From: a virus
Reading direction: 5' to 3' (one strand)
Length of the DNA stretch: 64,000 nucleotides
Virus record (IMG/VR): IMGVR_UViG_3300045988_087402
Shown here: one piece after another, positions 1 to 64,000 of the stretch
Layout of the letters: every line of letters starts with the position of its first letter
Position numbering within the stretch: the stretch's first letter is position 1
Notes under the pieces: generated by a model
Database searches by the model: none
Seen by the model: only the letters and a program-made list of their open reading frames with translations
Told to the model about the DNA's origin: nothing
Made by a program: the position numbers and the translations under genes

Positions 1-60
1 GTTGTAAAGACAGTTGTAAAGACAGTTGTAAAGACAGTTGTAAAGACAGTTGTAACGAGT
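1..60 (+). repeat. Tandem 12-mer array (GTTGTAAAGACA)x4 plus the variant GTTGTAACGAGT. It runs to the window start and may extend further left. It sits directly upstream of GC-rich element copy 1.
   Basis: Direct reading: four perfect 12-nt units at 1-48, then a degenerate unit. The same GTTGCAAAGACAGTTGTAACG context recurs at 10084-10104 upstream of copy 2. Confidence 0.8.
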
Positions 61-75
61 GCTCTCCGGGTAATT

Positions 76-101
76 GGCCACAAGGGCGAGAGGGTGTTCC
101 G
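76..101 (+). repeat. GC-rich conserved element, copy 1 (GGCCACAAGGGCGAGAGGGTGTTCCG; extended conservation about 66-110). Intergenic.
   Basis: Near-identical to six other copies at 825-849, 10123-10148, 12870-12893, 35839-35863, 52931-52956 and 53136-53161. It is a GC island in an AT-rich background. Confidence 0.85.
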
Positions 102-311
102 ATATTCGTTTGCTTATAAAGTAACACTTGTATCTATTTAATCGTCTTAAAAAGATATCAAAAATCTGGAATAAAATATTCTTTCTTAAAATCACTCGTT
201 TTGTAAGGACGTGGCTCCTCCATTTCTTCGAGTAATTGCCAAATCGGATTATCAAAAGTCACAGATGTCGTACGAATATCATCCACACGACGATTTTCCT
301 GCCGATTATTT

Positions 312-959
312 TTACGAATCTCTAAATTCGTCTTTTCCATGTTCTTCTCCATTAGCTGATACATGTTTCCATTCTTTATATTTAATATCTCTTTTAGCAA
401 GTATATCACTAATTATAGCAAATGATTTATCATATTCTTCATAACATTTATTTTTATTAATATAAGCACAATCGTAAATAGGAATCATTATAGTATTAGC
501 ATAAGCTTTTGGTTTATTAACTTCATTTTTCATTATAATATTATTATTTTCAGTAAGAGCTTTAAGAACAGTTGAACCAAGTGGAACTATAATTAAAGGA
601 TTAATAGCTTTAATTTCTTCTATAAGATAATGTATACAATTTTTAATATATAATTTTTCATTATCCGTACCATAACATTTTACAAGATAAGTTAAATAAC
701 TCCATTCATCAAGTTTATAAAGAGTTATAGCTTGTCTAAGTAAAATATTATTTCTACCTGTAAATGGTTCTCCAATTTTAATATCAAGTGTAGAAGGAGC
801 TGCACCAATAAAGCAAATAGATTTCGGAACACCTCTCGCCCTTGTGGCCATAATACCGTGCATCCTATTATTGATAAGAGAACGATAACACGATGAACAA
901 TGAATGCCGAGTAAGTCTTTCCTTGCTGACATTTGATTTTCGGCCTGTTTTCTGCCCAT
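312..959 (-). CDS. Uracil-DNA glycosylase, family-4-like (UDG superfamily)
   Basis: A Cys cluster (CSSCYRS) is followed by VPKSICFIGAAPS...GEPFTGRNNILL. This resembles the UDG4 VFGEGxP...VGEAPG...GxPFVGxAGxLL pattern with a preceding Fe-S Cys motif. GC-element copy 3 lies in-frame in this ORF and encodes MATRARGVP. Confidence 0.55.
   Translation of the reverse strand: MGRKQAENQMSARKDLLGIHCSSCYRSLINNRMHGIMATRARGVPKSICFIGAAPSTLDIKIGEPFTGRNNILLRQAITLYKLDEWSYLTYLVKCYGTDNEKLYIKNCIHYLIEEIKAINPLIIVPLGSTVLKALTENNNIIMKNEVNKPKAYANTIMIPIYDCAYINKNKCYEEYDKSFAIISDILAKRDIKYKEWKHVSANGEEHGKDEFRDS
825..849 (-). repeat. GC-rich conserved element, copy 3 (reverse orientation), in-frame inside the UDG CDS
   Basis: Plus strand reads CGGAACACCTCTCGCCCTTGTGGCC. 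The reverse complement ATGGCCACAAGGGCGAGAGGTGTTCC is translated as MATRARGVP within ORF 312-959. Confidence 0.85.
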
Positions 960-1043
960 ATTTTAATTATTTTTCAACGGGTGGAGAATTGTTTAGGAAT
1001 GAATAGAAAGTTCCTAAAAAGTGCCTTAAAATTCGATTAAAAG

Positions 1044-1445
1044 CTATATCACTCTATTGCCATTATTATCTCTTTTTATATTAGCAAGTTTATCTGCCCA
1101 AGCCTCTGCATAAAAACTATAATAATCATATTTAATAAAAGGTATTCTATTTATAAGATTATTAATAGCTGATGGAATACCTATAATAATTAAATATAAC
1201 CAACCTAAATAAATACTTTGCTTACAATGTCCTATTTCATGATTAATAGTAAGTTTACTATGTCTGTTATTAATAATTATATAATTACCTAATGAAACAC
1301 CTATATTACTATTAGTTAAATATATATTTACAGTATTTTTCTTACTATTTAGTTTATAACCATATTTAGCTTTAAATATAGCTATTGATATAAGAGCAAC
1401 TATATTTTGTGGTAGCTGCCAAATATAAAGAATAGTTTTAATCAT
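1044..1445 (-). CDS. Small hydrophobic protein with an HExxH (HEIGH) zincin-like motif. Candidate metallopeptidase of ImmA/IrrE or SprT-like size.
   Basis: The motif INHEIGHCKQS sits in a 133-aa ORF with hydrophobic segments. There is no further homology evidence. Confidence 0.3.
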   Translation of the reverse strand: MIKTILYIWQLPQNIVALISIAIFKAKYGYKLNSKKNTVNIYLTNSNIGVSLGNYIIINNRHSKLTINHEIGHCKQSIYLGWLYLIIIGIPSAINNLINRIPFIKYDYYSFYAEAWADKLANIKRDNNGNRVI

Positions 1446-1616
1446 ATTTTAAATAGCATGTATAGATTCTAAAAAACTATAAATTAAAATAAGTACAAAA
1501 CATATTGCAAGGAATTGTCCTAAACAACCATCTACATCTGTAACATGTTCATTTTCATTATTAGAATAACTATCTCTGTAGTCATCATCATCGTAATACA
1601 TAATTATAATATAATT

Positions 1617-3119
1617 TTAATATTTTAATATAGCTTTTTTTCTGGCTCGACTTAAAGCAACATAAATAAGTCGATTTCTCATATTAATATCATACGCCTT
1701 TTTATATCCTTTCGAACTTTGATACCAAGTAATATCTGTTAAATCTACAGCAACATTATCAAATGTACTTCCTTGTGATTTATGAACAGATAGTCCAAAT
1801 CCATAATCTATATCTTTTTTAATAACTTTTTCATTACCATAAGCATCATGTATTACAACAGGAATTAAAGTAAGAAAACGATTTTTAAAATTATAATACG
1901 CTTTCCAACCACCTCCTATACGTTTTAAACCATTTATATAAAGAGTTTGTAATACACGTTTATAAAGATTAAAACTTGCATCAGTATGGTCAACAATTAA
2001 GAAAGGGTCTGTCTTCCTTTCATCATACATAGATTGTAAATTAACTCCAAAGGTTTTAATTCCCTCATCTGATACATAATCTATAAGTTCATATATTATA
2101 TAATCTTCTGAATTAAGTATAATAGGTTCACTAAATTCATTCATTATAGTATTATATGAAGTAAATAAGTCATTCATACAAACTGCTGGAAGATTATCAC
2201 CTAATAGATTATTTCTAACATATTGATTCCAATTAAGAACATTATTATTTGTATAACTTAATATACGAATATAATCTGTATTAGACGGAATACCTTTTTT
2301 ATTATTACCTATAAAAGATTCACTACCTATTTCTTCTATACATTTAGATTTAAAATCTTCTCTATATAATAATTCGTATCCTCTATCGTTTATAATATTA
2401 CTTCTATTATTAATAATATAATTAAGAAAAGTATTACCTTTATTTTGAATATCATATCTAATAAGACTAAACAATTCAAGTAAAGGATTTCCTTCTTCTT
2501 GTCTAACAATAGTATCTAAAACTACTTTTCTCTTAATTGTAGCAAAAGTTGGTGACATATTTTCTTTAACAGGAGGTAACTGTAAACTATCACCAATATA
2601 TAAAACTTTTATTTTATGATTAGCACATACTTTTGTTATACGATTAAACAAACCTGTATTAACCATAGAACATTCATCAAGTAGTACAATTTTATAATTA
2701 ACAATTTTTAAATCAGAAAGTTGGTCATATTGCGGATTAGTTGGGTCAAAAGTAGTTAAATCTACATTCGGCTTTAATCCTAAAAGAGAATGTAGAGTTT
2801 TACCTTTATGATTTACTGTATTTTCTAATACTCGAAGAGCTTTATGTGTAGGAGCACTAATTGTCCAAGTTTTATCAATAATATTTTCAATAAAATATTT
2901 CATGATAAACGTTTTACCTGTTCCAGCATAACCTTCAAGAGTACAAAACAGTTCATTACTTTTATACCAATCTTCAAGTTGTTGTACAGCTCTTTCTTGA
3001 CTCGGATAAAGTTTAATATTACTATTTTTAACTTTATTAATAGCTGTATTACTTTTATTATTTACATTTGTATTAGCTTTTACAATATTATCTAATTTAT
3101 TTTTTTCAGTATCATTCAT
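1617..3119 (-). CDS. SF1B DNA helicase (Dda/RecD/PIF1-like)
   Basis: Walker A GYAGTGKTF, Walker B/motif II LLDECSMV, motif III YIGDSLQLPPV and motif V/VI SVHKSQGSTFDNV are all present. These are hallmark motifs of RecD/Dda-type SF1B helicases. Confidence 0.8.
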   Translation of the reverse strand: MNDTEKNKLDNIVKANTNVNNKSNTAINKVKNSNIKLYPSQERAVQQLEDWYKSNELFCTLEGYAGTGKTFIMKYFIENIIDKTWTISAPTHKALRVLENTVNHKGKTLHSLLGLKPNVDLTTFDPTNPQYDQLSDLKIVNYKIVLLDECSMVNTGLFNRITKVCANHKIKVLYIGDSLQLPPVKENMSPTFATIKRKVVLDTIVRQEEGNPLLELFSLIRYDIQNKGNTFLNYIINNRSNIINDRGYELLYREDFKSKCIEEIGSESFIGNNKKGIPSNTDYIRILSYTNNNVLNWNQYVRNNLLGDNLPAVCMNDLFTSYNTIMNEFSEPIILNSEDYIIYELIDYVSDEGIKTFGVNLQSMYDERKTDPFLIVDHTDASFNLYKRVLQTLYINGLKRIGGGWKAYYNFKNRFLTLIPVVIHDAYGNEKVIKKDIDYGFGLSVHKSQGSTFDNVAVDLTDITWYQSSKGYKKAYDINMRNRLIYVALSRARKKAILKY

Positions 3120-3122
3120 ATA

Positions 3123-3482
3123 TCAAAAAGGATTTTCTAATTGATTATTATCTCTGTTAATTTCCTTATGTAATATAGAAAAAGCAACGATAATAGAATT
3201 TTCATAAGTTGTATCATTTATATCTTCAATATCTACTTTAGCAAGTAATTCCATAAAAGTTTCATCAAAAGGATGGATATTATATTTATATATTCTAAAA
3301 CTATCTGGAAGAATAACAATTCCCATTTTATGTTTAGTAACTAAAAAATGATTTATTATAGTAAATTGAAACTTAATTGGTAACTTAGTAAAAAAAGCAG
3401 ATATATTATTATTATTTTCTCTAAGATATTCAGTAAAACTATTAAGAGCTTTATTAAAATTTCTTATCTTTTCTATTAGCAT
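3123..3482 (-). CDS. Hypothetical protein (early/replication arm)
   Basis: 119-aa ORF tightly packed behind the helicase on the same strand. Confidence 0.4.
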   Translation of the reverse strand: MLIEKIRNFNKALNSFTEYLRENNNNISAFFTKLPIKFQFTIINHFLVTKHKMGIVILPDSFRIYKYNIHPFDETFMELLAKVDIEDINDTTYENSIIVAFSILHKEINRDNNQLENPF

Positions 3483-3912
3483 TTTTAATATTATTTTGTG
3501 ATTTTAAATAACAAAGTTTACTAATAGTATTTACATAATCTATATCAAGAATAAAATAACCATCTTCTATAATACCTTTTATTCTTTGACGAGGTTTAAC
3601 AATACTCCAATATTTAATTGTAATATCTAATCTCGTACCATTTTTACTATTTTTCTTAATAGTCCAAGGTTTATGTTGATTATTAGTAATACCATTAGAA
3701 TATATATAATCAACATTATTTAAATCTTCTTGATTTATTTTAATAGGAATAAACTCGTAAGGTTTTTTATTTGATTTAGCATAAAACTTATTATCATAAA
3801 GAATAGCGACAGTATGTTTACTGCCGCTATTTTCTTTATCATTACTTCTTGTTCTTACTATACCTCTTTGTATATTATTCAGTTTCTCATAATTCATAAT
3901 TATTTTCCACAT
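3454..3912 (-). CDS. Hypothetical protein
   Basis: 152-aa ORF, co-oriented and overlapping its neighbours in operon-like packing. Confidence 0.4.
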   Translation of the reverse strand: MWKIIMNYEKLNNIQRGIVRTRSNDKENSGSKHTVAILYDNKFYAKSNKKPYEFIPIKINQEDLNNVDYIYSNGITNNQHKPWTIKKNSKNGTRLDITIKYWSIVKPRQRIKGIIEDGYFILDIDYVNTISKLCYLKSQNNIKNANRKDKKF

Positions 3913-4493
3913 TTATCACATACACATCGAAGCATACTTTTCTTATTGTTTACACCAATTTTTGTAAAGTCTTCTCGATTACAAGTTATAACATTACCTT
4001 TTGTAAGTTTGATTGTAAATTTATGTGTATTTTTATCAAACTTAGTAACTACACCAATTCTTTCATCTTTATGATAAAGAGAATTAGCATCTATTATAGA
4101 AATATTTGTTATCTCTACAGCTTCGTTAGGTACGGTTTTTGTATATATAGTTTCAAAAGCTCCTTGAATCTTAATTGTTACACCTTCTAAAAGAGCATCT
4201 AAATAAGTTTTATTAGTTTCTTCATCTTCATTATTAATTTTAGATTTTAGAAAGTCAGCTATAGAATCAAAATTTCCATGAATTATGCTATAAGTTTGAT
4301 TATCATATTCTCCAATAAATTTTGCAACTTTATTTCGTATATCTTTAATAGGATATATATTATTATCAGAAAGAGTTACATTCTTTTCTTTATAATCTAT
4401 ATTTTCTACTTTAAGAAGATTATTATCTATAAGAATATAATAATTCTTTTTTACAATAGTTTCTATCGGTATAAGTTTAAGAGTAAATTCCAT
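3900..4493 (-). CDS. Hypothetical protein with a C-terminal Cys cluster (CVCDKCGK)
   Basis: 197-aa ORF, same-strand operon packing, with a terminal zinc-ribbon-like Cys motif. Confidence 0.4.
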   Translation of the reverse strand: MEFTLKLIPIETIVKKNYYILIDNNLLKVENIDYKEKNVTLSDNNIYPIKDIRNKVAKFIGEYDNQTYSIIHGNFDSIADFLKSKINNEDEETNKTYLDALLEGVTIKIQGAFETIYTKTVPNEAVEITNISIIDANSLYHKDERIGVVTKFDKNTHKFTIKLTKGNVITCNREDFTKIGVNNKKSMLRCVCDKCGK

Positions 4494-4496
4494 AAT

Positions 4497-4931
4497 TTAA
4501 GATATTAATATTTTAGTTATTTTGACAACTTGATTTATCTTTTTACATATCTTATCTGATATAATAGTTATTAGAGTTTTATTATCATAAGAATTGGAAT
4601 CAAATAATACAGTACCTTTTTCAATAGCTATTTCATCTGAAGTTTCAATAAGTTTATCACAATATTTAAAACTATAATAAACCTTAAAAACTACAGAATT
4701 TGTAGCAAGTCGAACTTGGTCTTTAAACATCCAATATTCTTTACTACCTATTCTGACTAATACTTTATCAATTCCATATTCATTTTTTATATTAATTACT
4801 GTACCATAACGACTACGACTTGTTATAACTAAACTTCCGATTTTTATTTCGTCTATCATCGTTTTCTTCTTTAATATATTCTTTATTAGTTCTCTTATGT
4901 TTCTTATTCTTATTAAAATCATGAATTTCAT
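4497..4931 (-). CDS. Hypothetical protein
   Basis: 144-aa ORF, 4 nt from the upstream gene on the same strand. Confidence 0.4.
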   Translation of the reverse strand: MKFMILIRIRNIRELIKNILKKKTMIDEIKIGSLVITSRSRYGTVINIKNEYGIDKVLVRIGSKEYWMFKDQVRLATNSVVFKVYYSFKYCDKLIETSDEIAIEKGTVLFDSNSYDNKTLITIISDKICKKINQVVKITKILIS

Positions 4932-5172
4932 TAGAATAAGAATCCAAATCTCTAATATTAATTTTAGGCATTATATTTTATTTATATCTTTATGATATAC
5001 ACAAATATTATTTTCAAAAATATTATCGACAATTCGTTTATCAAGTCTTTTACAAATATAATAAGTTTTATTATCAACTTTTGTTTACGACTTTTATATG
5101 AATATATTTCTTACAATAATGTTCTTTTGGAATAACTTTTGGATTAATTTTAGATTTCATAGTTTTAATAGT

Positions 5173-5460
5173 TTAAATATAAACAACAGAAATATTACGT
5201 ATATACATAGATTTTATATCAATATAATAATCATATATCATAATATCTTCGGTAACTTTTTCTGTAATTTCTTTTATAAGTTCTATAATAGATTCTGAAT
5301 TAGAAGTTATTCTAATATTAGAATAATTAGCAACTATTTCAAAATAATCACCATCTATTATAATTCCATTTCCATTTTCAGGTATAACAGTAAGTATACA
5401 AGTTTTTGAATCTTTGTTAATAATAAAATTATCCATAATTATAAGTTTATTAAATTGCAT
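5173..5460 (-). CDS. Hypothetical small protein
   Basis: 95-aa ORF, co-oriented with the arm. Confidence 0.3.
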   Translation of the reverse strand: MQFNKLIIMDNFIINKDSKTCILTVIPENGNGIIIDGDYFEIVANYSNIRITSNSESIIELIKEITEKVTEDIMIYDYYIDIKSMYIRNISVVYI

Positions 5461-5561
5461 AATAAAAGGATGTAATATTAATATATAATTAATACCACAT
5501 CCTATAACTAAAATATAATCATCTTAAACATAATCTTTATAATAAAGATTATTATCTTTTG

Positions 5562-5647
5562 TACCGAAAGCGGGAATCGAACCCGCACGACCTCTTATGG
5601 TCATAGGATTTTAAGTCCTACGTGTCTACCTATTCCACCATTTCGGC
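5562..5647 (-). tRNA. tRNA-Leu, anticodon UAA, type II with a long variable arm
   Basis: The minus-strand sequence GCCGAAATGGTGGAATAGGTAGACACGTAGGACTTAAAATCCTATGACCATAAGAGGTCGTGCGGGTTCGATTCCCGCTTTCGGTA folds as a cloverleaf. The acceptor stem is 7 bp (GCCGAAA/TTTCGGT with one G-U). The anticodon stem is TAGGA/TCCTA with loop CTTAAAA, giving anticodon TAA. The variable stem is GACC/GGTC. The T arm is GCGGG-TTCGATT-CCCGC. Confidence 0.85.
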
Positions 5648-5656
5648 GATTAAAAT

Positions 5657-5689
5657 AAGTAGTAAGATTTATCACAAATGTTACTACTT
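5657..5689. ncRNA. Stem-loop A. The stem is 9 bp (AAGTAGTAA/TTACTACTT) and the 15-nt loop is GATTTATCACAAATG. It lies 9 nt from the tRNA-Leu 5' end.
   Basis: Direct reading. It is paired with stem-loop B at 5750-5780, which has an identical loop but a different, fully compensatory stem. Both are preceded by TAAAATAA. Confidence 0.6.
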
Positions 5690-5749
5690 TGTCCATTCTA
5701 AACCTCTGACTATTTTATCATGAACAATGAAATTAATTTATAAAATAAT

Positions 5750-5780
5750 GCCAATAAGATTTATCACAAATGTTATTGGC
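5750..5780. ncRNA. Stem-loop B. The stem is 8 bp (GCCAATAA/TTATTGGC) and the 15-nt loop GATTTATCACAAATG is identical to that of stem-loop A.
   Basis: The loop is conserved and the stem has covaried against stem-loop A at 5657-5689. This is a structural, RNA-like conservation signature. Confidence 0.6.
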
Positions 5781-5879
5781 TTAATAATTAACCTTAAAAA
5801 CAAATAACTTTTATGAAAGAAAGTTAAGTCCTAACATGTTTAATTCTTCTATGAAACACTTTATTATTAAATATGTGTT

Positions 5880-5990
5880 TTTTATCATATTCTACTCGGC
5901 TGCCTTCAGGTCGAACGCGAGAATCCTCGCCGGACGGCCGGCGCGCGTCATCACGGGCCCCAGCCTTGGCGGCCTCTAAATCGAAAGGTT
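5880..5990. other. Isolated GC-rich island of about 110 nt (for example GCCGGACGGCCGGCGCGCGTCATCACGGGCCCCAGCCTTGGCGGCC) with local stems (GCGAG/CTCGC, GACG..CGTC, GGGCCCC) in AT-rich intergenic DNA. Candidate structured RNA or acquired fragment.
   Basis: Composition is completely unlike the flanks. There is no ORF of 60 aa or longer on either strand and I could not fit a tRNA cloverleaf. Confidence 0.35.
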
Positions 5991-6220
5991 TGAATTTATA
6001 TTCTATATCTATTTCTTTATTAGATAAATAATCCTGTTCATAATCACCGAGCCTGCATTTCCAGCAGCTTTTCCACTACAAAGTTTAATCTTATTTTTTA
6101 TATCTTTTTTAATAGTGAGTAAATATAAATATTATTTTTCAAAATCACAATAATTATTTATAAACTATTGCTAATATCTTTTAATATATCTTTTATTTTA
6201 TCATTAAATATAATACTATA

Positions 6221-6439
6221 TTAATAAACAATACAACTTCCCATTATATCAATTTCTTTATGTGCATCTCTAATACAAGAAATAATAGTAAGTGCACTAT
6301 TTATATAAGTTTCTCTATTATCAAATTGAAGTTTTATACTATTAACATTGTCATTACGTTCTACACATCTAATAATTATATTACTTTCTGAATAAGTAAC
6401 ACTATATACATTTTCTATTTTTATAGTTTCATGAAGCAT
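6221..6439 (-). CDS. Hypothetical small protein
   Basis: 72-aa ORF, co-oriented. Confidence 0.3.
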   Translation of the reverse strand: MLHETIKIENVYSVTYSESNIIIRCVERNDNVNSIKLQFDNRETYINSALTIISCIRDAHKEIDIMGSCIVY

Positions 6440-6542
6440 ATCCTGTTTATTAGATATAATACTATTAGGAGTAATAACGAGTTTGGTATCTGTATTATTT
6501 CTTAATATATCTAATCTCGGATGTTCTATAATATTTTCTTTT

Positions 6543-6926
6543 TCATAATTTATTATTTATATGTATACTTTCTTTATATTCACGAATAGGATTCATATTA
6601 ATATCATCATCTATCATATTTGATATAAAAAGTTTTACACTATTAAAACTACTATATTTCTCAAATATAAGTTCAACATAACCTAAAGTCTTTTCCTTTA
6701 TATTTATTCGATAATCATAAATATCATTTTTAGGATTATCATATACACCAAATGTTACATCTTGAATATTAGTATAATCTATATTAATACACAAATCTTC
6801 ATTATTATATTCTTCACTATCATTTGGCAATAAATCAGAAACATAAATTTTTAAAGTTTCTATATCCTTACCGTATATAGTATAATTAGGATAATTAGGA
6901 ATATTAACTATATTGACAATTTTCAT
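6543..6926 (-). CDS. Hypothetical protein
   Basis: 127-aa ORF, co-oriented and tightly spaced with 6948-7286. Confidence 0.35.
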   Translation of the reverse strand: MKIVNIVNIPNYPNYTIYGKDIETLKIYVSDLLPNDSEEYNNEDLCINIDYTNIQDVTFGVYDNPKNDIYDYRINIKEKTLGYVELIFEKYSSFNSVKLFISNMIDDDINMNPIREYKESIHINNKL

Positions 6927-6947
6927 AATAATTTCTATATTTTAATG

Positions 6948-7286
6948 TTAAACTATAGTTGAGGTTACAGATGAAATAATAGTTTTGATATTAAATTTAT
7001 AAGTATATAATATATTTTCTATATCATTTTTGAAATATAAAAATTTACTAATATCTTTAAAATAACAATGAATTTTAATATTACTATCTATAAAATGTAT
7101 TATAGTAGTAAATAAATCATCACCTTTACAATAAGTAAATTGTATATTATCTATATCTTCAATACAAACTTTGTCATTACTTCTTGGAATAACAAATTCT
7201 CCATTATTTATTATAACATTTATAAAATCTGGATAATAATAATTATCTATATCTGTATTTTTAGAAGTTACTATAATATTTACCAT
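6948..7286 (-). CDS. Hypothetical protein
   Basis: 112-aa ORF. Confidence 0.35.
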   Translation of the reverse strand: MVNIIVTSKNTDIDNYYYPDFINVIINNGEFVIPRSNDKVCIEDIDNIQFTYCKGDDLFTTIIHFIDSNIKIHCYFKDISKFLYFKNDIENILYTYKFNIKTIISSVTSTIV

Positions 7287-7289
7287 ATC

Positions 7290-7583
7290 TTACAATTTAA
7301 TTTTATAAGAATAACTTACATCAACAACATATCCTCTATTTCTAAGCTCTTCTATAATATCTCTCAATGAATCTATTAGCTCACGAGGTTTATAATTAGA
7401 TAATTCATCATTAGATTTGCGAATTATCGGAACTCTATTTTTATTTTTATTTTTTTTAGAACAATCAATACATATATTAGTATGCATGTCCTTTGAACGA
7501 TTATTGTATGTAAATAGATTTATGTCTTTTTCTTCATTACAAATTTTACAAACTTTTGTAACTGTTGTATTATTAGTTTCCAT
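7290..7583 (-). CDS. Small Zn-ribbon protein (CxxC...CxxC)
   Basis: Contains CKICNEEK...CIDCSKK and is 4 nt from the downstream gene. Confidence 0.4.
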   Translation of the reverse strand: METNNTTVTKVCKICNEEKDINLFTYNNRSKDMHTNICIDCSKKNKNKNRVPIIRKSNDELSNYKPRELIDSLRDIIEELRNRGYVVDVSYSYKIKL

Positions 7584-8205
7584 AGTATTATATTTATATT
7601 ATATTTATAGTATTATTATATCTTCTTGTAAATTATCTCTTCTAATTTTACTTATACATCTTATAAAATTATTTACAAATTCTATAAATAAATCTTTATT
7701 TTCAAAAGATATAGAAGTAATTCTTAAATCATCAGGTTCAACATTAGATTCAAAACTTAAATCATCGTTGTCTAAAAATCTAATGTATAAATATTATCAT
7801 GTGTTATTATATTTCTTATATCATTTATATCATAAGTAAATATCTTATCTTCTATTGTAGTTACAATTAAAGTTTCTTCTAATATTTAATCGTAATAGAT
7901 TTTATATTATAAGTTGTACCATTTGGTATAATAATTTTTGCATTTTCCATAGTAATAATTTGATTAGCTTCCATAAGATAATTTGTTTTAAGTTTAATAT
8001 TAATTTATTTTAAATAAAATTTAAATTCTAATGAAAATAGTATGACAATTAGTATTCAAAAAATTATTCAAAAGAGTCTACAAATTGATAATAATCAACA
8101 TAAAGATAATCCTTTTGAAAATAAGATTAAAAAAGATAATTAAATGAATAATGAAGATTATCTTTATGTTGATAAAGAAAATAGATTAAAAGAAAATGAT
8201 AAAAC

Positions 8206-8784
8206 GAATAAAGATAAATGTAAAGAAATATAGAATTAAAAGATGATATTAAAAATGATTAAAAAGATGAAAAAAAATATGATAGAAAATATGATAGAAA
8301 ATATGATAGAAAATAAAGATGAAGAAGATGATATTGAAAATAAAGATGAAGATAAATTAAATGATTAAAAAGAAAATAAAAGAAAAGATGATTAAAAAAT
8401 GATTAAAAAGAAAATAAAAAGAAAATAAAAAGAAGATGATTAAAAAGAAAATAAAAAGAAAATAAAGAAAAGATGATTAAAAATGATAATGAAGAAGATG
8501 AAGAAGATTAATATAAAGATAATGAATAAAATGAAAGAAGATTAATATAAAGATAATGAAGAAGATGAAGAAAAGATAATGAATAAATGAAAGAAAAGAT
8601 AATGAATAAATGAAAGAAAAGATAATGAATGATAATGAAAGAAATGAAAGAAAAGATGAAGAAGATTAATATAAAGATAATGAAGAAGATGAAAGAAAAG
8701 ATAATGAATGATAACGAGATATTTAATAAAAAATAAAATAATGAAAAGATGAAGAAAAAGATGAAAGAAAAGATGAATATTAAG
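8206..8784 (+). repeat. Purine-biased repeat block. 8206-8714 on the plus strand contains no C at all (509 nt), and 8206-8784 contains a single C. It is built of nested imperfect tandem repeats.
   Basis: Direct base-by-base reading. Units include GATGAAGAAGAT..., GATGATTAAAAAGAAAATAAAAAG, GATAATGAATAAATGAAAGAAAA, and (ATATGATAGAAA)x3 at 8277-8312. Confidence 0.85.
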
Positions 8785-8994
8785 CTCCTTTTACACCTTC
8801 ATTTACTTTTCATCCAATTATTTTTACAATTATTTTTCTTCTTCATTTTTCTTCTACTTTTCCTCCACTTATATTTCAAAATAACTTTTTTAATCTTTTT
8901 AATCTTTTCTCTACTTATTATCAATCTTTATTCAACTTATTTTCCAACTATTTTTCAAACTATTATCTCAATTCTTTCTCCACTTATTATTAAT
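8785..8994 (+). repeat. Pyrimidine-biased block. 210 nt of the plus strand contain no G (CT-rich low complexity). G-poor composition continues to about 9150.
   Basis: Direct reading. It abuts the C-free block, so the local strand skew inverts sharply at about 8785. ORF 8749-9147 on the track is a low-complexity artefact. Confidence 0.8.
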
Positions 8995-9578
8995 GCTATT
9001 TTTCAATCTTCTAATAAAATAAATTTTGGTCTTCATATTGAAATTCATTTTCTAATTATTGAAATTAATTATCCATTTAATATTTCACTAACTTATTCTC
9101 CAGCTATTCTACAAACTGCTTCTTTTATTAATTTTATAGTTACTTGAAGAATACGTTGGACAAATAGTATATTTAATAGTATTTCAATTAATCGAAATTC
9201 TAATGATATTCTTCATAAACCTTCTCGAAGAATACGTCGGATAAATATTCTTCTTATAATTATTATAAATTCTTATGATATAGCTGGTAATATAATTATT
9301 AATATAATTATTAAACCTGTTAGTATACCAATTATCATACTAATTATATCATTTCGAGATATAGTGCATCTGGATTTATTCATATAGTAAATGGTATTAC
9401 AACTGTTATGAAAATTGATAATCTTAATGTTATACAAAATGGTCAATTTTTGCAAATGATTGACTATCATATCCTATAAGAAAATCTTATTGTTATTTGA
9501 ATAACAATGCCATTTTCCAATGAATTTTTTTTGGAAATTATTTGGAAAATAGATTGAAATTTATTTTTTATAAATTAT

Positions 9579-9620
9579 ATAATTATTAATATAATTATTA
9601 ATATAATTATTAATATAATT
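9579..9620 (+). repeat. Tandem 12-mer array (ATAATTATTAAT), about 3.5 units. Related copies occur at 9291-9316 and 10036-10058.
   Basis: Direct reading. Confidence 0.7.
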
Positions 9621-9710
9621 AGTCTACAAGAAAGCGGTCAAAATACGGGTCAAATTGATATTAGAATTACTGCAAAAGTTACTGCAAAAGAACCATTAGG
9701 AACTCTTTTT

Positions 9711-9758
9711 AGAAATACTATTAGAAATACTATTAGAAATACTATTAGAAATACTATT
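9711..9758 (+). repeat. Tandem 12-mer array (AGAAATACTATT)x4. It is preceded by the duplicated ACTGCAAAAG at 9669-9690.
   Basis: Direct reading. Confidence 0.75.
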
Positions 9759-9780
9759 AGAAAATATAATGTAAATAAGA

Positions 9781-9835
9781 TTACAATTAATTGTCCATCT
9801 TCCGAATATTCTTCGGATAGAAATGTTGAAATTAG
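9781..9835 (+). repeat. A direct repeat of about 50 bp (ACAATTAATTGTCCATCTTCCGAATATTCTTCGGATAGAAAT...) that recurs at 10214-10268. It contains the hairpin TCCGAA-TATTC-TTCGGA.
   Basis: Direct reading. It has a 6-bp perfect stem and a 5-nt loop. Related GAAGAATACGT(T/C)GGA(C/T)AAATA motifs occur at 9157-9178 and 9226-9247. Confidence 0.65.
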
Positions 9836-10083
9836 TATGACATTTAATGGTAAATAAATTACTAAAAATAATACGGAAAATGAAGATGCTCCAGATAATA
9901 TATTTCGAGATAAAATTGAAGATATGATTGAAGATAATTCTAAAGATGGATTTGAAGGTAGACTTTAAGATAATTTAGAAAGTGTATGTAAAGATGATTG
10001 TAAAGATATAGTTTGAGATTTAAATTGAAATACAATTATTAATATAATTATTAATACAATTTTAAATTATATAAATATGTTAG

Positions 10084-10104
10084 TTGCAAAGACAGTTGTA
10101 ACGT
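10084..10104 (+). repeat. GTTGCAAAGACA-GTTGTAACG, a two-unit remnant of the 12-mer array seen at 1-60. It lies upstream of GC element copy 2.
   Basis: Same unit and same arrangement as at the window start, so the whole block of about 80-100 bp is a direct repeat about 10 kb apart. Confidence 0.7.
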
Positions 10105-10122
10105 TTGGACGTATTGTTTAAT

Positions 10123-10148
10123 GGCCACAAGGGCAAGGGAGTGTTCCG
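10123..10148 (+). repeat. GC-rich conserved element, copy 2 (GGCCACAAGGGCAAGGGAGTGTTCCG, followed by ATATTCGTTAATC)
   Basis: Aligns to copy 1 including the ATATTCGTT tail. It carries ATG plus 12 codons (MATRARECSDIR*) as in other copies. Confidence 0.85.
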
Positions 10149-10383
10149 ATATTCGTTAATCATTTATTTAATATTCATTTTACAATTAATAGAAATAATA
10201 ATGTAACTTCTATAACAATTAATTGTCCATCTTCCAAATATTCTTCGGATAAAAATATTAAATTTAAAGATACATATATTAAGATTATAAATAATAGGAG
10301 AGTTTTTTATTTTAAAGATATTATAACTTTTATCCATAAACACTTTAAAATTAATAATAGAACTCTCCTATGAACACTTTTAA

Positions 10384-10764
10384 TTAAAACAATAACACAA
10401 ATATAATACCTAATATTGAAACTAATAAAGCTATTGATAGAATAACTATTATAGTTTTATATGTTTTATTAGCTTTAGAAGCTAATATATATCTTACGGA
10501 AGTTTTACTTAAAGCTATTGATGAATAATTTGTTAAACGAATTAACATCTTTTTTAGTTCTTTACTTTCTAATAAAAGCTCTGATATAATTCGTTTTAAA
10601 TCTTCATCAGTATATATTTCTGGAATTAGTTCATTTACTTCTTTTTGAACATCTTTTTCTTTATCTGTTAATTCTGCTGATACTTGTACTTTTAAAAGTC
10701 TTATTAAAGTTTTTAATTGAACTGTTGCTATAATTATTTTTACAAATTCTTTATTAGTTTTCAT
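10384..10764 (-). CDS. Hypothetical tail-anchored membrane protein (C-terminal TM IIVILSIALLVSILGIIFVLLF)
   Basis: 126-aa ORF. It is one of only two credible genes inside the 5.5-kb repeat region. Confidence 0.4.
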   Translation of the reverse strand: MKTNKEFVKIIIATVQLKTLIRLLKVQVSAELTDKEKDVQKEVNELIPEIYTDEDLKRIISELLLESKELKKMLIRLTNYSSIALSKTSVRYILASKANKTYKTIIVILSIALLVSILGIIFVLLF

Positions 10765-10870
10765 AGTAGATAATGGTATTATTTATATAAATAAAAGTGT
10801 TCAAAATATGTTTAAAGTGGAATTTTAAAAAGAGGATAATGGCCATTTACACCATTATCCTCTTAGTTAT

Positions 10871-11470
10871 TTACGAGTTCTTCACAAGGGCGAGCATTTT
10901 TATGAAGAAGTTATCATCATCTTCGCTAACTCCCGGAATATAATTTCGACCTTTCATTTCATGAAAGTATACTTTAGCTTCTTCGGTACGACCTTTGGCT
11001 TGATAAGCCTGTGCATACTTGTTAGCTTCAGCTTCTCGAATTATATGACCTTCGAGAGTACCTACGATATTCCGGAATATATAATTTCCGGCATTACGAT
11101 ATTCGTGAACTCCACCGTCTTTGTCTACATAACCGTATTTATTACCGTCATTCGGTACATATACGACTTCGACTTTCAGATACAACGGACGTTCAGTTTC
11201 CGTATTATAGTTACCCTCTCGAATGATATGGTCAAGATTAAATACTTCAACCATATCAACACCTGCAGACAAACGAACTGGTTCGTTATTTGCGACATTC
11301 AGAGCACTGATAGCGAAATACTTTCGGCCATCACGTTCAATTCGAGCTATTTTATGAATAGCTACACCGATGATTTCAGGTTTAAGACTTGTGTTAATTT
11401 CATTAACAACTGCTTTAACAACTGGTTTTTCTACAGCTACGGAAGCTGCATTGGCTTCAACTTGTGCCAT
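10871..11470 (-). CDS. Hypothetical protein with GC content clearly higher than all neighbouring genes (atypical codon usage)
   Basis: 199-aa clean ORF. It uses many CGN/CCG/GGC-type codons absent elsewhere. ATTCCGGAAT-type palindromes lie within and upstream of it (11504-11513, 11537-11546). Confidence 0.5.
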   Translation of the reverse strand: MAQVEANAASVAVEKPVVKAVVNEINTSLKPEIIGVAIHKIARIERDGRKYFAISALNVANNEPVRLSAGVDMVEVFNLDHIIREGNYNTETERPLYLKVEVVYVPNDGNKYGYVDKDGGVHEYRNAGNYIFRNIVGTLEGHIIREAEANKYAQAYQAKGRTEEAKVYFHEMKGRNYIPGVSEDDDNFFIKMLALVKNS

Positions 11471-11503
11471 GTTTCAAATGATTTAAAAGTTTGACAAATA
11501 GTA

Positions 11504-11513
11504 ATTCCGGAAT
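11504..11513. promoter_or_regulatory. Perfect 10-bp palindrome ATTCCGGAAT, with an imperfect second copy ATTCCGGATT at 11537-11546 (centres 33 bp apart). Both lie in the 5' region of gene 10871-11470. A TTGACA hexamer is at 11491-11496 and TAAATG is 16 nt downstream on the plus strand.
   Basis: Direct reading. Operator-like spacing of about three helical turns. Related TTCCGGAAT sequences occur inside the gene at about 10926-10936 and 11083-11110. Confidence 0.35.
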
Positions 11514-11689
11514 AAATGAATTAAATTCTGTTACCCATTCCGGATTATGAGTAACAAGATTAGTTTGTATGATACTTTTCGAATTTTAATTTGTAACAAA
11601 ATCGGAATTACGACACACACCAATTATAAGTGGGGGGTTTCTAAAAGTAGAAAGGTGGGGAGGGTTGTTATATAAGGTACTTCCTATAA

Positions 11690-12460
11690 GAGTATTTTTA
11701 TATTTATCAGATATATTATTTCAAACACTATTACATATATTTTCATTATTTATTATTCAGTCTTTCTACAATAACATTTTCATTATTCATATTTCTATAT
11801 TGACTTTAAATTCTTTACACTTTATTTTTTTCATTATTTATTCTATACTCTATAATCTTTTCTATAATCTTTTCTATAATCTTTTCTATAATCTTTTCTA
11901 TAATCTTTTCTCGTATCTATTGTATATCTATTTATAAGAACACTTTTATATTCAATAAATATAATATCTTTTGCAACAATTCTTTCCTATCTTTTTATAC
12001 ATTATTATCTCTTTTTTACAATACCTTTTACAATACCTTTTTAAACATCTCTTTTTACAATATTTTTTTATAATTTATAAGAACACTTTTATATTTAATA
12101 GATACAACATTTTCAATAATATCTATTTTATTATTTCTTCCTATATCTCTATTATAATTTACAATACCTTTTAAACATTATTTAGATACATTTTTAGATA
12201 AACTTCCTATAAGAACACTTTTATATGATTAATATTTACAATCAACTTTACTCTTTTCAACATTATCTTTTAATTCCTATAAGAACACTTTTATACATTT
12301 GATTAATATCTTTTCTTACATCTTTTCTGACAACACTTTTATATTTAATAAATATATTATTTTTAATAATATTTTATTTACTTTTAATAATGTCTTTTAC
12401 ATCATCTTTTACATCATCTTTAAATTTTCTTTTTAATTTTATATAAGATTTTGTAAAATT
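11690..12460 (+). repeat. G-depleted low-complexity block. Roughly 20 G in about 770 nt on the plus strand. It carries (TATAATCTTTTC)x5 at 11851-11910 and five same-orientation copies of TATAAGAACACTTTTATA.
   Basis: The 18-mer copies are at 11933-11950, 12076-12093, 12208-12225, 12278-12295 and a partial one at 12330-12344. The 12-mer array was read directly. ORFs 11665-11937 and 11971-12174 on the track are artefacts. Confidence 0.8.
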
Positions 12461-12869
12461 GTTTTACAATTAAATGTAATAAAAGTATCATCTTAATTTT
12501 AAATAGTATTATAATCTACAAGTACATCATTTTCAATACTATTTTCAATACTATTTATATCAATACTTATATTAATATTTATACCAGTAGTTTTAATATG
12601 ATTATAATTCGAGTCGAACTTTAATTAATATTTATTAATCGAAAGTGATTAATTTTAATATTAATTCTAATATTAATTTAAAGAATAATGCGATGGAAAG
12701 CAATAGCGAGAGCGAAAGCAGATAGATAATAATTAGTAAATATAATAATTTAAGGAGAGCGAAAGCGACAATTATATTAATAATATATTTAATAATTAAT
12801 GTAGCTACAAGTGCGAGATTATAATGACGAATAATTGAAAGAGAATTAAGAAGAGCTTCGGAAGAATTT

Positions 12870-12893
12870 CGGAACACTCCCTCCCTTGTGGCC
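12870..12893 (-). repeat. GC-rich conserved element, copy 4 (reverse orientation). Reverse complement: TTAATGGCCACAAGGGAGGGAGTGTTCCGAAATTC.
   Basis: Aligns with copy 1 including the CTCCG-GTTAAT left flank. It sits in an inverted position relative to copy 2, about 2.7 kb away. Confidence 0.8.
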
Positions 12894-12930
12894 ATTAACT
12901 CGGAGAAATACAAGTATCTATATTATTTAT

Positions 12931-12978
12931 AATAATATTTCTAATAGTATTTACAATAGTATTTACAATAGTATTTCT
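12931..12978 (+). repeat. Tandem 12-mer array (AATAGTATTTAC/AATAGTATTTCT), about 4 units, immediately upstream of the late arm
   Basis: Direct reading. Confidence 0.7.
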
Positions 12979-13153
12979 AATAATAGTTATTATAATTTTA
13001 TCCTTGATATATTTTACAGATAGTCTGTATGCTTCTTTTATACCTATTAATATAAATATCTTCTGTATTTGGATTTATAATGATTAATATATATATTGGT
13101 ATCGAAATAAATATGATAGTACATTTATTAATAACTAAATAATCAAATAAACT

Positions 13154-13573
13154 ATGGAAAATAAAGTTATGATTGGTTATCGTGAGCCTAAGAGTATTAT
13201 TGATGCTAAAGCTGTAGGAAGTAAAGTTATAGTAAAATCTTATTTTGAAGTTTCACCTCTTATGGTAGAAGATGATAAAGCTCTTCAGAATATGTCTCCT
13301 ATAAAAATAGAAGTTGTAGCTTATGGTAGAAATACTTATGATATTGAGATAGGAGATAAAGTTCAAATCAATCCTACAAATGTTTCAAGAATTAATTTTA
13401 AATGGAATGATAAAAGTATTATGAATTATCTTGAAAATTCTAAATTAAATAAGATTTTATATAGAGGAAAAGAACATGTTATTTGTGAGGAATATTATCT
13501 TTGTGAAATGATTGATATTCTTATTGTAGATACTTATAATGAAAATAATATACGAAAAATTCTTGAAAATTAG
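13154..13573 (+). CDS. Hypothetical protein (first gene of the rightward arm)
   Basis: 139-aa ORF. A start-stop overlap (ATG at 13574 follows TAG at 13571-73) couples it to the next gene. Confidence 0.45.
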   Translation: MENKVMIGYREPKSIIDAKAVGSKVIVKSYFEVSPLMVEDDKALQNMSPIKIEVVAYGRNTYDIEIGDKVQINPTNVSRINFKWNDKSIMNYLENSKLNKILYRGKEHVICEEYYLCEMIDILIVDTYNENNIRKILEN

Positions 13574-13975
13574 ATGTTATTAGGTTTTATACAACATAAA
13601 CGAATACTTAATAATTTATATAAGACATTTGATTCTTTTGCTCCTAATGTAAAGAATAAAGAGTGGCTTGATAAATTAGATAAACTTACAGATAGTGATA
13701 AAGAAGAATTGTTAGTTCACTTTTATAATTGTCAAAGTTTGACAATAGTTAAGAGAATGAATACTATAACTCCTTGTATTCACGTTCCGATGCTTGGTAA
13801 TTTTAAAATTGTTGCTCAAAGATATTATAATACTATACATAAAGATTTCTTTGATACTCTTGATAAAAAAGAGAGACAACGAATTTTACAAACTGTTTTC
13901 GGAACTAATAAACCTGTTATTTATAATCCAGACGAACATTATGCCAAACTTAGTATCGACCCAGCTGATGTCTAA
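13574..13975 (+). CDS. Hypothetical protein
   Basis: 133-aa ORF with translational coupling. Confidence 0.45.
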   Translation: MLLGFIQHKRILNNLYKTFDSFAPNVKNKEWLDKLDKLTDSDKEELLVHFYNCQSLTIVKRMNTITPCIHVPMLGNFKIVAQRYYNTIHKDFFDTLDKKERQRILQTVFGTNKPVIYNPDEHYAKLSIDPADV

Positions 13976-14954
13976 AGGCAGGATTCTTTTCTTTAATGAA
14001 GAGAATCATAAATATGTTGATGATTTGGGTAATCCTTATATTTCAGTTACTACTTTAATTCATAAATATACAGAAGAATTTAAAGAGAATGAAATAGCTA
14101 AAGCCTGTGAGAGAATAGGTAAGAATCCAAATCATCCAAAATATCTTACTTATAAAGGTAAGTCAGCTAAACAACTAAAACTTGAATGGCAAGCTGAAAG
14201 AGATAGAGCGTGTTCTGAAGGAACTAAGAAACATAATTATCTTGAAGATTGTATTAAATCTAATAACGGATATAAAAAGAATGCGAAAGGATTTATAGAT
14301 GATAGAATATATACAATAGATGATATTATAAAGAATCATAGATATGGTATATTAAATATTGATTCTTTTGCTAAAAGTGGTATTAAAGATAGGTATCCGA
14401 CAATTTACAATACTATTGCTGGTCTTGTAAATGTCGGATTTAAGATTTATGCAGAAATTGGAACTTATGATTATAAATATTTAGTAAGTGGTTTAATTGA
14501 TGTTTTATTAGTTAGAGATAAAGAATTTATAATATTAGATTGGAAAACTAATAAAGCTCCTATTAAATTTGAAGGTGGTTATTGGTCTAAAAATAAGAAC
14601 GGAGAACTTGATTTTGATGACACTGGAAATATATTAAATGAATATAATTATACAGGTAAAACATTTCAATATCCTCTTGATAAATTAGAAGATAGTTCTG
14701 GTAATATATATGCTATGCAATTAAGTACTTATGCACATCTTGTTGAAACTTTTGGATATAAATGTGTAGGACTTATTCTATGTCATATTAGAACAGTGCC
14801 TGAAAAACGAGATATATTTGATAGAGTTATAAGAAATGAATTTCAAGTTGTAGAAATAAAGAAGTTTCCTTATTTGAAAAATGAAGTTGTAACTATGTTA
14901 AATGATTATGCTAAAAAAAATATAAATAATACTACAATTAATAAATTTATATAG
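13941..14954 (+). CDS. PD-(D/E)XK nuclease (RecB/Cas4/lambda-exonuclease-like)
   Basis: The motif GLIDVLLV...EFIILDWKTNK matches the hhD...hhD(Y/W)KT core of RecB-family nucleases. The start was chosen at the in-frame ATG at 13941 (MPNLV) rather than the track's 13794. Confidence 0.5.
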   Translation: MPNLVSTQLMSKGRILFFNEENHKYVDDLGNPYISVTTLIHKYTEEFKENEIAKACERIGKNPNHPKYLTYKGKSAKQLKLEWQAERDRACSEGTKKHNYLEDCIKSNNGYKKNAKGFIDDRIYTIDDIIKNHRYGILNIDSFAKSGIKDRYPTIYNTIAGLVNVGFKIYAEIGTYDYKYLVSGLIDVLLVRDKEFIILDWKTNKAPIKFEGGYWSKNKNGELDFDDTGNILNEYNYTGKTFQYPLDKLEDSSGNIYAMQLSTYAHLVETFGYKCVGLILCHIRTVPEKRDIFDRVIRNEFQVVEIKKFPYLKNEVVTMLNDYAKKNINNTTINKFI

Positions 14955-14956
14955 AT

Positions 14957-15577
14957 ATGAGACTTTATGATTATTTTATTAATAATAAAGATTTAATAAA
15001 TCATTTAGAAAGTATAGCTATAAATAAAGGATATTCTTTTTTTAAATATAAAGATAATATTAATTTGAATATTAATCTTTGGGGTATTAGAAGTAATGAT
15101 AAAGATACTACTAAATTTAATGATGTTTGTCTAATGTTTTATCAAAATAAAGATACTACTTGGACAATTCATACTTATAAAATAACAACAGACCCTTCAA
15201 ATGTAAATCTTCAAAAACCTATAAATAAAAATGGAACAGCTATTGTAAAAGAGGGTCAATATAAAGGTTTATTTAAAGTTGGTTTACATAAAGGATACGA
15301 AGCGTTAGTTCAAGCAGTTCCTATTACTGTTATAAGAGATAATAATAAAGATGATATATTAGATATAAAAAATAATAAAGAAGAAACTGGAATGTTTGGT
15401 ATAAATATGCACAGAGCTTCTATTAATGGTAATAATAATGAAATAGGTTTATATAGTGCAGGATGTCAAGTTCATCAAGATTATAAACGATTTACTTATG
15501 AATTTATGCCTATAATTAAGAGTGCTATTGGTAAAAGTTCTATTACATATACTCTTATAAATGAAGATGATTTATGA
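14957..15577 (+). CDS. Putative cell-wall-active enzyme with a YkuD/L,D-transpeptidase-like catalytic signature (H-x16-SAGCQV). Candidate lysis enzyme.
   Basis: GINMHRASINGNNNEIGLYSAGCQVH fits H...[S/T]xGC of the YkuD fold. It sits directly upstream of membrane/coiled-coil lysis-like genes. Weak. Confidence 0.3.
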   Translation: MRLYDYFINNKDLINHLESIAINKGYSFFKYKDNINLNINLWGIRSNDKDTTKFNDVCLMFYQNKDTTWTIHTYKITTDPSNVNLQKPINKNGTAIVKEGQYKGLFKVGLHKGYEALVQAVPITVIRDNNKDDILDIKNNKEETGMFGINMHRASINGNNNEIGLYSAGCQVHQDYKRFTYEFMPIIKSAIGKSSITYTLINEDDL

Positions 15578-15900
15578 AGTGGTATAATGTTGTAATTTTG
15601 GGATTGCTGATTTTGGGCTTTATTTTCGTTTTAGGGTATCAATTAGGCATTAATGCGAACAAAGATGAACAGGTATACCAGTCGAAAATTGATAGTCTTA
15701 AATCGGCATTAAAATCGCAAATAAAGGTATATAATTTTAAACTTGATAGTCTTAATAAAGATATTGATAGCCTTGATAAAGTAAAGAATAAAATAATTAT
15801 TAAATATAAAGATGCTTATGAAAAGGTTATTGATGTTGACAGTATTACTAATGATTCCATTATTATGTATATCTCAACAAAAATACATAATAAAAGGTGA
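15574..15900 (+). CDS. i-spanin-like protein (N-terminal TM plus periplasmic coiled coil)
   Basis: VVILGLLILGFIFVLGYQLG is followed by heptad-like DSLKSALKSQ...LDSLNKDIDSLDKV. Its ATGA start overlaps the upstream stop. Confidence 0.4.
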   Translation: MKWYNVVILGLLILGFIFVLGYQLGINANKDEQVYQSKIDSLKSALKSQIKVYNFKLDSLNKDIDSLDKVKNKIIIKYKDAYEKVIDVDSITNDSIIMYISTKIHNKR

Positions 15901-16222
15901 TACAATAGTTGGCTATACTCTTGATGAAAATAGGAGTATAGCTTTATTATTTATGAAAGGTGAAATGTATGAAGAATTATATTTCACACAAAATGAGATT
16001 TTAGCTAAGAAAGATAGTATTATAAATACTCAATATTATCATATTAAATTTCAAGATAGTGTTATTGTAGTTACTACTAATACAATAGATAAATTAGAAA
16101 AGATTAATAATGATAATAAAGCTATTATAGAAAAAGAGAAGAGAAAAAGTAAAACAAATGGTTGGATAGCTGGTGGTTCTGGAATTTTGAATTTAATATT
16201 AATATTGCTATTATGTTTGTGA
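15812..16222 (+). CDS. Secreted/periplasmic protein with an N-terminal signal peptide (MLMKRLLMLTVLLMIPLLC) and a C-terminal hydrophobic tail. Its start is embedded out-of-frame in the preceding gene. o-spanin-like.
   Basis: An 89-nt out-of-frame overlap with 15574-15900 resembles Rz/Rz1-type embedded architecture. The lipobox is imperfect (PLLC). Confidence 0.35.
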   Translation: MLMKRLLMLTVLLMIPLLCISQQKYIIKGDTIVGYTLDENRSIALLFMKGEMYEELYFTQNEILAKKDSIINTQYYHIKFQDSVIVVTTNTIDKLEKINNDNKAIIEKEKRKSKTNGWIAGGSGILNLILILLLCL

Positions 16223-16385
16223 ATAATAATACTAAAGTAAATATTGATTATTTTATTACTACAGATTATGATTTAAATTGGAATTATCTTTTTAAAGAAT
16301 CTAATTATAATGAAAATTCTGTTACTATTGTAATAAATAATATTAGATATAATTATATTATTAATAATTAAAATAATTTAAAGCT

Positions 16386-16676
16386 ATGAAAAAGTTTAAA
16401 GAAATTGTTATTCCTTTTCTTAAAAGTTATGATAAATGTTGGCATATTATAGTTGGTATGATTATTACTTCTATAATTGGTAAATATTTTTATGAAGTAG
16501 GTGGTATAGCTGCTATGATATTATTTCCTTTGGTTATTGTATTTATAATTGCTTTATTTAAAGAGCAAATATGGGACAGACTTATGAAGAAAGGAACTTA
16601 CGAATTAAATAATACTATAGCTACTATGATAGGTTGGCTTGTTTCTACTATATTAAATATTATTTGGACAATATGA
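16386..16676 (+). CDS. Small multi-TM membrane protein (holin-like candidate)
   Basis: 96 aa with 2-3 hydrophobic helices. Confidence 0.35.
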   Translation: MKKFKEIVIPFLKSYDKCWHIIVGMIITSIIGKYFYEVGGIAAMILFPLVIVFIIALFKEQIWDRLMKKGTYELNNTIATMIGWLVSTILNIIWTI

Positions 16677-16963
16677 AAAATACTAATTATATAAATAGAT
16701 TAATTCATAGTAATAATCTTTTATTATATCTGATTATTACTTTTATATTTGTTATTATAACAGGTAAACTTTGGTGGGAATTTAAAGATATATCTGCTGC
16801 TATTGGATGTAGTATAATTATTCCTTTTGGAGTAATGATATTAAAAGAAGTTATTTATAATGTTTTTATTGTTAAATCTGGAATTTCTATGGATAGATTA
16901 TTTTCTGTTGGTATAGGTCAGATTTTAGGAATAGGAACATTATTATATTTAATATTATGGTAA
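16634..16963 (+). CDS. Small multi-TM membrane protein
   Basis: 109 aa with hydrophobic helices. It overlaps the previous small membrane gene. Confidence 0.35.
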   Translation: MACFYYIKYYLDNMKNTNYINRLIHSNNLLLYLIITFIFVIITGKLWWEFKDISAAIGCSIIIPFGVMILKEVIYNVFIVKSGISMDRLFSVGIGQILGIGTLLYLILW

Positions 16964-17114
16964 AGAGTAAGAATAAAGTCTATTGTAATGTTAAATCTAA
17001 AGTTATAGATACTTGTAAAGTAAATAAGTTTTATAATACATGGTGTTCTATATTTAGACATGATAGGTTTAATAGAGAACCTTATCCTAATCATTCTAAT
17101 AATAATAAACCTTT

Positions 17115-17765
17115 ATGATACCGGGACTGAAAGTTGAGAATGATAAGATAGTTTTAGATGTTCCTCAAATTCTATTATATAAACCTTTAGCAGCTATATA
17201 TCAAGCTGATAATTCTAATAATAAAGAATTTGCACATAAAATATTTTTATATATTGAACATGTAGCTGATAAAAAAGGTTATTGTAGAACTAAAGGATTT
17301 AGTAAACAAGAAGCTCACAAATGGGCTGCGAGAAATTCCGGACTTAAAGAATCTTATGTTCCGGATAAATTAGTTATAGATGCTATTGATTTTATTAAAA
17401 GAGAATTTGAATCACATCCTGTTGAAGATGCTATAGAAACTAATATACAAGGTATTCGAGCAAGTCTTACTCTAATATCTATAATTGCTAATGAATTAAA
17501 TAATGCAATTACTGATTATAGAAGTAATCCCAAAGAAGCTAAAATAGAAGATTTATTATCTTATGAAACAAGTATTAAAACAATGGCTTCGTATAGTGCT
17601 GATTTACCTAAGAGAATACAAGTTTTATCTGAACTTAAAAAACAATGGGATGATATAGATAAAGGTATTACTTCTATACGAGGTGGTAAATCTTATAAAA
17701 ATAGTTATGACGGAACAGATGACTTATCTCCTACAAGTGCTGGGGAAGTTGAAGAGTTGCGCTGA
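17115..17765 (+). CDS. Hypothetical protein. Its position suggests a small terminase subunit.
   Basis: 216-aa ORF immediately upstream of, and overlapping, the TerL candidate. Based on position only. Confidence 0.3.
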   Translation: MIPGLKVENDKIVLDVPQILLYKPLAAIYQADNSNNKEFAHKIFLYIEHVADKKGYCRTKGFSKQEAHKWAARNSGLKESYVPDKLVIDAIDFIKREFESHPVEDAIETNIQGIRASLTLISIIANELNNAITDYRSNPKEAKIEDLLSYETSIKTMASYSADLPKRIQVLSELKKQWDDIDKGITSIRGGKSYKNSYDGTDDLSPTSAGEVEELR

Positions 17766-20049
17766 TGTAGGATATGATTATAAAAAAGATGAATCTCCTT
17801 TTATAGATTATATATTATCTGATAAGAATGAACATAAGTTATTACGAAACTTTATAAATCCTAATACAAATAAACCTTGGATTGATAAAGATGATGACTT
17901 TTTAATGGGAGATTCTGGTGGTATTCTAATGAATATAAATTTTGTATTTGTTGGAACTGAAATATTTAGTAGAACAGCTAAGTTTTTTGATGAACATGGA
18001 GTTTATACTTTAGCTCCGGAGGGAACTTCTGAATATAAAGAATTTTGGCAAAGGGAATTTTCTCGTAGAATAAAAGGTGTTAGTGCAAGATGTAAATTAT
18101 ATTTTAAAGATATACCAGCTTATTTAAATGCTAAGACAGAAGCTGAAAGAAAAACTCTTTTACAACCACTTAGGATAACAGGCGAACATTATAATTATTT
18201 AAATTATGGTAGAATCGAGCGTGTTCCTAATGAACGTGAAAGAGCTTATCTTGATTCACAAGGTTTTACAAAAGTTAATACAGTTGAGGGTTTTCCTCGT
18301 TTTTGGGATGGTGATTATTGGAATTTTAAAATTGATGAATTAATAGCTAATAATCATTATAATTTATGTAAGGCTAAAGCTCGTCGTAAAGGATTTTCAT
18401 ATAAAAGAGGTAGTCAAGCCGCTAATACGTTAAATGCAAATAAGAATGTTACTGTTACATTAGCTGCGGATAATCTTTCTTATTTAACTGATAAAGGTGC
18501 TACTTCTTATATGGTTAAAGTTAATCTCGATTGGTATGAGAATAATACTTATTGGCAAAGAGGTTATCTTAGTGAGAATTTTGAAAATGGTATAGAACTT
18601 GGATATAAAAAGACTAAAGATGGTCAAAAGGCTTATGGTTTTAGAAGTAAACTTATAAGTGTTGCTATTGGTAAAAATGAATCTGCGGCAGTTGGTAAAA
18701 AATCTATTGAAACAGACTTTGAAGAAGCTGGAAAGTGTCCAAATCTTCAAAAAGCTCTTGATGTAATGAAATCCAATAGTGAATCAGGAGCTATTCAAAT
18801 TGGTACAATACGAGTTTACGGAACGGGTGGTACAAAGGGTGCAAACTGGGAGGCTTTTAGTAGAGCATTTTATAATCCTTCTGAAAATGACATGCTCCCT
18901 ATGGAAAACGTTTGGGATGTTAATAAAAGACATACAGTTTGTGGTTTCTTTTTTCCTCAAATTTGGTGTTACGAACCTTATATAGAAGATGGTAATTCTC
19001 TTATTTTTGATGCTTGGGAGCATGATAAGGAAAGAAAGTTTAATGCAAGAAAGAATCAAAATTCTACGAATTATAATATATTTGTTGCTCAAAGAGCTAA
19101 TACACCTTCAGAAGCTTTTATTAGTACACAAGAAAATATATTTCATAGTCCAGAATTAACTGAACATATTCAGAATTTATTACATGATAATTCTTATAAA
19201 TTTTATAAGGATGGTTGGTATATAATAGAAGATGGTATAGTTAAGTTTATAACTAAAGAAGAATGTATTAATAGAAATATATTTGGAAATCATAAATTTC
19301 ATGATTATATTACAGATGTTCCACATAATTCAAGAACTGATGTACATGGATGTGTAAGAGAATATTATCCTCCTGTTGCAAATAGTGGAAATTTATATTT
19401 TGCAGCTGTCGATGCTTATAGAGTTGATTTACTTGAAAAGAATGTTACAATAAAACATTCTTTATATTCTTTTCAAATATGGATGCGAAATAATGAAGAA
19501 TCTGGTTTTCAAGGTAAGAGACTTGTAGCTGCTTATTGTGGACGATTAGATAGTATGGAAGATAATGATAGAGTTCTTTTATATGCTTGTCTAAGATATA
19601 ATTGTAAATGTCTTATAGAAGCCGGAACTGGAGAAACTATTCCTAATTTTAAGAAATGGGGTTATAGAAAACTTCTTATGCGAGACCCTTCAACTTATAT
19701 AGATAGACATGTTAAAACTAATACAGCAGAAGCCTATGGAGTTGTTGTTGGAGATGGTGATAAAAAGTTGGAGGGACTTCGTATATGGAGAGATATGATG
19801 TATGAGGTTGTAGGATATGGTGAAGATGGTAGTCCTATATATATGTTTCAACGTATTTATGATGCTCCTTTACTTTTGGAATGTGATAGATATGTTTATG
19901 GTAAAAACTTTGATAGATTAAGTACAGCTATAGTTGCTGCATTTGAATTTCAAAAAGATAGTATATTAATAGAAAGAGCAGCTAATAAGAAAATTAATAA
20001 TTCAGAAGCTGGTAAAAATAGAAGATTATCACAAAGAATGACACGATGA
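17683..20049 (+). CDS. Terminase large subunit (candidate)
   Basis: About 790 aa and immediately upstream of the portal-like gene with an ATGA overlap. AVDAY/D-rich segments are compatible with a nuclease domain. I could not see a canonical Walker A. The true start may be M at 17707 or 17716. Confidence 0.5.
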   Translation: MVNLIKIVMTEQMTYLLQVLGKLKSCADVGYDYKKDESPFIDYILSDKNEHKLLRNFINPNTNKPWIDKDDDFLMGDSGGILMNINFVFVGTEIFSRTAKFFDEHGVYTLAPEGTSEYKEFWQREFSRRIKGVSARCKLYFKDIPAYLNAKTEAERKTLLQPLRITGEHYNYLNYGRIERVPNERERAYLDSQGFTKVNTVEGFPRFWDGDYWNFKIDELIANNHYNLCKAKARRKGFSYKRGSQAANTLNANKNVTVTLAADNLSYLTDKGATSYMVKVNLDWYENNTYWQRGYLSENFENGIELGYKKTKDGQKAYGFRSKLISVAIGKNESAAVGKKSIETDFEEAGKCPNLQKALDVMKSNSESGAIQIGTIRVYGTGGTKGANWEAFSRAFYNPSENDMLPMENVWDVNKRHTVCGFFFPQIWCYEPYIEDGNSLIFDAWEHDKERKFNARKNQNSTNYNIFVAQRANTPSEAFISTQENIFHSPELTEHIQNLLHDNSYKFYKDGWYIIEDGIVKFITKEECINRNIFGNHKFHDYITDVPHNSRTDVHGCVREYYPPVANSGNLYFAAVDAYRVDLLEKNVTIKHSLYSFQIWMRNNEESGFQGKRLVAAYCGRLDSMEDNDRVLLYACLRYNCKCLIEAGTGETIPNFKKWGYRKLLMRDPSTYIDRHVKTNTAEAYGVVVGDGDKKLEGLRIWRDMMYEVVGYGEDGSPIYMFQRIYDAPLLLECDRYVYGKNFDRLSTAIVAAFEFQKDSILIERAANKKINNSEAGKNRRLSQRMTR

Positions 20050-22364
20050 AAAGTAATGATGTTAGAACTGTAGATATGGTTGCTTATAATAAGCCTGACC
20101 AAAGAGTTAGTAATAATAAGAAACAAACTCCTGAATGGTATATTCCAAATGCTAATTATTATATTCAATTAGCTTTGGAATTAAATGATAAATATACTAC
20201 TCTTAAATTTCTTAATGCTGCTAATGGTAAAATTGATAAAAGTACATACGATTATGTTCTTAGAAGTTATACTAAAGAATTAGGAGATAAAGGTGAACAA
20301 TATGCAGATATAAGAAATATAGACTTTCTTACTCCTATTAAAGAAAGATATATGGGTGAATTTATTAATATGTTTTCTAATTATCAAGTTATTAATAATG
20401 ACCCATCTATTGTTTTATCTCGTAATGAAGCTGTAGCTGATAAAGTTATGGCTTGGGTTAATCAAGAAGTTATTAATGAACTTAATGAAAAAGGTTTTCC
20501 TACAAATCAACCTTCTAAAACTCAATTTACTCTTGATGAAACTATAGATAAAGTCCTTGAAGAATGGAGTGATAATGTAGTTATAAATGGTCAGAAAAGA
20601 TTAGAACTTATAAATTCTTTGATAAATGCTAAAGAAGTATATTTACAAATGTACTATTATTGGTGGGCATGTCAAGAATGTTATAGTTATAGATATGTTA
20701 AAGATGGAGATATTTATGTAGAATGTATATCACCTCTTGAAGCCTTTCCTGTTAATGCTGGTCATAGATATGATGAAGACGGAGAGGCTTTTGTTCGTAT
20801 TTATGCTATGAGTATAGAAGATGTTATAACTCGATTTAGAGATAAGCTAAAATCTTCTGAAATAGAATATTTGAAAAAATTATATAACTGTGGTAATAAA
20901 TACGAAGCTACAAAAGGATTAGAATGGATACGAAATCTCGAAGATTTTGGTGCAAGACAAAGTGAATTAAATACTAATTTGCAAGCTCTTTATCAAGTTA
21001 AAAGATATAGTAGAGAAATTGATGTAGCGCATTATCAATGGAAAACCGAAGTTAAACAGGGAGTTCTTACTTATGTAGATACTTTTGGAGATATTCAAGA
21101 AACACTTGTTGATGAAACTTATAAACTTAATAAAGAATTAGGTGATATAGATATTAAATGGGAATGGACACTTCAAACTTGGGAAGGTTGGAGGATAGGT
21201 GGTATGCACGAAGGTGTATATATTAAACCAGAACCTATTATTGTTCAAAGAGAAGCATTTAATAATACAGCTTCTGTAAAATTAAGTTATAATGGTATTA
21301 GAGGTTTAATTAAAGAAGATATTAGAAATCCAATTCCATATCGTATTCAACCTTATATGGCTTTATATAGGATTTATACTCTTCAACAAGAAAGGGCGAT
21401 AGCTAAGTTTAAAAGTTACTTACTATTGCCTGAATCTGTTATAGGAGATAGTAGTGAAATGACAACTGAAGAACGATTTGCTTTAGGAGCTAAAGATTCT
21501 ACATTTCCTATAGACGATGCTGATATGAATCCTACAGCTTTGCAGGCTTTTAGAGAAATAGCTAATTCTACAATAATACCTTATGTTAATGCCCTTGAGC
21601 AAATAAAAGCTAATATAAAAGCTGATGCTTATAATGAAGCTAATATGAATAATGCTCGAATGGGTGATACTAAGGATTATGCTGGTAAAGGTACTACTGA
21701 AATGAACTATGCTAATGCTGTAGCTGGTAGTGTTTGGTCTTTAGAAGTATTTAATCTATTTAGAGAAATAGATTATCAAGCAAATTTAGATTATTCAAAA
21801 GCTGCATGGATTGAAGGTAAACAAGGTGCTTATATAGACCCAAATACTAATGAAGTTGTTGTTGTAGATTTAGATGGTACATCTGATTGGAATCATAATC
21901 TTGCTGTATTTATAAGAAATAATACAGAAGTTAATAATAAACTTCGTCAAATGCAAGATTTAGCTTTTAGTGCGGCTCAAAATGGAGATTTAGATATAGC
22001 TATTGATGCAATAAGTAGTAATAGTTTACGTCAAATAGCTAAAAGAATTAAAGATGGTGTAGAAGCCCGAAGAGAATATGAAGAAAATCTTGCAAAGATT
22101 GAGCAAGAAGGTAGAGCTAATGTTGAGCAAATTATATCTGATAGAGAAGCTGCTAATAGAGAATTTGAATCTTATCAGAAACAAGCTGATAGAGATAATC
22201 AATTAGTTATCGAACAGATGAAGATTGAATCTAATGAACGAATATGGGATAAGCGACTTAAATTAGATTTGGATGGAAATGGTTATGTAAGTAAGGAAGA
22301 AGCAAGTGGTTATACAGATGCCGATATTAATATGATTAAAATGAAAAAGGAACTTAATGGGTAG
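20046..22364 (+). CDS. Portal protein (candidate)
   Basis: 772 aa. It follows the TerL candidate and has a long C-terminal charged coiled-coil tail (EENLAKIEQEGRANVEQ...). Gene order is TerL-portal-scaffold-MCP. Confidence 0.5.
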   Translation: MKSNDVRTVDMVAYNKPDQRVSNNKKQTPEWYIPNANYYIQLALELNDKYTTLKFLNAANGKIDKSTYDYVLRSYTKELGDKGEQYADIRNIDFLTPIKERYMGEFINMFSNYQVINNDPSIVLSRNEAVADKVMAWVNQEVINELNEKGFPTNQPSKTQFTLDETIDKVLEEWSDNVVINGQKRLELINSLINAKEVYLQMYYYWWACQECYSYRYVKDGDIYVECISPLEAFPVNAGHRYDEDGEAFVRIYAMSIEDVITRFRDKLKSSEIEYLKKLYNCGNKYEATKGLEWIRNLEDFGARQSELNTNLQALYQVKRYSREIDVAHYQWKTEVKQGVLTYVDTFGDIQETLVDETYKLNKELGDIDIKWEWTLQTWEGWRIGGMHEGVYIKPEPIIVQREAFNNTASVKLSYNGIRGLIKEDIRNPIPYRIQPYMALYRIYTLQQERAIAKFKSYLLLPESVIGDSSEMTTEERFALGAKDSTFPIDDADMNPTALQAFREIANSTIIPYVNALEQIKANIKADAYNEANMNNARMGDTKDYAGKGTTEMNYANAVAGSVWSLEVFNLFREIDYQANLDYSKAAWIEGKQGAYIDPNTNEVVVVDLDGTSDWNHNLAVFIRNNTEVNNKLRQMQDLAFSAAQNGDLDIAIDAISSNSLRQIAKRIKDGVEARREYEENLAKIEQEGRANVEQIISDREAANREFESYQKQADRDNQLVIEQMKIESNERIWDKRLKLDLDGNGYVSKEEASGYTDADINMIKMKKELNG

Positions 22365-22381
22365 ACTACATAATTTTCAAT

Positions 22382-22398
22382 GCCGCTCTCCCAGCGGC
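22382..22398 (+). terminator. GC-rich hairpin GCCGCT-CTCCC-AGCGGC just after the portal stop, followed by (AATGGCCTTTA)x3 at 22401-22436
   Basis: Direct reading. There is no immediate U-tract. A T-rich run follows the GGCC repeats. Confidence 0.35.
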
Positions 22399-22493
22399 CT
22401 GTAATGGCCTTTAAATGGCCTTTAAATGGCCTAAATTTCGATTATTTTTCTTTTACCTTTGTAATATACATCTATAATAAATAATTCGATAAT

Positions 22494-23813
22494 ATGAGTA
22501 TAGAAAGCGAAAATGGCGGGGTAAAAAAACCTATTATGCCTGTAAAGATTGGAAAACCTGCTACTGTAAATGTAAAGGATTCTAATATTGAAAATGAATC
22601 TTCTAATGAAGAAAAAGATAAGAATGAAGATAATTCTTCTGTAACCGGAAATGATACTTCTGAAAGTAATGAATCTTCTAATGAAACAAATGAAGATAAT
22701 AATACAAACGAAGTAGAAATTGATGGTGAAATATATAATTTAGATTCTGAGGGAAATGCTACTAAGGACGGAAATATTGTTTTTACTAAGGAGCAAATTT
22801 CGTCAATGAATGAAATAAATAGTGATGATTCTTTGGAAAGTGAAGTATCCGAAAATGCTTCTGTAGAACTTATTTCTAATCTTAGTGGCATTGTTCCCTT
22901 AGATGATAATGGAGAACCTATATCTTATGAATGGTCTGCTGAAGGATTAGCTAAACGAGAATCAGATATATATCAAATTGGTTTAGCTAATGGATTTAAA
23001 ACTAATTTTGATAAGTTTTTAAAAGATAATCCTGATATTGCAGCTATTATTGATTATAAATCTCGTTTTGGTACTATAGAAGGATATAATTCTTCACATG
23101 ATTATATTAAGATGACAGTACCTGATGATGAAGATGCTAAATTTAGATTAATATATGATGCTGAAATTCAGAGAGGTAATTCTCCTGAACGAGCTAAACG
23201 AATAGCTGAATTTGCTAAGACGAATAATACTCTTGATGAAGATGCTCAAATATCTTTAGAATTTCTTAAGAAGAATCAGGAAGCTGCTATTGAACAACGT
23301 CGTAAAGAAGTTGAAGATGCACAACGTGAATTATTTGCTAAAGAGTTAGCTTTTTACGGAGTCGATTATAGTAATGGAAAAGAAACTGTAATTGAAGATG
23401 CAAAAGGAAGTCTTTACGATTGTATAGTAAATAATGGTTCTTTAAAGAATTATACTATTCCTATTGAAGGTATAAATATAAAGACTGATAAAGGTATAAA
23501 GAAAATTTCTCGAAAAGAGCTTTTTGATTATATTTCCAAACCTGTTAAAGAAATTGATGGAAATTATTATACACAAGCTCAACTTGATGAACTTAAACAA
23601 TTATCTAATCCAGAGGAATATGCTCTTCGTTGTATTATGAATCTTAATGGTGGTATAGATTCTCTTATTGAACGTAAAGCTGTTGATAAAGAAATTAAAC
23701 GTTTAAGAAGTCTTACTTCCACTAAAAATACTTCAAAAGCTCGTGCTTCTAAATTGGGAGAAACTAATGGAGAAAAAGTTAAACTTAATCTTCCTATAAA
23801 GACTCAAAAATAA
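22494..23813 (+). CDS. Acidic protein (Ser/Asn/Glu/Asp-rich N-terminus). Candidate scaffolding/head-assembly protein.
   Basis: Sits between portal and MCP candidates. Low-complexity acidic N-terminal third. The antisense ORF 22472-22891 is an artefact. Confidence 0.35.
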   Translation: MSIESENGGVKKPIMPVKIGKPATVNVKDSNIENESSNEEKDKNEDNSSVTGNDTSESNESSNETNEDNNTNEVEIDGEIYNLDSEGNATKDGNIVFTKEQISSMNEINSDDSLESEVSENASVELISNLSGIVPLDDNGEPISYEWSAEGLAKRESDIYQIGLANGFKTNFDKFLKDNPDIAAIIDYKSRFGTIEGYNSSHDYIKMTVPDDEDAKFRLIYDAEIQRGNSPERAKRIAEFAKTNNTLDEDAQISLEFLKKNQEAAIEQRRKEVEDAQRELFAKELAFYGVDYSNGKETVIEDAKGSLYDCIVNNGSLKNYTIPIEGINIKTDKGIKKISRKELFDYISKPVKEIDGNYYTQAQLDELKQLSNPEEYALRCIMNLNGGIDSLIERKAVDKEIKRLRSLTSTKNTSKARASKLGETNGEKVKLNLPIKTQK

Positions 23814-23869
23814 TTATAAATGGACATCTTGCCAATAATAAACAAATACATTAATTAAATCATTTAACA

Positions 23870-25345
23870 ATGAGAGAACTTGGTGTTGTAAAATTTGATT
23901 CTAAAACATATTCTGATAGGAATATGATTTTGAACTTTAATCTTGCTACTCCTGCTGAAATAGATATGAATCTTACATATCTTTGGGGACGAGATGAAGA
24001 CCGATTCCCACTTCTTACTTTAACTGCTGGTCAAGGAGCTATTGATTCTAAAGTTAAAGTTAATGGTGGAGATACTCAGTACACTTGGCCTATTGCAACT
24101 CGTCTTCGTGTTACTTCAAGAGTTAAGAAACTTATTACTACCACAAATACTCCGGGTATTAATTTTGGTACTATCGAAGTATTAATGGAAGATAATTGGT
24201 TTATTTATCAGCATACTGCTATTTCTCCGAGTGGTGTACAATTTCGTATTCAGAATGAGGGTATAGCTTCTGAAATGGGTGGCTACATTTATCGTTTTAC
24301 GAATATGAGTGGAAATGCTGAAAATTATGCTCCTACAAGTGATTTCAATCCGGGTGCAGTTTGGGCTTTAGGTGCTCCTACTATTCCGGGTTCTAAATCT
24401 GACGGTAATAGGAGTAATAATCAAGCTCCTGCTAAAGCTATTAATCAGTATGGTTATTATCGTTTCTCTAAAGAGATTGCTGGTAATATGAGTAATCTTG
24501 TAGTGAATATTGAATTTCCTACTGAAGGTGGTGGTACGACAAATCTTTGGATGCCTTATGAGATGAAAGTTTGGGAAATTACTCGTAGGGAAATGCTTGA
24601 AGAAGATTTATGGTTTAGCGAATATAATAGGGATGTAAATGGTATTATTCATCTTACTGATGAAAAGACTGGAGAAGCTATTCCTCGTGGAGCTGGAGTT
24701 CGTGATATTCTTAGGGCTGTAGGTAATTATGAAACTTATGGTCCAATTCTTACTCTTTCTCGTCTGGATAGGATTATTCACCGTATCTTTGATAGTCGTA
24801 TAGATACTATTGTTAAAGAGATTGTACTTTATTGTGGTAAAGGTTTCTCTTATATGTTTAACGATGCTATTTATCGAGATGCTCGTTTTAAAAACTATTT
24901 TGTAACTCTTGGTGCTAACGAAATTGAAAGTGCTGGTGGTTGGATGTCTTATGGTAAATATTTCAATAAATATAAACTTATAAATGGACAGACACTTACT
25001 ATCAAAGTAGTTGATATATTTGATAATGGTATTCGTGCTCGTCGAGATAGGGAAGCTGGTCGTACATATAATGGTCTTCCTTTAACTTCTTATACAGCTG
25101 TATTTATGGACCATAGTCTTGGTATGGATAATAAGTCAAATATACAGTTTGTATGTGAGGAAGGTCGTGAGTATAAAGCTGGTGTATATCTTGGTATGGC
25201 AGATGTTCCTGATTCTTGGCGTGCAGCTAAGACTAATCAGCTTTCTGACCGACAGGATATAGCAAGTTATGAAGTTCTTGGTTCACAAGGTATAAATATT
25301 AAGAATCCTACTACTTCGTTCTGGTTGGATTTTGCGCTCGAATAA
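23870..25345 (+). CDS. Major capsid protein (candidate)
   Basis: 491 aa. It follows the scaffold-like gene and is followed by a perfect 12-bp hairpin terminator. Its size is typical of an HK97-fold MCP in large podophages. Confidence 0.5.
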   Translation: MRELGVVKFDSKTYSDRNMILNFNLATPAEIDMNLTYLWGRDEDRFPLLTLTAGQGAIDSKVKVNGGDTQYTWPIATRLRVTSRVKKLITTTNTPGINFGTIEVLMEDNWFIYQHTAISPSGVQFRIQNEGIASEMGGYIYRFTNMSGNAENYAPTSDFNPGAVWALGAPTIPGSKSDGNRSNNQAPAKAINQYGYYRFSKEIAGNMSNLVVNIEFPTEGGGTTNLWMPYEMKVWEITRREMLEEDLWFSEYNRDVNGIIHLTDEKTGEAIPRGAGVRDILRAVGNYETYGPILTLSRLDRIIHRIFDSRIDTIVKEIVLYCGKGFSYMFNDAIYRDARFKNYFVTLGANEIESAGGWMSYGKYFNKYKLINGQTLTIKVVDIFDNGIRARRDREAGRTYNGLPLTSYTAVFMDHSLGMDNKSNIQFVCEEGREYKAGVYLGMADVPDSWRAAKTNQLSDRQDIASYEVLGSQGINIKNPTTSFWLDFALE

Positions 25346-25356
25346 TTGATGCTGAC

Positions 25357-25386
25357 GGGAGTAGGAATGAAGATATTCCTACTCCC
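25357..25386 (+). terminator. Perfect 12-bp stem GGGAGTAGGAAT / ATTCCTACTCCC with a 6-nt loop, 11 nt after the MCP stop
   Basis: Direct reading. It is followed by an AT-rich tract. Confidence 0.6.
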
Positions 25387-25428
25387 TAAATTAATATATA
25401 AAAGATTAGTAACTTAGATATTAATAAA

Positions 25429-26445
25429 ATGATTAGAGTAAATCGTATCATTCGTATTGAATGGAAAAATAATCCTTCTGTTTTTGAATTAAAGAATAAA
25501 GAAGCTTTTGGTACTACTTCCTTACGTCTTGGAAGTTCTACTCGTGCTGTTCAACATTTACTTGCTCGTAGTGAAGAATTAAAAGTTATATTACCAACTG
25601 TTGTAGGAACTTCACCTAATGATTCTGATTGGCAAGATAAAGTAGGTATGTATCTTAATGATTTTTTCATGGAGATACCTCGTGGTGGATTAACTATGGA
25701 TTGTGGTTATACTTTTGATGTTTATGAAAGTCGTATCGCTAATGATTTAAAATCATATGAAGCAACTCTTCCTAAAGCAGCAGATGATAATAATCGAGAA
25801 AAATATATTTTAAATTGTATTCAAGGTAAGTTATATGATGGTAAATTTAAAGTTTCTGAAGAGAATCTTTATAGATATGTAACTTTTAATAATCCTGTTG
25901 AATATATAAATTGGAGAATGTGTCTTAATCACGGTAAGGTAGCTAATAGTGTTGAAGATATAAGAAAGAGTACTAATATAGAATTTTATCTTACTTCGGA
26001 AGAACAGATTCTTGAAGCTAAACGTAATATTACGAAACTTAGGAATAATGCTATTAAGTTTTATAATGATATAATATCGGATACAGATATTAGTACAATT
26101 AATCCTTATATTATATCTTCAGGACTTGTAAATAGTATTGATTATTATAAGAGTTTGAATTTCGAGGATAAATGCTCTTTACTTCTTGATATGTGTAATA
26201 ATAATCCAGAGGGATTTTTGAAGCTAAAAGAAGATAAAAATCTTAATACACGTTCTAAGATTATATTATACGTTTGGTATGGTATTCTAAAATATCTTCC
26301 TAATAGTACAACGATAGTTGACGCAGCTGATGTTGAAAAGACTATAGGAAATACTATGGAAGAAGCTATATCTTATTTCTCAAATGATTTACATAAAGCA
26401 CATGTAGCTGAAATGTATAATCGTTATAAAAGTCTTAAAAATTAA
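25429..26445 (+). CDS. Hypothetical virion/head protein
   Basis: 338-aa ORF in the head module. Confidence 0.4.
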   Translation: MIRVNRIIRIEWKNNPSVFELKNKEAFGTTSLRLGSSTRAVQHLLARSEELKVILPTVVGTSPNDSDWQDKVGMYLNDFFMEIPRGGLTMDCGYTFDVYESRIANDLKSYEATLPKAADDNNREKYILNCIQGKLYDGKFKVSEENLYRYVTFNNPVEYINWRMCLNHGKVANSVEDIRKSTNIEFYLTSEEQILEAKRNITKLRNNAIKFYNDIISDTDISTINPYIISSGLVNSIDYYKSLNFEDKCSLLLDMCNNNPEGFLKLKEDKNLNTRSKIILYVWYGILKYLPNSTTIVDAADVEKTIGNTMEEAISYFSNDLHKAHVAEMYNRYKSLKN

Positions 26446-26450
26446 TTATC

Positions 26451-27539
26451 ATGTATAATACGATAAAAGAACTTCATATAGAAATAGAACAACGTATTAG
26501 TGAAATTACCTCTAATCGTCATCGTTCTATTGCTCCGGAATGGATAGATATGGTTCTTAATCGTTGTGCTATAAAATATATTGAATCTATTGTTAGTAGA
26601 AAAACTAATTATAAAAGAGAGGGATTTGAAGATACTATAAAGAGAGCTGATGATTTAAAATCTCTTAAACGAACTACTGGTTGGGAAGAGGTTGTAATAG
26701 ATGATGAAAATCTTTATGGACATGTTCTTCTTCCGGGTGATTATCTTCATTTAATAAGTTCTGATTCTAAGGTTATATATTCAAAGAATATTAATGATTT
26801 TAAACATACTTCTAAAATAATTATTAGTGGTTGTATAGTAGATTTTTCTAAATTTGATTATTCAACAGCTTCAGATTGGACTAAAGGAGTTGTTACTGTA
26901 AATGTTGGTAGAGATTCTGAATATTCTTTTGACATTACAGATTTAATACCTCTTTTAGTTACTGATGAAGATAATGAAGCTGACTTATTTGAATTTATAA
27001 CTCTGTTTATAGATAGACTTCGAGATTACAAAAATAATGTATATTGGGAATATTTTAACGAACGATATACTAATAAAGGAATTTATTGTTTTACTAACGA
27101 CCAAAATCCTGAAATAAAAGTTGAATTTACTACTTCATCTGGAACAGATAGTTTTGGTATAACTTGCGATACAAGTCTTTCTGTAGGAGGTGACAGATTT
27201 ATGGTTGAAGATACAAATTATATTCGTGGTAATGATGTAATTCCTTCAGAAGATATTAGTACAACATTAACAAATTATTATCTAAATAAGAATAGACATT
27301 TAAATCCTATTACTGAATTACTTCCGGATAGATTAAATGTTTATTATGGTAATAATCATATTGTAAAAGCAGTTAATATTAATTATATTAAGAAACCTAA
27401 ACCTTTTAGTTCTTTTATAAATCAAATGAGTGATTTAACTATTACTCCCGGATTTATGGATTTAGTTGTTTCTGAAATGTTACTTATACTTAAAGATAAT
27501 TCTTATAATGTAGTTAAACAACAATCTAATATTGAATAA
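26451..27539 (+). CDS. Hypothetical virion protein
   Basis: 362-aa ORF with 5-nt spacing. Confidence 0.4.
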   Translation: MYNTIKELHIEIEQRISEITSNRHRSIAPEWIDMVLNRCAIKYIESIVSRKTNYKREGFEDTIKRADDLKSLKRTTGWEEVVIDDENLYGHVLLPGDYLHLISSDSKVIYSKNINDFKHTSKIIISGCIVDFSKFDYSTASDWTKGVVTVNVGRDSEYSFDITDLIPLLVTDEDNEADLFEFITLFIDRLRDYKNNVYWEYFNERYTNKGIYCFTNDQNPEIKVEFTTSSGTDSFGITCDTSLSVGGDRFMVEDTNYIRGNDVIPSEDISTTLTNYYLNKNRHLNPITELLPDRLNVYYGNNHIVKAVNINYIKKPKPFSSFINQMSDLTITPGFMDLVVSEMLLILKDNSYNVVKQQSNIE

Positions 27540-27542
27540 AAT

Positions 27543-28436
27543 ATGAATAGTGTTATTGCTGGTTCGAGCTTTGTTACTTCTGGAGAAGTTAACAGTTTAG
27601 CTAAAGGTGCTATTGCATTAAGACGTTCTGACGGTAAGTTAGTAACAGCTGCCGCGGATGTTACAAAAGGACACATGTATCAGTTTGTAGTTGGTCTTGG
27701 AAATGGTAATATAAAAGAGGGTGTTTGGTTGAATCCTATTCGTTCTACTTTACATAAGGCAGCTTATAAAGCTCCAGCTGCTAAAACTATTACTTTTTCT
27801 GATGTAGCTATTACAATAGGTGACGCTTATGCGGGATGTGAAATTGCTATTGTAATTACTACTATTCCTAAGAATAGTTTTATGGCTGATAAATCTTTAG
27901 TTTCTACTGCTATAATTAGTCTTGCTCCGGGTGAAACTGAAGTTCAAGCTAAAGCTCGTATTAAAACTGAATTAGATAAATTGATATCTCGTTTAAATAA
28001 TATTTACGGAGATGGTTCTTTAACAGCTACTCCAGCTGATGGTACAACTATTGATGATTCTCTTGTTATTACTGGTAAAGCCGGATTTTGGTTTGAAGTT
28101 GGATTAGAAGGTCTTATAAGTGGTACCAAAACGGATAATGGTGTTGATATAATTGGTAATGGTACTTCTGCTTTTGTAGCAGCTTTAGAGAAGAATGAAG
28201 ATGTTGCTAAAGTTGGATATAATCCTAACTTTATACAGGCTTATACTCCTTATGGAGATATATTTACAACAGATATGTCAAAAACTTATAATACTTATGT
28301 TATTCATAGTCGTTCTGAACGAAATCATGTTTTTGATATAAATACTCTCGGTATGGAAGTTGTACAGTATATAGCTTTTGATAGTACAGGAACTGCTACA
28401 ACTTTAGAAGCTGTATTAGCCGCTTTGATAGTTTAG
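27543..28436 (+). CDS. Hypothetical virion protein (Ala/Gly/Thr-rich, beta-rich appearance)
   Basis: 297-aa ORF. Its composition is unlike the surrounding N/K-rich proteins. Confidence 0.4.
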   Translation: MNSVIAGSSFVTSGEVNSLAKGAIALRRSDGKLVTAAADVTKGHMYQFVVGLGNGNIKEGVWLNPIRSTLHKAAYKAPAAKTITFSDVAITIGDAYAGCEIAIVITTIPKNSFMADKSLVSTAIISLAPGETEVQAKARIKTELDKLISRLNNIYGDGSLTATPADGTTIDDSLVITGKAGFWFEVGLEGLISGTKTDNGVDIIGNGTSAFVAALEKNEDVAKVGYNPNFIQAYTPYGDIFTTDMSKTYNTYVIHSRSERNHVFDINTLGMEVVQYIAFDSTGTATTLEAVLAALIV

Positions 28437-28581
28437 CAGAACCTGTTGTAAGTGGAGATTAATATTGTATTTCATATACGATGTTTACATAAATAATAAA
28501 TATTGTATTTACTATGATAGGTCGTTGTATTATAATTTATTATAGTATAACGGCCTATTTTTAATATATTAAATATGTATT

Positions 28582-29022
28582 ATGCAATTTGGAAATAGAA
28601 ATATAATTAACGCAAGAGATATCTCGTATGATGATGCTGTAATTAAATTATCAGAAGGGCAGTCTAATGCTAAATTACAACCTTTATTAGAAGCTATAGT
28701 TTCTGTATTATTTGAACTTCAAAATCGTGTTAAAACACTTGAAGATAAAGTTTCTTCTATAGAAAAAAATATTGAAAGATTAAGAGCTGATATTGGTAGT
28801 CTGGATGCTCGTATTGCTGGTCAAGAAAGTACTATTAATATTATAAATGAAAACCTAAATAGAATTAATAGTGATATAACATCTTTAGAAACAAAAACCA
28901 CAAGTTTACAAAGTTTTATAGAAACTAATACAAATGATATAGCTACTATAAATAATGAAATTGATGATTTACAAGGTAGAGTTACTATTTTAGAAGGTGG
29001 TACATCAGGTGGAGCTAATTAA
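28582..29022 (+). CDS. Trimeric coiled-coil fibre-like protein (head-fibre/fibritin-like candidate)
   Basis: Continuous heptad pattern (LEDKVSSIEKNIERLRADIGSLDARIAGQES...LQGRVTILEGG). Confidence 0.4.
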   Translation: MQFGNRNIINARDISYDDAVIKLSEGQSNAKLQPLLEAIVSVLFELQNRVKTLEDKVSSIEKNIERLRADIGSLDARIAGQESTINIINENLNRINSDITSLETKTTSLQSFIETNTNDIATINNEIDDLQGRVTILEGGTSGGAN

Positions 29023-29034
29023 TATATTAAAACT

Positions 29035-31395
29035 ATGATATATAATCTTCAAAATATAATTCCATTAGGAGTTCTTGATTATGGAATATATCCTAATAAA
29101 GATAGACGTCCGATAATATATTTATATTATCGTCCTAATGGAGATTTGATGATGTATCGTACAAAAGATGAAATTGAAGTTAATTTAACTAATAGTTCAT
29201 CTTACGATACTAATATTTTATTTAGAGTTACTGATAAAGATTCTATATTTGATAATGATATTACTTGTTTTGAATCTCGTCCTATAGATGTTGATAAAGC
29301 TACATATAAATTTGAATATGTAAAAGATAAAAGTGGTTATATTTATATTCTTGTACCTGCTATTTATAATACACATTCTATATTTATAAATAATGAAGAT
29401 GCTACAGATTTATTTAGTTTTGAAGGAGTTTATGAACATGTAATAGAACATATTCGTGATAAAGAATATAGATATTATTATGTTTATAGAACTACTAATA
29501 AACGAGATATAACAGATGATTTAACTGTAACATTATTAATTAATAGAATTACTGAAAATGAAGTAAGTCTTATAGTTAAACATATTAATGATTTTAATGA
29601 CCCGCATCATACTATAGATAAGATTCTATCAATGAATCTTTTTTCTGCTATAAATTGGCAAGAATTACCGGGTAATCCAACTGTTATAAATTTAGATATA
29701 ATACGTGGTACGGAAGAACAAATAAATAATGTACCTTTAAGGGATAAACAATTTCTTTTTGATACAACTAATAGAATCTTTTATGTAGATAGTGCTACAG
29801 AACGTATTCCGTATGGTAATTATAAAGAGATTGATACTACTGGATTTATAAGGTCGTCTCAAATAACACGTATAGAATTTGTAGATAGCGGATATGTTCC
29901 TCAACAGGATGATTTTATATTATATCTTGAAATACCGGGTTATCCTACTATAACAGTTGATATACATAATTTATCAATACCTAATACAGGAGGTACTTAT
30001 ACAGTTAATGTATCTTCTAATACTTTTTGGACTGTTTTCGGAGGTGTTTATAATACTTCTTCTGGAAATTATGAATTATATTGGTCTTCTAAAAAATCTA
30101 CTATTTTAATAAAACCTTCTAAAACTCCTATACAAAAAGGTTCTTCTTATTATATAGAAGGTGATTGTCGTATGGATATTGTAATAGATAAAAATGATAC
30201 GACAAATTCTTATTCAAATGTTATTAGTTTTATAACCGAAGATTATGGTGTTAAAGCTAATGTAGATTTAACTCAAGAAGCAGGTGAAGAACCGGAACCT
30301 GAATATTATCTTTATATAAATTTGGCAACTATTGATGTTACTGATTCTGCAAAATCTATAGTTGTTAGTACAAATACATCTTTTGAAATAGTTGATTCTT
30401 ATAAAGAGGGAGATTATTATTATATAAATTGGGGTAGTTCTAATACAGATAGGATTCGATTGTATCCGAGTAAACCTGTATTAGAAGGTAGTATGACTTT
30501 TACAATAGATTCTAATCCTAATACGGAAGAAAATGATAGAAGTAAAACTATTAGATTCCGTACTATTGTAGATGATTCTATATATAGAACACTTAAAGTT
30601 AATCAATATTATGAAGCTCCTACTTTATATCTTAATGTTCAACCTAAAAGTTTAAATTATACTTCTGATGGTAGTACGCAATCTGTAAATGTATCTTCTA
30701 ATACTGATTGGACAATTCTTAATTCTATATTTGAATCTCCTAATAAATTTACAATTAATCAAACTTCTACTGGAAATAAAATAACTATTATATCTAATGT
30801 TAATCCTGTTAATTCTGAAGGAAAATATTATATTAATGGAGATGCTAAACTTCAAGTTACTGTTCCTGCTACAGAAAATAATTCTGATACAGTAACTAAT
30901 GTAGAAATTAAATCTAAAGATAATACACTAACTGATAATTTTGGTATAAATCAGTCTGGTAAAACTATTGAATATTATATTAGAGCTACTCCTACTGATA
31001 TAGAATTAACAGATACTAATAATCGTACTATTACAATAAGTAGTAATGCTTCTTGGAAAATAAGTGATATATATGATTTTGTTAAACAGGATGATGGTAC
31101 TTATAAATATGATTTAGATGCTGTAGAAGGAGCTTCTTTAATTATTACTCCGAGTAAAGAAGATTTATCTGGTAATATGACTCTTCAAATTAAATCTACA
31201 GTTAAAAGTTCGGGTCTTAATGCTACATCTCTCGGTTTAACATTTGAATTAATAAATGATAGTTCTAAGAAAGCTGTTGTCGATGTATCATTTAATATGG
31301 AAGATGAACCAGAACCTCCTATGTTAGATGGTATAGATTATATGCAAATTGAAGGTGATGGTATTGAACATCCTATATTTAGAGTAGCTGATTAA
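29035..31395 (+). CDS. Large protein with multiple BACON-like / Ig-like repeats
   Basis: Recurrent VNVSSNTxWT motifs (NVSSNTFWTV, VNVSSNTDWTI, ITISSNASWKI). These are characteristic of BACON domains of Bacteroidetes and crAss-like phages. Confidence 0.5.
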   Translation: MIYNLQNIIPLGVLDYGIYPNKDRRPIIYLYYRPNGDLMMYRTKDEIEVNLTNSSSYDTNILFRVTDKDSIFDNDITCFESRPIDVDKATYKFEYVKDKSGYIYILVPAIYNTHSIFINNEDATDLFSFEGVYEHVIEHIRDKEYRYYYVYRTTNKRDITDDLTVTLLINRITENEVSLIVKHINDFNDPHHTIDKILSMNLFSAINWQELPGNPTVINLDIIRGTEEQINNVPLRDKQFLFDTTNRIFYVDSATERIPYGNYKEIDTTGFIRSSQITRIEFVDSGYVPQQDDFILYLEIPGYPTITVDIHNLSIPNTGGTYTVNVSSNTFWTVFGGVYNTSSGNYELYWSSKKSTILIKPSKTPIQKGSSYYIEGDCRMDIVIDKNDTTNSYSNVISFITEDYGVKANVDLTQEAGEEPEPEYYLYINLATIDVTDSAKSIVVSTNTSFEIVDSYKEGDYYYINWGSSNTDRIRLYPSKPVLEGSMTFTIDSNPNTEENDRSKTIRFRTIVDDSIYRTLKVNQYYEAPTLYLNVQPKSLNYTSDGSTQSVNVSSNTDWTILNSIFESPNKFTINQTSTGNKITIISNVNPVNSEGKYYINGDAKLQVTVPATENNSDTVTNVEIKSKDNTLTDNFGINQSGKTIEYYIRATPTDIELTDTNNRTITISSNASWKISDIYDFVKQDDGTYKYDLDAVEGASLIITPSKEDLSGNMTLQIKSTVKSSGLNATSLGLTFELINDSSKKAVVDVSFNMEDEPEPPMLDGIDYMQIEGDGIEHPIFRVAD

Positions 31396-31407
31396 ATTAT
31401 TAATATT

Positions 31408-31620
31408 ATGTATTCAATAGATATTTCCAAAGTTACAGCTATACATTTCAATAAACAAGATGTTATTCGTGTATGGTTTAATGGGGAAATAGTTTGGGAT
31501 AAATTTCGTAGTGGAGTTTATCTTCGGGCTTCTCCTACTAATATTCTTCTCAGTGAAGAAAATGATTATAAAGCTAATGTTGATATAGAATCTAATACAA
31601 ATTGGACGTTTAACGATTAA
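31408..31620 (+). CDS. Small BACON-like domain protein
   Basis: Ends ...VDIESNTNWTFND. Confidence 0.4.
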   Translation: MYSIDISKVTAIHFNKQDVIRVWFNGEIVWDKFRSGVYLRASPTNILLSEENDYKANVDIESNTNWTFND

Positions 31621-31630
31621 AAAAAAAATT

Positions 31631-32266
31631 ATGGCAATTCCGAGTAATCTTACTGTAACACCTTTTGAAGGTAATGGTAATACCACTATAAGTATTACTT
31701 CTAAAACAAAACCTACAGGTCGTAATAATGTAACACGTAGTATAACGGGTAAAATTGTAGGGCAATCTAATAGTGTTACAATTAATGTTACAGAAAAAGG
31801 TAAAGCTGAATTTGTTACTTTTTCTGGAAAAGATAAAACAGTACATGTTGGAGAAAACGGTGAAACTATTGAAATAACTGGTACTTCTAATAGTTCAAAA
31901 CTGACTTTTTCTTGGAGTACCAATAAAATTGGTATTCCGAATGTAACTTCGTTTACAGTAAATAGTGATACTTCTGCTACAAGTGGTACTGCTATTAAAG
32001 GAGACCCTGGTGCAACAGCTCAATATACATTTAAAGTTTCTATAGTTGTTCCCAAAAATAATACAACTGATAATAGAGATTCTGTTTTAAAAGTTACTTG
32101 TAATACAACTTCTATAACAGACAATTTTACTATAAGTCAGATGGCAGGTGCAGCTTATCTGTATTTAAATTCAACAGGAACTACCACAGCTTCTATTACA
32201 ATTCCTCAAGAAGGTACTTCACAAACTGTCAATGTATTATCTAATACAAATTGGACATTTGAATAA
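31631..32266 (+). CDS. BACON/Ig-like repeat protein
   Basis: Ends ...NVLSNTNWTFE and has a T/S/N-rich beta-like sequence. Confidence 0.45.
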   Translation: MAIPSNLTVTPFEGNGNTTISITSKTKPTGRNNVTRSITGKIVGQSNSVTINVTEKGKAEFVTFSGKDKTVHVGENGETIEITGTSNSSKLTFSWSTNKIGIPNVTSFTVNSDTSATSGTAIKGDPGATAQYTFKVSIVVPKNNTTDNRDSVLKVTCNTTSITDNFTISQMAGAAYLYLNSTGTTTASITIPQEGTSQTVNVLSNTNWTFE

Positions 32267-32275
32267 TAAACTATT

Positions 32276-32992
32276 ATGACAGGTGTTGTTAATATAAATT
32301 ATGAAAATGCAAATGATTATTTAACTGGTAATTATCATACTATAAAATATAATAAAATAGTATTAAAACTTTCGGGAGTTAGTGCTTTAATTAATGTTAA
32401 TGCTTATATAAATCTAAATACATCTGCTTTAAATCTAACTTCCGGAGAAAAGTTCTATGTAGCTATTAAGTTTTATAGTATACTTACAACAAGACGTGTA
32501 ACTCTTACACATAATAAAACATCAAGTAATATAGATAATATAAGAGTTCCATATATTGTATATAATAATTCTTTGAGTTGTTTTTATTGTACAGCTTATA
32601 ATTCTACATCACAATCTATTTGTATTAATAATTTAGGACAACAAATTCCTCACCCGGATGATACATCTAATAGTAAAATGTATGTTTATATTGATTCAAT
32701 AACGGTTTATAGTCAAGCTACATTTGAAAATAAATATAAACAATATCTTTGGTATCCGGATGAATCTACACAATCTTCTAAATATAGAAATATGTTATAT
32801 ATCGGATATAAATCTGGAAATGGAGATGCTATAGAAAATATAATATGTTCTGATAATGATAGTATACAAGATAGAACTATGACTTTAAAAATTAAAACTA
32901 CAGATGGAACTATAACTCGTACTATTACAATTAATCAACCTTTTACAGGAATAGGTAGGCTAAAAATAGGTACAAATTTTATAATAAGATAA
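32276..32992 (+). CDS. Hypothetical virion protein
   Basis: 238-aa ORF. Confidence 0.4.
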   Translation: MTGVVNINYENANDYLTGNYHTIKYNKIVLKLSGVSALINVNAYINLNTSALNLTSGEKFYVAIKFYSILTTRRVTLTHNKTSSNIDNIRVPYIVYNNSLSCFYCTAYNSTSQSICINNLGQQIPHPDDTSNSKMYVYIDSITVYSQATFENKYKQYLWYPDESTQSSKYRNMLYIGYKSGNGDAIENIICSDNDSIQDRTMTLKIKTTDGTITRTITINQPFTGIGRLKIGTNFIIR

Positions 32993-33004
32993 AATGAATT
33001 TGAT

Positions 33005-33523
33005 ATGTCACAAAAAAATAAAAGCGATTTAAAAAAAATGTTTGTTTCTCAAGCTATTCCAACAGAATCTAATTTTTCTGATTTAATAGATAGCGTACAA
33101 GCTACATTAGTGGCTAATGGAAATATTAAATTAAGTAATAGAAGTAATGGTTCAGTAGAAATTAGTGCAGAAATCCCGGAACCGGAACCTGTAATTCCTA
33201 AATTTATTAATCAATTTCTTATTAATGGGCCTACTCCTATTTATGATGGTGATGGAGTTCCATTTTTTATACAATCGGCTATTGACCTAACTATTGCATT
33301 ACAAAGTACAATTCATTATAAAAATCTTCCCGACGGCTCTATTGTACTTCTTGTAAATAGTGGTAAAACAAATAGTCAATGTGCAATTAATATAGATAAT
33401 ACAATATATCAATCTTCAAGTAATGATTTTCTTTGTGTAGTCTTATTAGTTGTTCATCGTAATTCAAGTGGTAGTACACAAGATTTTGTACATCAAGTAA
33501 TAATAGGTGAAAAATTAAAATAA
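33005..33523 (+). CDS. Fibre/receptor-binding-like protein, paralog A (conserved N-terminal module, divergent C-terminus)
   Basis: The N-terminus ...LKKMFVSQAIPTESNFSDLIDSVQATLVANGNIKLSNRSNGSVEI is closely similar to the N-terminus of the next gene. Confidence 0.45.
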   Translation: MSQKNKSDLKKMFVSQAIPTESNFSDLIDSVQATLVANGNIKLSNRSNGSVEISAEIPEPEPVIPKFINQFLINGPTPIYDGDGVPFFIQSAIDLTIALQSTIHYKNLPDGSIVLLVNSGKTNSQCAINIDNTIYQSSSNDFLCVVLLVVHRNSSGSTQDFVHQVIIGEKLK

Positions 33524-33525
33524 TT

Positions 33526-34065
33526 ATGGCACAAGTAACTAAGACAGTATTAAAGACTTATTTTAATACAGGAGATTTACCAACAGAATCTAATTTTATA
33601 GATTTAATAGATAGCTCACAATCTACTTTAGTAGCAGGTGATAATATTTCTTTAACTTCTCAGAGTAACGGTAGTGTTAAGATTGATGCAAACGTTAGTA
33701 ATAACGGAATTATTACTACTTTTAATAATAGTAATGAATTAGCTACTGTTTTAAAATCATTTACAAATAATTCTACTCCGGGTATTGCAGTATATATTCC
33801 TGTAAATGGTTCTTCGTACATCGGAACTTGGGATTTTAGTGATTTGACAGCACCTTTAGGAACAATTGTTATAATACAAGAAACCCGAAATGCTATAGCA
33901 AATCCGGGACTTACATTAAATGGATTGGGTATTATTAAGAGAACCCAACGTTTATTATCCGTTAAAATTAGTTCTATATCCACTATGGCAGCTGCTATTA
34001 TAATTAGAACTTTTCGAGCATGGGAAATTGTAGGTAGCGTTGGAGAAGTACAAGCCGCTAATTAA
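33526..34065 (+). CDS. Fibre/receptor-binding-like protein, paralog B
   Basis: The N-terminus ...LKTYFNTGDLPTESNFIDLIDSSQSTLVAGDNISLTSQSNGSVKI parallels 33005-33523. The C-terminal halves are unrelated. Confidence 0.45.
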   Translation: MAQVTKTVLKTYFNTGDLPTESNFIDLIDSSQSTLVAGDNISLTSQSNGSVKIDANVSNNGIITTFNNSNELATVLKSFTNNSTPGIAVYIPVNGSSYIGTWDFSDLTAPLGTIVIIQETRNAIANPGLTLNGLGIIKRTQRLLSVKISSISTMAAAIIIRTFRAWEIVGSVGEVQAAN

Positions 34066-34075
34066 ATTGATTATC

Positions 34076-34113
34076 GAAGTGGAGGATTTAATAGTCCTCC
34101 ACTTCTTTATAAA
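34076..34113 (+). terminator. Intrinsic terminator with a perfect 11-bp stem GAAGTGGAGGA / TCCTCCACTTC, an 8-nt loop and a T-rich tail
   Basis: Direct reading. Located 11 nt after the stop of 33526-34065. Confidence 0.6.
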
Positions 34114-34180
34114 TTATTTCTTTGGCTAATTAAATAATAATCGTATATTTATACCAACACCTAATTATTCTATCGGATTT

Positions 34181-34501
34181 ATGGATACAATAGAAACTTT
34201 TATTTCTCCTTTCTATATTATTTCTAATAATCTTATAATTTATATTATTATAAATAATATAGAATATTATATAAAAAATGTTAAACATAAAGATTATCTA
34301 AAAACTGTTTATAAAAAGATAATAACTATTATAATTTCTATTATTACAAGTATTATAGCTGTTATTATATTCGATAAAGATTTAGAAGCTATTGTTACTT
34401 CCGCTTTATTAAGTATTGTATTTTATGATTATATTGTTAAGTATATTATTAAAGGTGTAAAAAACAAAACTTCTAAATATAATAAGAATGGTGATAAGTG
34501 A
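34181..34501 (+). CDS. Small membrane protein
   Basis: 106 aa and hydrophobic (IITIIISIITSIIAVIIF). Confidence 0.35.
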   Translation: MDTIETFISPFYIISNNLIIYIIINNIEYYIKNVKHKDYLKTVYKKIITIIISIITSIIAVIIFDKDLEAIVTSALLSIVFYDYIVKYIIKGVKNKTSKYNKNGDK

Positions 34502-35084
34502 TGTTATTATAGTAGCTATTATTACAGGTTGTTTTATGTTAGCTAATACATATCTTAGTAAAGAACATAAAAGTAAACGTAGTAGAATATCTAAATTAGA
34601 TAAGAGTTTATATTATATAGAATTAGATAAGATTTGTTTTAATATAAGAAATGCTTTAAAATGTGACGGAGTTTATATAGCTTATTTCCATAATGGCGGT
34701 AACTTTATAAATGGAATATCTATGGATAAATATAGTGTAGTAGGTGAGGATTATTCTCCTAATTTAAATTCTTATAAAGCTATATATAAAGATAAATTAG
34801 TTAATAATTTTCCTTATTTATTTCATAATTTAATTGTAGCTAATAGACATTGTATAACTTCTACTAAAGATTATACTTTTCATGATAAGATGTATCGTGA
34901 TGAATTAAATAATAGAAATATTAATTCCGCTTATAGTTATTTAATTAAAGACCCTATTAAGAAAACACCTATCGGTTTTGTTTCTTTAGAATATATTCAA
35001 AATGTTACATTAAATGAAACTGATGAAAGATTTATATGGAAGTATCAAAATGATATAGCGAATATTCTTAATATGGGTAAGTAA
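34488..35084 (+). CDS. Hypothetical protein (N-terminal TM)
   Basis: 198-aa ORF with overlap coupling. Confidence 0.4.
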   Translation: MVISDVIIVAIITGCFMLANTYLSKEHKSKRSRISKLDKSLYYIELDKICFNIRNALKCDGVYIAYFHNGGNFINGISMDKYSVVGEDYSPNLNSYKAIYKDKLVNNFPYLFHNLIVANRHCITSTKDYTFHDKMYRDELNNRNINSAYSYLIKDPIKKTPIGFVSLEYIQNVTLNETDERFIWKYQNDIANILNMGK

Positions 35085-35102
35085 CAAATTAATAAACAAA
35101 TT

Positions 35103-35795
35103 ATGGCAACTCTTAATCAACTTTCTTCTCGAATAGTTAATATGATTGGACAACCAGACAATCATGAATTACGAGAAAGAGTAAAAGATATGTTTAAAAA
35201 TATATTTGCTAAATATATTAGACAATCTTCTGAAAGACACGGAATAGATGAAATACTTACTTTAAGTTTTATAGCTTCTATAGATGAATTAGATTATGAC
35301 ACAATAAGACCTTCTAAATATAGAATACTTAATAAAAGAAAATTAATAGGAACTGTAAATAAATTACCGGTTCCTATTCGTATTTTTAATGATTCACCAT
35401 ATCTTTATGTAGGAAGTGTTAATGGAGAGGCATACAAATATATAAATAATCCTACAGAACTTGTATTTCAAAATAGTTTATTCCCTCCTAATGAAACTAT
35501 ATGTTATGTTATAGAAAATGGTAGAATATTATTATATAAACCTGATAATAAAAATACTCTTATTGATGATAGACGTTCTATTAATGAAATTATGATTAAA
35601 GCTGTATGGGAGAATCCTGAAGAAATATTAACTATGTTTGAAGATAATGATGGACAAGATATAGAACTTCCATTTCCAAGTGATATGATAGAGACAGCAA
35701 TATTTGAATTATTAAAAGTAGAATTTAATATAATATCTCGTGATAATGATATTAAATTAAAAGAAGATGTAACTTATAAGCAAAATGCTAATTAA
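35103..35795 (+). CDS. Hypothetical virion protein
   Basis: 230-aa ORF. Confidence 0.4.
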   Translation: MATLNQLSSRIVNMIGQPDNHELRERVKDMFKNIFAKYIRQSSERHGIDEILTLSFIASIDELDYDTIRPSKYRILNKRKLIGTVNKLPVPIRIFNDSPYLYVGSVNGEAYKYINNPTELVFQNSLFPPNETICYVIENGRILLYKPDNKNTLIDDRRSINEIMIKAVWENPEEILTMFEDNDGQDIELPFPSDMIETAIFELLKVEFNIISRDNDIKLKEDVTYKQNAN

Positions 35796-35838
35796 AAAGA
35801 TATATAAATTGATTGTAAAAAGAGGGATTAACGAATTT

Positions 35839-35863
35839 CGGAATACCTCTCGCCCTTGTGGCC
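35839..35863 (-). repeat. GC-rich conserved element, copy 5 (reverse orientation), intergenic inside the late arm. Reverse complement: TTTAATGGCCACAAGGGCGAGAGGTATTCCGAAATTCGTTAATC.
   Basis: Shares the core plus the ATTCGTTAATC tail with copy 2. It carries ATG followed by an open 30-codon minus-strand micro-ORF (MATRARGIPKF...). Confidence 0.85.
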
Positions 35864-35931
35864 ATTAAACTGTATTTCAAACTATATAACATACTGTATA
35901 TCCAATTATATTTAATATTATATTTAATACT

Positions 35932-36795
35932 ATGTTTCTAATTAATTCAAAACCCAAAGCTCAAAATAAACTAAAAGGTTCTCAAACTGATTATTTTTAT
36001 AATGATTTTATTTATGAAGCTACTCTCAAATTGGATAGATATATTAGGCATTTACATTTAGCTTATACTAAACGTATAGAATTAATTAATATAATAGATA
36101 AAAATAAAGATTTTTATAATAATATAGGTATTGATATATCTCCTATTTATAATCCAGATTATTTTGGTACTATAAAATATGATAAAAAACAATATAATTC
36201 TAATCTTTTAAAAATGTCTTTTATAAAAAGTTATAACAATATTAATTATTATAAGATACATTTTCTTGATAGAAAGATTAAAACATATAATATAATCAGA
36301 CAGATACCTCGTCAAGTTTATGTTAATCTTCAAAAAGAATATAATTCAGAAGTTGCATCTTTTATATTAAAAGGCAATTCATTTAGTATAGGTAATGGTT
36401 TAGGATGTCTCAAATTAGATGTCTTTAGAAATCCGAGAGGAAATACTTCTAAAACTATTGACTGGAAGTCTTCATTAAAACTTAAAAAAGAACTTGAAGA
36501 TGCGGGTTATGAAGTTATGTCTAAAGATAATCCACATGGTATGCAATATGTTCTTTTTTATGATAATACATATTGTAATACATGGCTTCATTGGGAACGA
36601 CGTAATTCTAAAATTGTTCATAAATGGTATTATAAATTTGTATTCGCACAGAATAATAATTACTCTATAACTGCACTTAAATATAATGATATAGAAGAGA
36701 TATTCAATGATAAACGAATTGGTATAACAGAACGTTTGTCAGCTATTAATATATACTATCCCGAACATATTAAAAAATTAATGAAATATGAATGA
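35932..36795 (+). CDS. Hypothetical virion protein
   Basis: 287-aa ORF. Confidence 0.4.
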   Translation: MFLINSKPKAQNKLKGSQTDYFYNDFIYEATLKLDRYIRHLHLAYTKRIELINIIDKNKDFYNNIGIDISPIYNPDYFGTIKYDKKQYNSNLLKMSFIKSYNNINYYKIHFLDRKIKTYNIIRQIPRQVYVNLQKEYNSEVASFILKGNSFSIGNGLGCLKLDVFRNPRGNTSKTIDWKSSLKLKKELEDAGYEVMSKDNPHGMQYVLFYDNTYCNTWLHWERRNSKIVHKWYYKFVFAQNNNYSITALKYNDIEEIFNDKRIGITERLSAINIYYPEHIKKLMKYE

Positions 36796-37531
36796 TTCAG
36801 CTGTTTATATAAATAGTAAAGTTCTTATTGCAGAACTTTATAATGATTATAATATACAATCTTCCGATTTTATTCAGAGATTTCCAATATGGTGTGCTAA
36901 TGCTTTAGGGTATTTAAAAATACATCAAGCATATGTTGATAATGAAATTAAAGGTGATATTATAAATAATATGTTTCAACTTCCTGATTATTGTCGAGGG
37001 GTTGATTCTGTTATTATAAATAACGTAGAAGCTACTTTAAAGTTTAGTCTTTTTGATAAAGATTCTACTTCAACAATTAATCATATTCCAGCTTTATCTC
37101 CAGTTGGAGATTTTAATAAATCTGATATAACAGATGTTATTGAATCTCCTATTGTAAAAGAAAATAATGTTAAAGATAAACCTGTGTATTGGGTTTCTAA
37201 TAATTGGATACATACTAATATAAATCATGGAGATATAGTAGTAAGATATAGAGCTATACCTTATGAATATGATAGTGAAACTAATATGACATTTCCTCTT
37301 ATATATAATGATGAACTTCTTAAATTGGCTATTAAATTATATGTTTTAAAAATGATGCTTAATCGAGGTTATGTTCATCCTATACAAAATCTTAAAGATA
37401 ATAATCCTTTTACTAATCCAGCTCTTTATCTTGAACAAATTAGATTTAAAGTTAGAACTTCTTGTAATAAATTTACTAAAGATAGAAGAGAAATATTAGC
37501 TAATATTAATACGACAATGTTATGGAAATAA
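36788..37531 (+). CDS. Hypothetical virion protein
   Basis: 247-aa ORF with overlap coupling. Confidence 0.4.
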   Translation: MNDSAVYINSKVLIAELYNDYNIQSSDFIQRFPIWCANALGYLKIHQAYVDNEIKGDIINNMFQLPDYCRGVDSVIINNVEATLKFSLFDKDSTSTINHIPALSPVGDFNKSDITDVIESPIVKENNVKDKPVYWVSNNWIHTNINHGDIVVRYRAIPYEYDSETNMTFPLIYNDELLKLAIKLYVLKMMLNRGYVHPIQNLKDNNPFTNPALYLEQIRFKVRTSCNKFTKDRREILANINTTMLWK

Positions 37532-40500
37532 AAGGTTTAAACTTAGATTCAGCACCTCTTATCTCTGAAAATAAGTCTCTTAGATTTGCTAAAAATATTT
37601 CAGTTCATTCTTCTCTACAATCGTATATTAACGAAGCTGGTTTTAAACCAATAGGTAATATATATAGTAATACAACAGATATTCTATGTGGTATTATAAC
37701 TACTAATATAGGATTTGTAGCTTTTATTAAACGTAATACTTTAGGTTATATAAATTATTATGAAGTAACAAATGATGAAGTTGTATTAAAAAAGAGTATA
37801 TATGCTTACAATTTAAATTTCGATGAAAATAGACCTATAACAGGTGACTATACATATAATTATAAAAATGAATTAATTATTACATTTACAGAAGGTATTT
37901 CAGAGGAAGCTAATGAGACAAGAATTATTAATATAAATAATCCTACTTCTCGTGTTGAATCTTCAGAAATACATGTTCAATTAAATACGTCCGAAGTTTC
38001 TTTATTAAATATAATTCCAGATGTAACATATCCTACTTTAAATTTTAGAGTATTAAATAGTGGAAGTTTAAAAGCTGGAGCTTATCAAGTAGCTATTAAA
38101 TATTGTCTTGAAGACGGAACTTATACAAATTATAGTATATTACACAGAAGTATTATTATATCTGGTAATTATTTAGATAGTATAAAAGTAGGAGATTATG
38201 TTATTAAATCAATAGAAGTAAAATTTGCAAATGTAGAAATTAAATATAAATATTATAAATTAGCTATTGTATATATTGATGAAGAAAGTCAATTAGCTTA
38301 TGAAACAGATAATATAAAATTAGAAGGAGATAATACTTATATTATTAGTAATTTAGAAAATAATACTTCTATATCTTTAGAAGATATATTTGTCAATAAA
38401 ATAGGATATATAAAAGATACTTGTCATGTTAATTTTAATAATAGACTTTTAAGAGGTAATGTAAAAACTATAGATTATTCATCATTAGATAATATATTAA
38501 AAAATGCAGCAAATAATGCAAAAGTAGATTTAATAAGTTATAATAAACAAAGCGAGTTAGATAAGTCTACTACAAGTACTGATGTAGAAGATTATAATAC
38601 TCCTTATTATATGGGTTATGAAGTTTATTCCATTTATATAGGATTTTTCGATTATAAAGGTTCTTTAATTAATATATATAAATGCCCATATAAAGAAGGA
38701 GATGCTACTACAAATTTTAATACAAATCATCTTATACCTTATTCAGATAGAGATGTTGTATATAGATTGAGTGTAAGTTTTCCTACTAATATTATATCTA
38801 CTATACCCAATACAGTTAAAAGTTTTTGTGTATTTAATGTTGAACATAATTTTAATAACAGTAGGATATTAAGTCAGGCTATTGCTTTACGAGATACTGA
38901 TATTAATATATTTTCAAATGGTCAAAAATATAGTGGACAATTTGATTCCGAAAGTAAAGTAAGAATATATCCTTTTGAATTTCTATTTAATAATAAAGAA
39001 TCTATATCTGCTAATATTCTTACTTATGCTCAAATAGATGATACACATATAAGTCATGATGGTAATAACTTACCAGATGAATATAAATGTGTTACAGATA
39101 CTGAAGTAGCTACTTCAAGTATGAATTTAAATCTTAATGATTTATATACTACTGGAATTATAGGTGATACTCGACAAGATAAATTAAAATATATAGCTGC
39201 AAATAATAGTCAAGTAGATAATATAGCTGGTGATTCATATTATAGAATTGTACATAATAATCCTGTTGAAGGTAGTAATTGGCTTACTGGTACTAATAGA
39301 TTCGCACTTATATTGTTAGCAAATACTACTGATAATTTATATGTAGATGAATATAATCAAACTCTACAAATAGCGAGTTCAATATATTCTATAAATGAAG
39401 ATGTTAATGCTATTTGTTACGGTGATACAAGAATATCATATTTAACTCTTAGAGCTACTACTCCAGGAACTGGATTTAAAATAGGTGGTACTTCTGAAGA
39501 ACAAAGTAACGCACATGTTTGGAGGTGGATATTTACAGTACCTATTGAAAGTAAATTTAATATAAGAGCGAGATATGATATAACAACTGTTGATAAAGCA
39601 TATAAATTACATTATGCTACAGATATTAAAGATTTATATCCTTTATATGGTCTTAGTTATGAAGTTGATAATGCTATAAATACAAGTATTGGAAAAGGAT
39701 ATTCTTTAATATTTAATGAAAATGGTATTCAAGATTACGTATATTGGGATGAAATACCGGGTATATTTGAATATCCATCTCGTATTATAAGAAGTGATAT
39801 ATTAAATACTGAAAGTGAAATTCTAAGTTGGAGATATTATAATGCTAATGAATATAATGATTTACCTAATAATAGAGAAGGTATAGTTAGTCTTAAAACA
39901 GATAATAAAAATCTTTATATTCAACAACGTTATGGACTTAGATTAGCAAAACTTAGAGATACTCTTAGTGTTACTGGAGATGGAACTTCTTATTTAGGTA
40001 GTACAGATATATTTAATATTGAACCTTATGAAATATTATATTCTCCGAGTGGATATATTGGATGTATAAATAGTTTCGATACAGCTATAAACGTAGCTGG
40101 ATATTTTGTTTATGATAACGATAAGGGTAAACTATTTAATATATTTGGAGATTCTGTTTCAGAAATTAGTAATATTAATACTAAAGAATGGTTTTATAAA
40201 AATAAATCAAATGATTATATAAATAATCCTTTTATTCATAATGGTCGATACTTTAATTATAATGAAGATACTAATGTTTTAACATTTGTAAATAATAAGG
40301 ATAATAATAAGTTTACAATATCTTTTAATAATAATGTTAAAAAATGGATTTCATTTCATGATTATATTCCTTTGTACGGATTGACAAATCGACTCGGAAC
40401 AATATGGATATTTGATGATAGTAAAATTATTAATAGTATTTATAAAGTAGATGAGAATATAAAAGGATATTTTAATGATAAATATTATCCTTCAACAATT

Positions 40501-40956
40501 AAGATATTATTTAATGAAAATCCTATTATAAATAAAGAGCTTCAAAATATATTATGGAAAGATAGAGTTACTTATATAGATGATAATAGTAAATTAAAAG
40601 TTACTCTTTGGGATAAAACTATTGATAATATATTTGTTCATAATGATACACAATGTTCTGATATAAAAGTCGTAAAATTTAATAAAGAATGGTATAATGG
40701 AAATACTGGTGTTAATAAGATAAATATATGGAGATTCAATGATATAAAAGATTATGCAAAAACTCCTAATTTTTTAGCTAATGAAATTTCTATAAAAGAT
40801 AATGCGTTACATACTAATCTTAAATGGTATAATAGAAACGAAATAGTTAGTCAATTTGTATATGTTATAATGACTTTCAATAATACAAGTAATAATTATG
40901 AATATGAATTACAAGAAGCTGATGCACAGTGGATTGTTGATAATAGGAATAATTAA
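37522..40956 (+). CDS. Large tail/structural protein (1144 aa)
   Basis: Long clean ORF in the tail module. Confidence 0.45.
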   Translation: MEIKGLNLDSAPLISENKSLRFAKNISVHSSLQSYINEAGFKPIGNIYSNTTDILCGIITTNIGFVAFIKRNTLGYINYYEVTNDEVVLKKSIYAYNLNFDENRPITGDYTYNYKNELIITFTEGISEEANETRIININNPTSRVESSEIHVQLNTSEVSLLNIIPDVTYPTLNFRVLNSGSLKAGAYQVAIKYCLEDGTYTNYSILHRSIIISGNYLDSIKVGDYVIKSIEVKFANVEIKYKYYKLAIVYIDEESQLAYETDNIKLEGDNTYIISNLENNTSISLEDIFVNKIGYIKDTCHVNFNNRLLRGNVKTIDYSSLDNILKNAANNAKVDLISYNKQSELDKSTTSTDVEDYNTPYYMGYEVYSIYIGFFDYKGSLINIYKCPYKEGDATTNFNTNHLIPYSDRDVVYRLSVSFPTNIISTIPNTVKSFCVFNVEHNFNNSRILSQAIALRDTDINIFSNGQKYSGQFDSESKVRIYPFEFLFNNKESISANILTYAQIDDTHISHDGNNLPDEYKCVTDTEVATSSMNLNLNDLYTTGIIGDTRQDKLKYIAANNSQVDNIAGDSYYRIVHNNPVEGSNWLTGTNRFALILLANTTDNLYVDEYNQTLQIASSIYSINEDVNAICYGDTRISYLTLRATTPGTGFKIGGTSEEQSNAHVWRWIFTVPIESKFNIRARYDITTVDKAYKLHYATDIKDLYPLYGLSYEVDNAINTSIGKGYSLIFNENGIQDYVYWDEIPGIFEYPSRIIRSDILNTESEILSWRYYNANEYNDLPNNREGIVSLKTDNKNLYIQQRYGLRLAKLRDTLSVTGDGTSYLGSTDIFNIEPYEILYSPSGYIGCINSFDTAINVAGYFVYDNDKGKLFNIFGDSVSEISNINTKEWFYKNKSNDYINNPFIHNGRYFNYNEDTNVLTFVNNKDNNKFTISFNNNVKKWISFHDYIPLYGLTNRLGTIWIFDDSKIINSIYKVDENIKGYFNDKYYPSTIKILFNENPIINKELQNILWKDRVTYIDDNSKLKVTLWDKTIDNIFVHNDTQCSDIKVVKFNKEWYNGNTGVNKINIWRFNDIKDYAKTPNFLANEISIKDNALHTNLKWYNRNEIVSQFVYVIMTFNNTSNNYEYELQEADAQWIVDNRNN

Positions 40957-40968
40957 CATTTATAAGAT

Positions 40969-42699
40969 ATGGCAATAGAAATTAAAAAAGAAAACAGAGG
41001 TAAGTTTACCGCTTCTGCCAAAAAAGCTGGTATGGGAGTTCAAGAATATGCTCGACATATATTAGCTAATAAAGATGATTATTCAACAACGATGATAAAA
41101 CGAGCAAATTTTGCTAAAAATATAGGTGGTGCAGCAAGACGAAGAAGTAGAGCTTTGGGAGGTACTGCTACTTATGGAAATGAATATACTTATAAAGATA
41201 TATCTAATGAAGAAATAGGTGGTGGTGATAATCTTAGAAATAATACATTAGGAGGATTAGGAAGCGGTGCTGCAATAGGTACTATGATACTTCCCGGAAT
41301 AGGAACTGCGATAGGTGGAGTACTTGGTGCAATAGGAGGACTTGTTGGAGGATTATTTGGTAATCGTAAAAGAAAAGAAGAATTAGCTAAAGCTAAAGAA
41401 ACTGAAAGACAACAGACTATAGCGGCTATGAATGATAAAATTGAAGCTGATTATACAAATCTACAAAATAGGTCTTTAAATGATTATTCAGAAGGTAATG
41501 GATTTTATGCTAAATATGGAGGTAGATTTCCTATTAGATATAGAATGGCTAAAGGAGGTTTAATTCCAAATTCTTCAAATAGTGATGTTGCTTATGGTGC
41601 AACACATGAACAATTTAATCAATTAACAGGTACAACTGGAATACCTCTCGGTAATTATGAAGTTGAAGGAGGTGGAGATAATAATGGTAATCTACAAGCT
41701 GGAGAAGTTATTACTTATGATAATTTAGGAGCTAATGTGTTTTCAGATACATTGAAGTTACCAAATAGTAAAAAAACTTATGCAGACGTAGCTAAAAAAC
41801 TTACTGACCAAAAAGGTAAATTAGAAAATGCTACCTCTGCTATAGTAAATACTATAGAAGAATCATTAAATGAAATTCCTAAAAATAAGTTAAATAGACT
41901 TACACTTGGTACTAAAGTAAGAAATACAGAAAAAATGGTTCGAACTTTGAATATAGTTAGCGGTAAAATAGCAGAAGTAGATAATAAAATACAAAATCTA
42001 TATAATGAGCAAGAAATACATGCTACAATTAAAGGATATAGAAATGGTGAAAATATAGCAGCTAAATATGGAGGAAGGTGTAAACGAGGTATGGGAGGTT
42101 GGATGGCTGGATTTGGACTTCTAACAAATTTAATGAACTCTTTATCTACAGCTAATGCAATAGATTATGAATCTAAAATACCACTTCCTCGTCAAAATAG
42201 AGTTAATACTCCTGTATATAGTACAAATTATAATATTAATTCACAACTCCAGGAAATAGATTCTCAAATTAGTTCTGCAAAAAGATATATAACAGCTAAT
42301 AGTAATAGTCCTCAAGTAGCTCGTGCAGCTATTGGGGAATTATCTGCAAATGCATCTCGATTAAAAAATCAAATATATGCTGATAGAAATAGAGTATTAG
42401 CACAAATATACGATAAAAATGTAGAAGCGAGAAGTAATACTGAAAGAATTAATAATCAAATAGATTATGAAAATGCGGTAAATGAATATAATAAATATAT
42501 TGATATAAATAGTAAACGTGCTGCTAATAGACAACAGATGATGCAAGGTATTTCTAATGGTATTCAAGATTATGCAAATTGGAAGATACAACTTGGTAAT
42601 ATGGCTTTGACTTCTTTAGGTTTACCGAAAGGTGTTGGTCGACAGATGAATGGTATTATGAATAGACTTTATGGAATTAATTTTTCTATTGATAATTAA
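40969..42699 (+). CDS. Virion protein with a glycine-zipper hydrophobic segment (GGLGSGAAIGTMILPGIGTAIGGVLGAIGGLVGGLFG). Candidate ejected or membrane-active internal protein.
   Basis: Basic N-terminus MAIEIKKENRGKFTASAKKAGMGVQEYARHIL, then a Gly-zipper, then a Q/N-rich C-terminus. Confidence 0.4.
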   Translation: MAIEIKKENRGKFTASAKKAGMGVQEYARHILANKDDYSTTMIKRANFAKNIGGAARRRSRALGGTATYGNEYTYKDISNEEIGGGDNLRNNTLGGLGSGAAIGTMILPGIGTAIGGVLGAIGGLVGGLFGNRKRKEELAKAKETERQQTIAAMNDKIEADYTNLQNRSLNDYSEGNGFYAKYGGRFPIRYRMAKGGLIPNSSNSDVAYGATHEQFNQLTGTTGIPLGNYEVEGGGDNNGNLQAGEVITYDNLGANVFSDTLKLPNSKKTYADVAKKLTDQKGKLENATSAIVNTIEESLNEIPKNKLNRLTLGTKVRNTEKMVRTLNIVSGKIAEVDNKIQNLYNEQEIHATIKGYRNGENIAAKYGGRCKRGMGGWMAGFGLLTNLMNSLSTANAIDYESKIPLPRQNRVNTPVYSTNYNINSQLQEIDSQISSAKRYITANSNSPQVARAAIGELSANASRLKNQIYADRNRVLAQIYDKNVEARSNTERINNQIDYENAVNEYNKYIDINSKRAANRQQMMQGISNGIQDYANWKIQLGNMALTSLGLPKGVGRQMNGIMNRLYGINFSIDN

Positions 42700-42705
42700 A
42701 CTACG

Positions 42706-42734
42706 ATAAGGGTGTATTTTCGATATACCCTTAT
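42706..42734 (+). terminator. Hairpin ATAAGGGTGTAT-TTTCG-ATATACCCTTAT (12-bp stem with one G-T) after the stop of the 576-aa gene
   Basis: Direct reading. Confidence 0.4.
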
Positions 42735-42770
42735 TTGCAATTTTAAGGTATCAAATTTCGATTTAAAATT

Positions 42771-45700
42771 ATGGTAAAGATAAGAACAGGTCAATATAAT
42801 TTCGGTCAAATAAACACGCCTAAAATGGCCGATATAAGCCAAATTTACGCATCTGTAGGACAGCAACTCAATAAGATGTATTACGACAATCGACAGGCTT
42901 ATATTAATAATATAGTTAATCCACTTTCTCAAATGCACGCTAATAAAGATGATGAGGCTTTATTAAATGAGAAAAAGAATGCTATAACAGATGGTGCAAA
43001 TGCTTTCAAAGAAAGTGATAATTGGCATCAAGCAAGTGATTATATTTATAATACAGTAGAAAATATAATTACAGATGAAGGGTTAGCTTTAATAAATTCT
43101 AAATATCAACAGAGACAAGCATACATACAATCTCTTAAAGATAGTGGTTGGTCTCAACAACAGCAAGATATTTTCTTAGCTCGTTCAGATTATTATTCTA
43201 CAGCAGTTAAAGAAGAAAATGGAAAAGTTGTTGAAGGAGCTTTTAATGCTGTAAATTATGGTACACCTTATGATATAAATGAACAACTTGATAAAATAAC
43301 AAATATAATAAGTAAGGCTAAAGCAAGTAGTGAATCTATAACAAATATAAGTGCTGAAGATGCAGTTATAAAAGGATTAGCAAATGTTTTAAATGTCGAT
43401 GGAGAAACTTTTGTTAGTAATTTTTTACAAACTACTAAATCTACAGAGTCTGTATCTTATGATGATTTATATAATTATGTTTCTCAACGTCTATATAATA
43501 ATCAAGAATATATAGATTATAAAACTACTATTGAACAAAATGCTTTATTTAAAGAACGCTTTATACCGGATAGTAATAATCCACGAGGTGGTACTTTAAG
43601 GGATTTAACTCCAGAATTATTAAAAGATGTATTTAATCAAAGTTATGCTATTAATGCTTTAGTTGGGACAGGAATATCATTATCTGATTTAGGACAACTT
43701 AATGATAATGGTACTTTTACTCTGAATCCTAATATGACAGAAGATACCATTAAAAAACTTACAGGAATTAGTGCTGCATTAGGTTTTGATATGGTATCGT
43801 ATTTAACTACAGGAATAAGTTATTCTGATAATGTTGATATAGATTCGTTATATGAATTTTTAGATGTTGCTTTTAATAATTATATAGATAATGAATTTAA
43901 TAATTATTTAAAAAATAATAATATATCTCTTGATAATCCTAATATAGAAGCCTATAAAGAAAATTGGTATTTGAATTTAAGAACACAGAATGCAATACAA
44001 TCTGAAATTCATGCTAACGCTGATTCATTAGCAGATTTAATGTCCTTTACAAGAACTAAAGTAGTTTATGATTTAATTAGTAATAATTCCGTTTATACAA
44101 CAGCTTATAAACATAAAAAAGAATTAGAAACCAAATATACTACAGAGGGATTTACTACAGCATCTACTCTTCCTGATACTCCTGTAAATGTCGGTAGTAC
44201 AAAAAGTATTCAAGCTCGAAAAACTGAATTAGGAGAAACTCTTGCACAAATTGTAAATGATAGTCGTTCAATACCTATAACAGAAAATATGTATAAAGTT
44301 TTGAATACTATGTATGGTATTGAGCCGGGAGATGTTTCATCTATTAATAAATTAGATTTATCTGAAATTCTTAATAATCCTGATATAAATCTTAGTGATA
44401 AAGAACGTGAAGCATTTCAACGTTTACATAGGAATAATCAAATTGAAGCTCAAATTAAAGGTGAAATAGATAATTATGATAGAGAACTTAGTGATGTTTA
44501 TAATATATTAAAAGATGATGTATCTAATTTAGATTATACTTCACAATTTATAATAAATCACAATATTACAAATTATGAAGATTATAAGGAATATATGGCT
44601 GAATTTCCTAATTCCGGTCAAGCTCCTATAAATTATATATATCCTGGTAATGAAATTCCTTATATAGCTAAAGATATTACAGATAGAAAATCTCGTATAT
44701 TAACAGAAGATGAATTTAATAAATTACAACAATCTCTTACTGAACATGCAGCTGAGATATATAAAAAGAAGACAGGAGAAGATTTAAATTATACAACAAA
44801 AGGTGTTGTTATATTTAATCCAACAGGTGTATCTCGTCAATATTTAGATAATGCTATAGACGCTATAGGAACAAGTTCTGATTCTTGGGTATTAGAAAAT
44901 GTACAAGGAACTAAGAAATTTAATAAAAATATAGGTCTTAGTTTAGCTAATAATCCAGAATTAGTAAGACTTCTTTTAACACATGCTCCTACAAGTGGTT
45001 CTGGTACTATACCTAATATAAAAGATGTTGGCATAGATGCTAAAGAAACAGGACTTCCTGATAAAACTTATGACATTCGTTATAATATTGTTTATGATAA
45101 TAATGATTTTGCTGAAACAGGACAAGCTAAACAAAAAATATTATGTACAGCTTTAGACGTTAATGGTGCACCTCTTGGTAGTTTTACTATATCACGAGAT
45201 ATTAGTAAAGAAGCTCTATTAAATATGATACAATCTGATTACAATAATATACGAACTTCTCAAATATATGATAACAATATATCTGGAGAAAATGTATTAT
45301 CAGAAAGTAGAGGAAAAATTGTAAGTCAAGCTGCATCACATATGTTTTCCTTTACTCCTGTTACTGGTGTGAAAAATACTACAACAGCTGGTTCAACTTT
45401 AAATTTACAAGCTCGTGCTCAACAATTAGAAGTTGGAACTGGAATAAATGGTGATGGAGAAAAGTTATATGTTCAGTCCAATTTAATAATACCAACTACT
45501 CAACAAAATATCGGAAATGCTTATTTTGAAATAAGTAAAGAATCTCTTGGTAGAGGTGAATATGGATATAAGGTTGTAATGGTTCAACCAGATGGTAAAG
45601 GAAATTGGGTAGATGCAAGTATGCTTGATTGGGGGGATGAAAGATTAAATCATAATTTTTATACTCTTTCTCGAAAAGGTATGCCAGTTAAAAATATAAA

Positions 45701-45773
45701 TGATGCTTTTGCAGAATTAAGTGATTATTTGTTAAGTATCGGTTATCAAATGAATATAAATTATGGGAAATAA
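42771..45773 (+). CDS. Large virion protein (1000 aa)
   Basis: Clean ORF whose end overlaps the start of the giant gene. Confidence 0.5.
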   Translation: MVKIRTGQYNFGQINTPKMADISQIYASVGQQLNKMYYDNRQAYINNIVNPLSQMHANKDDEALLNEKKNAITDGANAFKESDNWHQASDYIYNTVENIITDEGLALINSKYQQRQAYIQSLKDSGWSQQQQDIFLARSDYYSTAVKEENGKVVEGAFNAVNYGTPYDINEQLDKITNIISKAKASSESITNISAEDAVIKGLANVLNVDGETFVSNFLQTTKSTESVSYDDLYNYVSQRLYNNQEYIDYKTTIEQNALFKERFIPDSNNPRGGTLRDLTPELLKDVFNQSYAINALVGTGISLSDLGQLNDNGTFTLNPNMTEDTIKKLTGISAALGFDMVSYLTTGISYSDNVDIDSLYEFLDVAFNNYIDNEFNNYLKNNNISLDNPNIEAYKENWYLNLRTQNAIQSEIHANADSLADLMSFTRTKVVYDLISNNSVYTTAYKHKKELETKYTTEGFTTASTLPDTPVNVGSTKSIQARKTELGETLAQIVNDSRSIPITENMYKVLNTMYGIEPGDVSSINKLDLSEILNNPDINLSDKEREAFQRLHRNNQIEAQIKGEIDNYDRELSDVYNILKDDVSNLDYTSQFIINHNITNYEDYKEYMAEFPNSGQAPINYIYPGNEIPYIAKDITDRKSRILTEDEFNKLQQSLTEHAAEIYKKKTGEDLNYTTKGVVIFNPTGVSRQYLDNAIDAIGTSSDSWVLENVQGTKKFNKNIGLSLANNPELVRLLLTHAPTSGSGTIPNIKDVGIDAKETGLPDKTYDIRYNIVYDNNDFAETGQAKQKILCTALDVNGAPLGSFTISRDISKEALLNMIQSDYNNIRTSQIYDNNISGENVLSESRGKIVSQAASHMFSFTPVTGVKNTTTAGSTLNLQARAQQLEVGTGINGDGEKLYVQSNLIIPTTQQNIGNAYFEISKESLGRGEYGYKVVMVQPDGKGNWVDASMLDWGDERLNHNFYTLSRKGMPVKNINDAFAELSDYLLSIGYQMNINYGK

Positions 45774-48700
45774 AATAGGAACTCCTGTAAGTTTAAATCC
45801 GGTAACTGTTGAAGATAAACCTTCGACAGTTATCGGAACTCCTGTTAAAATAAGTAATCCAACGGGAGGTCAATCTTTTATGCAAGGATTTATGTCAACA
45901 TCTCCTCGAAATTTTGATATATCTTCTTATCAAAAAATGATGAATAATGTTGATACAAATCTTCCTTTAAATATTCTTAATGAAGAAAGAGCACGTTATC
46001 AAAGTACAGGTCATTTAATAGGTAATTCTCTTATTCAATTAGGAGGTACTATAATAGGGGATATTATATCTGGAGTAGGAGCTTTATTTAATTTTAATAA
46101 AGTTGGTATAGAATTTATCAAAGATATTGTAGATACAAATTATCAACCGGATTGGACTACTATAATGAATAAAGGTGTTAGTGGTGCTATTCAAGATTTT
46201 GGTAAGTCTATAAGTGAGGGAAGTAGAGAAATAGCTCCTATATATTTAACTGAACGTGCTCAACGCGGTGGTCTTGCTGGAGGTATGGGAGATAAAACTT
46301 GGTGGGCTGCTAATTTTCCTACTATAGGTAGTGCTGCCACATCTATGATTCCTATTATGGGACAAATGAGAGCATTAAATTATATAGGTAAGTCATTATC
46401 AAAGGTTGGAAATGTTTCTAAAATAGGTAGAGGAATTAACACATTAGGTCGTACAATAACTAATAATAAAGTACAAGCTACAATAGGTACTCTTTATGGT
46501 GCACATTTGGATATTATGCAAGAAATAGTATATGACTATGATAATCAATTTCAATATGCTAAAAATCTTGGATATTCAGATGAAGAAGCTCGTGAATTTG
46601 CAAGTATTTATGCTTCTACTGCTTATAAAGATGCTTGGGCTTATGGAATACTTTTTAATGCTATAGAATTAAATAGTATATTAAAAGGTACAAATAGATT
46701 TTCAAAAACTATATCTGAAGTAGATAAAACTATTAATAAACATATTCCTGATATATCACGTCAAGGAACTAAGTTTACAGGTATTTCAGAAGAAGTTGTT
46801 GATTTATCCAAAAAGACTATATTTCGTGCAACTTTAGGAAAAAGTTATGATTTCTTTAAAACTTCTATTTCAGAAGGTCTTGAAGAAATGCGTACAGATA
46901 TAGCTTTAAAAGAAGGTGAATTAGAAGCTAAAAAATATCTTGATATTTATGACCCATTAAATGATATGACATTTGCGAAAAGACTTTATTCGCAAGTTAG
47001 TGATGCTCGAAATTGGGATAGTTTTTTATGGGGTATGGCAGGAGGTGCCGTAATGTATGCTGGAAAAGGTATATTAAATAAAATTCGTATGCCAGATTCA
47101 TATAAAGATTATAATAAAAAATTATATGAAGGTATAATGAATAGTTTACAAGATACTATAAATACTATAGCTACATTTGATGGAGATTTAAGTATAAGAA
47201 CCAGTTTAGAAGAAGACCCTGCAATAACTATATTAGCTCCTTTATTTAATACTTTAGGAGCTGCCAACGCAATAGTTTATGGAGAAAGATTATTAGATGA
47301 ACTTGGAACTATGACTTCTGAAGAATTAACTGCTGTTTACGGTTCTGATAAAACAGAACTTATAAATACTCTTCGAGAAGAATTTAAAATAGCTAAAGAT
47401 ATATATGTTAGAAATGCTGATATAACTTATAATAGCAAAGCTGATGATTATATTCAAAATGAAATGGCAGGTTTAGAGTATTTACATAATTATTATACTC
47501 GTAAATTTAATGAGATAGAAACAGAGATACAAAGAATTAAAACTCTAAACGATGATTTAGATATAAAACGAGATAATGAACTTAAAGAATTAGATGGTAG
47601 ATTATATAAATTAAATTCTGATAAAGAATCTCTTTTAAATTCTATTAAATTTAATGAAGCCAATTCTAATGCGATAGATAAATTTGTTAATAGTAAAGAA
47701 ACTTCTGAAAAATTAAACGATTTAAAACGCGAAAAAGAATCTTTAGAAAAAGAGATAAAATCTATTAAACAAACTATTAAATCTAATAATACTCGTAATG
47801 ATAATATTCGACGTAATTTAGATAGATTGAATAGTTTATTATTAAATTCTGAAACTGATACTGAAAAAGAACAATATAAAACTGAGTTAAAACATAATAA
47901 AAATAAACTTAGAGATAATAGTAAAAATATAGATAATTTATATATTAAAGAACAAGCTTTATCTGGAATTGAAACTTCTATTGCATATTTAAATGGTGAA
48001 ATAGAATCTCAATTAAAAAGAAAAGAATTTAATACAAAAGCTATCGAAAGAGCTAAATCTACAATAGATATGATAGATGCTCAAATAGATAAATATAAAG
48101 AATCAAGAGGTGATATAATTAAACGTTATGAAGAAATAAGAAAAGATTATGATTCAATTCCGAGAGTTAAAAATATTACTTTAGAGGATTTAACTAAGCT
48201 ACGAGATAATATATTTAAACAACTTTCTAATTATGGAAATATACAAGACCATAAAGAAGAATTTGCTAATAATCTTAAAACAGCTGTAGAATCTATAATT
48301 GATATTGAAACTAAAGAATTAGAACGTAAAGAATATAAGATTGAAGAAGATAAGAAAAATACAGAATCTGAAATTAAAGAAGAAGATGAATTTAATAATC
48401 GTCCTACATCTATAAAAACAGTTTTAAATGAAGGTGAATATATAACTTTAACTATAGATGATTTAAATAGGATTAGAAGTTTTATAATAAAAGGTAAGAA
48501 ATATGATTTAAATAAAATTTATAATATACGAGGAAAAGATGTAGAAATAATTAATATAAAAGATGATAATGGAATTATAAAAGTTACTACACCAGAGGGT
48601 GATATTCTGGCTGTAATATTTAATATGTTATCATCTCGTGATAATAGTGGATATTCAAAGACAATTTATAATGCGATAGATAGATTTACAAAAAGTAATT

Positions 48701-51700
48701 TTGAAAATGATTTTTATGATACATTAGTTGATTTAGATAAAGCATTAAATAATGATAAATTTAAAAAGGCTTTTACTTTTAAAGTTTCTAATATAGATAT
48801 TATAAGTATAAGAGGTAGAGCTATAGAAGGAATTATTAATAATCTAACTAAATATGCAAATGATAGAATTAATGAAGATAATCAGAAATTATATGATAGA
48901 GTTTATAATGAATTAAATTCCATATATGCTCAATCTGTATATGACGGAGAAATTCTTTTAATAAAAGATTATTTATATGATATATTTTATATAAATCTTC
49001 CTGCTAAATCTGCTGAAATAAATAATCAATTTAATAGTGAATATTTAGATAAATTTATAGATAATTTAGCTAAATACATAGAACGTTATATTTCTATTGA
49101 TTTTACTAATGATAAATTTAAGTTTAAATATAATACAAATATTAATGAATTTATTAATACATTAGAGATATATTTTGATGAATTTGAAAGTCTATTAGCT
49201 AATAAGTTTTATACTCAATATACTCTTCAAGATTTTAGTGATTTAAATAATGAATTAGCAAATAAGTTTAATTCTTTTAAAGAACAATTATTAAAAGATT
49301 ATAATAAACAGCAAGAAGTTAGGAAAACTGAATTAGATAAAATTAGAGCTGAATTAGATACAGAAGAATCTGCAAATAAAGACTTTCTAAATGCTATAAT
49401 AGATTTTATATCTTTTAGTAAATCTACTGATTCAAATATAGAAGATAGAGAAAATATATCTAAAAATGATTATAGATATTATGTAACTCCTGATAGATTA
49501 AATGCATATATCACCTTAGCAAATGTTATATCTAAATGGAAAGTATCTAATTCTTTTAATCCTAATAGAAAACTTTCATATACGGATATTTTATCTATTA
49601 TATATAATACTCCGGAAGGTATTGAAAAAATAGATGATATTTATAAATCTTTATGGAGAGCTTTAAAAGCTGCTTCTGATATTGATTCTATAGAATCTCT
49701 AAAAGATGAAATAAAAGAGAATGTTCCTAAAGAAAATTATAAAGAATTTTTTAATATATTAGATACTATAGTAAATAATATAGTTCCTCCTATACGTTCT
49801 ATCGAAAGTAAATATCTTGATAAATTTGATAATATTACTTCTGCTTATATTAAAGATTTTAAGAAAACACATTTTCCAGAAAGAATCGAATATGGTACAC
49901 ATGAAGGTGTTCCTTTAAGTAATAATATAATATTCGATTCTCTTAAATCTGCTATGGATTCTAAATCTAATAAAATAGAACATTTAATAAAAATCGAAGA
50001 TAAAACTTATTCTCCTACCGAATTAATAAATATTTATAAAAATATTACAAATGGTACACCTATAGCTGCTAAATATGATATTGAATCTAATATTGTAACT
50101 CTTACTGTTACTATTAACGGAAATACTGTACCTATTGGTAGTATTGGATTATCCGACCACTTGAAAATCGGCAATTTAAAGGCATATAAAGAACTTAAAA
50201 ATTCCGGTGGAACACTTATATACGACAGTTTTTTGGGTACGTCAGATGGCTTAAAATCGACCTTAATAAGCCTATTACAAACGGTATCAAAAAGTCCCAC
50301 TACATACGACTTAATACGTGAATATTTTAAAACTTATTTAAATGCTAAGACAAATAATACTACGACAGATAGCCTTACTATTGATATACTTAAAGATATT
50401 ATAAGTAAATTAGATAAAATAGGTACACATAAAAATGCTGGAGGACATTCTAATATAGTTAACGCTCTTATACAACTTTCTAATTATAATACGGAGAGAG
50501 AAGATACAGATGAAATAAATTATGAAGATTTATTTACTATCATTCAACCTATGTTTTATGGTAGACTGAATATTATTGATTCTCTTAATAATAATTATTA
50601 TGATTTAAAAAATAGTTATGAAATATTTAATAGTCGTGTTGGAGAAAGATTTAATCAATTAGAAACTCTTAGAAAAGCTATAATTAATAATCCTGATGCA
50701 CCACTTATTATAACATATATAGGAAAACCTCGTATTAATTATAGTAATGATAGACGTATAAAAAATAATATAAATGATTCTATTCAAAAAGATATAGAAG
50801 TTAATGGAAAACCTACTGTAGATATTATAGCAAGACAATTAACAAATAATAGATATATTGTATCTTCATTAACCAGAAATGAAATAGTATCTGATGATGC
50901 TGCAAAGCGTACAATATATGACCCTAACAGAGGATTTGATTTTTATGTTAGAATAAAGTCGAATGGAACTGATACAGGTTTTAGTTATGTTCCTATTAAA
51001 CTTACTACTGTAAATTCTGATACTGCATATTCAAGAGTTAGTAAAGAATTTATTGAAGATGCTATTCGACAAATAATAACAGATAGGTTTCTAACTAATC
51101 TTTCTACAAGACAATCTAAAGATAATGTAATTGTTTCAGATTTAGTTAAGAAAGAATATAATAAAAAATATTTAAATCTTATTGATGATATAAGCGAAGC
51201 TATTATAGTTAATAATGGTGAAAAATCTAAGTTTCCTTGGTTTGATACAAGTACACTTTATGATAATAAAAAAGAAGGTTTTGTAAGTAAAGATATTAAA
51301 TTTATTATTAATAAGGACGATGAACATTCTTATGCTGTCTCTCTTAGAATTAATTATGAGCATGATATTGATGTAGATTCTCCGTCTATAATAAAGAATA
51401 TAAAACTTACAGTTTATGATAGTAGAGAAAATCGTATAAAAGGTACTCCAAAAGATATATTTACTCAGACAGAATTATCTAAATACGGATTTGCTAAAAG
51501 AGATAGTAAAATAAATAAATCGGATGTTATTACATATAGTAAATCAGATAAAAGTAAAACTATAACATTTGATGTTAATAATGATAATATAGAAAATTTT
51601 ATTAAAAGTGGACTTATAGATATGTTAGTTGGTAATATGGTTCGTAATGTAAAAACTGTATTAACAAATGGTTCATATACATATACTTCTAAAGCTACAG

Positions 51701-53292
51701 GAGCTTCATTTGGAAAATCATATAATGAAATAGATAAAAATAATATAATAAAAGGAGATAATAATTCTAAAGTATTTAAGGGAACTTATACATCTCCTAT
51801 TTTGGAGTGGGGTAAAGAAAAAGGTATATATAGTGGTAAAACTACTTTTGATTCTATACAAGATTTTTATCTTGATACAAAAGCATTAGTTACAAATATA
51901 ATACCTATTAGAGATAATGTTACAAATGAAGTTGTAACTGATTATAATCTTTTTAATGATTTACCGAGAATTTATGTAAAGATTGATAATCCTAATGCAG
52001 AAATTGAACAAACTAAACCTATAGAAACTATAAAAGAAGAAGAATTAAGTAAGAGTGTAAATATTATTGAAAATATTGCTTCTGCTAATGTATATTCTGA
52101 AGATAATTTTATTGATAAATTGAATAATGAATATGGTTTAACAAAAGATACTTTTATAAATATAGGATTTATTAAAAGAAATACTACAGATGAAGTATTT
52201 AATATAATTAAAGATTTTATTGTAGAAACTGTAGATTCTGGTAAACCATTTCCTTTAATTATAGTACATAATGTAGAAGATTATATTCGTATATTAAGAA
52301 GTCAAGGTTATATTGATGCATCTGATGATGAATTAACTAAAAATTATAATATGATGGGAGCTTCTTATAGCGGTTATACATCAACTCCTTTTATATTAGT
52401 TAATCCAAAAATATTTAATACTACTAAACGAAATATTGGTAGTGGTATATTTCATGAAATTATTCATCATAGAGTTGAAAAAGATACGGAAAATGATGTT
52501 ATAACTGATGATGTAAAAGAGGCTTTAAATGATATAGTTAAAGATTTAGTAGAACGTAAAGAAGAAGTATTACGATATGATATAGAAGATTCTATTAAAA
52601 ATAGTATATCAAAATCTTTAAAAGTAGCTTGTTATAATTCGGATGGAACTATAAATGAAGATGTTGCATATCACGAACTCTTAGCTTATACATTATCTAA
52701 TCCAAATTTAGCTGGTTATTTAAATAATATATATTATAAAGAAGAAACTAATAGACCGAGTGAATCTATTTGGAAAAGAATTATTGATAATCTTCTTAAA
52801 TTATTTGGTATAAAAGTTAATAATAATAGTGTACTTCAACAAATACAAAATGCTTTTGATGAAGGTTTTATGTTTATTGTTAATAGTGTAGAAGTTGAAA
52901 ATAATGAAAATGCTACAAGCAAACAAACTTCGGAACGCCCTCCCGCCCTTGTGGCCAATAAACAAGCGTCAATAGATGACATTGATGTTACAACTCTATC
53001 GGATGAAGAATTTATGAATAATGGCGATGAATTGTTTTTACGAATAGATTTCGCAATTTCTGATGAAACTACGAATGAAATTTCTGATGAAACTACGAAT
53101 GAAGCTATAGAGCCAAAAGATGACACTTCTATATTGGCCACAAGGGCGGGAGGGCGTTCCGCTGTTCTTCCGACTAATTCTATAAATTCTTCTGACAATC
53201 GAAATAAATTATTATCTTTAAATATTGATACTAATATTATTGATTCTTTTAAGGATTCTTTTACTGATAGTTCTAATTTAAAAATATGTTAA
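45763..53292 (+). CDS. Giant virion-associated protein (2509 aa) with a long central coiled coil and an HExxH motif (FHEIIHH) near the C-terminus. It contains two in-frame GC-element copies.
   Basis: Uninterrupted 7.5-kb ORF. Coiled-coil region about residues 560-900. The zincin-like HEIIH occurs at about 52450. Copies 6 and 7 encode SERPPALVAN and LATRAGGRSAV. Confidence 0.6.
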   Translation: MGNKIGTPVSLNPVTVEDKPSTVIGTPVKISNPTGGQSFMQGFMSTSPRNFDISSYQKMMNNVDTNLPLNILNEERARYQSTGHLIGNSLIQLGGTIIGDIISGVGALFNFNKVGIEFIKDIVDTNYQPDWTTIMNKGVSGAIQDFGKSISEGSREIAPIYLTERAQRGGLAGGMGDKTWWAANFPTIGSAATSMIPIMGQMRALNYIGKSLSKVGNVSKIGRGINTLGRTITNNKVQATIGTLYGAHLDIMQEIVYDYDNQFQYAKNLGYSDEEAREFASIYASTAYKDAWAYGILFNAIELNSILKGTNRFSKTISEVDKTINKHIPDISRQGTKFTGISEEVVDLSKKTIFRATLGKSYDFFKTSISEGLEEMRTDIALKEGELEAKKYLDIYDPLNDMTFAKRLYSQVSDARNWDSFLWGMAGGAVMYAGKGILNKIRMPDSYKDYNKKLYEGIMNSLQDTINTIATFDGDLSIRTSLEEDPAITILAPLFNTLGAANAIVYGERLLDELGTMTSEELTAVYGSDKTELINTLREEFKIAKDIYVRNADITYNSKADDYIQNEMAGLEYLHNYYTRKFNEIETEIQRIKTLNDDLDIKRDNELKELDGRLYKLNSDKESLLNSIKFNEANSNAIDKFVNSKETSEKLNDLKREKESLEKEIKSIKQTIKSNNTRNDNIRRNLDRLNSLLLNSETDTEKEQYKTELKHNKNKLRDNSKNIDNLYIKEQALSGIETSIAYLNGEIESQLKRKEFNTKAIERAKSTIDMIDAQIDKYKESRGDIIKRYEEIRKDYDSIPRVKNITLEDLTKLRDNIFKQLSNYGNIQDHKEEFANNLKTAVESIIDIETKELERKEYKIEEDKKNTESEIKEEDEFNNRPTSIKTVLNEGEYITLTIDDLNRIRSFIIKGKKYDLNKIYNIRGKDVEIINIKDDNGIIKVTTPEGDILAVIFNMLSSRDNSGYSKTIYNAIDRFTKSNFENDFYDTLVDLDKALNNDKFKKAFTFKVSNIDIISIRGRAIEGIINNLTKYANDRINEDNQKLYDRVYNELNSIYAQSVYDGEILLIKDYLYDIFYINLPAKSAEINNQFNSEYLDKFIDNLAKYIERYISIDFTNDKFKFKYNTNINEFINTLEIYFDEFESLLANKFYTQYTLQDFSDLNNELANKFNSFKEQLLKDYNKQQEVRKTELDKIRAELDTEESANKDFLNAIIDFISFSKSTDSNIEDRENISKNDYRYYVTPDRLNAYITLANVISKWKVSNSFNPNRKLSYTDILSIIYNTPEGIEKIDDIYKSLWRALKAASDIDSIESLKDEIKENVPKENYKEFFNILDTIVNNIVPPIRSIESKYLDKFDNITSAYIKDFKKTHFPERIEYGTHEGVPLSNNIIFDSLKSAMDSKSNKIEHLIKIEDKTYSPTELINIYKNITNGTPIAAKYDIESNIVTLTVTINGNTVPIGSIGLSDHLKIGNLKAYKELKNSGGTLIYDSFLGTSDGLKSTLISLLQTVSKSPTTYDLIREYFKTYLNAKTNNTTTDSLTIDILKDIISKLDKIGTHKNAGGHSNIVNALIQLSNYNTEREDTDEINYEDLFTIIQPMFYGRLNIIDSLNNNYYDLKNSYEIFNSRVGERFNQLETLRKAIINNPDAPLIITYIGKPRINYSNDRRIKNNINDSIQKDIEVNGKPTVDIIARQLTNNRYIVSSLTRNEIVSDDAAKRTIYDPNRGFDFYVRIKSNGTDTGFSYVPIKLTTVNSDTAYSRVSKEFIEDAIRQIITDRFLTNLSTRQSKDNVIVSDLVKKEYNKKYLNLIDDISEAIIVNNGEKSKFPWFDTSTLYDNKKEGFVSKDIKFIINKDDEHSYAVSLRINYEHDIDVDSPSIIKNIKLTVYDSRENRIKGTPKDIFTQTELSKYGFAKRDSKINKSDVITYSKSDKSKTITFDVNNDNIENFIKSGLIDMLVGNMVRNVKTVLTNGSYTYTSKATGASFGKSYNEIDKNNIIKGDNNSKVFKGTYTSPILEWGKEKGIYSGKTTFDSIQDFYLDTKALVTNIIPIRDNVTNEVVTDYNLFNDLPRIYVKIDNPNAEIEQTKPIETIKEEELSKSVNIIENIASANVYSEDNFIDKLNNEYGLTKDTFINIGFIKRNTTDEVFNIIKDFIVETVDSGKPFPLIIVHNVEDYIRILRSQGYIDASDDELTKNYNMMGASYSGYTSTPFILVNPKIFNTTKRNIGSGIFHEIIHHRVEKDTENDVITDDVKEALNDIVKDLVERKEEVLRYDIEDSIKNSISKSLKVACYNSDGTINEDVAYHELLAYTLSNPNLAGYLNNIYYKEETNRPSESIWKRIIDNLLKLFGIKVNNNSVLQQIQNAFDEGFMFIVNSVEVENNENATSKQTSERPPALVANKQASIDDIDVTTLSDEEFMNNGDELFLRIDFAISDETTNEISDETTNEAIEPKDDTSILATRAGGRSAVLPTNSINSSDNRNKLLSLNIDTNIIDSFKDSFTDSSNLKIC
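52931..52956 (-). repeat. GC-rich conserved element, copy 6 (reverse orientation), in-frame in the 2509-aa CDS
   Basis: Reads CGGAACGCCCTCCCGCCCTTGTGGCC. It forms an inverted pair with copy 7, 179 bp away. Confidence 0.85.
53057..53104 (+). repeat. Perfect 24-nt tandem duplication (ATTTCTGATGAAACTACGAATGAA)x2, encoding ISDETTNE x2, inside the segment bracketed by copies 6 and 7
   Basis: Direct reading. Confidence 0.8.
53136..53161 (+). repeat. GC-rich conserved element, copy 7 (forward orientation), in-frame in the 2509-aa CDS
   Basis: Reads GGCCACAAGGGCGGGAGGGCGTTCCG. Confidence 0.85.
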
Positions 53293-53295
53293 TCT

Positions 53296-56200
53296 ATGAA
53301 TTATTGTAATATTATTCCGACTATTGGAGAAAGTAATACACCTTCTCACGTATTTACTTCTGTATTAAATCTCGGTAATATTATTTCTACAGAAGATATA
53401 CTTTCTATGGATATTAAAGCTAAATCTATTAGAGATTTAGCTACTTTAATATTTAAATATTCTCAATCTGCAAATATAATAAATAAAGGTTTTCCTACTT
53501 ATGAAGATACAGGCGAAGTAAAACTTGAATATACACTTAAATATATAATTGATAATCCTAATATATCTAATAGTAGTGCTAAAAGGATATATCAAAAAAT
53601 GCTTGATTATTTAAAAGTAGATATTGAAACTTTATATAATCCTACTATAAAATATAATGGAACTTTTTCGAGAACTGATTTAAATTATAGTAATGCAGTT
53701 CTTGTACAAATATATAATGAACTTATTGAAGAAATTCCTAATCTTCGTACTAAAAGTCAAATTACATTAAAGAAACTAATTCTTAATAGACTTTTAGAGA
53801 AAATGGCTCCTTATCGAGCTAATGATAATACTTGGGAACAATTTGTTAATGATTATTTTGAAGATGTTCTTAAAGTAGATTCTATAATTTGGAATGAGTT
53901 TATTACTTATTTATCTACTGAATATGGAATTAAATATTATAATGTTCAAAAAGATTTAACTCTTTCTGATATAGAAGGTACTTTTACTACCGATGGAGTT
54001 GAGGAAATATGGGATGCTTCAAGTCAAGATAAAATAAATAGAAAAAATACTATAGCAGCTATTGTTAAAAATAAACTTGCTAAAATATTAAATGATGTTA
54101 ATCACGGAGATTCTACTGTTAATAAACTTTATATTCCACTTCCTATGGATATAAATAGTTTATGGAATAGGTTAATAAATCTTCATATTTATGATAAAAC
54201 TCGCGGAGATATTGTTGCGAGTTTAGAAAGAGTAATTCTTCAATTTAATGATACTGAGAAGTTTACTGATAAAAGTAATATAATTGGTTTTCAAAAAATT
54301 TTAGATGAATTTCATAAAGCAGATGAGGGAATTGTCGATTCTCAAAACTTTGTAAATGCTTATATAAGTGGTGTTGCTCTTGCTGTTATACCTGTTAATG
54401 CTATTGCATTAGACGTCGATTTTGTCGCCTCCATAATGACGCAAAATAGGGCTTCTTTTGCATTCAATGTTTACTATGATAGATTTATATCGGTCATTCA
54501 AAATAATTTAAAATTCGGGTTGTATGACCCCTTTAATGAGGCGTCAGAGCGTGCCACCGTTATAACCGACAATGGGATATTAAATATAGATAAAACATTA
54601 GATAGTATAACAAATGCTATAAATGTTATTGGATTAGATATTAGTCATAGAGCTTTATTATCTTATATAAATTCTCAATCCGATAAACAAGGTGCTCTTC
54701 AAGAAGTTTCTAATACTTTAAATTATATTTTAAAAGAGATAGATACTCTTAAAGGAAATAGGGATATAAATTACGAATCATCTACAGATAATAGAGGTGC
54801 TTTATATAGATTAGCTAATATTGCATCTTTAGATTTTGATTCTATTGGTAAATTGAGTTATTTAGATGTTCGAGGAGAACTTAATTATAGTCCTCAATAT
54901 GAAAATTTATTAACTTCTCTATTCAGAGGTATAGCTGTAAGAGGTAAAGTTCGTGAAGATTATCTTAATTATAGATTTAAAGATTATCTTAATGACCCTA
55001 CTTTAAAATTTGATAATCTACTTTGGTATGATGATGCTACTGGAATAGGCATATTTGAACATACGAAACGTGTCGACGGAGAAGGTTATAAATTAAATGA
55101 TTCTTTTGTAGATAGATTAGCTAAAGGTGAAGAATTTATTATTAGTAAATTTGATGGTATAAGAATTTCTGAAGATTATAGTAGTAGAGGATATAAATAT
55201 AAAAGTATTCAATCTACTACTTATAAATTTACAGAAATTCTTGCTAATCTTATGGGACAATATATCTTTTTAACTTCGGATAGTCCTCGTAGTTATATGA
55301 TTAGTGTAAGACATATAGATATTGATGATTTATATGTCAATGAAGTTATTAATATTAAATCTAAAATATTTACAGCTTTAAGTAAGATTGTAGATAATAA
55401 TTTACGAATATTTGAACTTTATGGTTCTCGTGTATTTAATATTGATTTGAATACTGATGAAGGTAAAGATTTAGCTACTTCTATTCATAATGTTAAATAT
55501 TGGAATGGTAAAACTATTTTTGATAAAGATGGTATTCCTACAGGTAGAGCTTTTAAATTTTTAGATTTAACATATAATGATGGAAATGGTTCTGTAAATA
55601 TTATAAAATATATAGCAAATGAAAATGGTGTTTCTGAATCAGATGTATATAAAGAACTTGTTAAATCTGTAGTCAATGGTGTTATTTCTAAATATGATGT
55701 ATCTTCATATATACCAGCTTTTGTAACTAAATATATACAATATGCTGAAAATAGTGCTGAATCTGATTTTGGAGATATAGCTGAATTAGTTAGTCGAGTA
55801 TCTATTAAATTAGGAGATACAAGATTATCTTTAATAGAAGATTCAAGAAATGATGCTATAGATGAATTATATAATGATTATATAGAAGATTATAAAAATC
55901 GTCATAAACAAGAACCTTCTTTTAAACAAAAAGAAGTTTTATATGAACGTTCAAAACGAGAAGTTTATGATACTAATACAGAAATTGGAAAAGAAGTTTA
56001 TAAAAAAGCTATTTTAAAAATTATATTAAATAATGCTGTATATGGTACTTCTTTTGATGGTCTTGTTTATGGCAAACTTAGTGAATATAAATCTACAATA
56101 GATTATAATAAACGTGGTACACAAATAGTTAAAACGGGTCTTAATTCTATAGATACAGGTAAACCTATAAAAATACTTGTTGTAGAAGATATGGAATTTG

Positions 56201-59200
56201 CATCAAATATTATTGATAAAATGTTTGTCGATAGTACAGATGTTACTGAATTAGCTATTAAAAAATCTTATGAAAAACCAGCTACTATAAATGATTCAAT
56301 GTCTATCATAACAGATGTTAGATTTGAAGATTTATTGAAATCTACAGGAAGATGGGATGAATATAAGAAAATAGTAGCTGATTTAAGAGATGAAACTGAA
56401 AAATTTAATCCTTTTTTATATGATAAACTTATAGAACAATTAAAATTATTTGGTGTAGCTCGTAGAAGAAGAGGTGATTTTCTTATTAAAGATACAGCTG
56501 TTTATGATGATTCTGGAAATATATTATCGGATATATTTGCAGATGAAGTAGATACTGTTCAGATAAAAGACTCTACAATAGTATTATTTAAATCTACAAC
56601 TCGTGGTACGGCAATGGGTGATGTATATGATTATATGATAGATAATGATATACAACAAATATCTCCTAAATCTGCTGTTAAAGTATCCGGTATAACACCT
56701 ATTAAAATACATGATGACAAAGGTAGATTTGTAGCTCCTATTGTAGATTCCAGAAGTCTTCTTAATATGAAGTCTTCTGATTTTGTTATACAGCAAGATG
56801 TAAAACCTGATATAATAGATGCTGAAGTTACTGTTCCTTCTCGATTATTTAAAAATATATTAGGAACTCTTTCAGCAAGTCATTATACTGTAGACGGTAA
56901 ATCTTATACTCCTTATGAATTTGCAAAAGAATTTAATACTATTGTTTCATCTACTATTCAAGAAGATGCTATAAGTGTTGCATACGAATTGGGAGCTATA
57001 GATGAAACCGGTAATATTCGTACAGATAATGTAGGTAATATACAACTTGATACAAGAAAACTTACAAAATATTTTCAAGATGTTGTTCAAGATGATAATT
57101 CAAGTATTAATATTAAAAAAGCTCTTGAATTAGATTCTGTTGGACAACCTAAAATGCCTTTATCTTTTCCTGTTACATATAGGAAATTTGAAAGAATATT
57201 GGCTTCTAAATTTACTAAAGATGTAATATATAGAAAACTTCCCGGATTTCATGCTCCTTTAAGAGCTGATATATTTACTGCATCTAATAGTTTAATTTCT
57301 CGTGAACAATACCTCGATAAAGATAGTTATGATAAAGCTATTGAAGATTTATATGAAAGGGGTATTATAACTTATTCAAGAGATTTTATAGATAGATGTA
57401 AAGCTGAAGGTAGAAGTCTTGAATTAAGAGCTGAATACGGTTATGATGAAAATGGTGAATTAATATATAAAGCAGAAGTTATAGCAAATCCTTGGTTAAA
57501 AGAGTTCTTTGATACCATACCTATTATAAGAAGAGTTGATATGGGCGATGGTGTATATAAAGAATTTTTAAGTGTTGATATAGATGCTATACCTATTGAA
57601 GCAAGAACTATGTTTGGAGGTAGGATACCTTCTGAAGGTTTAATGTCTCTTGTAGTTTTTGAAATAGTAGGATTTTTAAATACTGGTGCAACTCAAGCTA
57701 TATTTCCTCAAAGTCTTATTACACGAACAGGTTGGGACTTTGATATAGATACTATTTATGCTTATGCTAAACATATTAATTTTAATGGAGAATCATATAC
57801 TATTCCAAAATATGATAGTAAAATGATTTCTGAAATTAATGAAAATCTATCTAAATATTATGCTTTAAAAGATATATTAAAAGAAAGTCTTGAAATTATA
57901 AAAGTGACTAAGAGTGATACAGATACTTCACTTAATAGTCCAGCTTTTAAGATATTAACTAAATATTTTATTAAACTTTATTCTTCTGATAGTAATACAG
58001 ATGTTTCTTTAGATTCTATTATTCCGACTTTAGATAGTATTCTTGCTACTATATCTAATAAAGAAAGTATAGAATATAAGAATATTTTACGTATAAAAAC
58101 TTATGTTCAAGAATCTATACCTTCTATTGTATCAAGAGTTAAAGTTAATTTTACAAATCTTATTAATACAGCTCGTGAATATACAGAAGCTATAGAATAT
58201 TTAAAATATATTAAACAAAGAGATTTAACACAAGAAGAACGAATTGATTTAAATCCGGGAATAGATAATAATTATGTTCAAAATAAACGACGTATGTTTA
58301 ATGAACTTTTATTATCTATTGAAAGAGATATTAAAACTACTAATAAAATATTTAATAAAATTAAAACTTTAATTAATAGTATAGATATAACTTCTAAAGA
58401 TAGTGATAATATTATATCTATAAATGATTATTATACTGTTAAAGATTTTTTTGAACCTTTTATTAAAGGTAGTATTAAAAATGATAGTGGTAAAGTTATA
58501 AATATATTTTCTATATTTGATAATATAGAAGAAAAGATTAACAGACAATATACAGGTCTTAAAGAATCTAAAGGATATGATTTTGAAGATATAAGTGAAT
58601 CTGTTACTATAAGTCGTCAGGCTCGTGATAATAGAATTATAGATATGGTAATATCTGTATTATCTAATAAAAATCATAGAATTGATATTGATAAACCTAA
58701 TAGTTTTGATAATATATCTGCTGTTTCAGCAAGAGATAATGCTTTATGGGGTAAATCTAATAATGGATTAAATCCCCACAATTTAGCTGATAAAATATCT
58801 TTAAATATTAGTAGTATGTCATCTACTATATTAAAGGGATATTCTATTAATACAGATGGTAATATAGCTATATTAGGTAATCTTCATGCTAAACTTAATA
58901 ATCCTGTTAGAAGAATAATTTCTATAGATTCTTTACCTAATAATGTTACAAAAGAAGTATTAGATTCTGTATTAGGAAGTGATAATTGGAGTTACACAGA
59001 AGATGGAAGATATGTTATAGTAGAGGATGTATGGGTTGGTAATAATGCTTCTAATACTTTTACTGATTTATCTGGTGAAAGAATTAATATGCAACTTACT
59101 GAAGTAACAGCTGCTATTCTTGATGTATTAAAGTCTGAATTAATGTTCAATTTAAATCTCGATACCATTGGTGTATTTAGACTTTTATCACAAGGTTGTG

Positions 59201-62200
59201 TTACTGAATTATATAATGGTAAACCTAATAGATTTAGTTATGCTTCTGCTTTTATAATGCAACCTGTAATTGTAGAATTAGTAAATTTTAAAAGTGGAGC
59301 TATAATTACAAATCCTAATTTTAGTATATTAGATGCTTGTAATACTCTTATAATAAAATATACGGATATTCTTAATTCTAAATATGAACAAAAAATTCCA
59401 TATTATTATTATAAATATAAATTACATACTACTGAAGAATTAGTTAGATTTATTAAGAATAGAAATAATGAATCTTTAAGTTATTATTTAGGTCAATTAG
59501 ATGTTTTATATCTGTTTAGAGAATATGAGACTATATCTAATGATATAATTGATTTATCATTTGTATTAAAAACCGATGTTCCAGTTAATGATTTTAATAC
59601 AGCTGATGAACGTGAATCTAAACTCGCGGATTCTTATATAAATAGAGATAAATATTTTAGTATATTAAGAGATGCGTATACAAAATCATTAAGTTATATA
59701 GATTCTATATCTGAAACAGAAGAATATTGGGATAATTATAAAGTTTTATTTACAGATTTTAAATCTCTCTCTACAGGAGATTTTAAAATAAAATATCCTA
59801 ATATTAGTTATAAAGATATAGAATTTATTACATTACCTAATTATTATGAAGCTCTAAATGATTTTCCAAATCTTATCACATGGCAAGATAGAAAAAATAA
59901 GTTAGAACTTCTTAATATATCTTATAAACCAGTTGGTAATGTAACAGTAAATGGACAAGATATTATAAGTGTTGTATTTACAGGTTTAAATGAAAATTAT
60001 AAATTTAATGGTATAATAAAGCCTAATTATAAAGATAGTCTTTATGGTATAATTCAAGTTAGAGAACAGTATGGACATTGGTTGTTTGCTAATTCTTTTA
60101 ATAAAGTTTTCGCACAACGTTCTTTGGCTATGAGAAAAGCTGTTCGTACTTTCTTACAGCAAAATGGAAAATCTTATAATAGAAAAGCTAATAATTATGT
60201 TACAGGAAAAGTATTAGAATATTATATACAATCTTACGGAGATGAAACTGTACCTATAATGTCTAATATTCCTGCAAAACAAATTAAAACAATATTAGGT
60301 ATAATATCTGATGAAGAGAGAGCTAAACATAATAAATATATAAGTGAGTTACAAAATAATTTAGGAGATGTTATAACTAACGACAAATTTTCTAAATGGG
60401 TTAGTTTAACATTAGAAGAACAAATTAATTTAATACTTAATGATAAATCTCTTAAATCTTATATTAATAAAGCTGATTTTAGATTTTCTAATATATTTAA
60501 TCATTTACAAATAGTAAGAGATAGTATAAGACGATATGGTTATTCTGTAATAAGAATTATAACAGACGATTCAAATAAACTTTCTATAGATGATGTTTCA
60601 TCTGGTATATTAACTATGTATCAAAGTGATATACCTTATATAGCACATACTATTAGAAATTTAATTGCTTATACTTATATAACAGAAGGTTTTACTTATG
60701 GTGCTAATATATCTAAATTTATACCTATAGAAATACTTACTTCTGATTTAGTAAATGAAAGTTATCAAAAACGTATAACACAAATCGGTGTAATAGACCC
60801 TACTATAGGTATATCTGATTATGGACAAGCTCTTCGTACAGCTGAAACAAAACTACTTAATGGTGAAACTTTTAATATAGAAGAATCACTTGATTATATA
60901 AGTAGACAAAATCCATCTATAAATGCTACTATACCAAGTTATAGAGAACAACATAGAATTAATAATAGTACAATATATCAAGCAACATTTGGTCTTTTAG
61001 TTAATTCTGAAGGATATAATGTTGGTAAAATGCGAGTTACAGATGCTAATGGTATAGAACGTAATATAATATTTGAAACAAAAGAACGTGTTATAGCTTC
61101 TACTCGTTCTAATGCAAAATATCTTACAGAACGTTTAGATGGTAATGTAACTATTTATAAAAGAAGTGATTCATTTTTATATAATACAACAGATAATTCT
61201 AAAGAAGTTTATTATTATTATCCTGTTAGTAGACTTCTTCCTAATGAATTTTCTGAATATAGTATCATAGATAAATATAATGTATCTGATAGAATACTTA
61301 TTCAGGATGAAAACGGAACAATATCTACAATAGATGTTGATACATTTGTTAAAAGATATAGTACGTTAAAAGATTTCTTAATTACTTTAAATAAATTAGA
61401 ATCTGAATATAAAAATAAAAGTAATAAAGATGCTCCAGCTAATTTTGAAAATAATTCTGATGAAGGAGTTATAATAAATGTTCCCTATGATTATGTAGAA
61501 GAAGTTTCTTATGAACCTGAAGAAATATCCGAAGATGTACCTATTGAATCTAAAAGAAAATCACCTTTATATTCTTTAGGAATAACTTTTGAAGATACTG
61601 TTACTGAAAAAAGTAATAAATCTCTTATAGAAACTGTTAAAGATGAAGTTTCTAAAAATGATAATCTTATTTATATAGGACATGAATCAAATATTGTTAG
61701 TAGAATATATGATACGAATGGTAAATTTATTCATGTTGATTTTACTAAAAATCCTTATGATGAAGCCAATAGAATTTCTAAGTTGTTAAAAGAAGGTGAT
61801 TATCTTATAGTAGGTGATAGATTTGAAGATGCTGGAATTACTACAGAAACAGGTTCTATATGGACAAAACTATTTATAGATAAACTTTATCAAAATAATG
61901 GTAATATAAATTCTATAAATACTATATTAAATGATGGTTTTGGATTTGCTGTATCTCAATCTTATGTAGATGTAAATAGACGCAATGTAACTTATTCAGA
62001 ACCTAAGCAATTATTTAGTAAAACAATTAATATAAAAAAGCCTTCTAATATAGGTATTGAAACTCGTACTAAAAAGAATAGTATAATAGCTCTTGATTAT
62101 TATCAAAGTCTTGATAAATTAAAAAAGTTTTTAGAAAGAAATAATATACCTAATACAGCTGCTATATTAGATGCTTATAGTAATATAAATAAAGAAGATT

Positions 62201-64000
62201 ACGATGGTTCATTAGAAAATGACATAAATGATGCTAATCAAAATGCTGTATTTTATGCTTTTGAAAGAATGATTCCTATAATGGAAAATCTTATGGATTC
62301 TATAAGACTTCTTTTAATGGAAGTTGAAAGTGTAAATACAGATACAATTAGAAATGATTATGCAAAATGGCAAGATTATAAAGTAAAAGTAAATAGTCTT
62401 AGAATTTTAATTGATTATCTTAATAAGTTTAAAGATATTCAACCTATAACTATAAACGATACTATTTATAACTCTGAATCTGAAGAGGATGTTGCATCAT
62501 TTCATGAAGAATTTGATACAGCTAATAAAGCTATTGAACGATTATCTGAATTATATAATAAATCTATTAGTTTACAAAGTAGAGTATTAGATAAAGTTCA
62601 AGAAATTATAGTAGATTTAGTTATAACTCAAAGTCGTAATCCGAATTATGCTACAGCTTTTTCTAAAGTATTAGAAGCTGCTCGAAAAAATGATTTTGAT
62701 TCTTCTACTTTTGATATAGAAAATCTTAAAATAACAAGTGAAGAATATAATGATATAGTAGCTAAAGTATTTGCTCTTAAAAATTCGGATATTACTTTTT
62801 GGCAAAGTAAATTAGATTCTCCTTTTGTAACAGGTGTAACACTTACTGACATAATAGGTAAACAATATACTACAATTAAGTACGAAAATAATAAAAGAAT
62901 TAATAAATTATTAGATAAAGTAGAAGATGCTATAAAAGAATTAGAAAAAGCTGAAAACTTAAATCTTTCTACTTATGAAGCAAGAAATAAATATTTTCGT
63001 AAATTTGTTAATGATTATGGTACTTTTATAAATGATTATAATAAAGATGCTGTAGATGAACAAGTTCAAGGATTAAAAGATTCTATACAAGATTTATATA
63101 ATAGAAAATATTATGGTGCTACATATATTGATGAAAGACTTGTAGATGATATTATAAAAGAAACTGATGATTATATTTTAGATTTTAATACAAATTCTGA
63201 TGGAATATTAATCCCTCTAACAGATGAAGAAGTAGATTCTTTATTAAAAGAAATAGAAGGTAAGTCAGATGTTGTTATAAATAATTATCTAAAATATAAT
63301 GGATACTATGAAATAAAAAGGATAACAAAAATAGGAGAAACTCCTGAAAAAGTATTTTATAAATTATCTTATAAAGATAGTGCGAAAAATGTTAAATATA
63401 GTGAATTGACAGAAGCTGAATTAAAGTTTTTAAATACTATTAAAACTATTATTGGAAATGTTATTTTAGAATATAATCCGTCTTGGTTTATTTCTCCGGA
63501 TGCTATAATAGATATATTTCCTTATTTAGCAAAACCGGATTCAAAAAATTCACTTAAAAGATTTATAGGTGTTCCCGGAATTAAAAAAGATTCTACTTAT
63601 GAAGGACTTGATAGAAAAAATAAATATATACTTAAAGCAAGTACCTTAAGTATACCTAATTTCAATCCTGTTTTTAATATTCCTAAAAGAAGAGTAGGAG
63701 AAGTTTATGATGATTATGCTGAAAGAGTAGCAAGAGAATTTAATGAATGGTATAGAAAAAATCCGGATGCAATAGAGCCAAAAACTCAATTAAAATCTAT
63801 TGCAGATATTAGAGATTATAATAGTTATGTTAGAAAGTTAAATCATACAGAAGCTATTGATAAAAGAACTTATGATATAAAAGCTGTAATGGAATCTTTT
63901 ATAAAAGAGCTTTATAATATCAAAATTGTTAATGATTTTATTATAGATTGGGAACTCGGTAAATTTGCATTAGATAGTGCAGCTGGTGAAGCTAAAATAG
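53296..64000 (+). CDS. Giant virion-associated protein, N-terminal part of more than 3568 aa. The ORF is still open at the window end.
   Basis: ATG at 53296 lies 3 nt after the previous stop. I translated the first 100 or so codons without a stop. The frame phase reaches 64000 without a stop, and the track lists no plus-strand stop-bounded ORF after 53292. The minus-strand ORFs listed inside it are antisense artefacts. Confidence 0.6.
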   Translation, partial: MNYCNIIPTIGESNTPSHVFTSVLNLGNIISTEDILSMDIKAKSIRDLATLIFKYSQSANIINKGFPTYEDTGEVKLEYTLKYIIDNPNISNSSAKRIYQKMLDYLKVDIETLYNPTIKYNGTFSRTDLNYSNAVLVQIYNELIEEIPNLRTKSQITLKKLILNRLLEKMAPYRANDNTWEQFVNDYFEDVLKVDSIIWNEFITYLSTEYGIKYYNVQKDLTLSDIEGTFTTDGVEEIWDASSQDKINRKNTIAAIVKNKLAKILNDVNHGDSTVNKLYIPLPMDINSLWNRLINLHIYDKTRGDIVASLERVILQFNDTEKFTDKSNIIGFQKILDEFHKADEGIVDSQNFVNAYISGVALAVIPVNAIALDVDFVASIMTQNRASFAFNVYYDRFISVIQNNLKFGLYDPFNEASERATVITDNGILNIDKTLDSITNAINVIGLDISHRALLSYINSQSDKQGALQEVSNTLNYILKEIDTLKGNRDINYESSTDNRGALYRLANIASLDFDSIGKLSYLDVRGELNYSPQYENLLTSLFRGIAVRGKVREDYLNYRFKDYLNDPTLKFDNLLWYDDATGIGIFEHTKRVDGEGYKLNDSFVDRLAKGEEFIISKFDGIRISEDYSSRGYKYKSIQSTTYKFTEILANLMGQYIFLTSDSPRSYMISVRHIDIDDLYVNEVINIKSKIFTALSKIVDNNLRIFELYGSRVFNIDLNTDEGKDLATSIHNVKYWNGKTIFDKDGIPTGRAFKFLDLTYNDGNGSVNIIKYIANENGVSESDVYKELVKSVVNGVISKYDVSSYIPAFVTKYIQYAENSAESDFGDIAELVSRVSIKLGDTRLSLIEDSRNDAIDELYNDYIEDYKNRHKQEPSFKQKEVLYERSKREVYDTNTEIGKEVYKKAILKIILNNAVYGTSFDGLVYGKLSEYKSTIDYNKRGTQIVKTGLNSIDTGKPIKILVVEDMEFASNIIDKMFVDSTDVTELAIKKSYEKPATINDSMSIITDVRFEDLLKSTGRWDEYKKIVADLRDETEKFNPFLYDKLIEQLKLFGVARRRRGDFLIKDTAVYDDSGNILSDIFADEVDTVQIKDSTIVLFKSTTRGTAMGDVYDYMIDNDIQQISPKSAVKVSGITPIKIHDDKGRFVAPIVDSRSLLNMKSSDFVIQQDVKPDIIDAEVTVPSRLFKNILGTLSASHYTVDGKSYTPYEFAKEFNTIVSSTIQEDAISVAYELGAIDETGNIRTDNVGNIQLDTRKLTKYFQDVVQDDNSSINIKKALELDSVGQPKMPLSFPVTYRKFERILASKFTKDVIYRKLPGFHAPLRADIFTASNSLISREQYLDKDSYDKAIEDLYERGIITYSRDFIDRCKAEGRSLELRAEYGYDENGELIYKAEVIANPWLKEFFDTIPIIRRVDMGDGVYKEFLSVDIDAIPIEARTMFGGRIPSEGLMSLVVFEIVGFLNTGATQAIFPQSLITRTGWDFDIDTIYAYAKHINFNGESYTIPKYDSKMISEINENLSKYYALKDILKESLEIIKVTKSDTDTSLNSPAFKILTKYFIKLYSSDSNTDVSLDSIIPTLDSILATISNKESIEYKNILRIKTYVQESIPSIVSRVKVNFTNLINTAREYTEAIEYLKYIKQRDLTQEERIDLNPGIDNNYVQNKRRMFNELLLSIERDIKTTNKIFNKIKTLINSIDITSKDSDNIISINDYYTVKDFFEPFIKGSIKNDSGKVINIFSIFDNIEEKINRQYTGLKESKGYDFEDISESVTISRQARDNRIIDMVISVLSNKNHRIDIDKPNSFDNISAVSARDNALWGKSNNGLNPHNLADKISLNISSMSSTILKGYSINTDGNIAILGNLHAKLNNPVRRIISIDSLPNNVTKEVLDSVLGSDNWSYTEDGRYVIVEDVWVGNNASNTFTDLSGERINMQLTEVTAAILDVLKSELMFNLNLDTIGVFRLLSQGCVTELYNGKPNRFSYASAFIMQPVIVELVNFKSGAIITNPNFSILDACNTLIIKYTDILNSKYEQKIPYYYYKYKLHTTEELVRFIKNRNNESLSYYLGQLDVLYLFREYETISNDIIDLSFVLKTDVPVNDFNTADERESKLADSYINRDKYFSILRDAYTKSLSYIDSISETEEYWDNYKVLFTDFKSLSTGDFKIKYPNISYKDIEFITLPNYYEALNDFPNLITWQDRKNKLELLNISYKPVGNVTVNGQDIISVVFTGLNENYKFNGIIKPNYKDSLYGIIQVREQYGHWLFANSFNKVFAQRSLAMRKAVRTFLQQNGKSYNRKANNYVTGKVLEYYIQSYGDETVPIMSNIPAKQIKTILGIISDEERAKHNKYISELQNNLGDVITNDKFSKWVSLTLEEQINLILNDKSLKSYINKADFRFSNIFNHLQIVRDSIRRYGYSVIRIITDDSNKLSIDDVSSGILTMYQSDIPYIAHTIRNLIAYTYITEGFTYGANISKFIPIEILTSDLVNESYQKRITQIGVIDPTIGISDYGQALRTAETKLLNGETFNIEESLDYISRQNPSINATIPSYREQHRINNSTIYQATFGLLVNSEGYNVGKMRVTDANGIERNIIFETKERVIASTRSNAKYLTERLDGNVTIYKRSDSFLYNTTDNSKEVYYYYPVSRLLPNEFSEYSIIDKYNVSDRILIQDENGTISTIDVDTFVKRYSTLKDFLITLNKLESEYKNKSNKDAPANFENNSDEGVIINVPYDYVEEVSYEPEEISEDVPIESKRKSPLYSLGITFEDTVTEKSNKSLIETVKDEVSKNDNLIYIGHESNIVSRIYDTNGKFIHVDFTKNPYDEANRISKLLKEGDYLIVGDRFEDAGITTETGSIWTKLFIDKLYQNNGNINSINTILNDGFGFAVSQSYVDVNRRNVTYSEPKQLFSKTINIKKPSNIGIETRTKKNSIIALDYYQSLDKLKKFLERNNIPNTAAILDAYSNINKEDYDGSLENDINDANQNAVFYAFERMIPIMENLMDSIRLLLMEVESVNTDTIRNDYAKWQDYKVKVNSLRILIDYLNKFKDIQPITINDTIYNSESEEDVASFHEEFDTANKAIERLSELYNKSISLQSRVLDKVQEIIVDLVITQSRNPNYATAFSKVLEAARKNDFDSSTFDIENLKITSEEYNDIVAKVFALKNSDITFWQSKLDSPFVTGVTLTDIIGKQYTTIKYENNKRINKLLDKVEDAIKELEKAENLNLSTYEARNKYFRKFVNDYGTFINDYNKDAVDEQVQGLKDSIQDLYNRKYYGATYIDERLVDDIIKETDDYILDFNTNSDGILIPLTDEEVDSLLKEIEGKSDVVINNYLKYNGYYEIKRITKIGETPEKVFYKLSYKDSAKNVKYSELTEAELKFLNTIKTIIGNVILEYNPSWFISPDAIIDIFPYLAKPDSKNSLKRFIGVPGIKKDSTYEGLDRKNKYILKASTLSIPNFNPVFNIPKRRVGEVYDDYAERVAREFNEWYRKNPDAIEPKTQLKSIADIRDYNSYVRKLNHTEAIDKRTYDIKAVMESFIKELYNIKIVNDFIIDWELGKFALDSAAGEAKI

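Follow-up and report, generated by a model that had tools for sequence, protein, structure and literature searches.

A GC-rich element of about 50 nt occurs in seven copies, in both orientations, in the 64,000-nt stretch of viral DNA that was analysed as a whole here (the window), and this element is real and ancient. Reading its sequence, we tentatively interpret it as a lineage-specific binding site for a putative phage factor, probably one that controls transcription; a probability of about 0.45 is assigned to this interpretation. The window is ~99.5% identical to the crAss-like phage cr127_1 (Kahucivirus, Crevaviridae), and the genome is AT-rich (GC content, ~25%). No description of this GC-rich element was found in literature searches.

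Copies of the element and adjoining repeats

The invariant 11-mer GGCCACAAGGG has exactly seven matches in the window (76+, 849−, 10123+, 12893−, 35863−, 52956− and 53136+), and a covariance model (sequence-only, trained on 10 copies and run with filters off) also gave exactly seven matches there, at 47–58 bits (E ≤ 1e-13). Both searches confirmed the seven copies, coordinates and strands included, that the initial annotation had listed, and its gene contexts hold as well: one copy lies in the UDG ORF, two lie in the 2509-aa ORF, and one is intergenic at 35839–35863. The copies at 76, 10123 and 12870 lie in repeat-rich non-coding DNA. When up to three mismatches were allowed in the 26-nt core, four of the seven copies were recovered, while 100 shuffles gave none. 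The occurrence is all-or-none: the full copies number 7 in the window and 10 in cr127_1, no intermediate scores were found, and the runner-up in the window is a 12-nt fragment at 10883–10894 (6.5 bits). The copies and the repeats beside them are as follows.

1..55 (+): 12-nt tandem array GTTGTAAAGACA, ×4.6, adjoining the head (GGCC side) of copy 1
63..115 (+): copy 1, core 76–101, 56.7 bits; site occupied in 4 strains
811..863 (−): copy 2, core 825–849, 55.5 bits; inside the UDG ORF 312..959(−)
10029..10104 (+): 12-nt periodic repeats on the head side of copy 3 and in phase with it
10111..10160 (+): copy 3, core 10123–10148, 52 bits; large non-coding repeat region
10883..10894 (+): possible head-block fragment CACAAGGGCGAG, 12 nt, an incomplete copy; 6.5 bits, E = 0.4
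12858..12906 (−): copy 4, core 12870–12893, 48.2 bits
12920..13001 (−): 12-nt tandem array, ×6.9, on the head side of copy 4
35827..35877 (−): copy 5, core 35839–35863, 58.5 bits; intergenic between ORFs 35103..35795 and 35932..36795
35867..35937 (−): two 12-nt arrays adjoining the head of copy 5
52918..52969 (−): copy 6, core 52931–52956, 55.7 bits; in the 2509-aa ORF 45763..53292(+)
53055..53107: 24-nt (2 × 12) tandem repeat between the heads of copies 6 and 7
53123..53174 (+): copy 7, core 53136–53161, 47.2 bits; in the same 2509-aa ORF

Copy 1 is non-coding, with the UDG gene on one side and the next gene upstream of the DNA polymerase gene on the other. The copy number of the array at 1..55 varies among strains, and the repeats at 10029..10104 include GTTGCAAAGACAGTTGTAAC, which is also found with copy 1. 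Copy 2 encodes approximately residues 37–48 of UDG (MATRARGVPKSI), immediately ahead of the Pfam UDG domain (the match covers residues 47–171). Copy 6 is located towards the C-terminus of the 2509-aa ORF, in a part of low complexity, and copy 7 is its inverted partner, 179 nt apart. The element had been said to stand out in a genome otherwise lacking such GC density; this is wrong, as the window contains further GC-rich islands.

5561–5647: tRNA
5897–5980: strain-specific island of 84 nt
22376–22409: hairpin
54536–54561: GC-rich island

Anatomy of the element

Two nearly invariant blocks, GGCCACAAGGG (the head block) and GTTCCG(AAAT) (the tail block), flank an unconstrained purine-rich spacer of 8–10 nt, the length of which changes by one base more or less between copies. 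The head block extends into a TTTAAT-like flank, and GTTCCG extends into AAATTCGTT. The size of 30–40 bp first given for the element is therefore too small: since conservation reaches ~15 nt further upstream (gatgCACaGTTTAAT) and ~10 nt further downstream (AAATTCGTT), the conserved unit amounts to ~50 nt. The conservation ascribed to the core as a whole stands for its two outer blocks, but no other part varies as much as the middle of the core. In the reverse complement, hereafter referred to as the S orientation, the element reads ..AACGAATTTCGGAAC-spacer-CCCTTGTGGCCATTAAAC...

Extended tails are common to sub-groups of copies: TTTGCTT at 76, 849 and 52956, CGTTAATC at 10123 and 35863, and TTCTTCCGA at 12893 and 53136. 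Such sharing suggests that sites have been copied or gene-converted from one another, an outcome that selection on a binding site alone does not predict. The TTTGCTT tail is native UDG coding sequence, conserved in the UDG orthologue P0003, and this is suggestive, for that one sub-group only, of an element family derived from the UDG gene. An ATG or TTG precedes every copy; however, a conserved small peptide starting there was ruled out, because the core length varies between 24 and 26 nt among the copies and thereby shifts the frame.

Conservation among strains

Pairwise comparison of orthologous sites between strains gave differences of 16.3% for the centre and 5.1% for the flanks, as against 0.4% for the head block and 0% for the tail block; centre length differed as well, in 11 of the 48 pairs. 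Relative to the flanks, the two blocks are conserved over ten times better, a sign of purifying selection. The earlier argument that selection acts on the nucleotide sequence, not on an encoded peptide, is borne out by three features. One is that the coding copies are read in two directions: the forward strand gives MATRARGVPKS in UDG and, in the same frame, LATRAGGRSAV at 53136, while the reverse strand gives SERPPALVAN at 52931. Another is that strain variants alter the residues that the coding copies encode. The last is that four copies are non-coding.

All of the copy sites that were recovered from the examined strains and metagenome contigs are occupied, and no presence/absence difference was seen, each site being represented by at most about five Kahucivirus genomes or contigs, a small sample. 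Covariance-model searches detected no decayed copies in the window or in cr127_1.

Positions kept and sequence replaced in related lineages

A sister lineage of genus rank, whose capsid protein is 72% identical, carries an inverted pair at the same C-terminal place in the orthologous giant protein, built from a GC-rich motif of its own (AGTGGGCGYSCAACC..CCCYACCGGG); the counterpart of copy 7 there is a degenerate inverted copy of the sister's own family. The orthologous position indicates that the giant-gene pair is older than the lineage split. Further sister copies follow the dUTPase gene at the replication module's end or precede that module. Another lies upstream of the orthologue of ORF 35932..36795, ~290 nt further upstream than copy 5 and inside the orthologous upstream ORF. 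About half of the copy positions are not common to the sister lineage.

Neither nhmmer nor the covariance model detected sequence similarity between the window family and the sister family. Sequence homology between the two was rejected, and only positions and architecture are shared, the latter consisting of ..AAC, a variable pyrimidine-rich stretch and CCCnnnnGG. A third lineage carries a further version of the element, and cr271_1 (Intestiviridae) has its own motif in 15 copies; related lineages have about ten copies each of their own version, some of them at equivalent genomic positions. For more distant orthologues of the giant protein, the protein search returned one chimeric protein and one fragment, and the locus search returned known contigs only.

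The element is phage-specific, and the equal frequency in host DNA that the initial annotation had named as counter-evidence was not seen: among the bacterial-genome matches listed, at least 120 are single chance matches, and the sole true one comes from phage DNA, a 3.4-kb fragment that had been binned into a MAG. A host-derived or CRISPR repeat was rejected on the basis of these single chance matches.

A candidate transcription signal

In cr127_1, the S orientation is co-directional with the genes in 7 of the 10 copies, and the other three are inverted partners. In the window, copy 1 in the S orientation parallels the leftward replication genes, and copy 3 points leftward, facing the replication module. 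Copy 4 points rightward, as do the structural genes, the first of which (13154) starts ~260 nt downstream. Copy 5 is co-directional with its genes, and copy 6 is in the gene sense; ~340 nt downstream of copy 6 starts the gene for the 4133-aa virion RNA polymerase homologue, a protein that carries DFDID. Overall, a copy precedes each of the following: the DNA polymerase operon, the primase gene, the structural and replication modules, ORF 35932 and the gene for the virion RNA polymerase. In two inverted pairs, the partners are 160–180 nt apart, with AT-rich 12-nt repeats between them.

Among the possibilities raised in the initial annotation, a site for a phage DNA-binding protein fits best. 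Anatomy, conservation pattern, copy number, kept positions, lack of empty sites and confinement to phage are observed here, whereas binding by a protein and a role in transcription are inferred. The element would be an old cis-acting signal that holds its positions in the genome, its reader would be a sequence-specific factor, phage-encoded or co-evolved with the phage and changing fast between lineages, and it would most likely serve as a promoter- or operator-type site in transcription control. Several observations count against this proposal. The 7/10 orientation bias is not significant by itself; three of the ten copies are directed opposite to the genes, so that promoters there would yield antisense transcripts; and the tails shared within sub-groups and the half of the positions that the sister lineage lacks also weigh against it. 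Of the antisense partners, one has a conserved counterpart in the sister lineage and so is not dismissible as junk. No recognisable sigma-70 or Bacteroidetes −33/−7 promoter was found in the element; a scan with the sigma-70 consensus gave the same counts as shuffles in this AT-rich DNA and is hence uninformative.

A close parallel, compared by description, is the middle/late promoter motif of phi14:2-like crAss phages (Drobysheva, Sokolova et al., bioRxiv 10.1101/2020.03.07.982082). As reported there, the middle motifs number about ten per genome, lie in coding regions in 17 of 137 cases and often precede the RNA polymerase gene; in the phi14:2 motif there are −35-like and −10-like blocks, and sigma-70 RNA polymerase transcribes from it in vitro (bioRxiv 10.1101/2020.03.07.982082). 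The window element resembles the motif so described in belonging to a crAss-like phage, in its copy number of about ten, in its extended, multi-part build, in being mostly intergenic and in the sense direction with a minority in coding DNA, and in lying upstream of the virion RNA polymerase gene. Unlike that motif as there described, it is GC-rich, has no recognisable host promoter hexamers and has conserved inverted partners.

Promoters of the T7, T3, SP6 and K11 type occur in about 10–17 copies per genome, and their consensus differs between related phages. The window element is similar to them as a strongly conserved motif of tens of bases with a lineage-specific consensus at equivalent positions, a difference to be expected if sites and the protein reading them co-evolve. 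By contrast, T7-type promoters are all co-oriented with transcription and have no variable centre, and we know of no crAss-like phage with the single-subunit RNA polymerase that reads them.

Alternative explanations

The initial annotation favoured a mobile, intrusive GC cluster like those of yeast mitochondrial DNA or Rickettsia. In the form of a selfish non-autonomous repeat (GC cluster, Rickettsia palindromic or REP-like), spread by copy-and-paste or ectopic gene conversion, this is rather unlikely in our estimation. It would explain the many copies in both orientations, the three coding segments hit, the GC-richness in a ~25% GC genome, the 7–9 nt of tail shared at the same offset within sub-groups, which imply copying between sites, and the roughly half of the positions that differ between the sister lineages. 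In-frame copies would be tolerated in permissive protein segments, and concerted evolution would keep each genome uniform. In addition, the sister's in-ORF copy overlies a segment that is differently encoded in the window orthologue, with only 4 extra residues.

However, the sites themselves do not support insertion. In the 56%-identical UDG orthologue P0003, the segment opposite copy 2 (CTGGCTGATAGGGGAGAAGAAAGTCAGTCACTT) is of equal length, aligns without a gap and uses ordinary AT-rich codons; an equivalent segment with ordinary codon usage in orthologues is what the initial annotation itself had named as evidence against mobility. In the giant gene, where an empty site was also sought, the sister lineage carries its own elements at both positions, and some copy positions predate the genus split. 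No empty site or presence/absence difference was seen in any strain or contig examined, and decayed copies and a palindromic fold are lacking. The copy alignment reveals neither terminal inverted repeats nor a consistent target-site duplication, the cr127_1 annotation contains no transposase, RAYT or homing endonuclease, and the purifying selection on both blocks also argues against a selfish repeat. The element thus looks like one with fixed, ancient positions in the genome, not like an insertion. A composite MITE was rejected, as the inner segments of the two close pairs have no mutual similarity.

Known repeats lead to the same contrast. Yeast mitochondrial GC clusters are strain-polymorphic and often palindromic, and they leave empty sites. 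Together with the Magnusiomyces 'byp' elements, they resemble the window element in being short, GC-rich, present in both orientations in an AT-rich genome and in some cases inside coding sequence, but for the window element no polymorphism, palindrome or empty site was found, and its positions are conserved between genera. Rickettsia palindromic elements, which are 100–150 nt long, palindromic and clear insertions relative to orthologues, can likewise be translated in frame inside protein genes, whereas the window element is ~50 nt, non-palindromic and overlies a segment of equal length in the orthologue. REP/BIME sequences are imperfect palindromes with hundreds of copies, essentially extragenic and RAYT-dependent. 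The likeness lies in the length (~35–40 nt for REP), the frequent inverted pairs, the location at gene boundaries and the species-specific consensus; palindromy, hundreds of copies, extragenic restriction and RAYT dependence are all absent here.

A signal acting in sense transcripts, that is, the C-rich unstructured CGGAACACCUCUCGCCCUUGUGGCC serving mRNA processing, stability, translation control or Rho loading, is improbable. At most sites the S orientation is the sense strand, and its RNA is pyrimidine-rich and less structured than shuffled controls (fold z-scores of the copies in the sense orientation, −1.6 to +1.5; mean, ~+0.5). The sister elements, in the same orientation, have G-U-compatible variation and small GC hairpins, one compensatory change is seen across lineages (GUGGG/CCCAC versus GUAGG/CCUAC), and one sister copy falls within a 3′ untranslated region, beyond the last stop codon and ahead of a hairpin-plus-T8 terminator. 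On the other hand, the 5′ half of the hairpin seen in the sister is gone from the window family, for which no consensus fold exists, the z-scores of the sister structures are modest (−0.3 to −2.2), and the centres of the giant-gene pair arms do not co-vary between strains. Moreover, three antisense copies, one of them conserved across lineages, would be absent from mRNA in the active orientation. A structured RNA was rejected because the element folds no better than shuffles and has no Rfam family, the tRNA being the only Rfam match in the window and the sister loci having none. An intrinsic terminator was also rejected, as a hairpin followed by a T-run is missing from the element; in the sister, the canonical terminator comes ~100 nt beyond the element, so that the element itself is not the terminator there.

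Very unlikely, in our view, is a role of the copies in replication, recombination or packaging as polar DNA sites aligned with the movement of the fork. In such a layout, the copies at 10123 and 12893 diverge from the non-coding repeat region, and those at 28708 and 28869 of cr127_1 converge at the opposite pole. This polarity fits 8 of the 10 copies, and 12-nt iteron-like arrays adjoin the copy heads and fill the non-coding region, but the polarity is inseparable from gene direction and two copies break the pattern. The polar sites Chi and KOPS are, furthermore, shorter (5–8 nt) and far more numerous.

Lower still is the chance that the inverted pairs are DNA invertase sites, with 52931–53161 as an invertible 231-bp coding cassette and the other pairs flipping regulatory DNA. 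All four nearest-neighbour pairs are inverted, and the 2509-aa ORF stays open after inversion of 52931–53161 in every Kahucivirus strain tested, as compared with 1.2% of shuffled inner segments; the same inversion, however, creates 3–5 stop codons in two sister-lineage variants. The segment is near in size to the 183–186-bp invertible promoters of Bacteroides, whose repeat GTTCGTTTAA is faintly like the tail ATTCGTT (PMC8375218). Against this, no flipped junction was found for either close pair in ~10 assembled metagenome contigs, which contain the native orientation only, although minority forms may escape consensus assemblies. The arm spacers differ from each other in several strains, the phage annotation has no recombinase, and inversion between 76 and 849 would destroy the UDG gene. 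DNA inversion was rejected on the lack of flipped junctions in those ~10 contigs and the closed inverted frame in the sister lineage. The version in which the pairs are recombination sites and variable spacers set the choice of partner for a 231-bp coding cassette that is in frame both ways is the least likely of all; if true, a 58-residue segment of the 2509-aa virion protein would be swapped just upstream of the RNA polymerase gene, and there would be phase variation within a crAss-like phage.

Implications for crAss-like phages

Of the viruses in the human gut, the crAss-like phages rank with the most abundant, yet cultured hosts are lacking for most of them. Their gene regulation is almost unknown outside phi14:2 and crAss001. 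The element and its counterparts in other lineages provide a candidate map of control points that can be computed from sequence alone, and they could aid in drawing the limits of genera and of transcription units in crAss genomes assembled from metagenomes; a concrete 50-mer is a possible bait for the factor that would read the element. The findings also call for caution, in that GC-rich repeats within the genes of AT-rich genomes are not necessarily mobile. With positions kept while the sequence is wholly replaced between genera, the element would be a natural example of cis-sites co-evolving with their reader.

Genomic context of the repeat

Over positions 11857–64000, the window is 99.5% identical to the crAss-like phage cr127_1 (NC_055886/MT774393; Crevaviridae, Doltivirinae, Kahucivirus intestinalis; 83,412 bp; human faeces), and positions 1–11856 match it in blocks of 82–99% identity. 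The window runs in the reverse orientation of the cr127_1 record, and its GC content is about 20–34% (per 2-kb window).

Layout of the window
1–7,600, minus strand: replication genes
about 7,600–13,150: repeat-rich, largely non-coding region
from 13,154 onward, plus strand: structural and virion genes

A 4133-aa ORF, annotated as a hypothetical protein in the record, begins at 53296 and runs off the window at 64000; it carries, at residue 1481, DFDID, which is the catalytic motif in the virion RNA polymerase of phi14:2 (gp66; bioRxiv 10.1101/2020.03.07.982082).

A 204-bp segment (147–350), missing from cr127_1 and two other strains, is separated by about 45 nt from the tail of the first copy of the repeat and changes the C-terminus of the UDG protein; it carries ORF 158..409(-) (83 aa if translated from a GTG start, 64 aa if from the second internal ATG), for which no convincing family match was found. 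At 5897–5980, close to the tRNA-Leu gene (5561–5647), there is an island of 84 nt with a GC content of about 75% that has no match elsewhere among the retrieved sequences. Together with adjacent replaced sequence (5897–6047), it is missing from three other strains, and either horizontal acquisition or a chimeric assembly could account for it. In the part of cr127_1 beyond the window, the DNA polymerase gene (12271–15205) appears in the annotation as two CDS with 623 bp between them; the interruption could represent an intron, an intein or some other inserted sequence.

Copies and structure of the element

The initial annotation described a GC-rich element of 30–40 bp in seven copies. The invariant 11-mer GGCCACAAGGG is present exactly seven times, and the places and strands agree with that description:

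Copies of the element in the window
76–101, plus strand
825–849, minus strand, in the UDG gene
10123–10148, plus strand
12870–12893, minus strand
35839–35863, minus strand
52931–52956, minus strand, in the 2509-aa giant gene (45763..53292, plus strand)
53136–53161, plus strand, in the giant gene

The 26-nt core did not occur in any of 100 shuffles. When ten copies were used to build a covariance model from sequence only, the seven window copies scored 47–58 bits; the next best score, 6.5 bits, belonged to a 12-nt fragment at 10883–10894, and no decayed copy was detected in the window by this score. The whole cr127_1 genome contains exactly ten copies, three of them beyond the window (record positions 19709(-), 28708(-) and 28869(+)). 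The repeat itself is real; its extent had been underestimated, with conservation over about 50 nt in the form gatgCACaGTTTAAT-GGCCACAAGGG-(8–10 nt)-GTTCCG-AAATTCGTT (50-mer form, gatgcacagtttaatGGCCACAAGGGCGAGAGGTGTTCCGAAATTCGTT). Orthologous sites were compared among the few available strains and metagenome contigs.

Pairwise differences at orthologous sites
Flanks (80 nt on either side): 5.1%
Head block (GGCC side): 0.4%
Centre: 16.3%
Tail block (GTTCCG side): 0%

The centre was also unequal in length in 11 of the 48 pairs. The element thus consists of two constrained blocks on either side of a purine-rich spacer that is itself unconstrained and can be one base longer or shorter.

At 22376–22440, 3′ of the portal gene, a GC hairpin (GCCGCT-CTCCC-AGCGGC) is followed by three units of AAATGGCCTTT and then by AAATTTCG; this stretch repeats the head motif TTTAATGGCC without the rest of the element. 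About 40 GC-rich contigs from soil and other metagenomes (L324–L372) contain an unrelated, abundant hairpin repeat, GTAGGGGCGGCCCTTGTGGCCGCCC, in inverted pairs about 160–185 nt apart. It looks like a REP-like family, and the 11-mer GGCCACAAGGG is presumably common to it and the phage element by chance.

Evidence bearing on mobility

The element had been suspected to be a mobile GC cluster that intruded into genes. No empty site was found in the UDG gene: the only moderately distant orthologue found (P0003, 56% identical) aligns without a gap across the element (HGIMATRARGVPKSICFIG versus HGMLADRGEESQSLICFIG), and its DNA there is ordinary and AT-rich. The UDG copy in the window lies just ahead of the Pfam UDG domain (residues 47–171). 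Presence/absence polymorphism was likewise not seen, all recovered copy sites being occupied in the Kahucivirus contigs examined (partial coverage, at most about five contigs per site), and the alignment of the copies revealed neither terminal repeats nor a consistent target duplication. Nor does the element appear to be a generic motif of host DNA: among the matches listed, bacterial genomes gave single chance matches only, and the sole true match was a 3.4-kb phage fragment binned in a 'Mollicutes' MAG.

A selfish or gene-converting repeat is unlikely in our estimation, and a functional cis-element of some kind is clearly the more probable of the two. The main residual support for the selfish repeat is that sub-groups of copies have extended tails in common; in addition, the TTTGCTT tail seen in copies 76, 849 and 52956 belongs, in the UDG copy, to the native coding sequence of that gene.

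The two close inverted pairs (window 52931–52956/53136–53161 and cr127_1 28708/28869, the pair at 28684–28893) were also considered as composite elements; they are not, because their inner segments are unrelated. The phage fragment in the MAG 'uncultured Mollicutes bacterium UMGS1248' (URQK01000116.1) is either a low-GC binning artefact or a weak hint about the host.

Counterparts in related phages

A sister lineage, with a capsid protein 72% identical, a GC content of 34% and contigs of up to 92 kb, does not contain the window element at the level of the covariance model. It has its own GC-rich family of about eleven copies, composed of AGTGGGCGYSCAACC, a variable pyrimidine stretch and CCCYACCGGG, often with a small GC hairpin; nhmmer found no similarity between the two families. 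Sister sites were located at 1869–1958 and 14643–14704 of L070 and on contig IMGVR_UViG_3300045988_042075 (L086, L112, L129, L132, L140, L144, L178, L187). The hairpins are of the GGCC-GAA-GGCC type, resembling the very stable GCGAAGC-type mini-hairpins, and two or three copies lie within ORFs.

When the giant-protein C-termini were aligned, a sister sense copy and a degenerate inverted copy fell at the positions of window 52931–52956 and 53136–53161, between the same conserved blocks, and a second sister variant has the same pair. This match is anchored on both sides, and the low complexity of the C-terminus leaves it probable rather than beyond doubt. By this alignment, the S orientation of the window element (its reverse complement) corresponds to the forward sister element. 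The orthologue map of contig 042075 gave further equivalent sites. One follows the dUTPase gene, where the replication module ends, and another is upstream of that module. A third is upstream of the ORF 35932..36795 orthologue; here the sister copy lies within the upstream ORF, and the window orthologue differs at this place by only 4 residues. About half of the element positions are not common to the two lineages. In a separate database protein (P0004), most likely an assembly chimera, an MreB/actin-like N-terminus is fused to the C-terminal part of the phage 2509-aa protein.

A third lineage has another version, GTAGGTTTCATCCCATCTGTTCCCCTACCGGGAC (L381, L400, L412, L095; contig IMGVR_UViG_3300045988_088124). 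Its stem GUAGG/CCUAC differs from the sister GUGGG/CCCAC by a compensatory change. In another family, the Intestiviridae, cr271_1 (NC_055887.1) has its own motif, cACATYTCTTCTACGGGGGAGC, in 15 dispersed copies. They are mostly in the sense direction; several are coding, among them copies in the giant gene and in the genes for UDG and primase. In some cases the complementary CCCTCGTAGA comes next, with which the copy would form a long hairpin.

Orientation and location of the copies

In cr127_1, the S orientation is co-directional with the genes in 7 of the 10 copies, and the remaining three are inverted partners of sense copies. Sense copies lie upstream of both modules (structural and replication), of ORF 35932, of the primase gene, of the small ORF preceding the DNA polymerase gene and of the small gene that follows the dUTPase gene; one of the seven is about 340 nt upstream of the 4133-aa DFDID gene. 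The sense bias and weak covariation in the sister families would suit a role at the RNA level, which we regard as unlikely: the window family shows no RNA fold (z-scores −1.6 to +1.5), and the antisense partner is conserved. The element has no match among Rfam families. A polar role in the DNA, whose polarity is inseparable from gene direction, seems improbable.

Tandem arrays with a 12-nt period occur on the head side of most copies, in phase with them. They have a loose common consensus, TAAATACAGTTG, vary in copy number among strains, and could be iterons or products of a 12-nt duplication process.

Positions of 12-nt arrays
9288–13001: many different arrays, units often 100% identical
1–55, 35867–35937 and 53055–53107: arrays adjoining copies

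After inversion of 52931–53161, the 2509-aa ORF would remain open in each of the Kahucivirus strains tested, as against only 1.2% of shuffled inner segments; an invertible segment is nevertheless very improbable, since all of about ten metagenome contigs have the native orientation and the same inversion creates 3–5 stop codons in two sister variants.

At a sister convergent junction, the element was considered as the terminator; it is placed after the last stop codon and ahead of a separate canonical hairpin-plus-T8 terminator, and therefore is not itself the terminator there.

The closest known analogue, compared by its published description, is the middle promoter motif of phi14:2-like crAss phages, which occurs about ten times per genome, with 17 of 137 in coding regions, and is frequently upstream of the RNA polymerase gene (bioRxiv 10.1101/2020.03.07.982082). 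Unlike that motif, the window element has no host-type promoter hexamers, and a consensus promoter scan was uninformative for it.

Possible function of the element

Three features are most simply explained if the element is a cis-acting site for a sequence-specific factor that evolves fast: the blocks are constrained and the spacer between them is free, copies are either complete or absent, and positions are fixed although the sequence is specific to the lineage. The places where the copies lie suggest that this putative factor would most likely act in transcription; we tentatively give this reading a probability of about 0.45. Since the sister lineage, the third lineage and cr271_1 each have a motif family of their own, a dispersed lineage-specific motif in about 10–15 copies seems, judging from the genome sequences, to characterize these phages in general.

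Follow-up and report, generated by a model that had tools for sequence, protein, structure and literature searches.

Two hairpins ahead of the only tRNA gene in the window, the 64,000-nucleotide stretch of DNA analysed here (IMG/VR virus record IMGVR_UViG_3300045988_087402), are a selected secondary structure in which the apex is constrained in sequence and the lower stem is free to covary, as judged by comparing strains and sister lineages. The distribution of wobble pairs speaks for folding of the sense strand, in the simplest case as an RNA transcript, and the hairpins apparently represent a lineage-specific, undescribed small RNA motif; a full-text literature search returned no description of the element.

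The window is part of a human-gut crAss-like phage related to cr127_1, an uncultured crAss-like phage with a complete genome of 83.4 kb that is classified in Crassvirales, Crevaviridae, Kahucivirus, and the 3-kb stretch around the hairpins is about 91% identical to that genome. G+C content in the hairpin region is 20-30%. In the window, the minus strand carries every open reading frame from about 300 to 7600 together with the tRNA, and because the tRNA and its flanking genes are on this strand, both hairpins are upstream of the tRNA in the transcribed sense. In cr127_1, the small hypothetical genes gp08-gp14 are followed by the tRNA and then by a replication module (helicase, UDG, DNA polymerase, primase and ligase), all co-oriented, with the structural genes on the opposite strand. 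The hairpins are located at the boundary between the small-gene block, which presumably consists of early genes, and the tRNA plus replication module. A hypervariable gene slot is found just upstream of the hairpins, and the GC skew switches at about 8 kb, 2.3 kb from them. The features of the locus are as follows.

5467-5503, minus strand: HP4, a terminator-like hairpin with a U tail, which together with HP3 occupies the region between the tRNA and the next open reading frame (5467-5552).
5530-5552, minus strand: HP3, a 10-bp stem starting 8 nt after the tRNA 3' end.
5561-5647, minus strand: tRNA-Leu(UAA), identified by ARAGORN and scored at 62.2 bits by the Rfam tRNA model; the gene directly downstream of HP1.
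5648-5656, minus strand: U-rich spacer AUUUUAAUC between HP1 and the tRNA 5' end, invariant in 22 relatives except for the last base, which is C or U.
5657-5689, minus strand: HP1, the proximal hairpin, plus-strand arms AAGTAGTAA/TTACTACTT; identified from its fold, strain variants and covariance models.
5690-5739, minus strand: spacer between HP1 and HP2, well conserved in the strain alignment.
5740-5749, minus strand: U-rich tail AUUAUUUUAU, directly 3' of HP2.
5750-5780, minus strand: HP2, the distal hairpin, plus-strand arms GCCAATAA/TTATTGGC; identified from its fold and strain variants.
5796-5825, minus strand: T0, a terminator-like hairpin AACUUU-CUUUCAUA-AAAGUU followed by a AUUUGUUUUU tail, seen in the strain alignment.

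The initial annotation of this DNA had proposed two hairpins at 5657-5689 and 5750-5780, the first of them 9 nt from the tRNA 5' end on the tRNA strand, and both are found at these positions. On the sense strand, HP1 reads AAGUAGUAA-C-AUUUG-UGA-UAAAU-C-UUACUACUU, with a lower stem of 9 bp, a C·C mismatch, an upper stem of 4 bp plus a G·U pair, and a UGA apex (or GUGAU pentaloop). HP2 reads GCCAAUAA-C-AUUUG-UGA-UAAAU-C-UUAUUGGC; its upper part is identical to that of HP1, whereas its lower stem (8 bp) differs yet still pairs. The 1x1 mismatch is G·G on the plus strand and C·C on the sense strand in both hairpins. Among the eight lower-stem pairs that the two share, four differ and all four are compensated, in agreement with the earlier statement that half of the stem differs while pairing is kept. 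An exact 21-mer, TAAGATTTATCACAAATGTTA, is common to HP1 (5663-5683) and HP2 (5755-5775), 92 nt apart, and none of 100 shuffles of the window contained such a repeat at up to two mismatches. The 15-nt loop previously described as identical in the two copies is therefore identical as described, the identity in fact extending to 21 nt, but is not a loop: its ATTT and AAAT segments pair, with a further G·U pair on the sense strand, so that only 3-5 nt remain as the apex. Similarly, the TAAAATAA element that had been placed upstream of both hairpins is the plus-strand form of the tail of HP2 and, in the sense of the transcript, a U-rich tail, UUAUUUUA, downstream of each hairpin. Fold z-scores for the two hairpins range from -2.7 to -4.7.

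The surroundings of the hairpins also contain structure. About 15 nt before HP2, where the upstream block of small genes ends, is T0; its stem varies among strains with compensation, and its T-tract tail is invariant. In HP4, strains differ on the sense strand by A-U replacing G·U and by U·G replacing U-A, a pattern that, at the level of sequence, indicates that the region is read as sense-strand RNA. The spacer between HP1 and HP2 contains AGGUUUAGAAUGGACA, and AAUGGACA recurs upstream of the hairpin of one sister lineage (L161). No conserved structure was found in this spacer in the strain alignment; an inverted repeat at 5711-5747 was considered as a conserved element and dismissed, as it is not kept in strain L131.

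Covariation seen in two paralogues alone is thin evidence. About 22 versions of the locus were gathered from IMG/VR, ENA and Logan human-gut assemblies by means of the 21-mer and a gp81-like protein. The arms of HP2 take three forms among these strains, GCCAAUAA/UUAUUGGC, GCUGAUAA/UUAUCAGC and GCCAAUAG/CUAUUGGC, the second of which has two adjacent pairs changed on both sides and is present in cr127_1 and six metagenome or virome contigs. The third is that of L131, in which the apex is CGA in place of UGA, and HP1 of the same strain has the arms AAGUACUAA/UUAGUACUU, a G-C to C-G change relative to AAGUAGUAA/UUACUACUU. In strain L141, the apical G·U pair of HP1 is replaced by A-U. Overall, the strain set contains four independent double substitutions, every one of them compensatory, and no stem-breaking change. 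Its six distinct sequences are paired in 96% of cells, with 6 of 14 pairs changed on both sides, and their covariation score was unmatched by any shuffle. Two low-coverage contigs, L148 and L154, show a single hybrid hairpin with non-matching arms; they were at first taken for natural deletions and have been re-read as k=21 collapses, the joins spanning the exact 21-nt hairpin repeat.

Diverged relatives were reached through the helicase, as the gp81-like and gp78-like neighbouring proteins yielded almost no diverged homologues. The helicase search identified sister lineages L160 (74% identical) and L161-L166 (51-55%, with L161 and L166 at 52-55%), in which gene order is conserved and a tRNA cluster occupies the matching place in all cases. 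L160 has one hairpin, AAAUGGUAG-C-AGUU-GUGA-AACU-C-CUACCAUUU, followed by the U tail AUUUUAUUAAAU and located 60 nt after tRNA-Gln and 147 nt before tRNA-Leu. In L161, the hairpin follows tRNA-Thr and reads GGAGUACU-U-CUGUUG-UGA-UAAUAG-U-GGUACUCU, then UUUUCAUG, with the U-rich tail UUUUUCAUG. L166 carries two copies, each 4 nt ahead of a tRNA: AUAACAAUU-A-UUGUCG-UGA-UGAUAA-A-GAUUGUUAU before tRNA-Leu and AUCAUAAUC-U-UUGUUG-UGA-UAAUAA-U-GAUUAUGAU before tRNA-Glu. A looser variant is found 5 nt before tRNA-Glu in L162-L165; its outer stem of 7 bp itself covaries (CCUACAA/UUGUGGG versus CCUGUAA/UUACAGG), and the variant further comprises a large internal loop and CAUUG-YGA-UAAUG.

The lower stems of these lineages are unrelated in sequence, and the architecture is the same. 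What stays constant from lineage to lineage is a 1x1 mismatch, which may be C·C, U·U or A·A, an upper helix that is U-rich/A-rich, and the G-Y-G-A-U apex; UUG-YGA-(U)AA is likewise retained. In the window and the sister lineages alike, the hairpin is always within the tRNA cluster and co-oriented with the tRNAs. HP1, both L166 copies and the L162-L165 variant are 4-9 nt before tRNA-Leu or tRNA-Glu, while HP2 and the hairpins of L160 and L161 are free-standing with a U-tract; a U-tract is missing in the copies 4-5 nt from a tRNA (L166 and L162-L165), where AAAC and CAGUC are found. More generally, 45-nt tRNA leaders in this phage group proved more structured, with a mean z of -1.19, compared with -0.41 for control windows, and z was below -2 in 7 of 22 leaders compared with 8 of 84 control windows. 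Leader hairpins of other kinds are found at other tRNAs; in L162 and L163, for instance, one with an ACCAAGAR loop precedes tRNA-Leu. A reading of UUG-UGA-UAA as a "start-stop" arrangement was set aside, since it is broken by the variants in L131, L141 and L160.

For a family-wide assessment, ten distinct hairpins were aligned, registered by hand because MAFFT misaligned the family and padded with N; the L162-L165 variant, with its large internal loops, was left out of this alignment. Of its 142 cells, 97.2% are paired, and 12 of 15 pairs are changed on both sides. The covariation score is 0.877, compared with 0.20 in shuffles, and none of 500 shuffles reached 0.877; sliding the partners by 1-3 columns reduces pairing to 29-65%. 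On the sense strand, 14 cells are G·U or U·G, and no cell (A·C) favours the opposite strand. Each of these 14 wobbles would be an A·C mismatch on the other strand, and together with the wobble changes of the same kind in HP4 they favour folding of the sense strand. With both compensatory pairs and strand-specific wobbles, the hairpins have, by sequence comparison, the marks of a structured cis-acting RNA. The orthologues and sister lineages thus strengthen the initial claim that covariation reflects a selected structure. A loop kept in relatives between unpaired flanks would have indicated a linear motif; the flanks pair in the relatives, which favours a structure.

The element is sparse within genomes. 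Two covariance models were used, R1 built from the strain set and R2 from the family set, which score HP1 at 68.9 and 41.4 bits, respectively. Searches with both of the window and of the complete cr127_1 genome (83 kb) returned the two known copies and none further, and no extra copies were found in the 15-kb loci of the sister lineages; R1 was too narrow, missing L161 and L166. Further loops with covarying stems, a search for which had been suggested, are thus found in relatives and not elsewhere in the genome. No homologous element was detected in the Intestiviridae phages cr271_1, ctcc615 and cr8_1, in the Suoliviridae phage cr118_1 or in Lak phage. Rfam 15 at the gathering threshold matched only the tRNA in the whole window, and at E<=10 the segment 5000-6600 gave only the tRNA and spurious sub-threshold matches (mir-71, 15.9 bits against a gathering score of 50). 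Shorter probes proved unsuitable: the 15-mer returned more than 120 IMG/VR matches, nearly all by chance in unrelated contigs without pairing flanks, and a 22-mer from the tRNA D-arm, tried as an anchor, matched unrelated phages without hairpins. The plus-strand core also resembles a DnaA box (TTWTNCACA) at 7-8 of 9 positions; this reading was dropped, as the resemblance is weak in AT-rich sequence and is not conserved in L160.

With regard to function, we consider it somewhat probable that the hairpins are a cis-acting RNA element of the sense strand that is recognised at its apex and affects termination or processing at the tRNA entrance. They are probably transcribed, as co-orientation and the wobble pattern suggest; the apex may be read by a protein, and the role may be one in termination or antitermination or one in processing or stability. 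HP1 and HP2 would be paralogous cis-acting stem-loops in an untranslated leader that runs from the end of the small-gene block into tRNA-Leu and the replication module. Between the two paralogues, this core of 21 nt is unchanged while four of eight lower-stem pairs differ, in keeping with a sequence-specific apex. In the lower stem pairing would suffice, and the upper part would be constrained in sequence. The G-Y-G-A-U apex could form either a YGA triloop closed by G·U or a GNRA-like pentaloop, and the whole upper part, comprising the mismatch, a U-rich/A-rich helix of 4-6 bp and the apex, is the likely recognition surface for a protein.

Two mechanisms, which are not mutually exclusive, may be envisaged. 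In the first, the hairpins would mediate factor-dependent pausing, termination or read-through at the tRNA entrance, an option raised because a U tail follows the hairpin in this phage. Judged from their sequences, the hairpins with U tails in this phage, L160 and L161 look like terminators or attenuators, and regulated read-through at the junction of small genes and tRNA/replication genes would make biological sense, following a logic like that of boxB in lambda. However, the U tail is missing in the tRNA-abutting copies of L166 and L162-L165, and termination is therefore not the universal role. In the second, the hairpin would define or protect an RNA end arising from termination or from RNase P cleavage 4-9 nt downstream. 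In L166, L162-L165 and HP1, RNase P cleavage would leave the hairpin as the 3'-terminal structure of the upstream RNA, or else the hairpin would provide a structured, insulated leader; its position 4-9 nt before the RNase P site in these copies suggests a role in processing or stability. We know of no established function for a stable hairpin at this distance from an RNase P site. Among the roles listed at the outset, a tRNA processing or stability element fits best with a sense-strand hairpin that has G·U pairs and is 4-9 nt before a tRNA.

crAss-like phages are among the most abundant viruses of the human gut, and their gene regulation is almost unexplored, most lineages being uncultured. 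A covariation-supported RNA element conserved at the entrance to tRNA genes across several Crevaviridae-like lineages is a concrete and testable handle, which bears on tRNA expression and on the timing of the switch to replication genes in these phages. The motif, consisting of a lower stem, a 1x1 mismatch, an upper stem and the GYGAU apex, lends itself to virome searches. It is of the same general kind as the familiar leader and terminator hairpins of phages. It would be more interesting if it were the RNA component of a temporal switch, or a decoy; otherwise it is useful rather than startling to specialists.

The most probable competing explanation is that the hairpins are ordinary tandem-duplicated intrinsic (Rho-independent) terminators or insulators that stop read-through from the small-gene block, their apex being kept merely as a stable, fast-folding loop and through recent common ancestry, with no specific recognition. 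GNRA-type loops are common in terminators, the hairpins adjoin the terminator-like T0, and, as in intrinsic terminators, a sense-strand hairpin precedes a U-rich tail in this phage (AUUAUUUUAU and AUUUUAAUC), L160 (AUUUUAUUAAAU) and L161 (UUUUUCAUG). However, HP1 is 9 nt before the very gene it would silence, so that efficient termination would block the tRNA unless a promoter lay inside, and a U-tract is lacking in homologues only 4-5 nt from a tRNA. The stems differ from those of intrinsic terminators in being AU-rich with an internal mismatch, and have too few G-C pairs for HP1 or HP2 to be called by a simple terminator scan. Moreover, apex and upper helix are kept across genera, and together with the 1x1 mismatch they are kept in lineages with unrelated lower stems, which exceeds what a terminator needs. 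This explanation is considered unlikely.

A more specific form of the RNA reading, which we regard as rather unlikely, is that the GYGAU hairpins are the sites of a novel RNA-binding factor, encoded by the phage or hijacked from the host, that switches transcription or processing, or that the leader is a decoy titrating an RNA-binding protein of the host. The switch version would amount to a temporal switch resembling boxB/N at the boundary between early small genes and tRNA/replication genes in Crassvirales; if true, either switch or decoy would give crAss-like phages their first described RNA-based means of regulation. In lambda, the boxB of the nut site is a protein-read hairpin in N-dependent antitermination. 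The likeness to boxB would include a short RNA hairpin with an upper helix of about 5 bp and a putative GNRA-like pentaloop as its cap, a conserved apex (read by protein in boxB and presumably here), two copies per genome, and a putative placement before the replication genes, in untranslated sequence flanked by early genes and terminators. When the apex is set against G-N-R-A(+1), GUGAU, GCGAU and the GUGA of L160 fit and L141 has AUGAU, in a comparison at the level of sequence. There are also differences from lambda. The copies here would be in tandem in one transcript, whereas each early operon of lambda has a single one; the hairpins here additionally possess a long covarying lower stem and a 1x1 mismatch; and several homologues abut tRNA genes. 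No boxA-like partner at a fixed distance was found, AGGUU(A/U)A being present 5-22 nt upstream in some copies only. Neighbouring open reading frames had no informative Pfam or PHROG match, and among them neither an N-like arginine-rich protein nor any other candidate for binding the hairpins was identified. To our knowledge, no boxB/N-type system is known in Bacteroidales, the host group here, within which similarity of the tRNA makes Alistipes and other Rikenellaceae candidate hosts.

Repeated stem-loops of another kind are the PeSLs of T4-like phages, composite terminator/promoter stem-loops (PMC2839356, PMC4122927), which are defined as many dispersed stem-loops, each followed by a conserved early sigma70 promoter, in dozens of copies (PMC4122927). 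Both they and the hairpins described here are small, apparently regulatory stem-loops that are repeated in a phage and whose stems vary between copies, and both occur at the borders of variable DNA, hyperplastic regions in the case of PeSLs and the hypervariable gene slot here. In contrast to PeSLs, there are only two copies in 83 kb, no convincing promoter was found after HP1 or HP2, and the conserved part is the apex of the hairpin rather than a promoter following it. The apparent recombinant between copies seen in L148 and L154 is an assembly artefact.

It is also conceivable, though quite unlikely, that the conserved stretches are tandem duplex-DNA promoters from which host RNA polymerase transcribes the tRNA, with an extended -10-like TGTGATAA(T) or AACATTTG as a -7-like box of the Bacteroidetes type, in a layout resembling that of tandem rrn promoters or of the host-type middle promoters ahead of tRNAs in crAss-like phages. 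The 177 nt separating T0 from the tRNA gene must include a promoter for that gene, HP1 reads TGGACA-N16-(TGT)GATAAA about 20 nt before it, and L161 and L162 read TGTGATAAT; furthermore, a host-type middle promoter motif is present upstream of a tRNA gene in 12 of 14 crAss-like phages (bioRxiv 10.1101/2020.03.07.982082). Both boxes at canonical spacing, either Bacteroidetes TTTG-N19-TAnnTTTG or sigma70 -35/-10, were looked for in the hairpin copies and not found: only xAnnTTTG is present in the HP cores, for which the -33 candidates are at 15-26 nt, and HP2, L162 and L161 have no -35/-33 element at a consistent distance. Nor are the boxes conserved, the final T of the -10 being A in this phage, L160 having GAAACT, and HP1 of L141 changing TTTG to TTTA. 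Clear host-type promoters of this phage look different, for example TTTG-N19-TACATTTG before gp66. A promoter would leave the covarying, sequence-unrelated arms and the G·U-type substitutions unexplained, and a start inside the hairpin would preclude the RNA hairpin. A pair of duplex-DNA operators, another of the roles first suggested, is unlikely for a similar reason, since the arms covary rather than keep their sequence.

It is highly unlikely that the hairpins act as single-stranded DNA, whether as a promoter of the N4 hairpin type for the virion RNA polymerase of crAss-like phages or as a signal for priming or for an origin. In N4, whose virion polymerase resembles that of crAss-like phages in preferring single-stranded templates, the base of a small-loop DNA hairpin is a few nt before the transcribed start, and the base 4-9 nt before the tRNA would resemble this geometry. 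The hairpins are also at the start of the replication gene block, and G·T wobbles would be tolerated in single-stranded DNA of the sense strand too. The virion polymerase of crAss-like phages, gp66, transcribed only single-stranded or denatured DNA in vitro, and no sequence motif was found for early crAss-like promoters (bioRxiv 10.1101/2020.03.07.982082). On the other hand, the wobbles favour the non-template (sense) strand and become A·C mismatches on the template strand, which disfavours the phage-polymerase promoter that had been proposed for these hairpins. In addition, there are only two copies per genome, away from the putative early genes; hairpins of 31-33 nt, with much longer stems, far exceed N4 promoter hairpins in length; and the GC-skew switch is 2.3 kb away.

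Finally, arm-type recombinase sites around an attP core in tRNA-Leu, or the end hairpins of a transposon or MITE, have close to negligible probability: although the elements are close to a tRNA gene, with a hypervariable gene slot just upstream, and the metagenome contig L154 passes from phage to Alistipes inside the tRNA T-arm, the annotation of the complete relative cr127_1 includes neither integrase nor transposase, arm sites keep a linear word and are not covarying palindromes, and the genome contains no other copies of the element. The att interpretation put forward earlier has L154 as its sole junction contig, and this contig is best read as a k-mer chimera. Its junction is exactly after a 21-nt word common to the tRNA-Leu genes of the phage and Alistipes, the resulting hybrid is not a valid tRNA, and the 21-nt hairpin repeat, too, is collapsed in this contig, as is typical of a chimera from assembly at k=21. 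For the bacterial flank of L154, scanning genomes for exact matches gave no hit, and a protein-based scan assigned the flank to Alistipes. The joins in L148 and L154 are best explained as k=21 assembly chimeras, rather than as a deletion variant and an att junction. Chimeras that are mistakable for deletions or integration junctions can thus arise from the 21-nt hairpin repeat and from the 21 nt over which the tRNA-Leu genes of the phage and Alistipes are identical.

The tRNA-Leu(UAA) gene (5561-5647), which has two leader hairpins upstream of it on the minus strand (HP1, 5657-5689, and HP2, 5750-5780), is boxed in by three more hairpins, and compensatory or wobble changes among strains occur in the two terminator-like members of this set, T0 and HP4, as well.

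Further hairpins around tRNA-Leu in the window
5796-5825, T0, with an invariant tail, AUUUGUUUUU
5530-5552, a 10-bp hairpin, 8 nt past the tRNA-Leu 3' end
5467-5503, HP4, a terminator-like hairpin of 16 pairs whose U tail continues into the next ORF's start codon

In two sister lineages, L162 (4940-4976) and L163 (4945-4977), a leader hairpin of a second class lies 4-5 nt before tRNA-Leu. Its A-rich loop (ACCAAGAR...) is conserved and its stems covary, CCACUU/AAGUGG versus ACCUAGU/ACUAGGU. This points to several families of hairpin marking the 5' flanks of tRNAs in this group of phages.

In two metagenome contigs corresponding to window 5561-5790, L148 and L154, HP1 and HP2 are merged into one hybrid hairpin, and in L154 the phage tRNA-Leu is additionally joined to the tRNA-Leu, terminator and rho locus of Alistipes. 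The joins look like a deletion and an integration junction, but both span exactly 21-nt identical words, so these contigs are assembly chimeras mimicking the two events. The phage tRNA-Leu(UAA) itself is identical to that of an Alistipes sp. (L170, 1063-1149) at 70 of 87 positions, including two identical blocks of 21 nt, and an A. putredinis copy of the Alistipes gene is present in L171. The sister-lineage copies are identical at 75-77 of 87 positions and have its acceptor and anticodon stems in common. Such sequence similarity hints weakly at Alistipes or another member of the Rikenellaceae as the host, or at capture of the tRNA gene from such a host.

Just upstream of HP1 and HP2, at 5880-6000, is an island of approximately 90 nt with a G+C content of approximately 70%, within a phage of 25% G+C. 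The island lies within the slot of a small gp14-like gene; L143, L146 and L148 are listed alongside the window for this feature. This slot holds a plain AT-rich gp14 in the complete relative cr127_1 and in L129 and L064, and a full foreign gene of approximately 50% G+C in other strains, whose 103-aa ORF gave no convincing match in Pfam. This is a hypervariable (moron) site, in which the window seems to retain a deleted remnant.

A G+C-rich word of approximately 35 nt, CGAAUUUCGGAACACCUCUCGCCCUUGUGGCCAUUA, is repeated between genes, at positions that precede gene blocks.

Copies of the CGAAUUUCGGAACACCUCUCGCCCUUGUGGCCAUUA word
76-92, minus strand, window
833-849, plus strand, window
35847-35863, plus strand, window
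near 1.8, 11.9, 19.7, 28.7 and 28.9 kb, intergenic, cr127_1

Copies precede the polymerase block and the primase and flank gp50, with one inversion. Candidate roles for the word are those of a phage-specific promoter, a regulator site and a structured RNA. One window copy falls within the N-terminal extension of a 215-aa 'UDG' ORF, and the real start of this gene is therefore probably further downstream.

Finally, window ~7600-10400 (cr127_1 1520-3807), approximately 2.3 kb and mostly without annotation, lies where the gene modules switch divergently, is rich in short tandem and direct repeats and shows a reversal in the sign of GC skew; an origin or early promoters could lie there. In cr127_1, two CDSs annotated as DNA polymerase are separated by 622 nt (13459-14080) of more normal G+C content that reads as structured and resembles an interruption of the intron or intein type.

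What the first reader, a model, noticed from the sequence alone, without database searches (positions are those of the whole stretch)
7600..13150. A repeat-saturated divergence region of about 5.5 kb with almost no credible genes, where one strand is depleted of C or of G
Between the leftward and rightward gene arms lies a region with no convincing genes except two small ones. It contains 509 consecutive nt with no C on the plus strand (8206-8714, A/G/T only), immediately followed by 210 nt with no G (8785-8994). A further roughly 770-nt block (11690-12460) has only about 20 G. Phage genomes are normally densely coding, so 5.5 kb of structured non-coding DNA is unusual. Such strict single-base exclusion on one strand over hundreds of nt is not produced by ordinary AT-richness. 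Candidate explanations are an origin or DNA-unwinding and packaging region. A second is long non-coding transcripts selected to be unstructured or to avoid a nuclease or modification motif. A third is avoidance of cytosine-targeting deamination or restriction on one strand, which is notable next to a UDG gene. A fourth is H-DNA-prone mirror repeats. The switch at about 8785 is abrupt.
Basis: seen in the sequence. Interest (0 to 1): 0.75.

Follow-up and report, generated by a model that had tools for sequence, protein, structure and literature searches.

The report
Strand-lopsided repeat blocks around phage SSB
A gut crAss-like phage carries hypervariable non-coding repeat blocks, each missing one base (C or G) on one strand, around a likely single-strand-binding-protein gene; smaller versions sit at the same places in other crAss-like phages, so the layout is probably a control element, though its function is untested.

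Summary
8206-8714 has no C (509 nt; the longest such run outside the region is 88 nt). 8785-8994 has no G (210 nt). 11690-12460 has 21 G. Nothing comparable occurs in the rest of the 83-kb genome.

The window is crAss-like phage cr127_1 (Kahucivirus intestinalis, Crevaviridae). The region is non-coding under any stop-codon reassignment. It brackets a small minus-strand gene island: an OB-fold, SSB-like gene of raised GC (10871-11470) and a variable 126-aa gene.

The blocks are built from short tandem repeats, mostly of 12 nt. Strains differ by indels of 12, 24, 36, 48 and 144 nt, and the C-free run ranges from 277 to 509 nt. Sequence is not conserved but composition is. The same order of blocks occurs in two other related species. 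It occurs in miniature (about 50-230 nt per run) in cr8_1, cr271_1, crAss002 and the prototypic crAssphage.

Both strands of the blocks have almost no folding potential. They are also the largest C>G "bubbles" in the window.

Best reading (about 0.4): transcribed but untranslated spacers whose polarity follows transcription direction, Rho-proof in one sense and Rho-trapping in the other. Main rival (about 0.25): replication-origin unwinding elements. Neither was tested. H-DNA, a deamination link to UDG, alternative coding and assembly artefact are rejected.

The parts
7620..7950 (-). Frameshifted pseudogene, the equivalent of cr127_1 gp09 (115 aa). The neighbouring gp08 of the reference (a 478-nt segment) is absent here.
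   Evidence: tblastn finds three fragments in three frames: aa 1-22, 14-59 and 59-111. The 478-nt insertion in the reference lies at about 7950.
8206..8784 (+). Block A. It is C-free on the plus strand (509 nt, one C at 8715, then 69 nt) with 80% purine. It is a low-complexity mosaic of repeats with periods of 12, 11, 23, 34, 37, 46 and 79 nt. Every G but one is followed by A.
   Evidence: MFE is 0 on both strands. It is the largest C>G bubble for leftward RNA in the window. Its length is 277-509 nt among strains.
8785..8994 (+). Block B. It is G-free on the plus strand (T 54%, A 24%, C 22%). The abrupt purine-rich to pyrimidine-rich junction with block A lies at 8715-8785.
   Evidence: The run is 166-224 nt in strains. 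It is not a specific inverted copy of block A: the local alignment score equals the shuffle mean.
8995..10380 (.). Mixed non-coding segment found only in this species. It holds 12-nt arrays (9577-9621, 9709-9763, 10029-10065) and an 80-nt direct repeat (9755-9834 and 10187-10266). It also holds a frameshifted gp03-like ORF (10146-10361, plus strand) and a 144-nt presence/absence polymorphism at about 9161.
   Evidence: Substitutions show no third-codon-position excess (33/33/20).
10118..10156 (+). Left arm of a GC-rich inverted repeat of about 35 nt (TTTAATGGCCACAAGGG...GGGAGTGTTCCG). It includes an ATG and an 'MATR...' start.
   Evidence: Read from the sequence. Searches show both arms start small ORFs with the same N-terminus.
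10384..10764 (-). 126-aa gene that varies strongly between strains (61 variable sites, with no third-position bias). A promoter-like motif copy lies 28 nt upstream of its ATG (10793-10802, minus strand) and an inverted copy lies just past its stop (10372-10381, plus strand).
   Evidence: There is no family match except a sub-threshold DnaI_N hit (E = 0.009).
10871..11470 (-). 199-aa protein with an OB fold (SSB/PriB/RPA-like) followed by long C-terminal helices. Its GC is 38-39% in a 26% GC genome. It is the positional counterpart of the 'putative ssb' gp02 of the prototypic crAssphage.
11630..11685 (+). G-run element (GTGGGGGG...GGTGGGGAGGG) followed by the conserved GGTACTTCC. It lies between the OB-fold gene and block C.
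   Evidence: Sequence. The same G-runs and GGTACTTCC occur at the same place in the related species L013.
11690..12460 (+). Block C. It is G-depleted on the plus strand (21 G, 109 C, T 51%). It holds 12-nt arrays (TCTATAATCTTT x5.2 and others). It also holds an array of a roughly 35-nt motif with core TATAAGAACACTTTTATA, all on the plus strand, at 11685, 11933, 12076, 12208, 12278 and 12326.
   Evidence: Eleven of the 21 G lie in the motif copies. In divergent strains the block cannot be aligned, yet it keeps 2.2-2.9% G and about 7 motif copies. It is the largest C>G bubble for rightward RNA.
12635..12895 (-). Possible 86-aa hydrophobic ORF inside a G-rich island. Its start lies in the right arm of the inverted repeat (12862-12900).
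   Evidence: Indels between strains here are in-frame (-3, -3, -6), but the ORF is 71 aa in divergent strains and substitutions show no third-position bias. Its status as a gene is uncertain.
12920..13001 (.). 12-nt tandem array (ATAGTATTTACA-like, about 7 copies) just upstream of the first right-arm gene (13154).
   Evidence: It is the inverted partner of the 9709-9763 array (I1-I6).

Best explanation
What it is (shown). This is the non-coding control region at the head of the replication-gene arm of a crAss-like phage. A small island holds an OB-fold, SSB-like gene and a variable small gene. The island is bracketed by low-complexity blocks that are conserved in strand composition and position but not in sequence. 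In this genus they are inflated about 5-10 fold by replication slippage, mostly in 12-nt steps.

How it most likely works (inferred). The blocks are transcribed but untranslated spacers, and the polarity of each block reports the direction of transcription through it. All genes of this phage have a purine-rich, C-poor sense strand. In stretches free of amino-acid constraint the same pressure goes to the extreme. On this reading, blocks C and B are the leader and trailer of the leftward, probably very highly expressed, SSB unit; their RNA would be C-poor or C-free. Block A belongs to a short opposite unit.

The abrupt switch at about 8750 would then be where the two polarities converge and transcription ends.

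The proposed selective agent is the host termination factor Rho. Untranslated RNA without C offers Rho no loading site, so the sense transcript survives. The same DNA read the other way gives G-free, C-containing, structure-free RNA, which is an ideal Rho loading site. Read-through or antisense transcripts would therefore be stopped before they enter the replication arm or the structural arm.

On this model only composition matters. Slippage can expand, shrink or replace the sequence freely, provided the excluded base stays excluded.
For: Shown:
- No coding capacity under standard, TAG-sense or TGA-sense codes, and no third-position bias in substitutions.
- The polarity of every block matches the sense-strand bias of the genes. 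Coding sense is A 38.6, C 11.1, G 16.3, T 34.0. Blocks B and C are purine-rich on the strand of the island genes they flank.
- The blocks are the top C>G bubbles in 64 kb: first and second for rightward RNA and first for leftward RNA.
- Folding energy is 0 kcal/mol in 150-nt windows of blocks A and B, against a genome mean of -22 and -19.
- G+C is kept at 15-22% but placed entirely on one strand. C is 14-22% in the G-free sense, above the genome's 11%.
- Composition and position are conserved without sequence conservation. This holds across strains and two further species. It holds in miniature in cr8_1, cr271_1, crAss002 and Carjivirus communis, with G-free runs of 70-133 nt, about the size of one Rho loading site.

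From the literature:
[quoted passage not shown] That study also tested the prediction that regions without C>G bubbles lack Rho-dependent signals; I saw only the heading and set-up, not the result (PMC6144790).
- Bacteroidota have Rho (PMC12360218).
- In crAssphage metatranscriptomes the SSB genes are the most often and most highly expressed genes (PMC10983915).
- A crAss-like phage (phi14:2) makes abundant long non-coding RNAs from long intergenic regions next to its early genes (bioRxiv 10.1101/2020.03.07.982082).
Against: - There are no expression data for this phage, so transcript directions, starts and ends are all inferred.
- Other untranslated gaps inside operons are not C-depleted in the sense strand (C 10.4% overall). 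This includes a 573-nt gap at 5648-6220 with 11.3% C. The rule is therefore not general.
- The promoter-like motif copies in block C point rightward. If they are promoters, block C RNA would be the G-poor sense, opposite to the leader reading.
- If the island is transcribed by the phage's own virion RNA polymerase, Rho may be irrelevant.
- Blocks of 500-770 nt with strictly zero C go far beyond what Rho evasion or loading needs.
- Bacteroidota Rho has an N-terminal insertion, and its RNA preferences are not established.
- No canonical Bacteroidetes promoter was found to anchor the units.
Confidence: 0.4

Rival explanations
1. Replication origin(s), acting as DNA-unwinding and SSB-loading platforms. 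The duplex is AT-rich, and its separated strands lack G or C. They therefore cannot fold on themselves, and the locally made OB-fold protein could coat them and hold them open for helicase and primase. The motif array in block C would serve as iterons. The purine-to-pyrimidine polarity puts a pyrimidine-rich 3' half on each strand, so 5'-to-3' helicases loaded there would move apart. This rival is compatible with the best explanation if the origin is activated by transcription.
For: - The region lies at the divergence of the two arms and directly upstream of the replication genes.
- It is 79-85% AT and has the lowest single-strand folding potential in the window on both strands.
- An SSB-like gene sits between the blocks.
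- An 18-nt core motif occurs 4 times exactly and 2-3 times degenerately in direct orientation. It is confined to this region, with 6 hits of GAACACTTTT against 0.13 expected.
- One copy overlaps the promoter region of the adjacent small gene, as in iteron plasmids.
- In the prototypic crAssphage, OriFinder places two origins about 2.6 kb apart, at the divergence gap and just after the small genes, and long-read coverage is highest there (PMC10983915). Those two gaps are where I find the compositional landmarks.
Against: - No initiator (Rep, RepL or DnaA-like) is detectable next to the blocks.
- DnaA boxes are not enriched (22 found, 21.9 expected).
- The motif spacing is irregular (48-248 nt).
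- The junction between blocks A and B has terminus-like skew polarity, not origin-like.
- Keeping 15-22% G:C pairs works against easy melting.
- OriFinder uses compositional asymmetry, so its prediction is not independent of the skew. The coverage evidence is of low resolution.
- No characterised origin has base-excluded blocks of 500-770 nt.
Confidence: 0.25
2. Largely neutral slippage debris. The phage's replication machinery produces 12-nt tandem duplications everywhere. In a region with no coding constraint these accumulate, and expansion of seeds that happen to lack one base, together with strand-biased mutation from heavy transcription or replication, gives base-free blocks with no function of their own.
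For: - Period-12 tandem repeats occur genome-wide, with 13 outside the region, several of them inside genes.
- Close strains differ almost only by indels of 12, 24, 36, 48 and 144 nt.
- Block lengths vary about two-fold.
- Blocks A, B and C share only composition, not homology.
- The region also contains decayed genes.
Against: - Repeat copies within block A are only 62-87% identical, yet none of those differences is a C.
- Block C has diverged beyond alignment between strains yet keeps 2.2-2.9% G.
- The same order and polarity of blocks recurs in three species and, in miniature, in four phages of a second family.
- The C-free strand is A-rich rather than T-rich, which does not fit deamination.
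- Half of the few G in block C sit in the conserved motif copies.
Confidence: 0.17
3. DNA-end or entry functions. On this reading the region contains the physical genome ends or packaging signals, or it is the first DNA to enter the cell. Its three-letter strands would make it free of every palindromic restriction or methylation site that contains G or C.
For: - crAss001 has long terminal repeats, and its early genes lie at one end of the linear genome (PMC8375218 and PMC10136315).
- Near-full-length contigs end inside the blocks (cr127_1 at about 11903, L034 in block A, L044 next to block C).
- A strand lacking C or G cannot carry any palindrome containing G/C. This follows from the sequence itself.
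Against: - Contig ends are scattered (8384-8956 in L013 coordinates). They are explained by assembler breaks in repeats.
- The terminase genes lie about 5 kb away.
- No read-level evidence on termini is available.
- The idea does not explain the conserved polarity or why two blocks bracket the SSB-like gene.
Confidence: 0.08
4. Coding after all. On this reading the region is a nursery or graveyard of tiny, fast-evolving low-complexity ORFs rich in K, E, D, N and I, or it is translated under an unusual code.
For: - Block A and its L013 counterpart show period-3 autocorrelation.
- 12-nt units equal four codons.
- The sense strands are purine-rich like coding strands.
- The reference annotates 30-38-aa ORFs here, and a 68-aa ORF exists in the block of L013.
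- A 19-nt string (AATAAAGATAAATGTAAAG, encoding NKDKCK) is shared between the two species.
- Yutin et al. noted regions of short, non-matching ORFs in crAss-like genomes (PMC7886860).
Against: - Every frame is full of TAA and TGA, so no single reassignment opens a frame.
- No suppressor tRNA was found; the only tRNA is Leu-UAA.
- Substitutions show no third-position excess.
- Repeat periods of 11, 23, 37, 46 and 79 nt break any frame.
- The motif copies fall in different frames.
Confidence: 0.07

Closest known systems
ORF-less regions of crAss-like phage genomes (Yutin et al. 2021, PMC7886860)
   Same: These are regions that encode no recognisable proteins and hold only short ORFs of both polarities. 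Their predicted products do not match even between otherwise near-identical genomes. That describes 7600-13150 versus cr127_1 exactly: 99.8% identity in the right arm, but indels and divergent patches here.
   Different: That paper reports the phenomenon mainly for the Zeta group and gives no anatomy. It does not mention single-base exclusion, block polarity, 12-nt slippage, or the association with an SSB-like gene.
The two predicted replication origins of the prototypic crAssphage, Carjivirus communis (Schmidtke et al. 2024 preprint, PMC10983915)
   Same: The genomic positions are the same: the head of the replication arm, two sites 2-3 kb apart bracketing a few small genes that include an SSB gene. 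I find a 225-nt C-free run upstream of gp02 ('putative ssb'). I also find a junction of C-free (1790-1963) and G-free (1981-2050) sequence in the 1714-2373 gap.
   Different: Those origins are computational predictions supported only by low-resolution coverage. The blocks there are about 55-225 nt rather than 210-770 nt. RepL and the toxin-antitoxin genes are not detectable in this phage. The two SSB-like proteins share no detectable sequence similarity.
Rho utilisation (rut) sites and C>G bubbles of bacterial Rho-dependent terminators
   Same: They are untranslated, unstructured, G-poor and C-containing RNA of at least 60-80 nt with spaced YC dinucleotides. They are defined by composition rather than by sequence (PMC6144790).
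   Different: Known rut sites are about 80 nt and only moderately skewed. Here G is absolutely excluded over 210-580 nt. The elements are paired back-to-back, so that each direction meets a C-free stretch first and then a G-free stretch. Rho dependence was not tested, and the host is unknown.
Long non-coding RNAs from intergenic regions of the crAss-like phage phi14:2 (Drobysheva et al., bioRxiv 10.1101/2020.03.07.982082)
   Same: They come from long gene-free stretches next to early genes in a crAss-like phage. They are transcribed at high level from the earliest time point, and their function is unknown.
   Different: The phi14:2 regions (1279-1983 and 2905-4601) show no base exclusion (longest C- or G-free run 55 nt or less), no 12-nt periodicity and no strand skew.
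Translational operator of the phage T4 gene 32 (SSB) mRNA
   Same: It is an unusually structure-free leader upstream of a phage SSB gene, and the SSB binds it cooperatively. This comes from my own knowledge and was not checked here.
   Different: The T4 operator is tens of nucleotides long, lies directly before the start codon, and is nucleated by a pseudoknot. Here the structure-free block is 770 nt and is separated from the ATG by about 220 nt of GC-rich sequence. Similar blocks also lie downstream of the gene.

Membership tests
Iteron-type replication origin | AT-rich DNA-unwinding element | tested here: met
   The blocks are 79-85% AT. The separated strands have the lowest folding potential in the window.
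Iteron-type replication origin | Several direct repeats of a motif of about 17-22 bp (iterons) | tested here: inconclusive
   The 18-nt core occurs 4 times exactly and 2 times degenerately on one strand in block C, and it is confined to this region. However, the spacing is irregular (48-248 nt), and the motif is equally promoter-like: one copy lies 28 nt upstream of a gene's ATG and is conserved in L013.
Iteron-type replication origin | Adjacent initiator gene (Rep, RepL or DnaA-like), or DnaA boxes | tested here: not met
   The flanking genes have no Pfam or PHROG initiator match. DnaA boxes occur at the chance level.
Iteron-type replication origin | Replication starts there | not testable with these tools
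   This needs marker-frequency or nascent-strand data.
Rho-dependent terminator (rut site) | C>G bubble of at least 60-80 nt in the transcript | tested here: met
   The blocks are the largest bubbles in the window in the relevant sense. The criteria are taken from PMC6144790.
Rho-dependent terminator (rut site) | Unstructured and untranslated RNA | tested here: met
   MFE is 0 to -9 kcal/mol per 150 nt in the G-free sense. There are no ORFs and no coding signature.
Rho-dependent terminator (rut site) | The region is transcribed in that sense, and termination depends on Rho | not testable with these tools
   There are no expression data. The host and its Rho are unknown.
Protein-coding region under an alternative genetic code (as in other crAss-like phages) | Long ORFs appear when TAG or TGA is read as sense; a suppressor tRNA is present | tested here: not met
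   All six frames keep many TAA and TGA codons. The only tRNA is Leu(UAA). The flanking arms read normally in the standard code.
H-DNA / triplex-forming mirror repeat | Uninterrupted homopurine-homopyrimidine mirror repeat of about 15 nt or more | tested here: not met
   None of the eight longest pure-purine runs (12-21 nt) lies in the blocks, so in-block purine runs are at most about 12 nt. The longest pure-pyrimidine run in them is 12 nt (8833-8844). The best purine runs of the window lie elsewhere.
Long inverted repeat / cruciform or hairpin terminator at the junction of blocks A and B | The arms are specifically complementary beyond their composition | tested here: not met
   The alignment score of one arm against the reverse complement of the other equals the shuffle mean in the window. 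It is at most z = 2.9 in one of five relatives. The fold z-score is -1.7.
Known structured RNA families (Rfam) | Match to a covariance model | tested here: not met
   There was no hit at E = 5 or below in 7400-13300. Only the tRNA matched at gathering thresholds.
SSB-type OB-fold protein (for the 199-aa gene) | OB-fold barrel resembling single-strand-binding proteins | tested here: met
SSB-type OB-fold protein (for the 199-aa gene) | Sequence membership in an SSB family, and binding to single-stranded DNA | tested here: not met
   There is no Pfam hit, and only a weak hit (E = 0.0068) to a PHROG family of unknown function. No similarity to crAssphage gp02 was found. Binding itself cannot be tested here.

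The most novel reading that the evidence does not exclude
Crassvirales of the Intestiviridae and Crevaviridae lineages may mark the boundaries of their SSB gene island with 'compositional diodes'. These would be non-coding DNA in which one base is excluded per strand. A transcript in one direction would carry no C and be invisible to the host terminator Rho. A transcript in the other direction would carry no G and be an ideal Rho trap. Such an element would be defined purely by a three-letter alphabet, with no sequence requirement. That would explain why it can be hypervariable and yet conserved. The same property could double as a structure-free platform for loading the adjacent SSB-like protein at a replication origin.
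Probability: 0.3. Interest if true: 0.8.

Novelty: new variant of a known kind. Interest (0 to 1): 0.62.

Why it matters
crAss-like phages are the most abundant viruses of the human gut. How they control early transcription and start replication is largely unknown.

This analysis turns a vague remark in the literature ("regions without recognisable genes") into a defined architecture that can be looked for elsewhere. A highly expressed SSB-type gene is flanked by strand-asymmetric blocks, each excluding one base. Their polarity and position are conserved from the prototypic crAssphage to this Crevaviridae phage, while their sequence changes between strains.

If the blocks act through composition alone, as Rho-proof and Rho-trapping RNA or as fold-free single strands for origin opening, they would be a regulatory element defined by alphabet rather than by sequence. 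That would be of general interest for phage biology and useful for synthetic insulators.

There are two practical consequences. The blocks explain why assemblies of these phages break here and why annotators call spurious small ORFs. Their 12-nt copy-number variation is also a ready strain marker.

The hypothesis can be tested directly in cultured relatives (crAss002, Carjivirus communis), which carry the miniature form.

Tried and rejected
- Alternative genetic code. Six-frame translation with TAA, TAG and TGA marked separately gave no open frame, and no suppressor tRNA was found.
- Hidden conserved genes. Substitutions in 9330-10380 show no third-position excess.
- Known RNAs. Rfam gave nothing at gathering thresholds or at E = 5 or below.
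- Promoter and terminator scans. Sigma-70-like sites occur at the shuffle level, and only one terminator-like hairpin was found. The Bacteroidetes -7 motif TAnnTTTG occurs only three times in the region, with no full -33/-7 pair.
- DnaA boxes occur at the chance level.
- H-DNA. The blocks contain no long homopurine or homopyrimidine run.
- Giant hairpin or inverted duplication at the junction of blocks A and B. The arms are complementary only in composition, both in the window and in five relatives.
- Deamination decay. The C-free strand is A-rich, not T-rich.
- A general rule that untranslated sense RNA is C-poor. This does not hold for the other intra-operon gaps.
- Similarity to the phi14:2 lncRNA regions or to the crAss001 early region. 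They share no compositional features.
- A Rho footprint as the reason for the 12-nt period. The cryo-EM footprint quoted in the review (5 bound nt plus 4-5-nt linkers, about 9-10 nt per subunit) does not match 12 nt, although the 9-13-nt linkers cited in PMC6144790 would allow it. More tellingly, period-12 repeats also occur in genes and in C-free sequence. The link was therefore dropped.
- Finding relatives through the OB-fold protein in IMG/VR failed twice. Relatives were reached through the right-arm nuclease and through the metagenome collection instead.
- Contig ends as evidence for genome termini. They are scattered within the repeats and are uninformative.
- Locus L041 is a chimeric contig, joined to bacterial MerR-like genes at a low-complexity junction. 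It was excluded.
- afdb50 was not available for the fold search.

Full report
OBSERVATION. The base counts are exactly as reported. 8206-8714 contains A 321, T 101, G 87 and no C. After a single C at 8715 there are 69 more C-free nt. 8785-8994 contains T 113, A 51, C 46 and no G. 11690-12460 contains 21 G against 109 C. The longest C-free run outside the region is 88 nt and the longest G-free run outside it is 91 nt. The 19 kb of the reference genome not covered by the window has at most 84 and 61 nt. At the window's base frequencies the chance of such runs is about 3e-27 and 2.5e-15 per start position (my arithmetic). GC skew flips from +1.0 to -0.95 at 8715-8785. Elsewhere the window is densely coding; the apparent gap from 53293 is a single ORF of at least 3569 aa that runs off the end.

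IDENTITY AND CONTEXT. The window is the crAss-like phage cr127_1 (NC_055886, 83,412 bp, human faeces). Its taxonomy is Crassvirales, Crevaviridae, Doltivirinae, Kahucivirus intestinalis. The right arm is 99.8% identical to the reference. The left arm (minus strand) carries replication genes: helicase, UDG, DNA polymerase, primase and ligase. The right arm (plus strand) starts with small genes and a PD-(D/E)XK nuclease, followed by terminase and portal. The GenBank record is cut inside the 12-nt array at about 11903. For that reason the region looks split in the reference.

WHAT IS AND IS NOT CODING. No frame of the blocks opens under the standard code or when TAG or TGA is read as sense; TAA and TGA litter all frames. 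The only tRNA is Leu(UAA). Across ten strains and the reference, substitutions in 9330-10380 fall 33/33/20 on the three codon positions.

There are genes and gene remnants in the region:
- A 199-aa gene (10871-11470, minus strand) with 38-39% GC.
- A 126-aa gene (10384-10764, minus strand) that is very variable and shows no third-position bias.
- A frameshifted pseudogene of reference gp09 (7620-7950); the reference carries an extra 478 nt with gp08.
- A frameshifted copy of reference gp03 (10146-10361).
- A possible 86-aa hydrophobic ORF (12635-12895, minus strand). Its start, together with that of the gp03-like ORF, forms the 35-nt GC-rich inverted repeat 10118-10156 / 12862-12900.

ANATOMY OF THE BLOCKS. 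The region is a mosaic of short tandem repeats. Twenty-one of the roughly fifty arrays have period 12. Block A also has periods of 11, 23, 34, 37, 46 and 79 nt. In block A, 86 of 87 G are followed by A, and the vocabulary (AAAAGA, AAAGAT) is shared with the purine-rich strands of blocks B and C. This shared vocabulary is compositional only. Neither B nor C matches A better than shuffled sequence does. Block A and its counterpart in a related species show period-3 autocorrelation. Period-12 duplications also occur elsewhere in the genome, some of them inside genes. Slippage in 12-nt steps is therefore a property of this phage, not of the region.

STRAIN VARIATION. Independent assemblies of the same species were compared: the reference and metagenome contigs L028-L042 (97-99% identity in the 199-aa protein). 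They differ in the arrays almost only by indels of 12, 24, 36, 48 and 144 nt. The C-free run is 509, 445, 327, 314, 298 or 277 nt. Block A always contains exactly one C, the same one in every strain. The G-free run is 166-224 nt. In the more divergent strains (L034, L040, L042) block C can no longer be aligned. It still has 2.2-2.9% G and 14-16% C, and it keeps about seven copies of one motif. Composition is therefore maintained while sequence is not.

THE MOTIF. The core TATAAGAACACTTTTATA, which extends to about 35 nt as TTCCTATAAGAACACTTTTATATTTAATAAATATA, occurs four times exactly and twice degenerately. All six copies lie on the plus strand of block C. GAACACTTTT occurs six times in 64 kb, all in this region, against 0.13 expected. 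One copy lies on the minus strand 28 nt upstream of the ATG of the 126-aa gene. An inverted copy lies just past that gene's stop codon. The related species L013 has a diverged version (CTTCC...ACAYTTATATT) at the same places, including upstream of its small gene. Eleven of the 21 G of block C lie in the motif copies. The motif could be a promoter, an operator or an iteron. It is not a canonical Bacteroidetes promoter.

CONSERVATION OF THE ARCHITECTURE. Loci from IMG/VR (L009-L026; one species, about 61% identity in the nuclease) and a third species (L044; 36% identity in the 199-aa protein) were examined. They show the same order: left arm, C-depleted block, short G-free stretch, small gene, high-GC gene, G-run element with GGTACTTCC, G-depleted block of 400-900 nt, G-rich island, right arm. 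The high-GC protein of L013 is a remote homologue of the window's protein (hhalign probability 96%).

The same landmarks occur in miniature in the family Intestiviridae:
- cr8_1: C-free 3706-3796 abuts G-free 3797-3885, and G-free 5903-5984 lies next to the high-GC gp54.
- cr271_1: C-free 516-651, then G-free 655-724, and G-free 2056-2188 next to the high-GC gene.
- crAss002: C-free 90291-90347, then G-free 90344-90442.
- Carjivirus communis: a 225-nt C-free run directly upstream of gp02 ('putative ssb'), and C-free 1790-1963 followed by G-free 1981-2050 in the next large gap.

In each of these loci the longest or second-longest C-free and G-free runs are neighbours. The junction is always purine-rich then pyrimidine-rich, which reads the same way on both strands. 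The early regions of phi14:2 and crAss001 (Steigviridae) lack these features.

PHYSICAL PROPERTIES. In 150-nt windows, blocks A and B fold with 0.0 kcal/mol on both strands, against genome means of -22 and -19. The plus strand of block C folds at -2 to -9. These are the least structured windows of the 64 kb. With the 78-nt C>G 'bubble' measure used for Rho loading sites, block C and block B rank first and second for rightward RNA, and block A ranks first for leftward RNA.

MECHANISM. All genes of this phage have a purine-rich, C-poor sense strand. Each block has that same polarity taken to the extreme. Blocks C and B follow the sense of the minus-strand island. Block A follows the plus sense. 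The simplest unifying reading is that the blocks are transcribed, untranslated spacers, and that the abrupt switch is where two polarities converge.

A plausible selective agent is Rho. [quoted passage not shown] C-free RNA would escape it. The same DNA transcribed the other way would be an ideal trap. This would insulate the highly expressed island from both arms. Such a function depends on composition only, which would explain hypervariability together with conservation. I rate this at about 0.4.

Its weak points are these. No expression data exist. Other long untranslated gaps are not C-depleted. The motif copies in block C point the 'wrong' way if they are promoters. Rho may not act on the phage's own polymerase.

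The main rival (about 0.25) is that the blocks are origin-unwinding and SSB-loading elements. In its favour are the position at the head of the replication arm, the SSB-like gene, the fold-free AT-rich strands, the iteron-like array, and the two origins predicted at the equivalent gaps of crAssphage (PMC10983915). Against it are the absence of an initiator gene, the chance-level DnaA boxes, the terminus-like polarity of the junction, and the fact that OriFinder itself relies on compositional asymmetry. The two readings are not mutually exclusive.

Three further rivals are less likely. Neutral slippage debris shaped by biased mutation is rated about 0.17. A terminal or entry function is rated about 0.08. 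Cryptic mini-ORFs are rated about 0.07.

COMPARISON AND NOVELTY. The literature records ORF-less, non-matching regions in crAss-like genomes (PMC7886860). It records abundant non-coding RNAs from early intergenic regions of phi14:2. It also records predicted origins at the head of the crAssphage replication arm. In the literature I could search, none describes the single-base exclusion, the conserved purine-to-pyrimidine junction, the bracketing of an SSB-type gene, or the 12-nt slippage dynamics. I therefore class this as a new variant of a known, unexplained kind of region.

Noticed in passing
whole window, e.g. 1-55, 5124-5156, 35867-35937, 53063-53107, 55857-55894: Tandem duplications with a 12-nt unit occur throughout the genome, several of them inside genes. 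There are 13 arrays outside the region, against 2 of period 15 and 1 of period 18. Indels between strains are multiples of 12. This suggests a slippage step specific to this phage's replication machinery.
   Followed up: partly
7620-7950 (minus strand), and about 7950: This strain has a frameshifted remnant of reference gene gp09 and lacks the 478-nt segment carrying gp08. The stretch 7300-7950 is only 68-86% identical to the reference, while the flanks are about 98-100% identical, which suggests a recombinational replacement.
   Followed up: partly
10118-10156 and 12862-12900: A GC-rich inverted repeat of about 35 nt, with arms 2.7 kb apart, flanks the gene island and block C. Each arm contains an ATG and the same 'MATR...' N-terminus of a small ORF. 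All strains examined were collinear, so inversion of the segment was not seen.
   Followed up: partly
8207-8225; L013 6289-6307: A 19-nt string (AATAAAGATAAATGTAAAG) at the left edge of the C-free block is identical in a species that otherwise shares no alignable sequence there. It may mark a small conserved ORF (NKDKCK) or a signal.
   Followed up: no
5461-6220: A second gene-free gap of 760 nt lies about 2.5 kb into the left arm. It contains tRNA-Leu(UAA) at 5561-5647, G-free runs of 74 and 91 nt, and a 12-nt array. Unlike the main blocks, its sense strand is not C-depleted overall.
   Followed up: partly
45763-53292 and 53293-64000+: Two giant ORFs lie back to back. One is 2509 aa. The other is at least 3569 aa (4133 aa in the reference) and runs off the window. 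I presume these are the virion RNA polymerase and associated giant proteins typical of crAss-like phages; this was not checked.
   Followed up: no
34194-34272: A 68-nt G-free run with tandem repeats of 15, 19 and 27 nt lies at a small gap inside the right arm. It could be a minor internal punctuation element of the same compositional type.
   Followed up: no
L041 (contig OLVZ01007837.1), first about 1580 nt in window orientation: A low-coverage metagenome contig joins unrelated MerR-like bacterial genes to the phage at the low-complexity AAAGAAAATAATGAAAAGATG junction. It is probably a chimeric assembly caused by the repeats.
   Followed up: partly
NC_055886 record 12271-13458 and 14081-15205 (outside the window): The DNA polymerase of the reference is annotated as two ORFs separated by about 620 nt. 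This could be an intron, an intein or a frameshift, as reported for other crAss-like phages.
   Followed up: no
BK010471 96908-100 (gp01): The annotated 'hypothetical protein' gp01 of the prototypic crAssphage lies entirely inside its 225-nt C-free block upstream of the ssb gene. It is probably a spurious ORF call.
   Followed up: no
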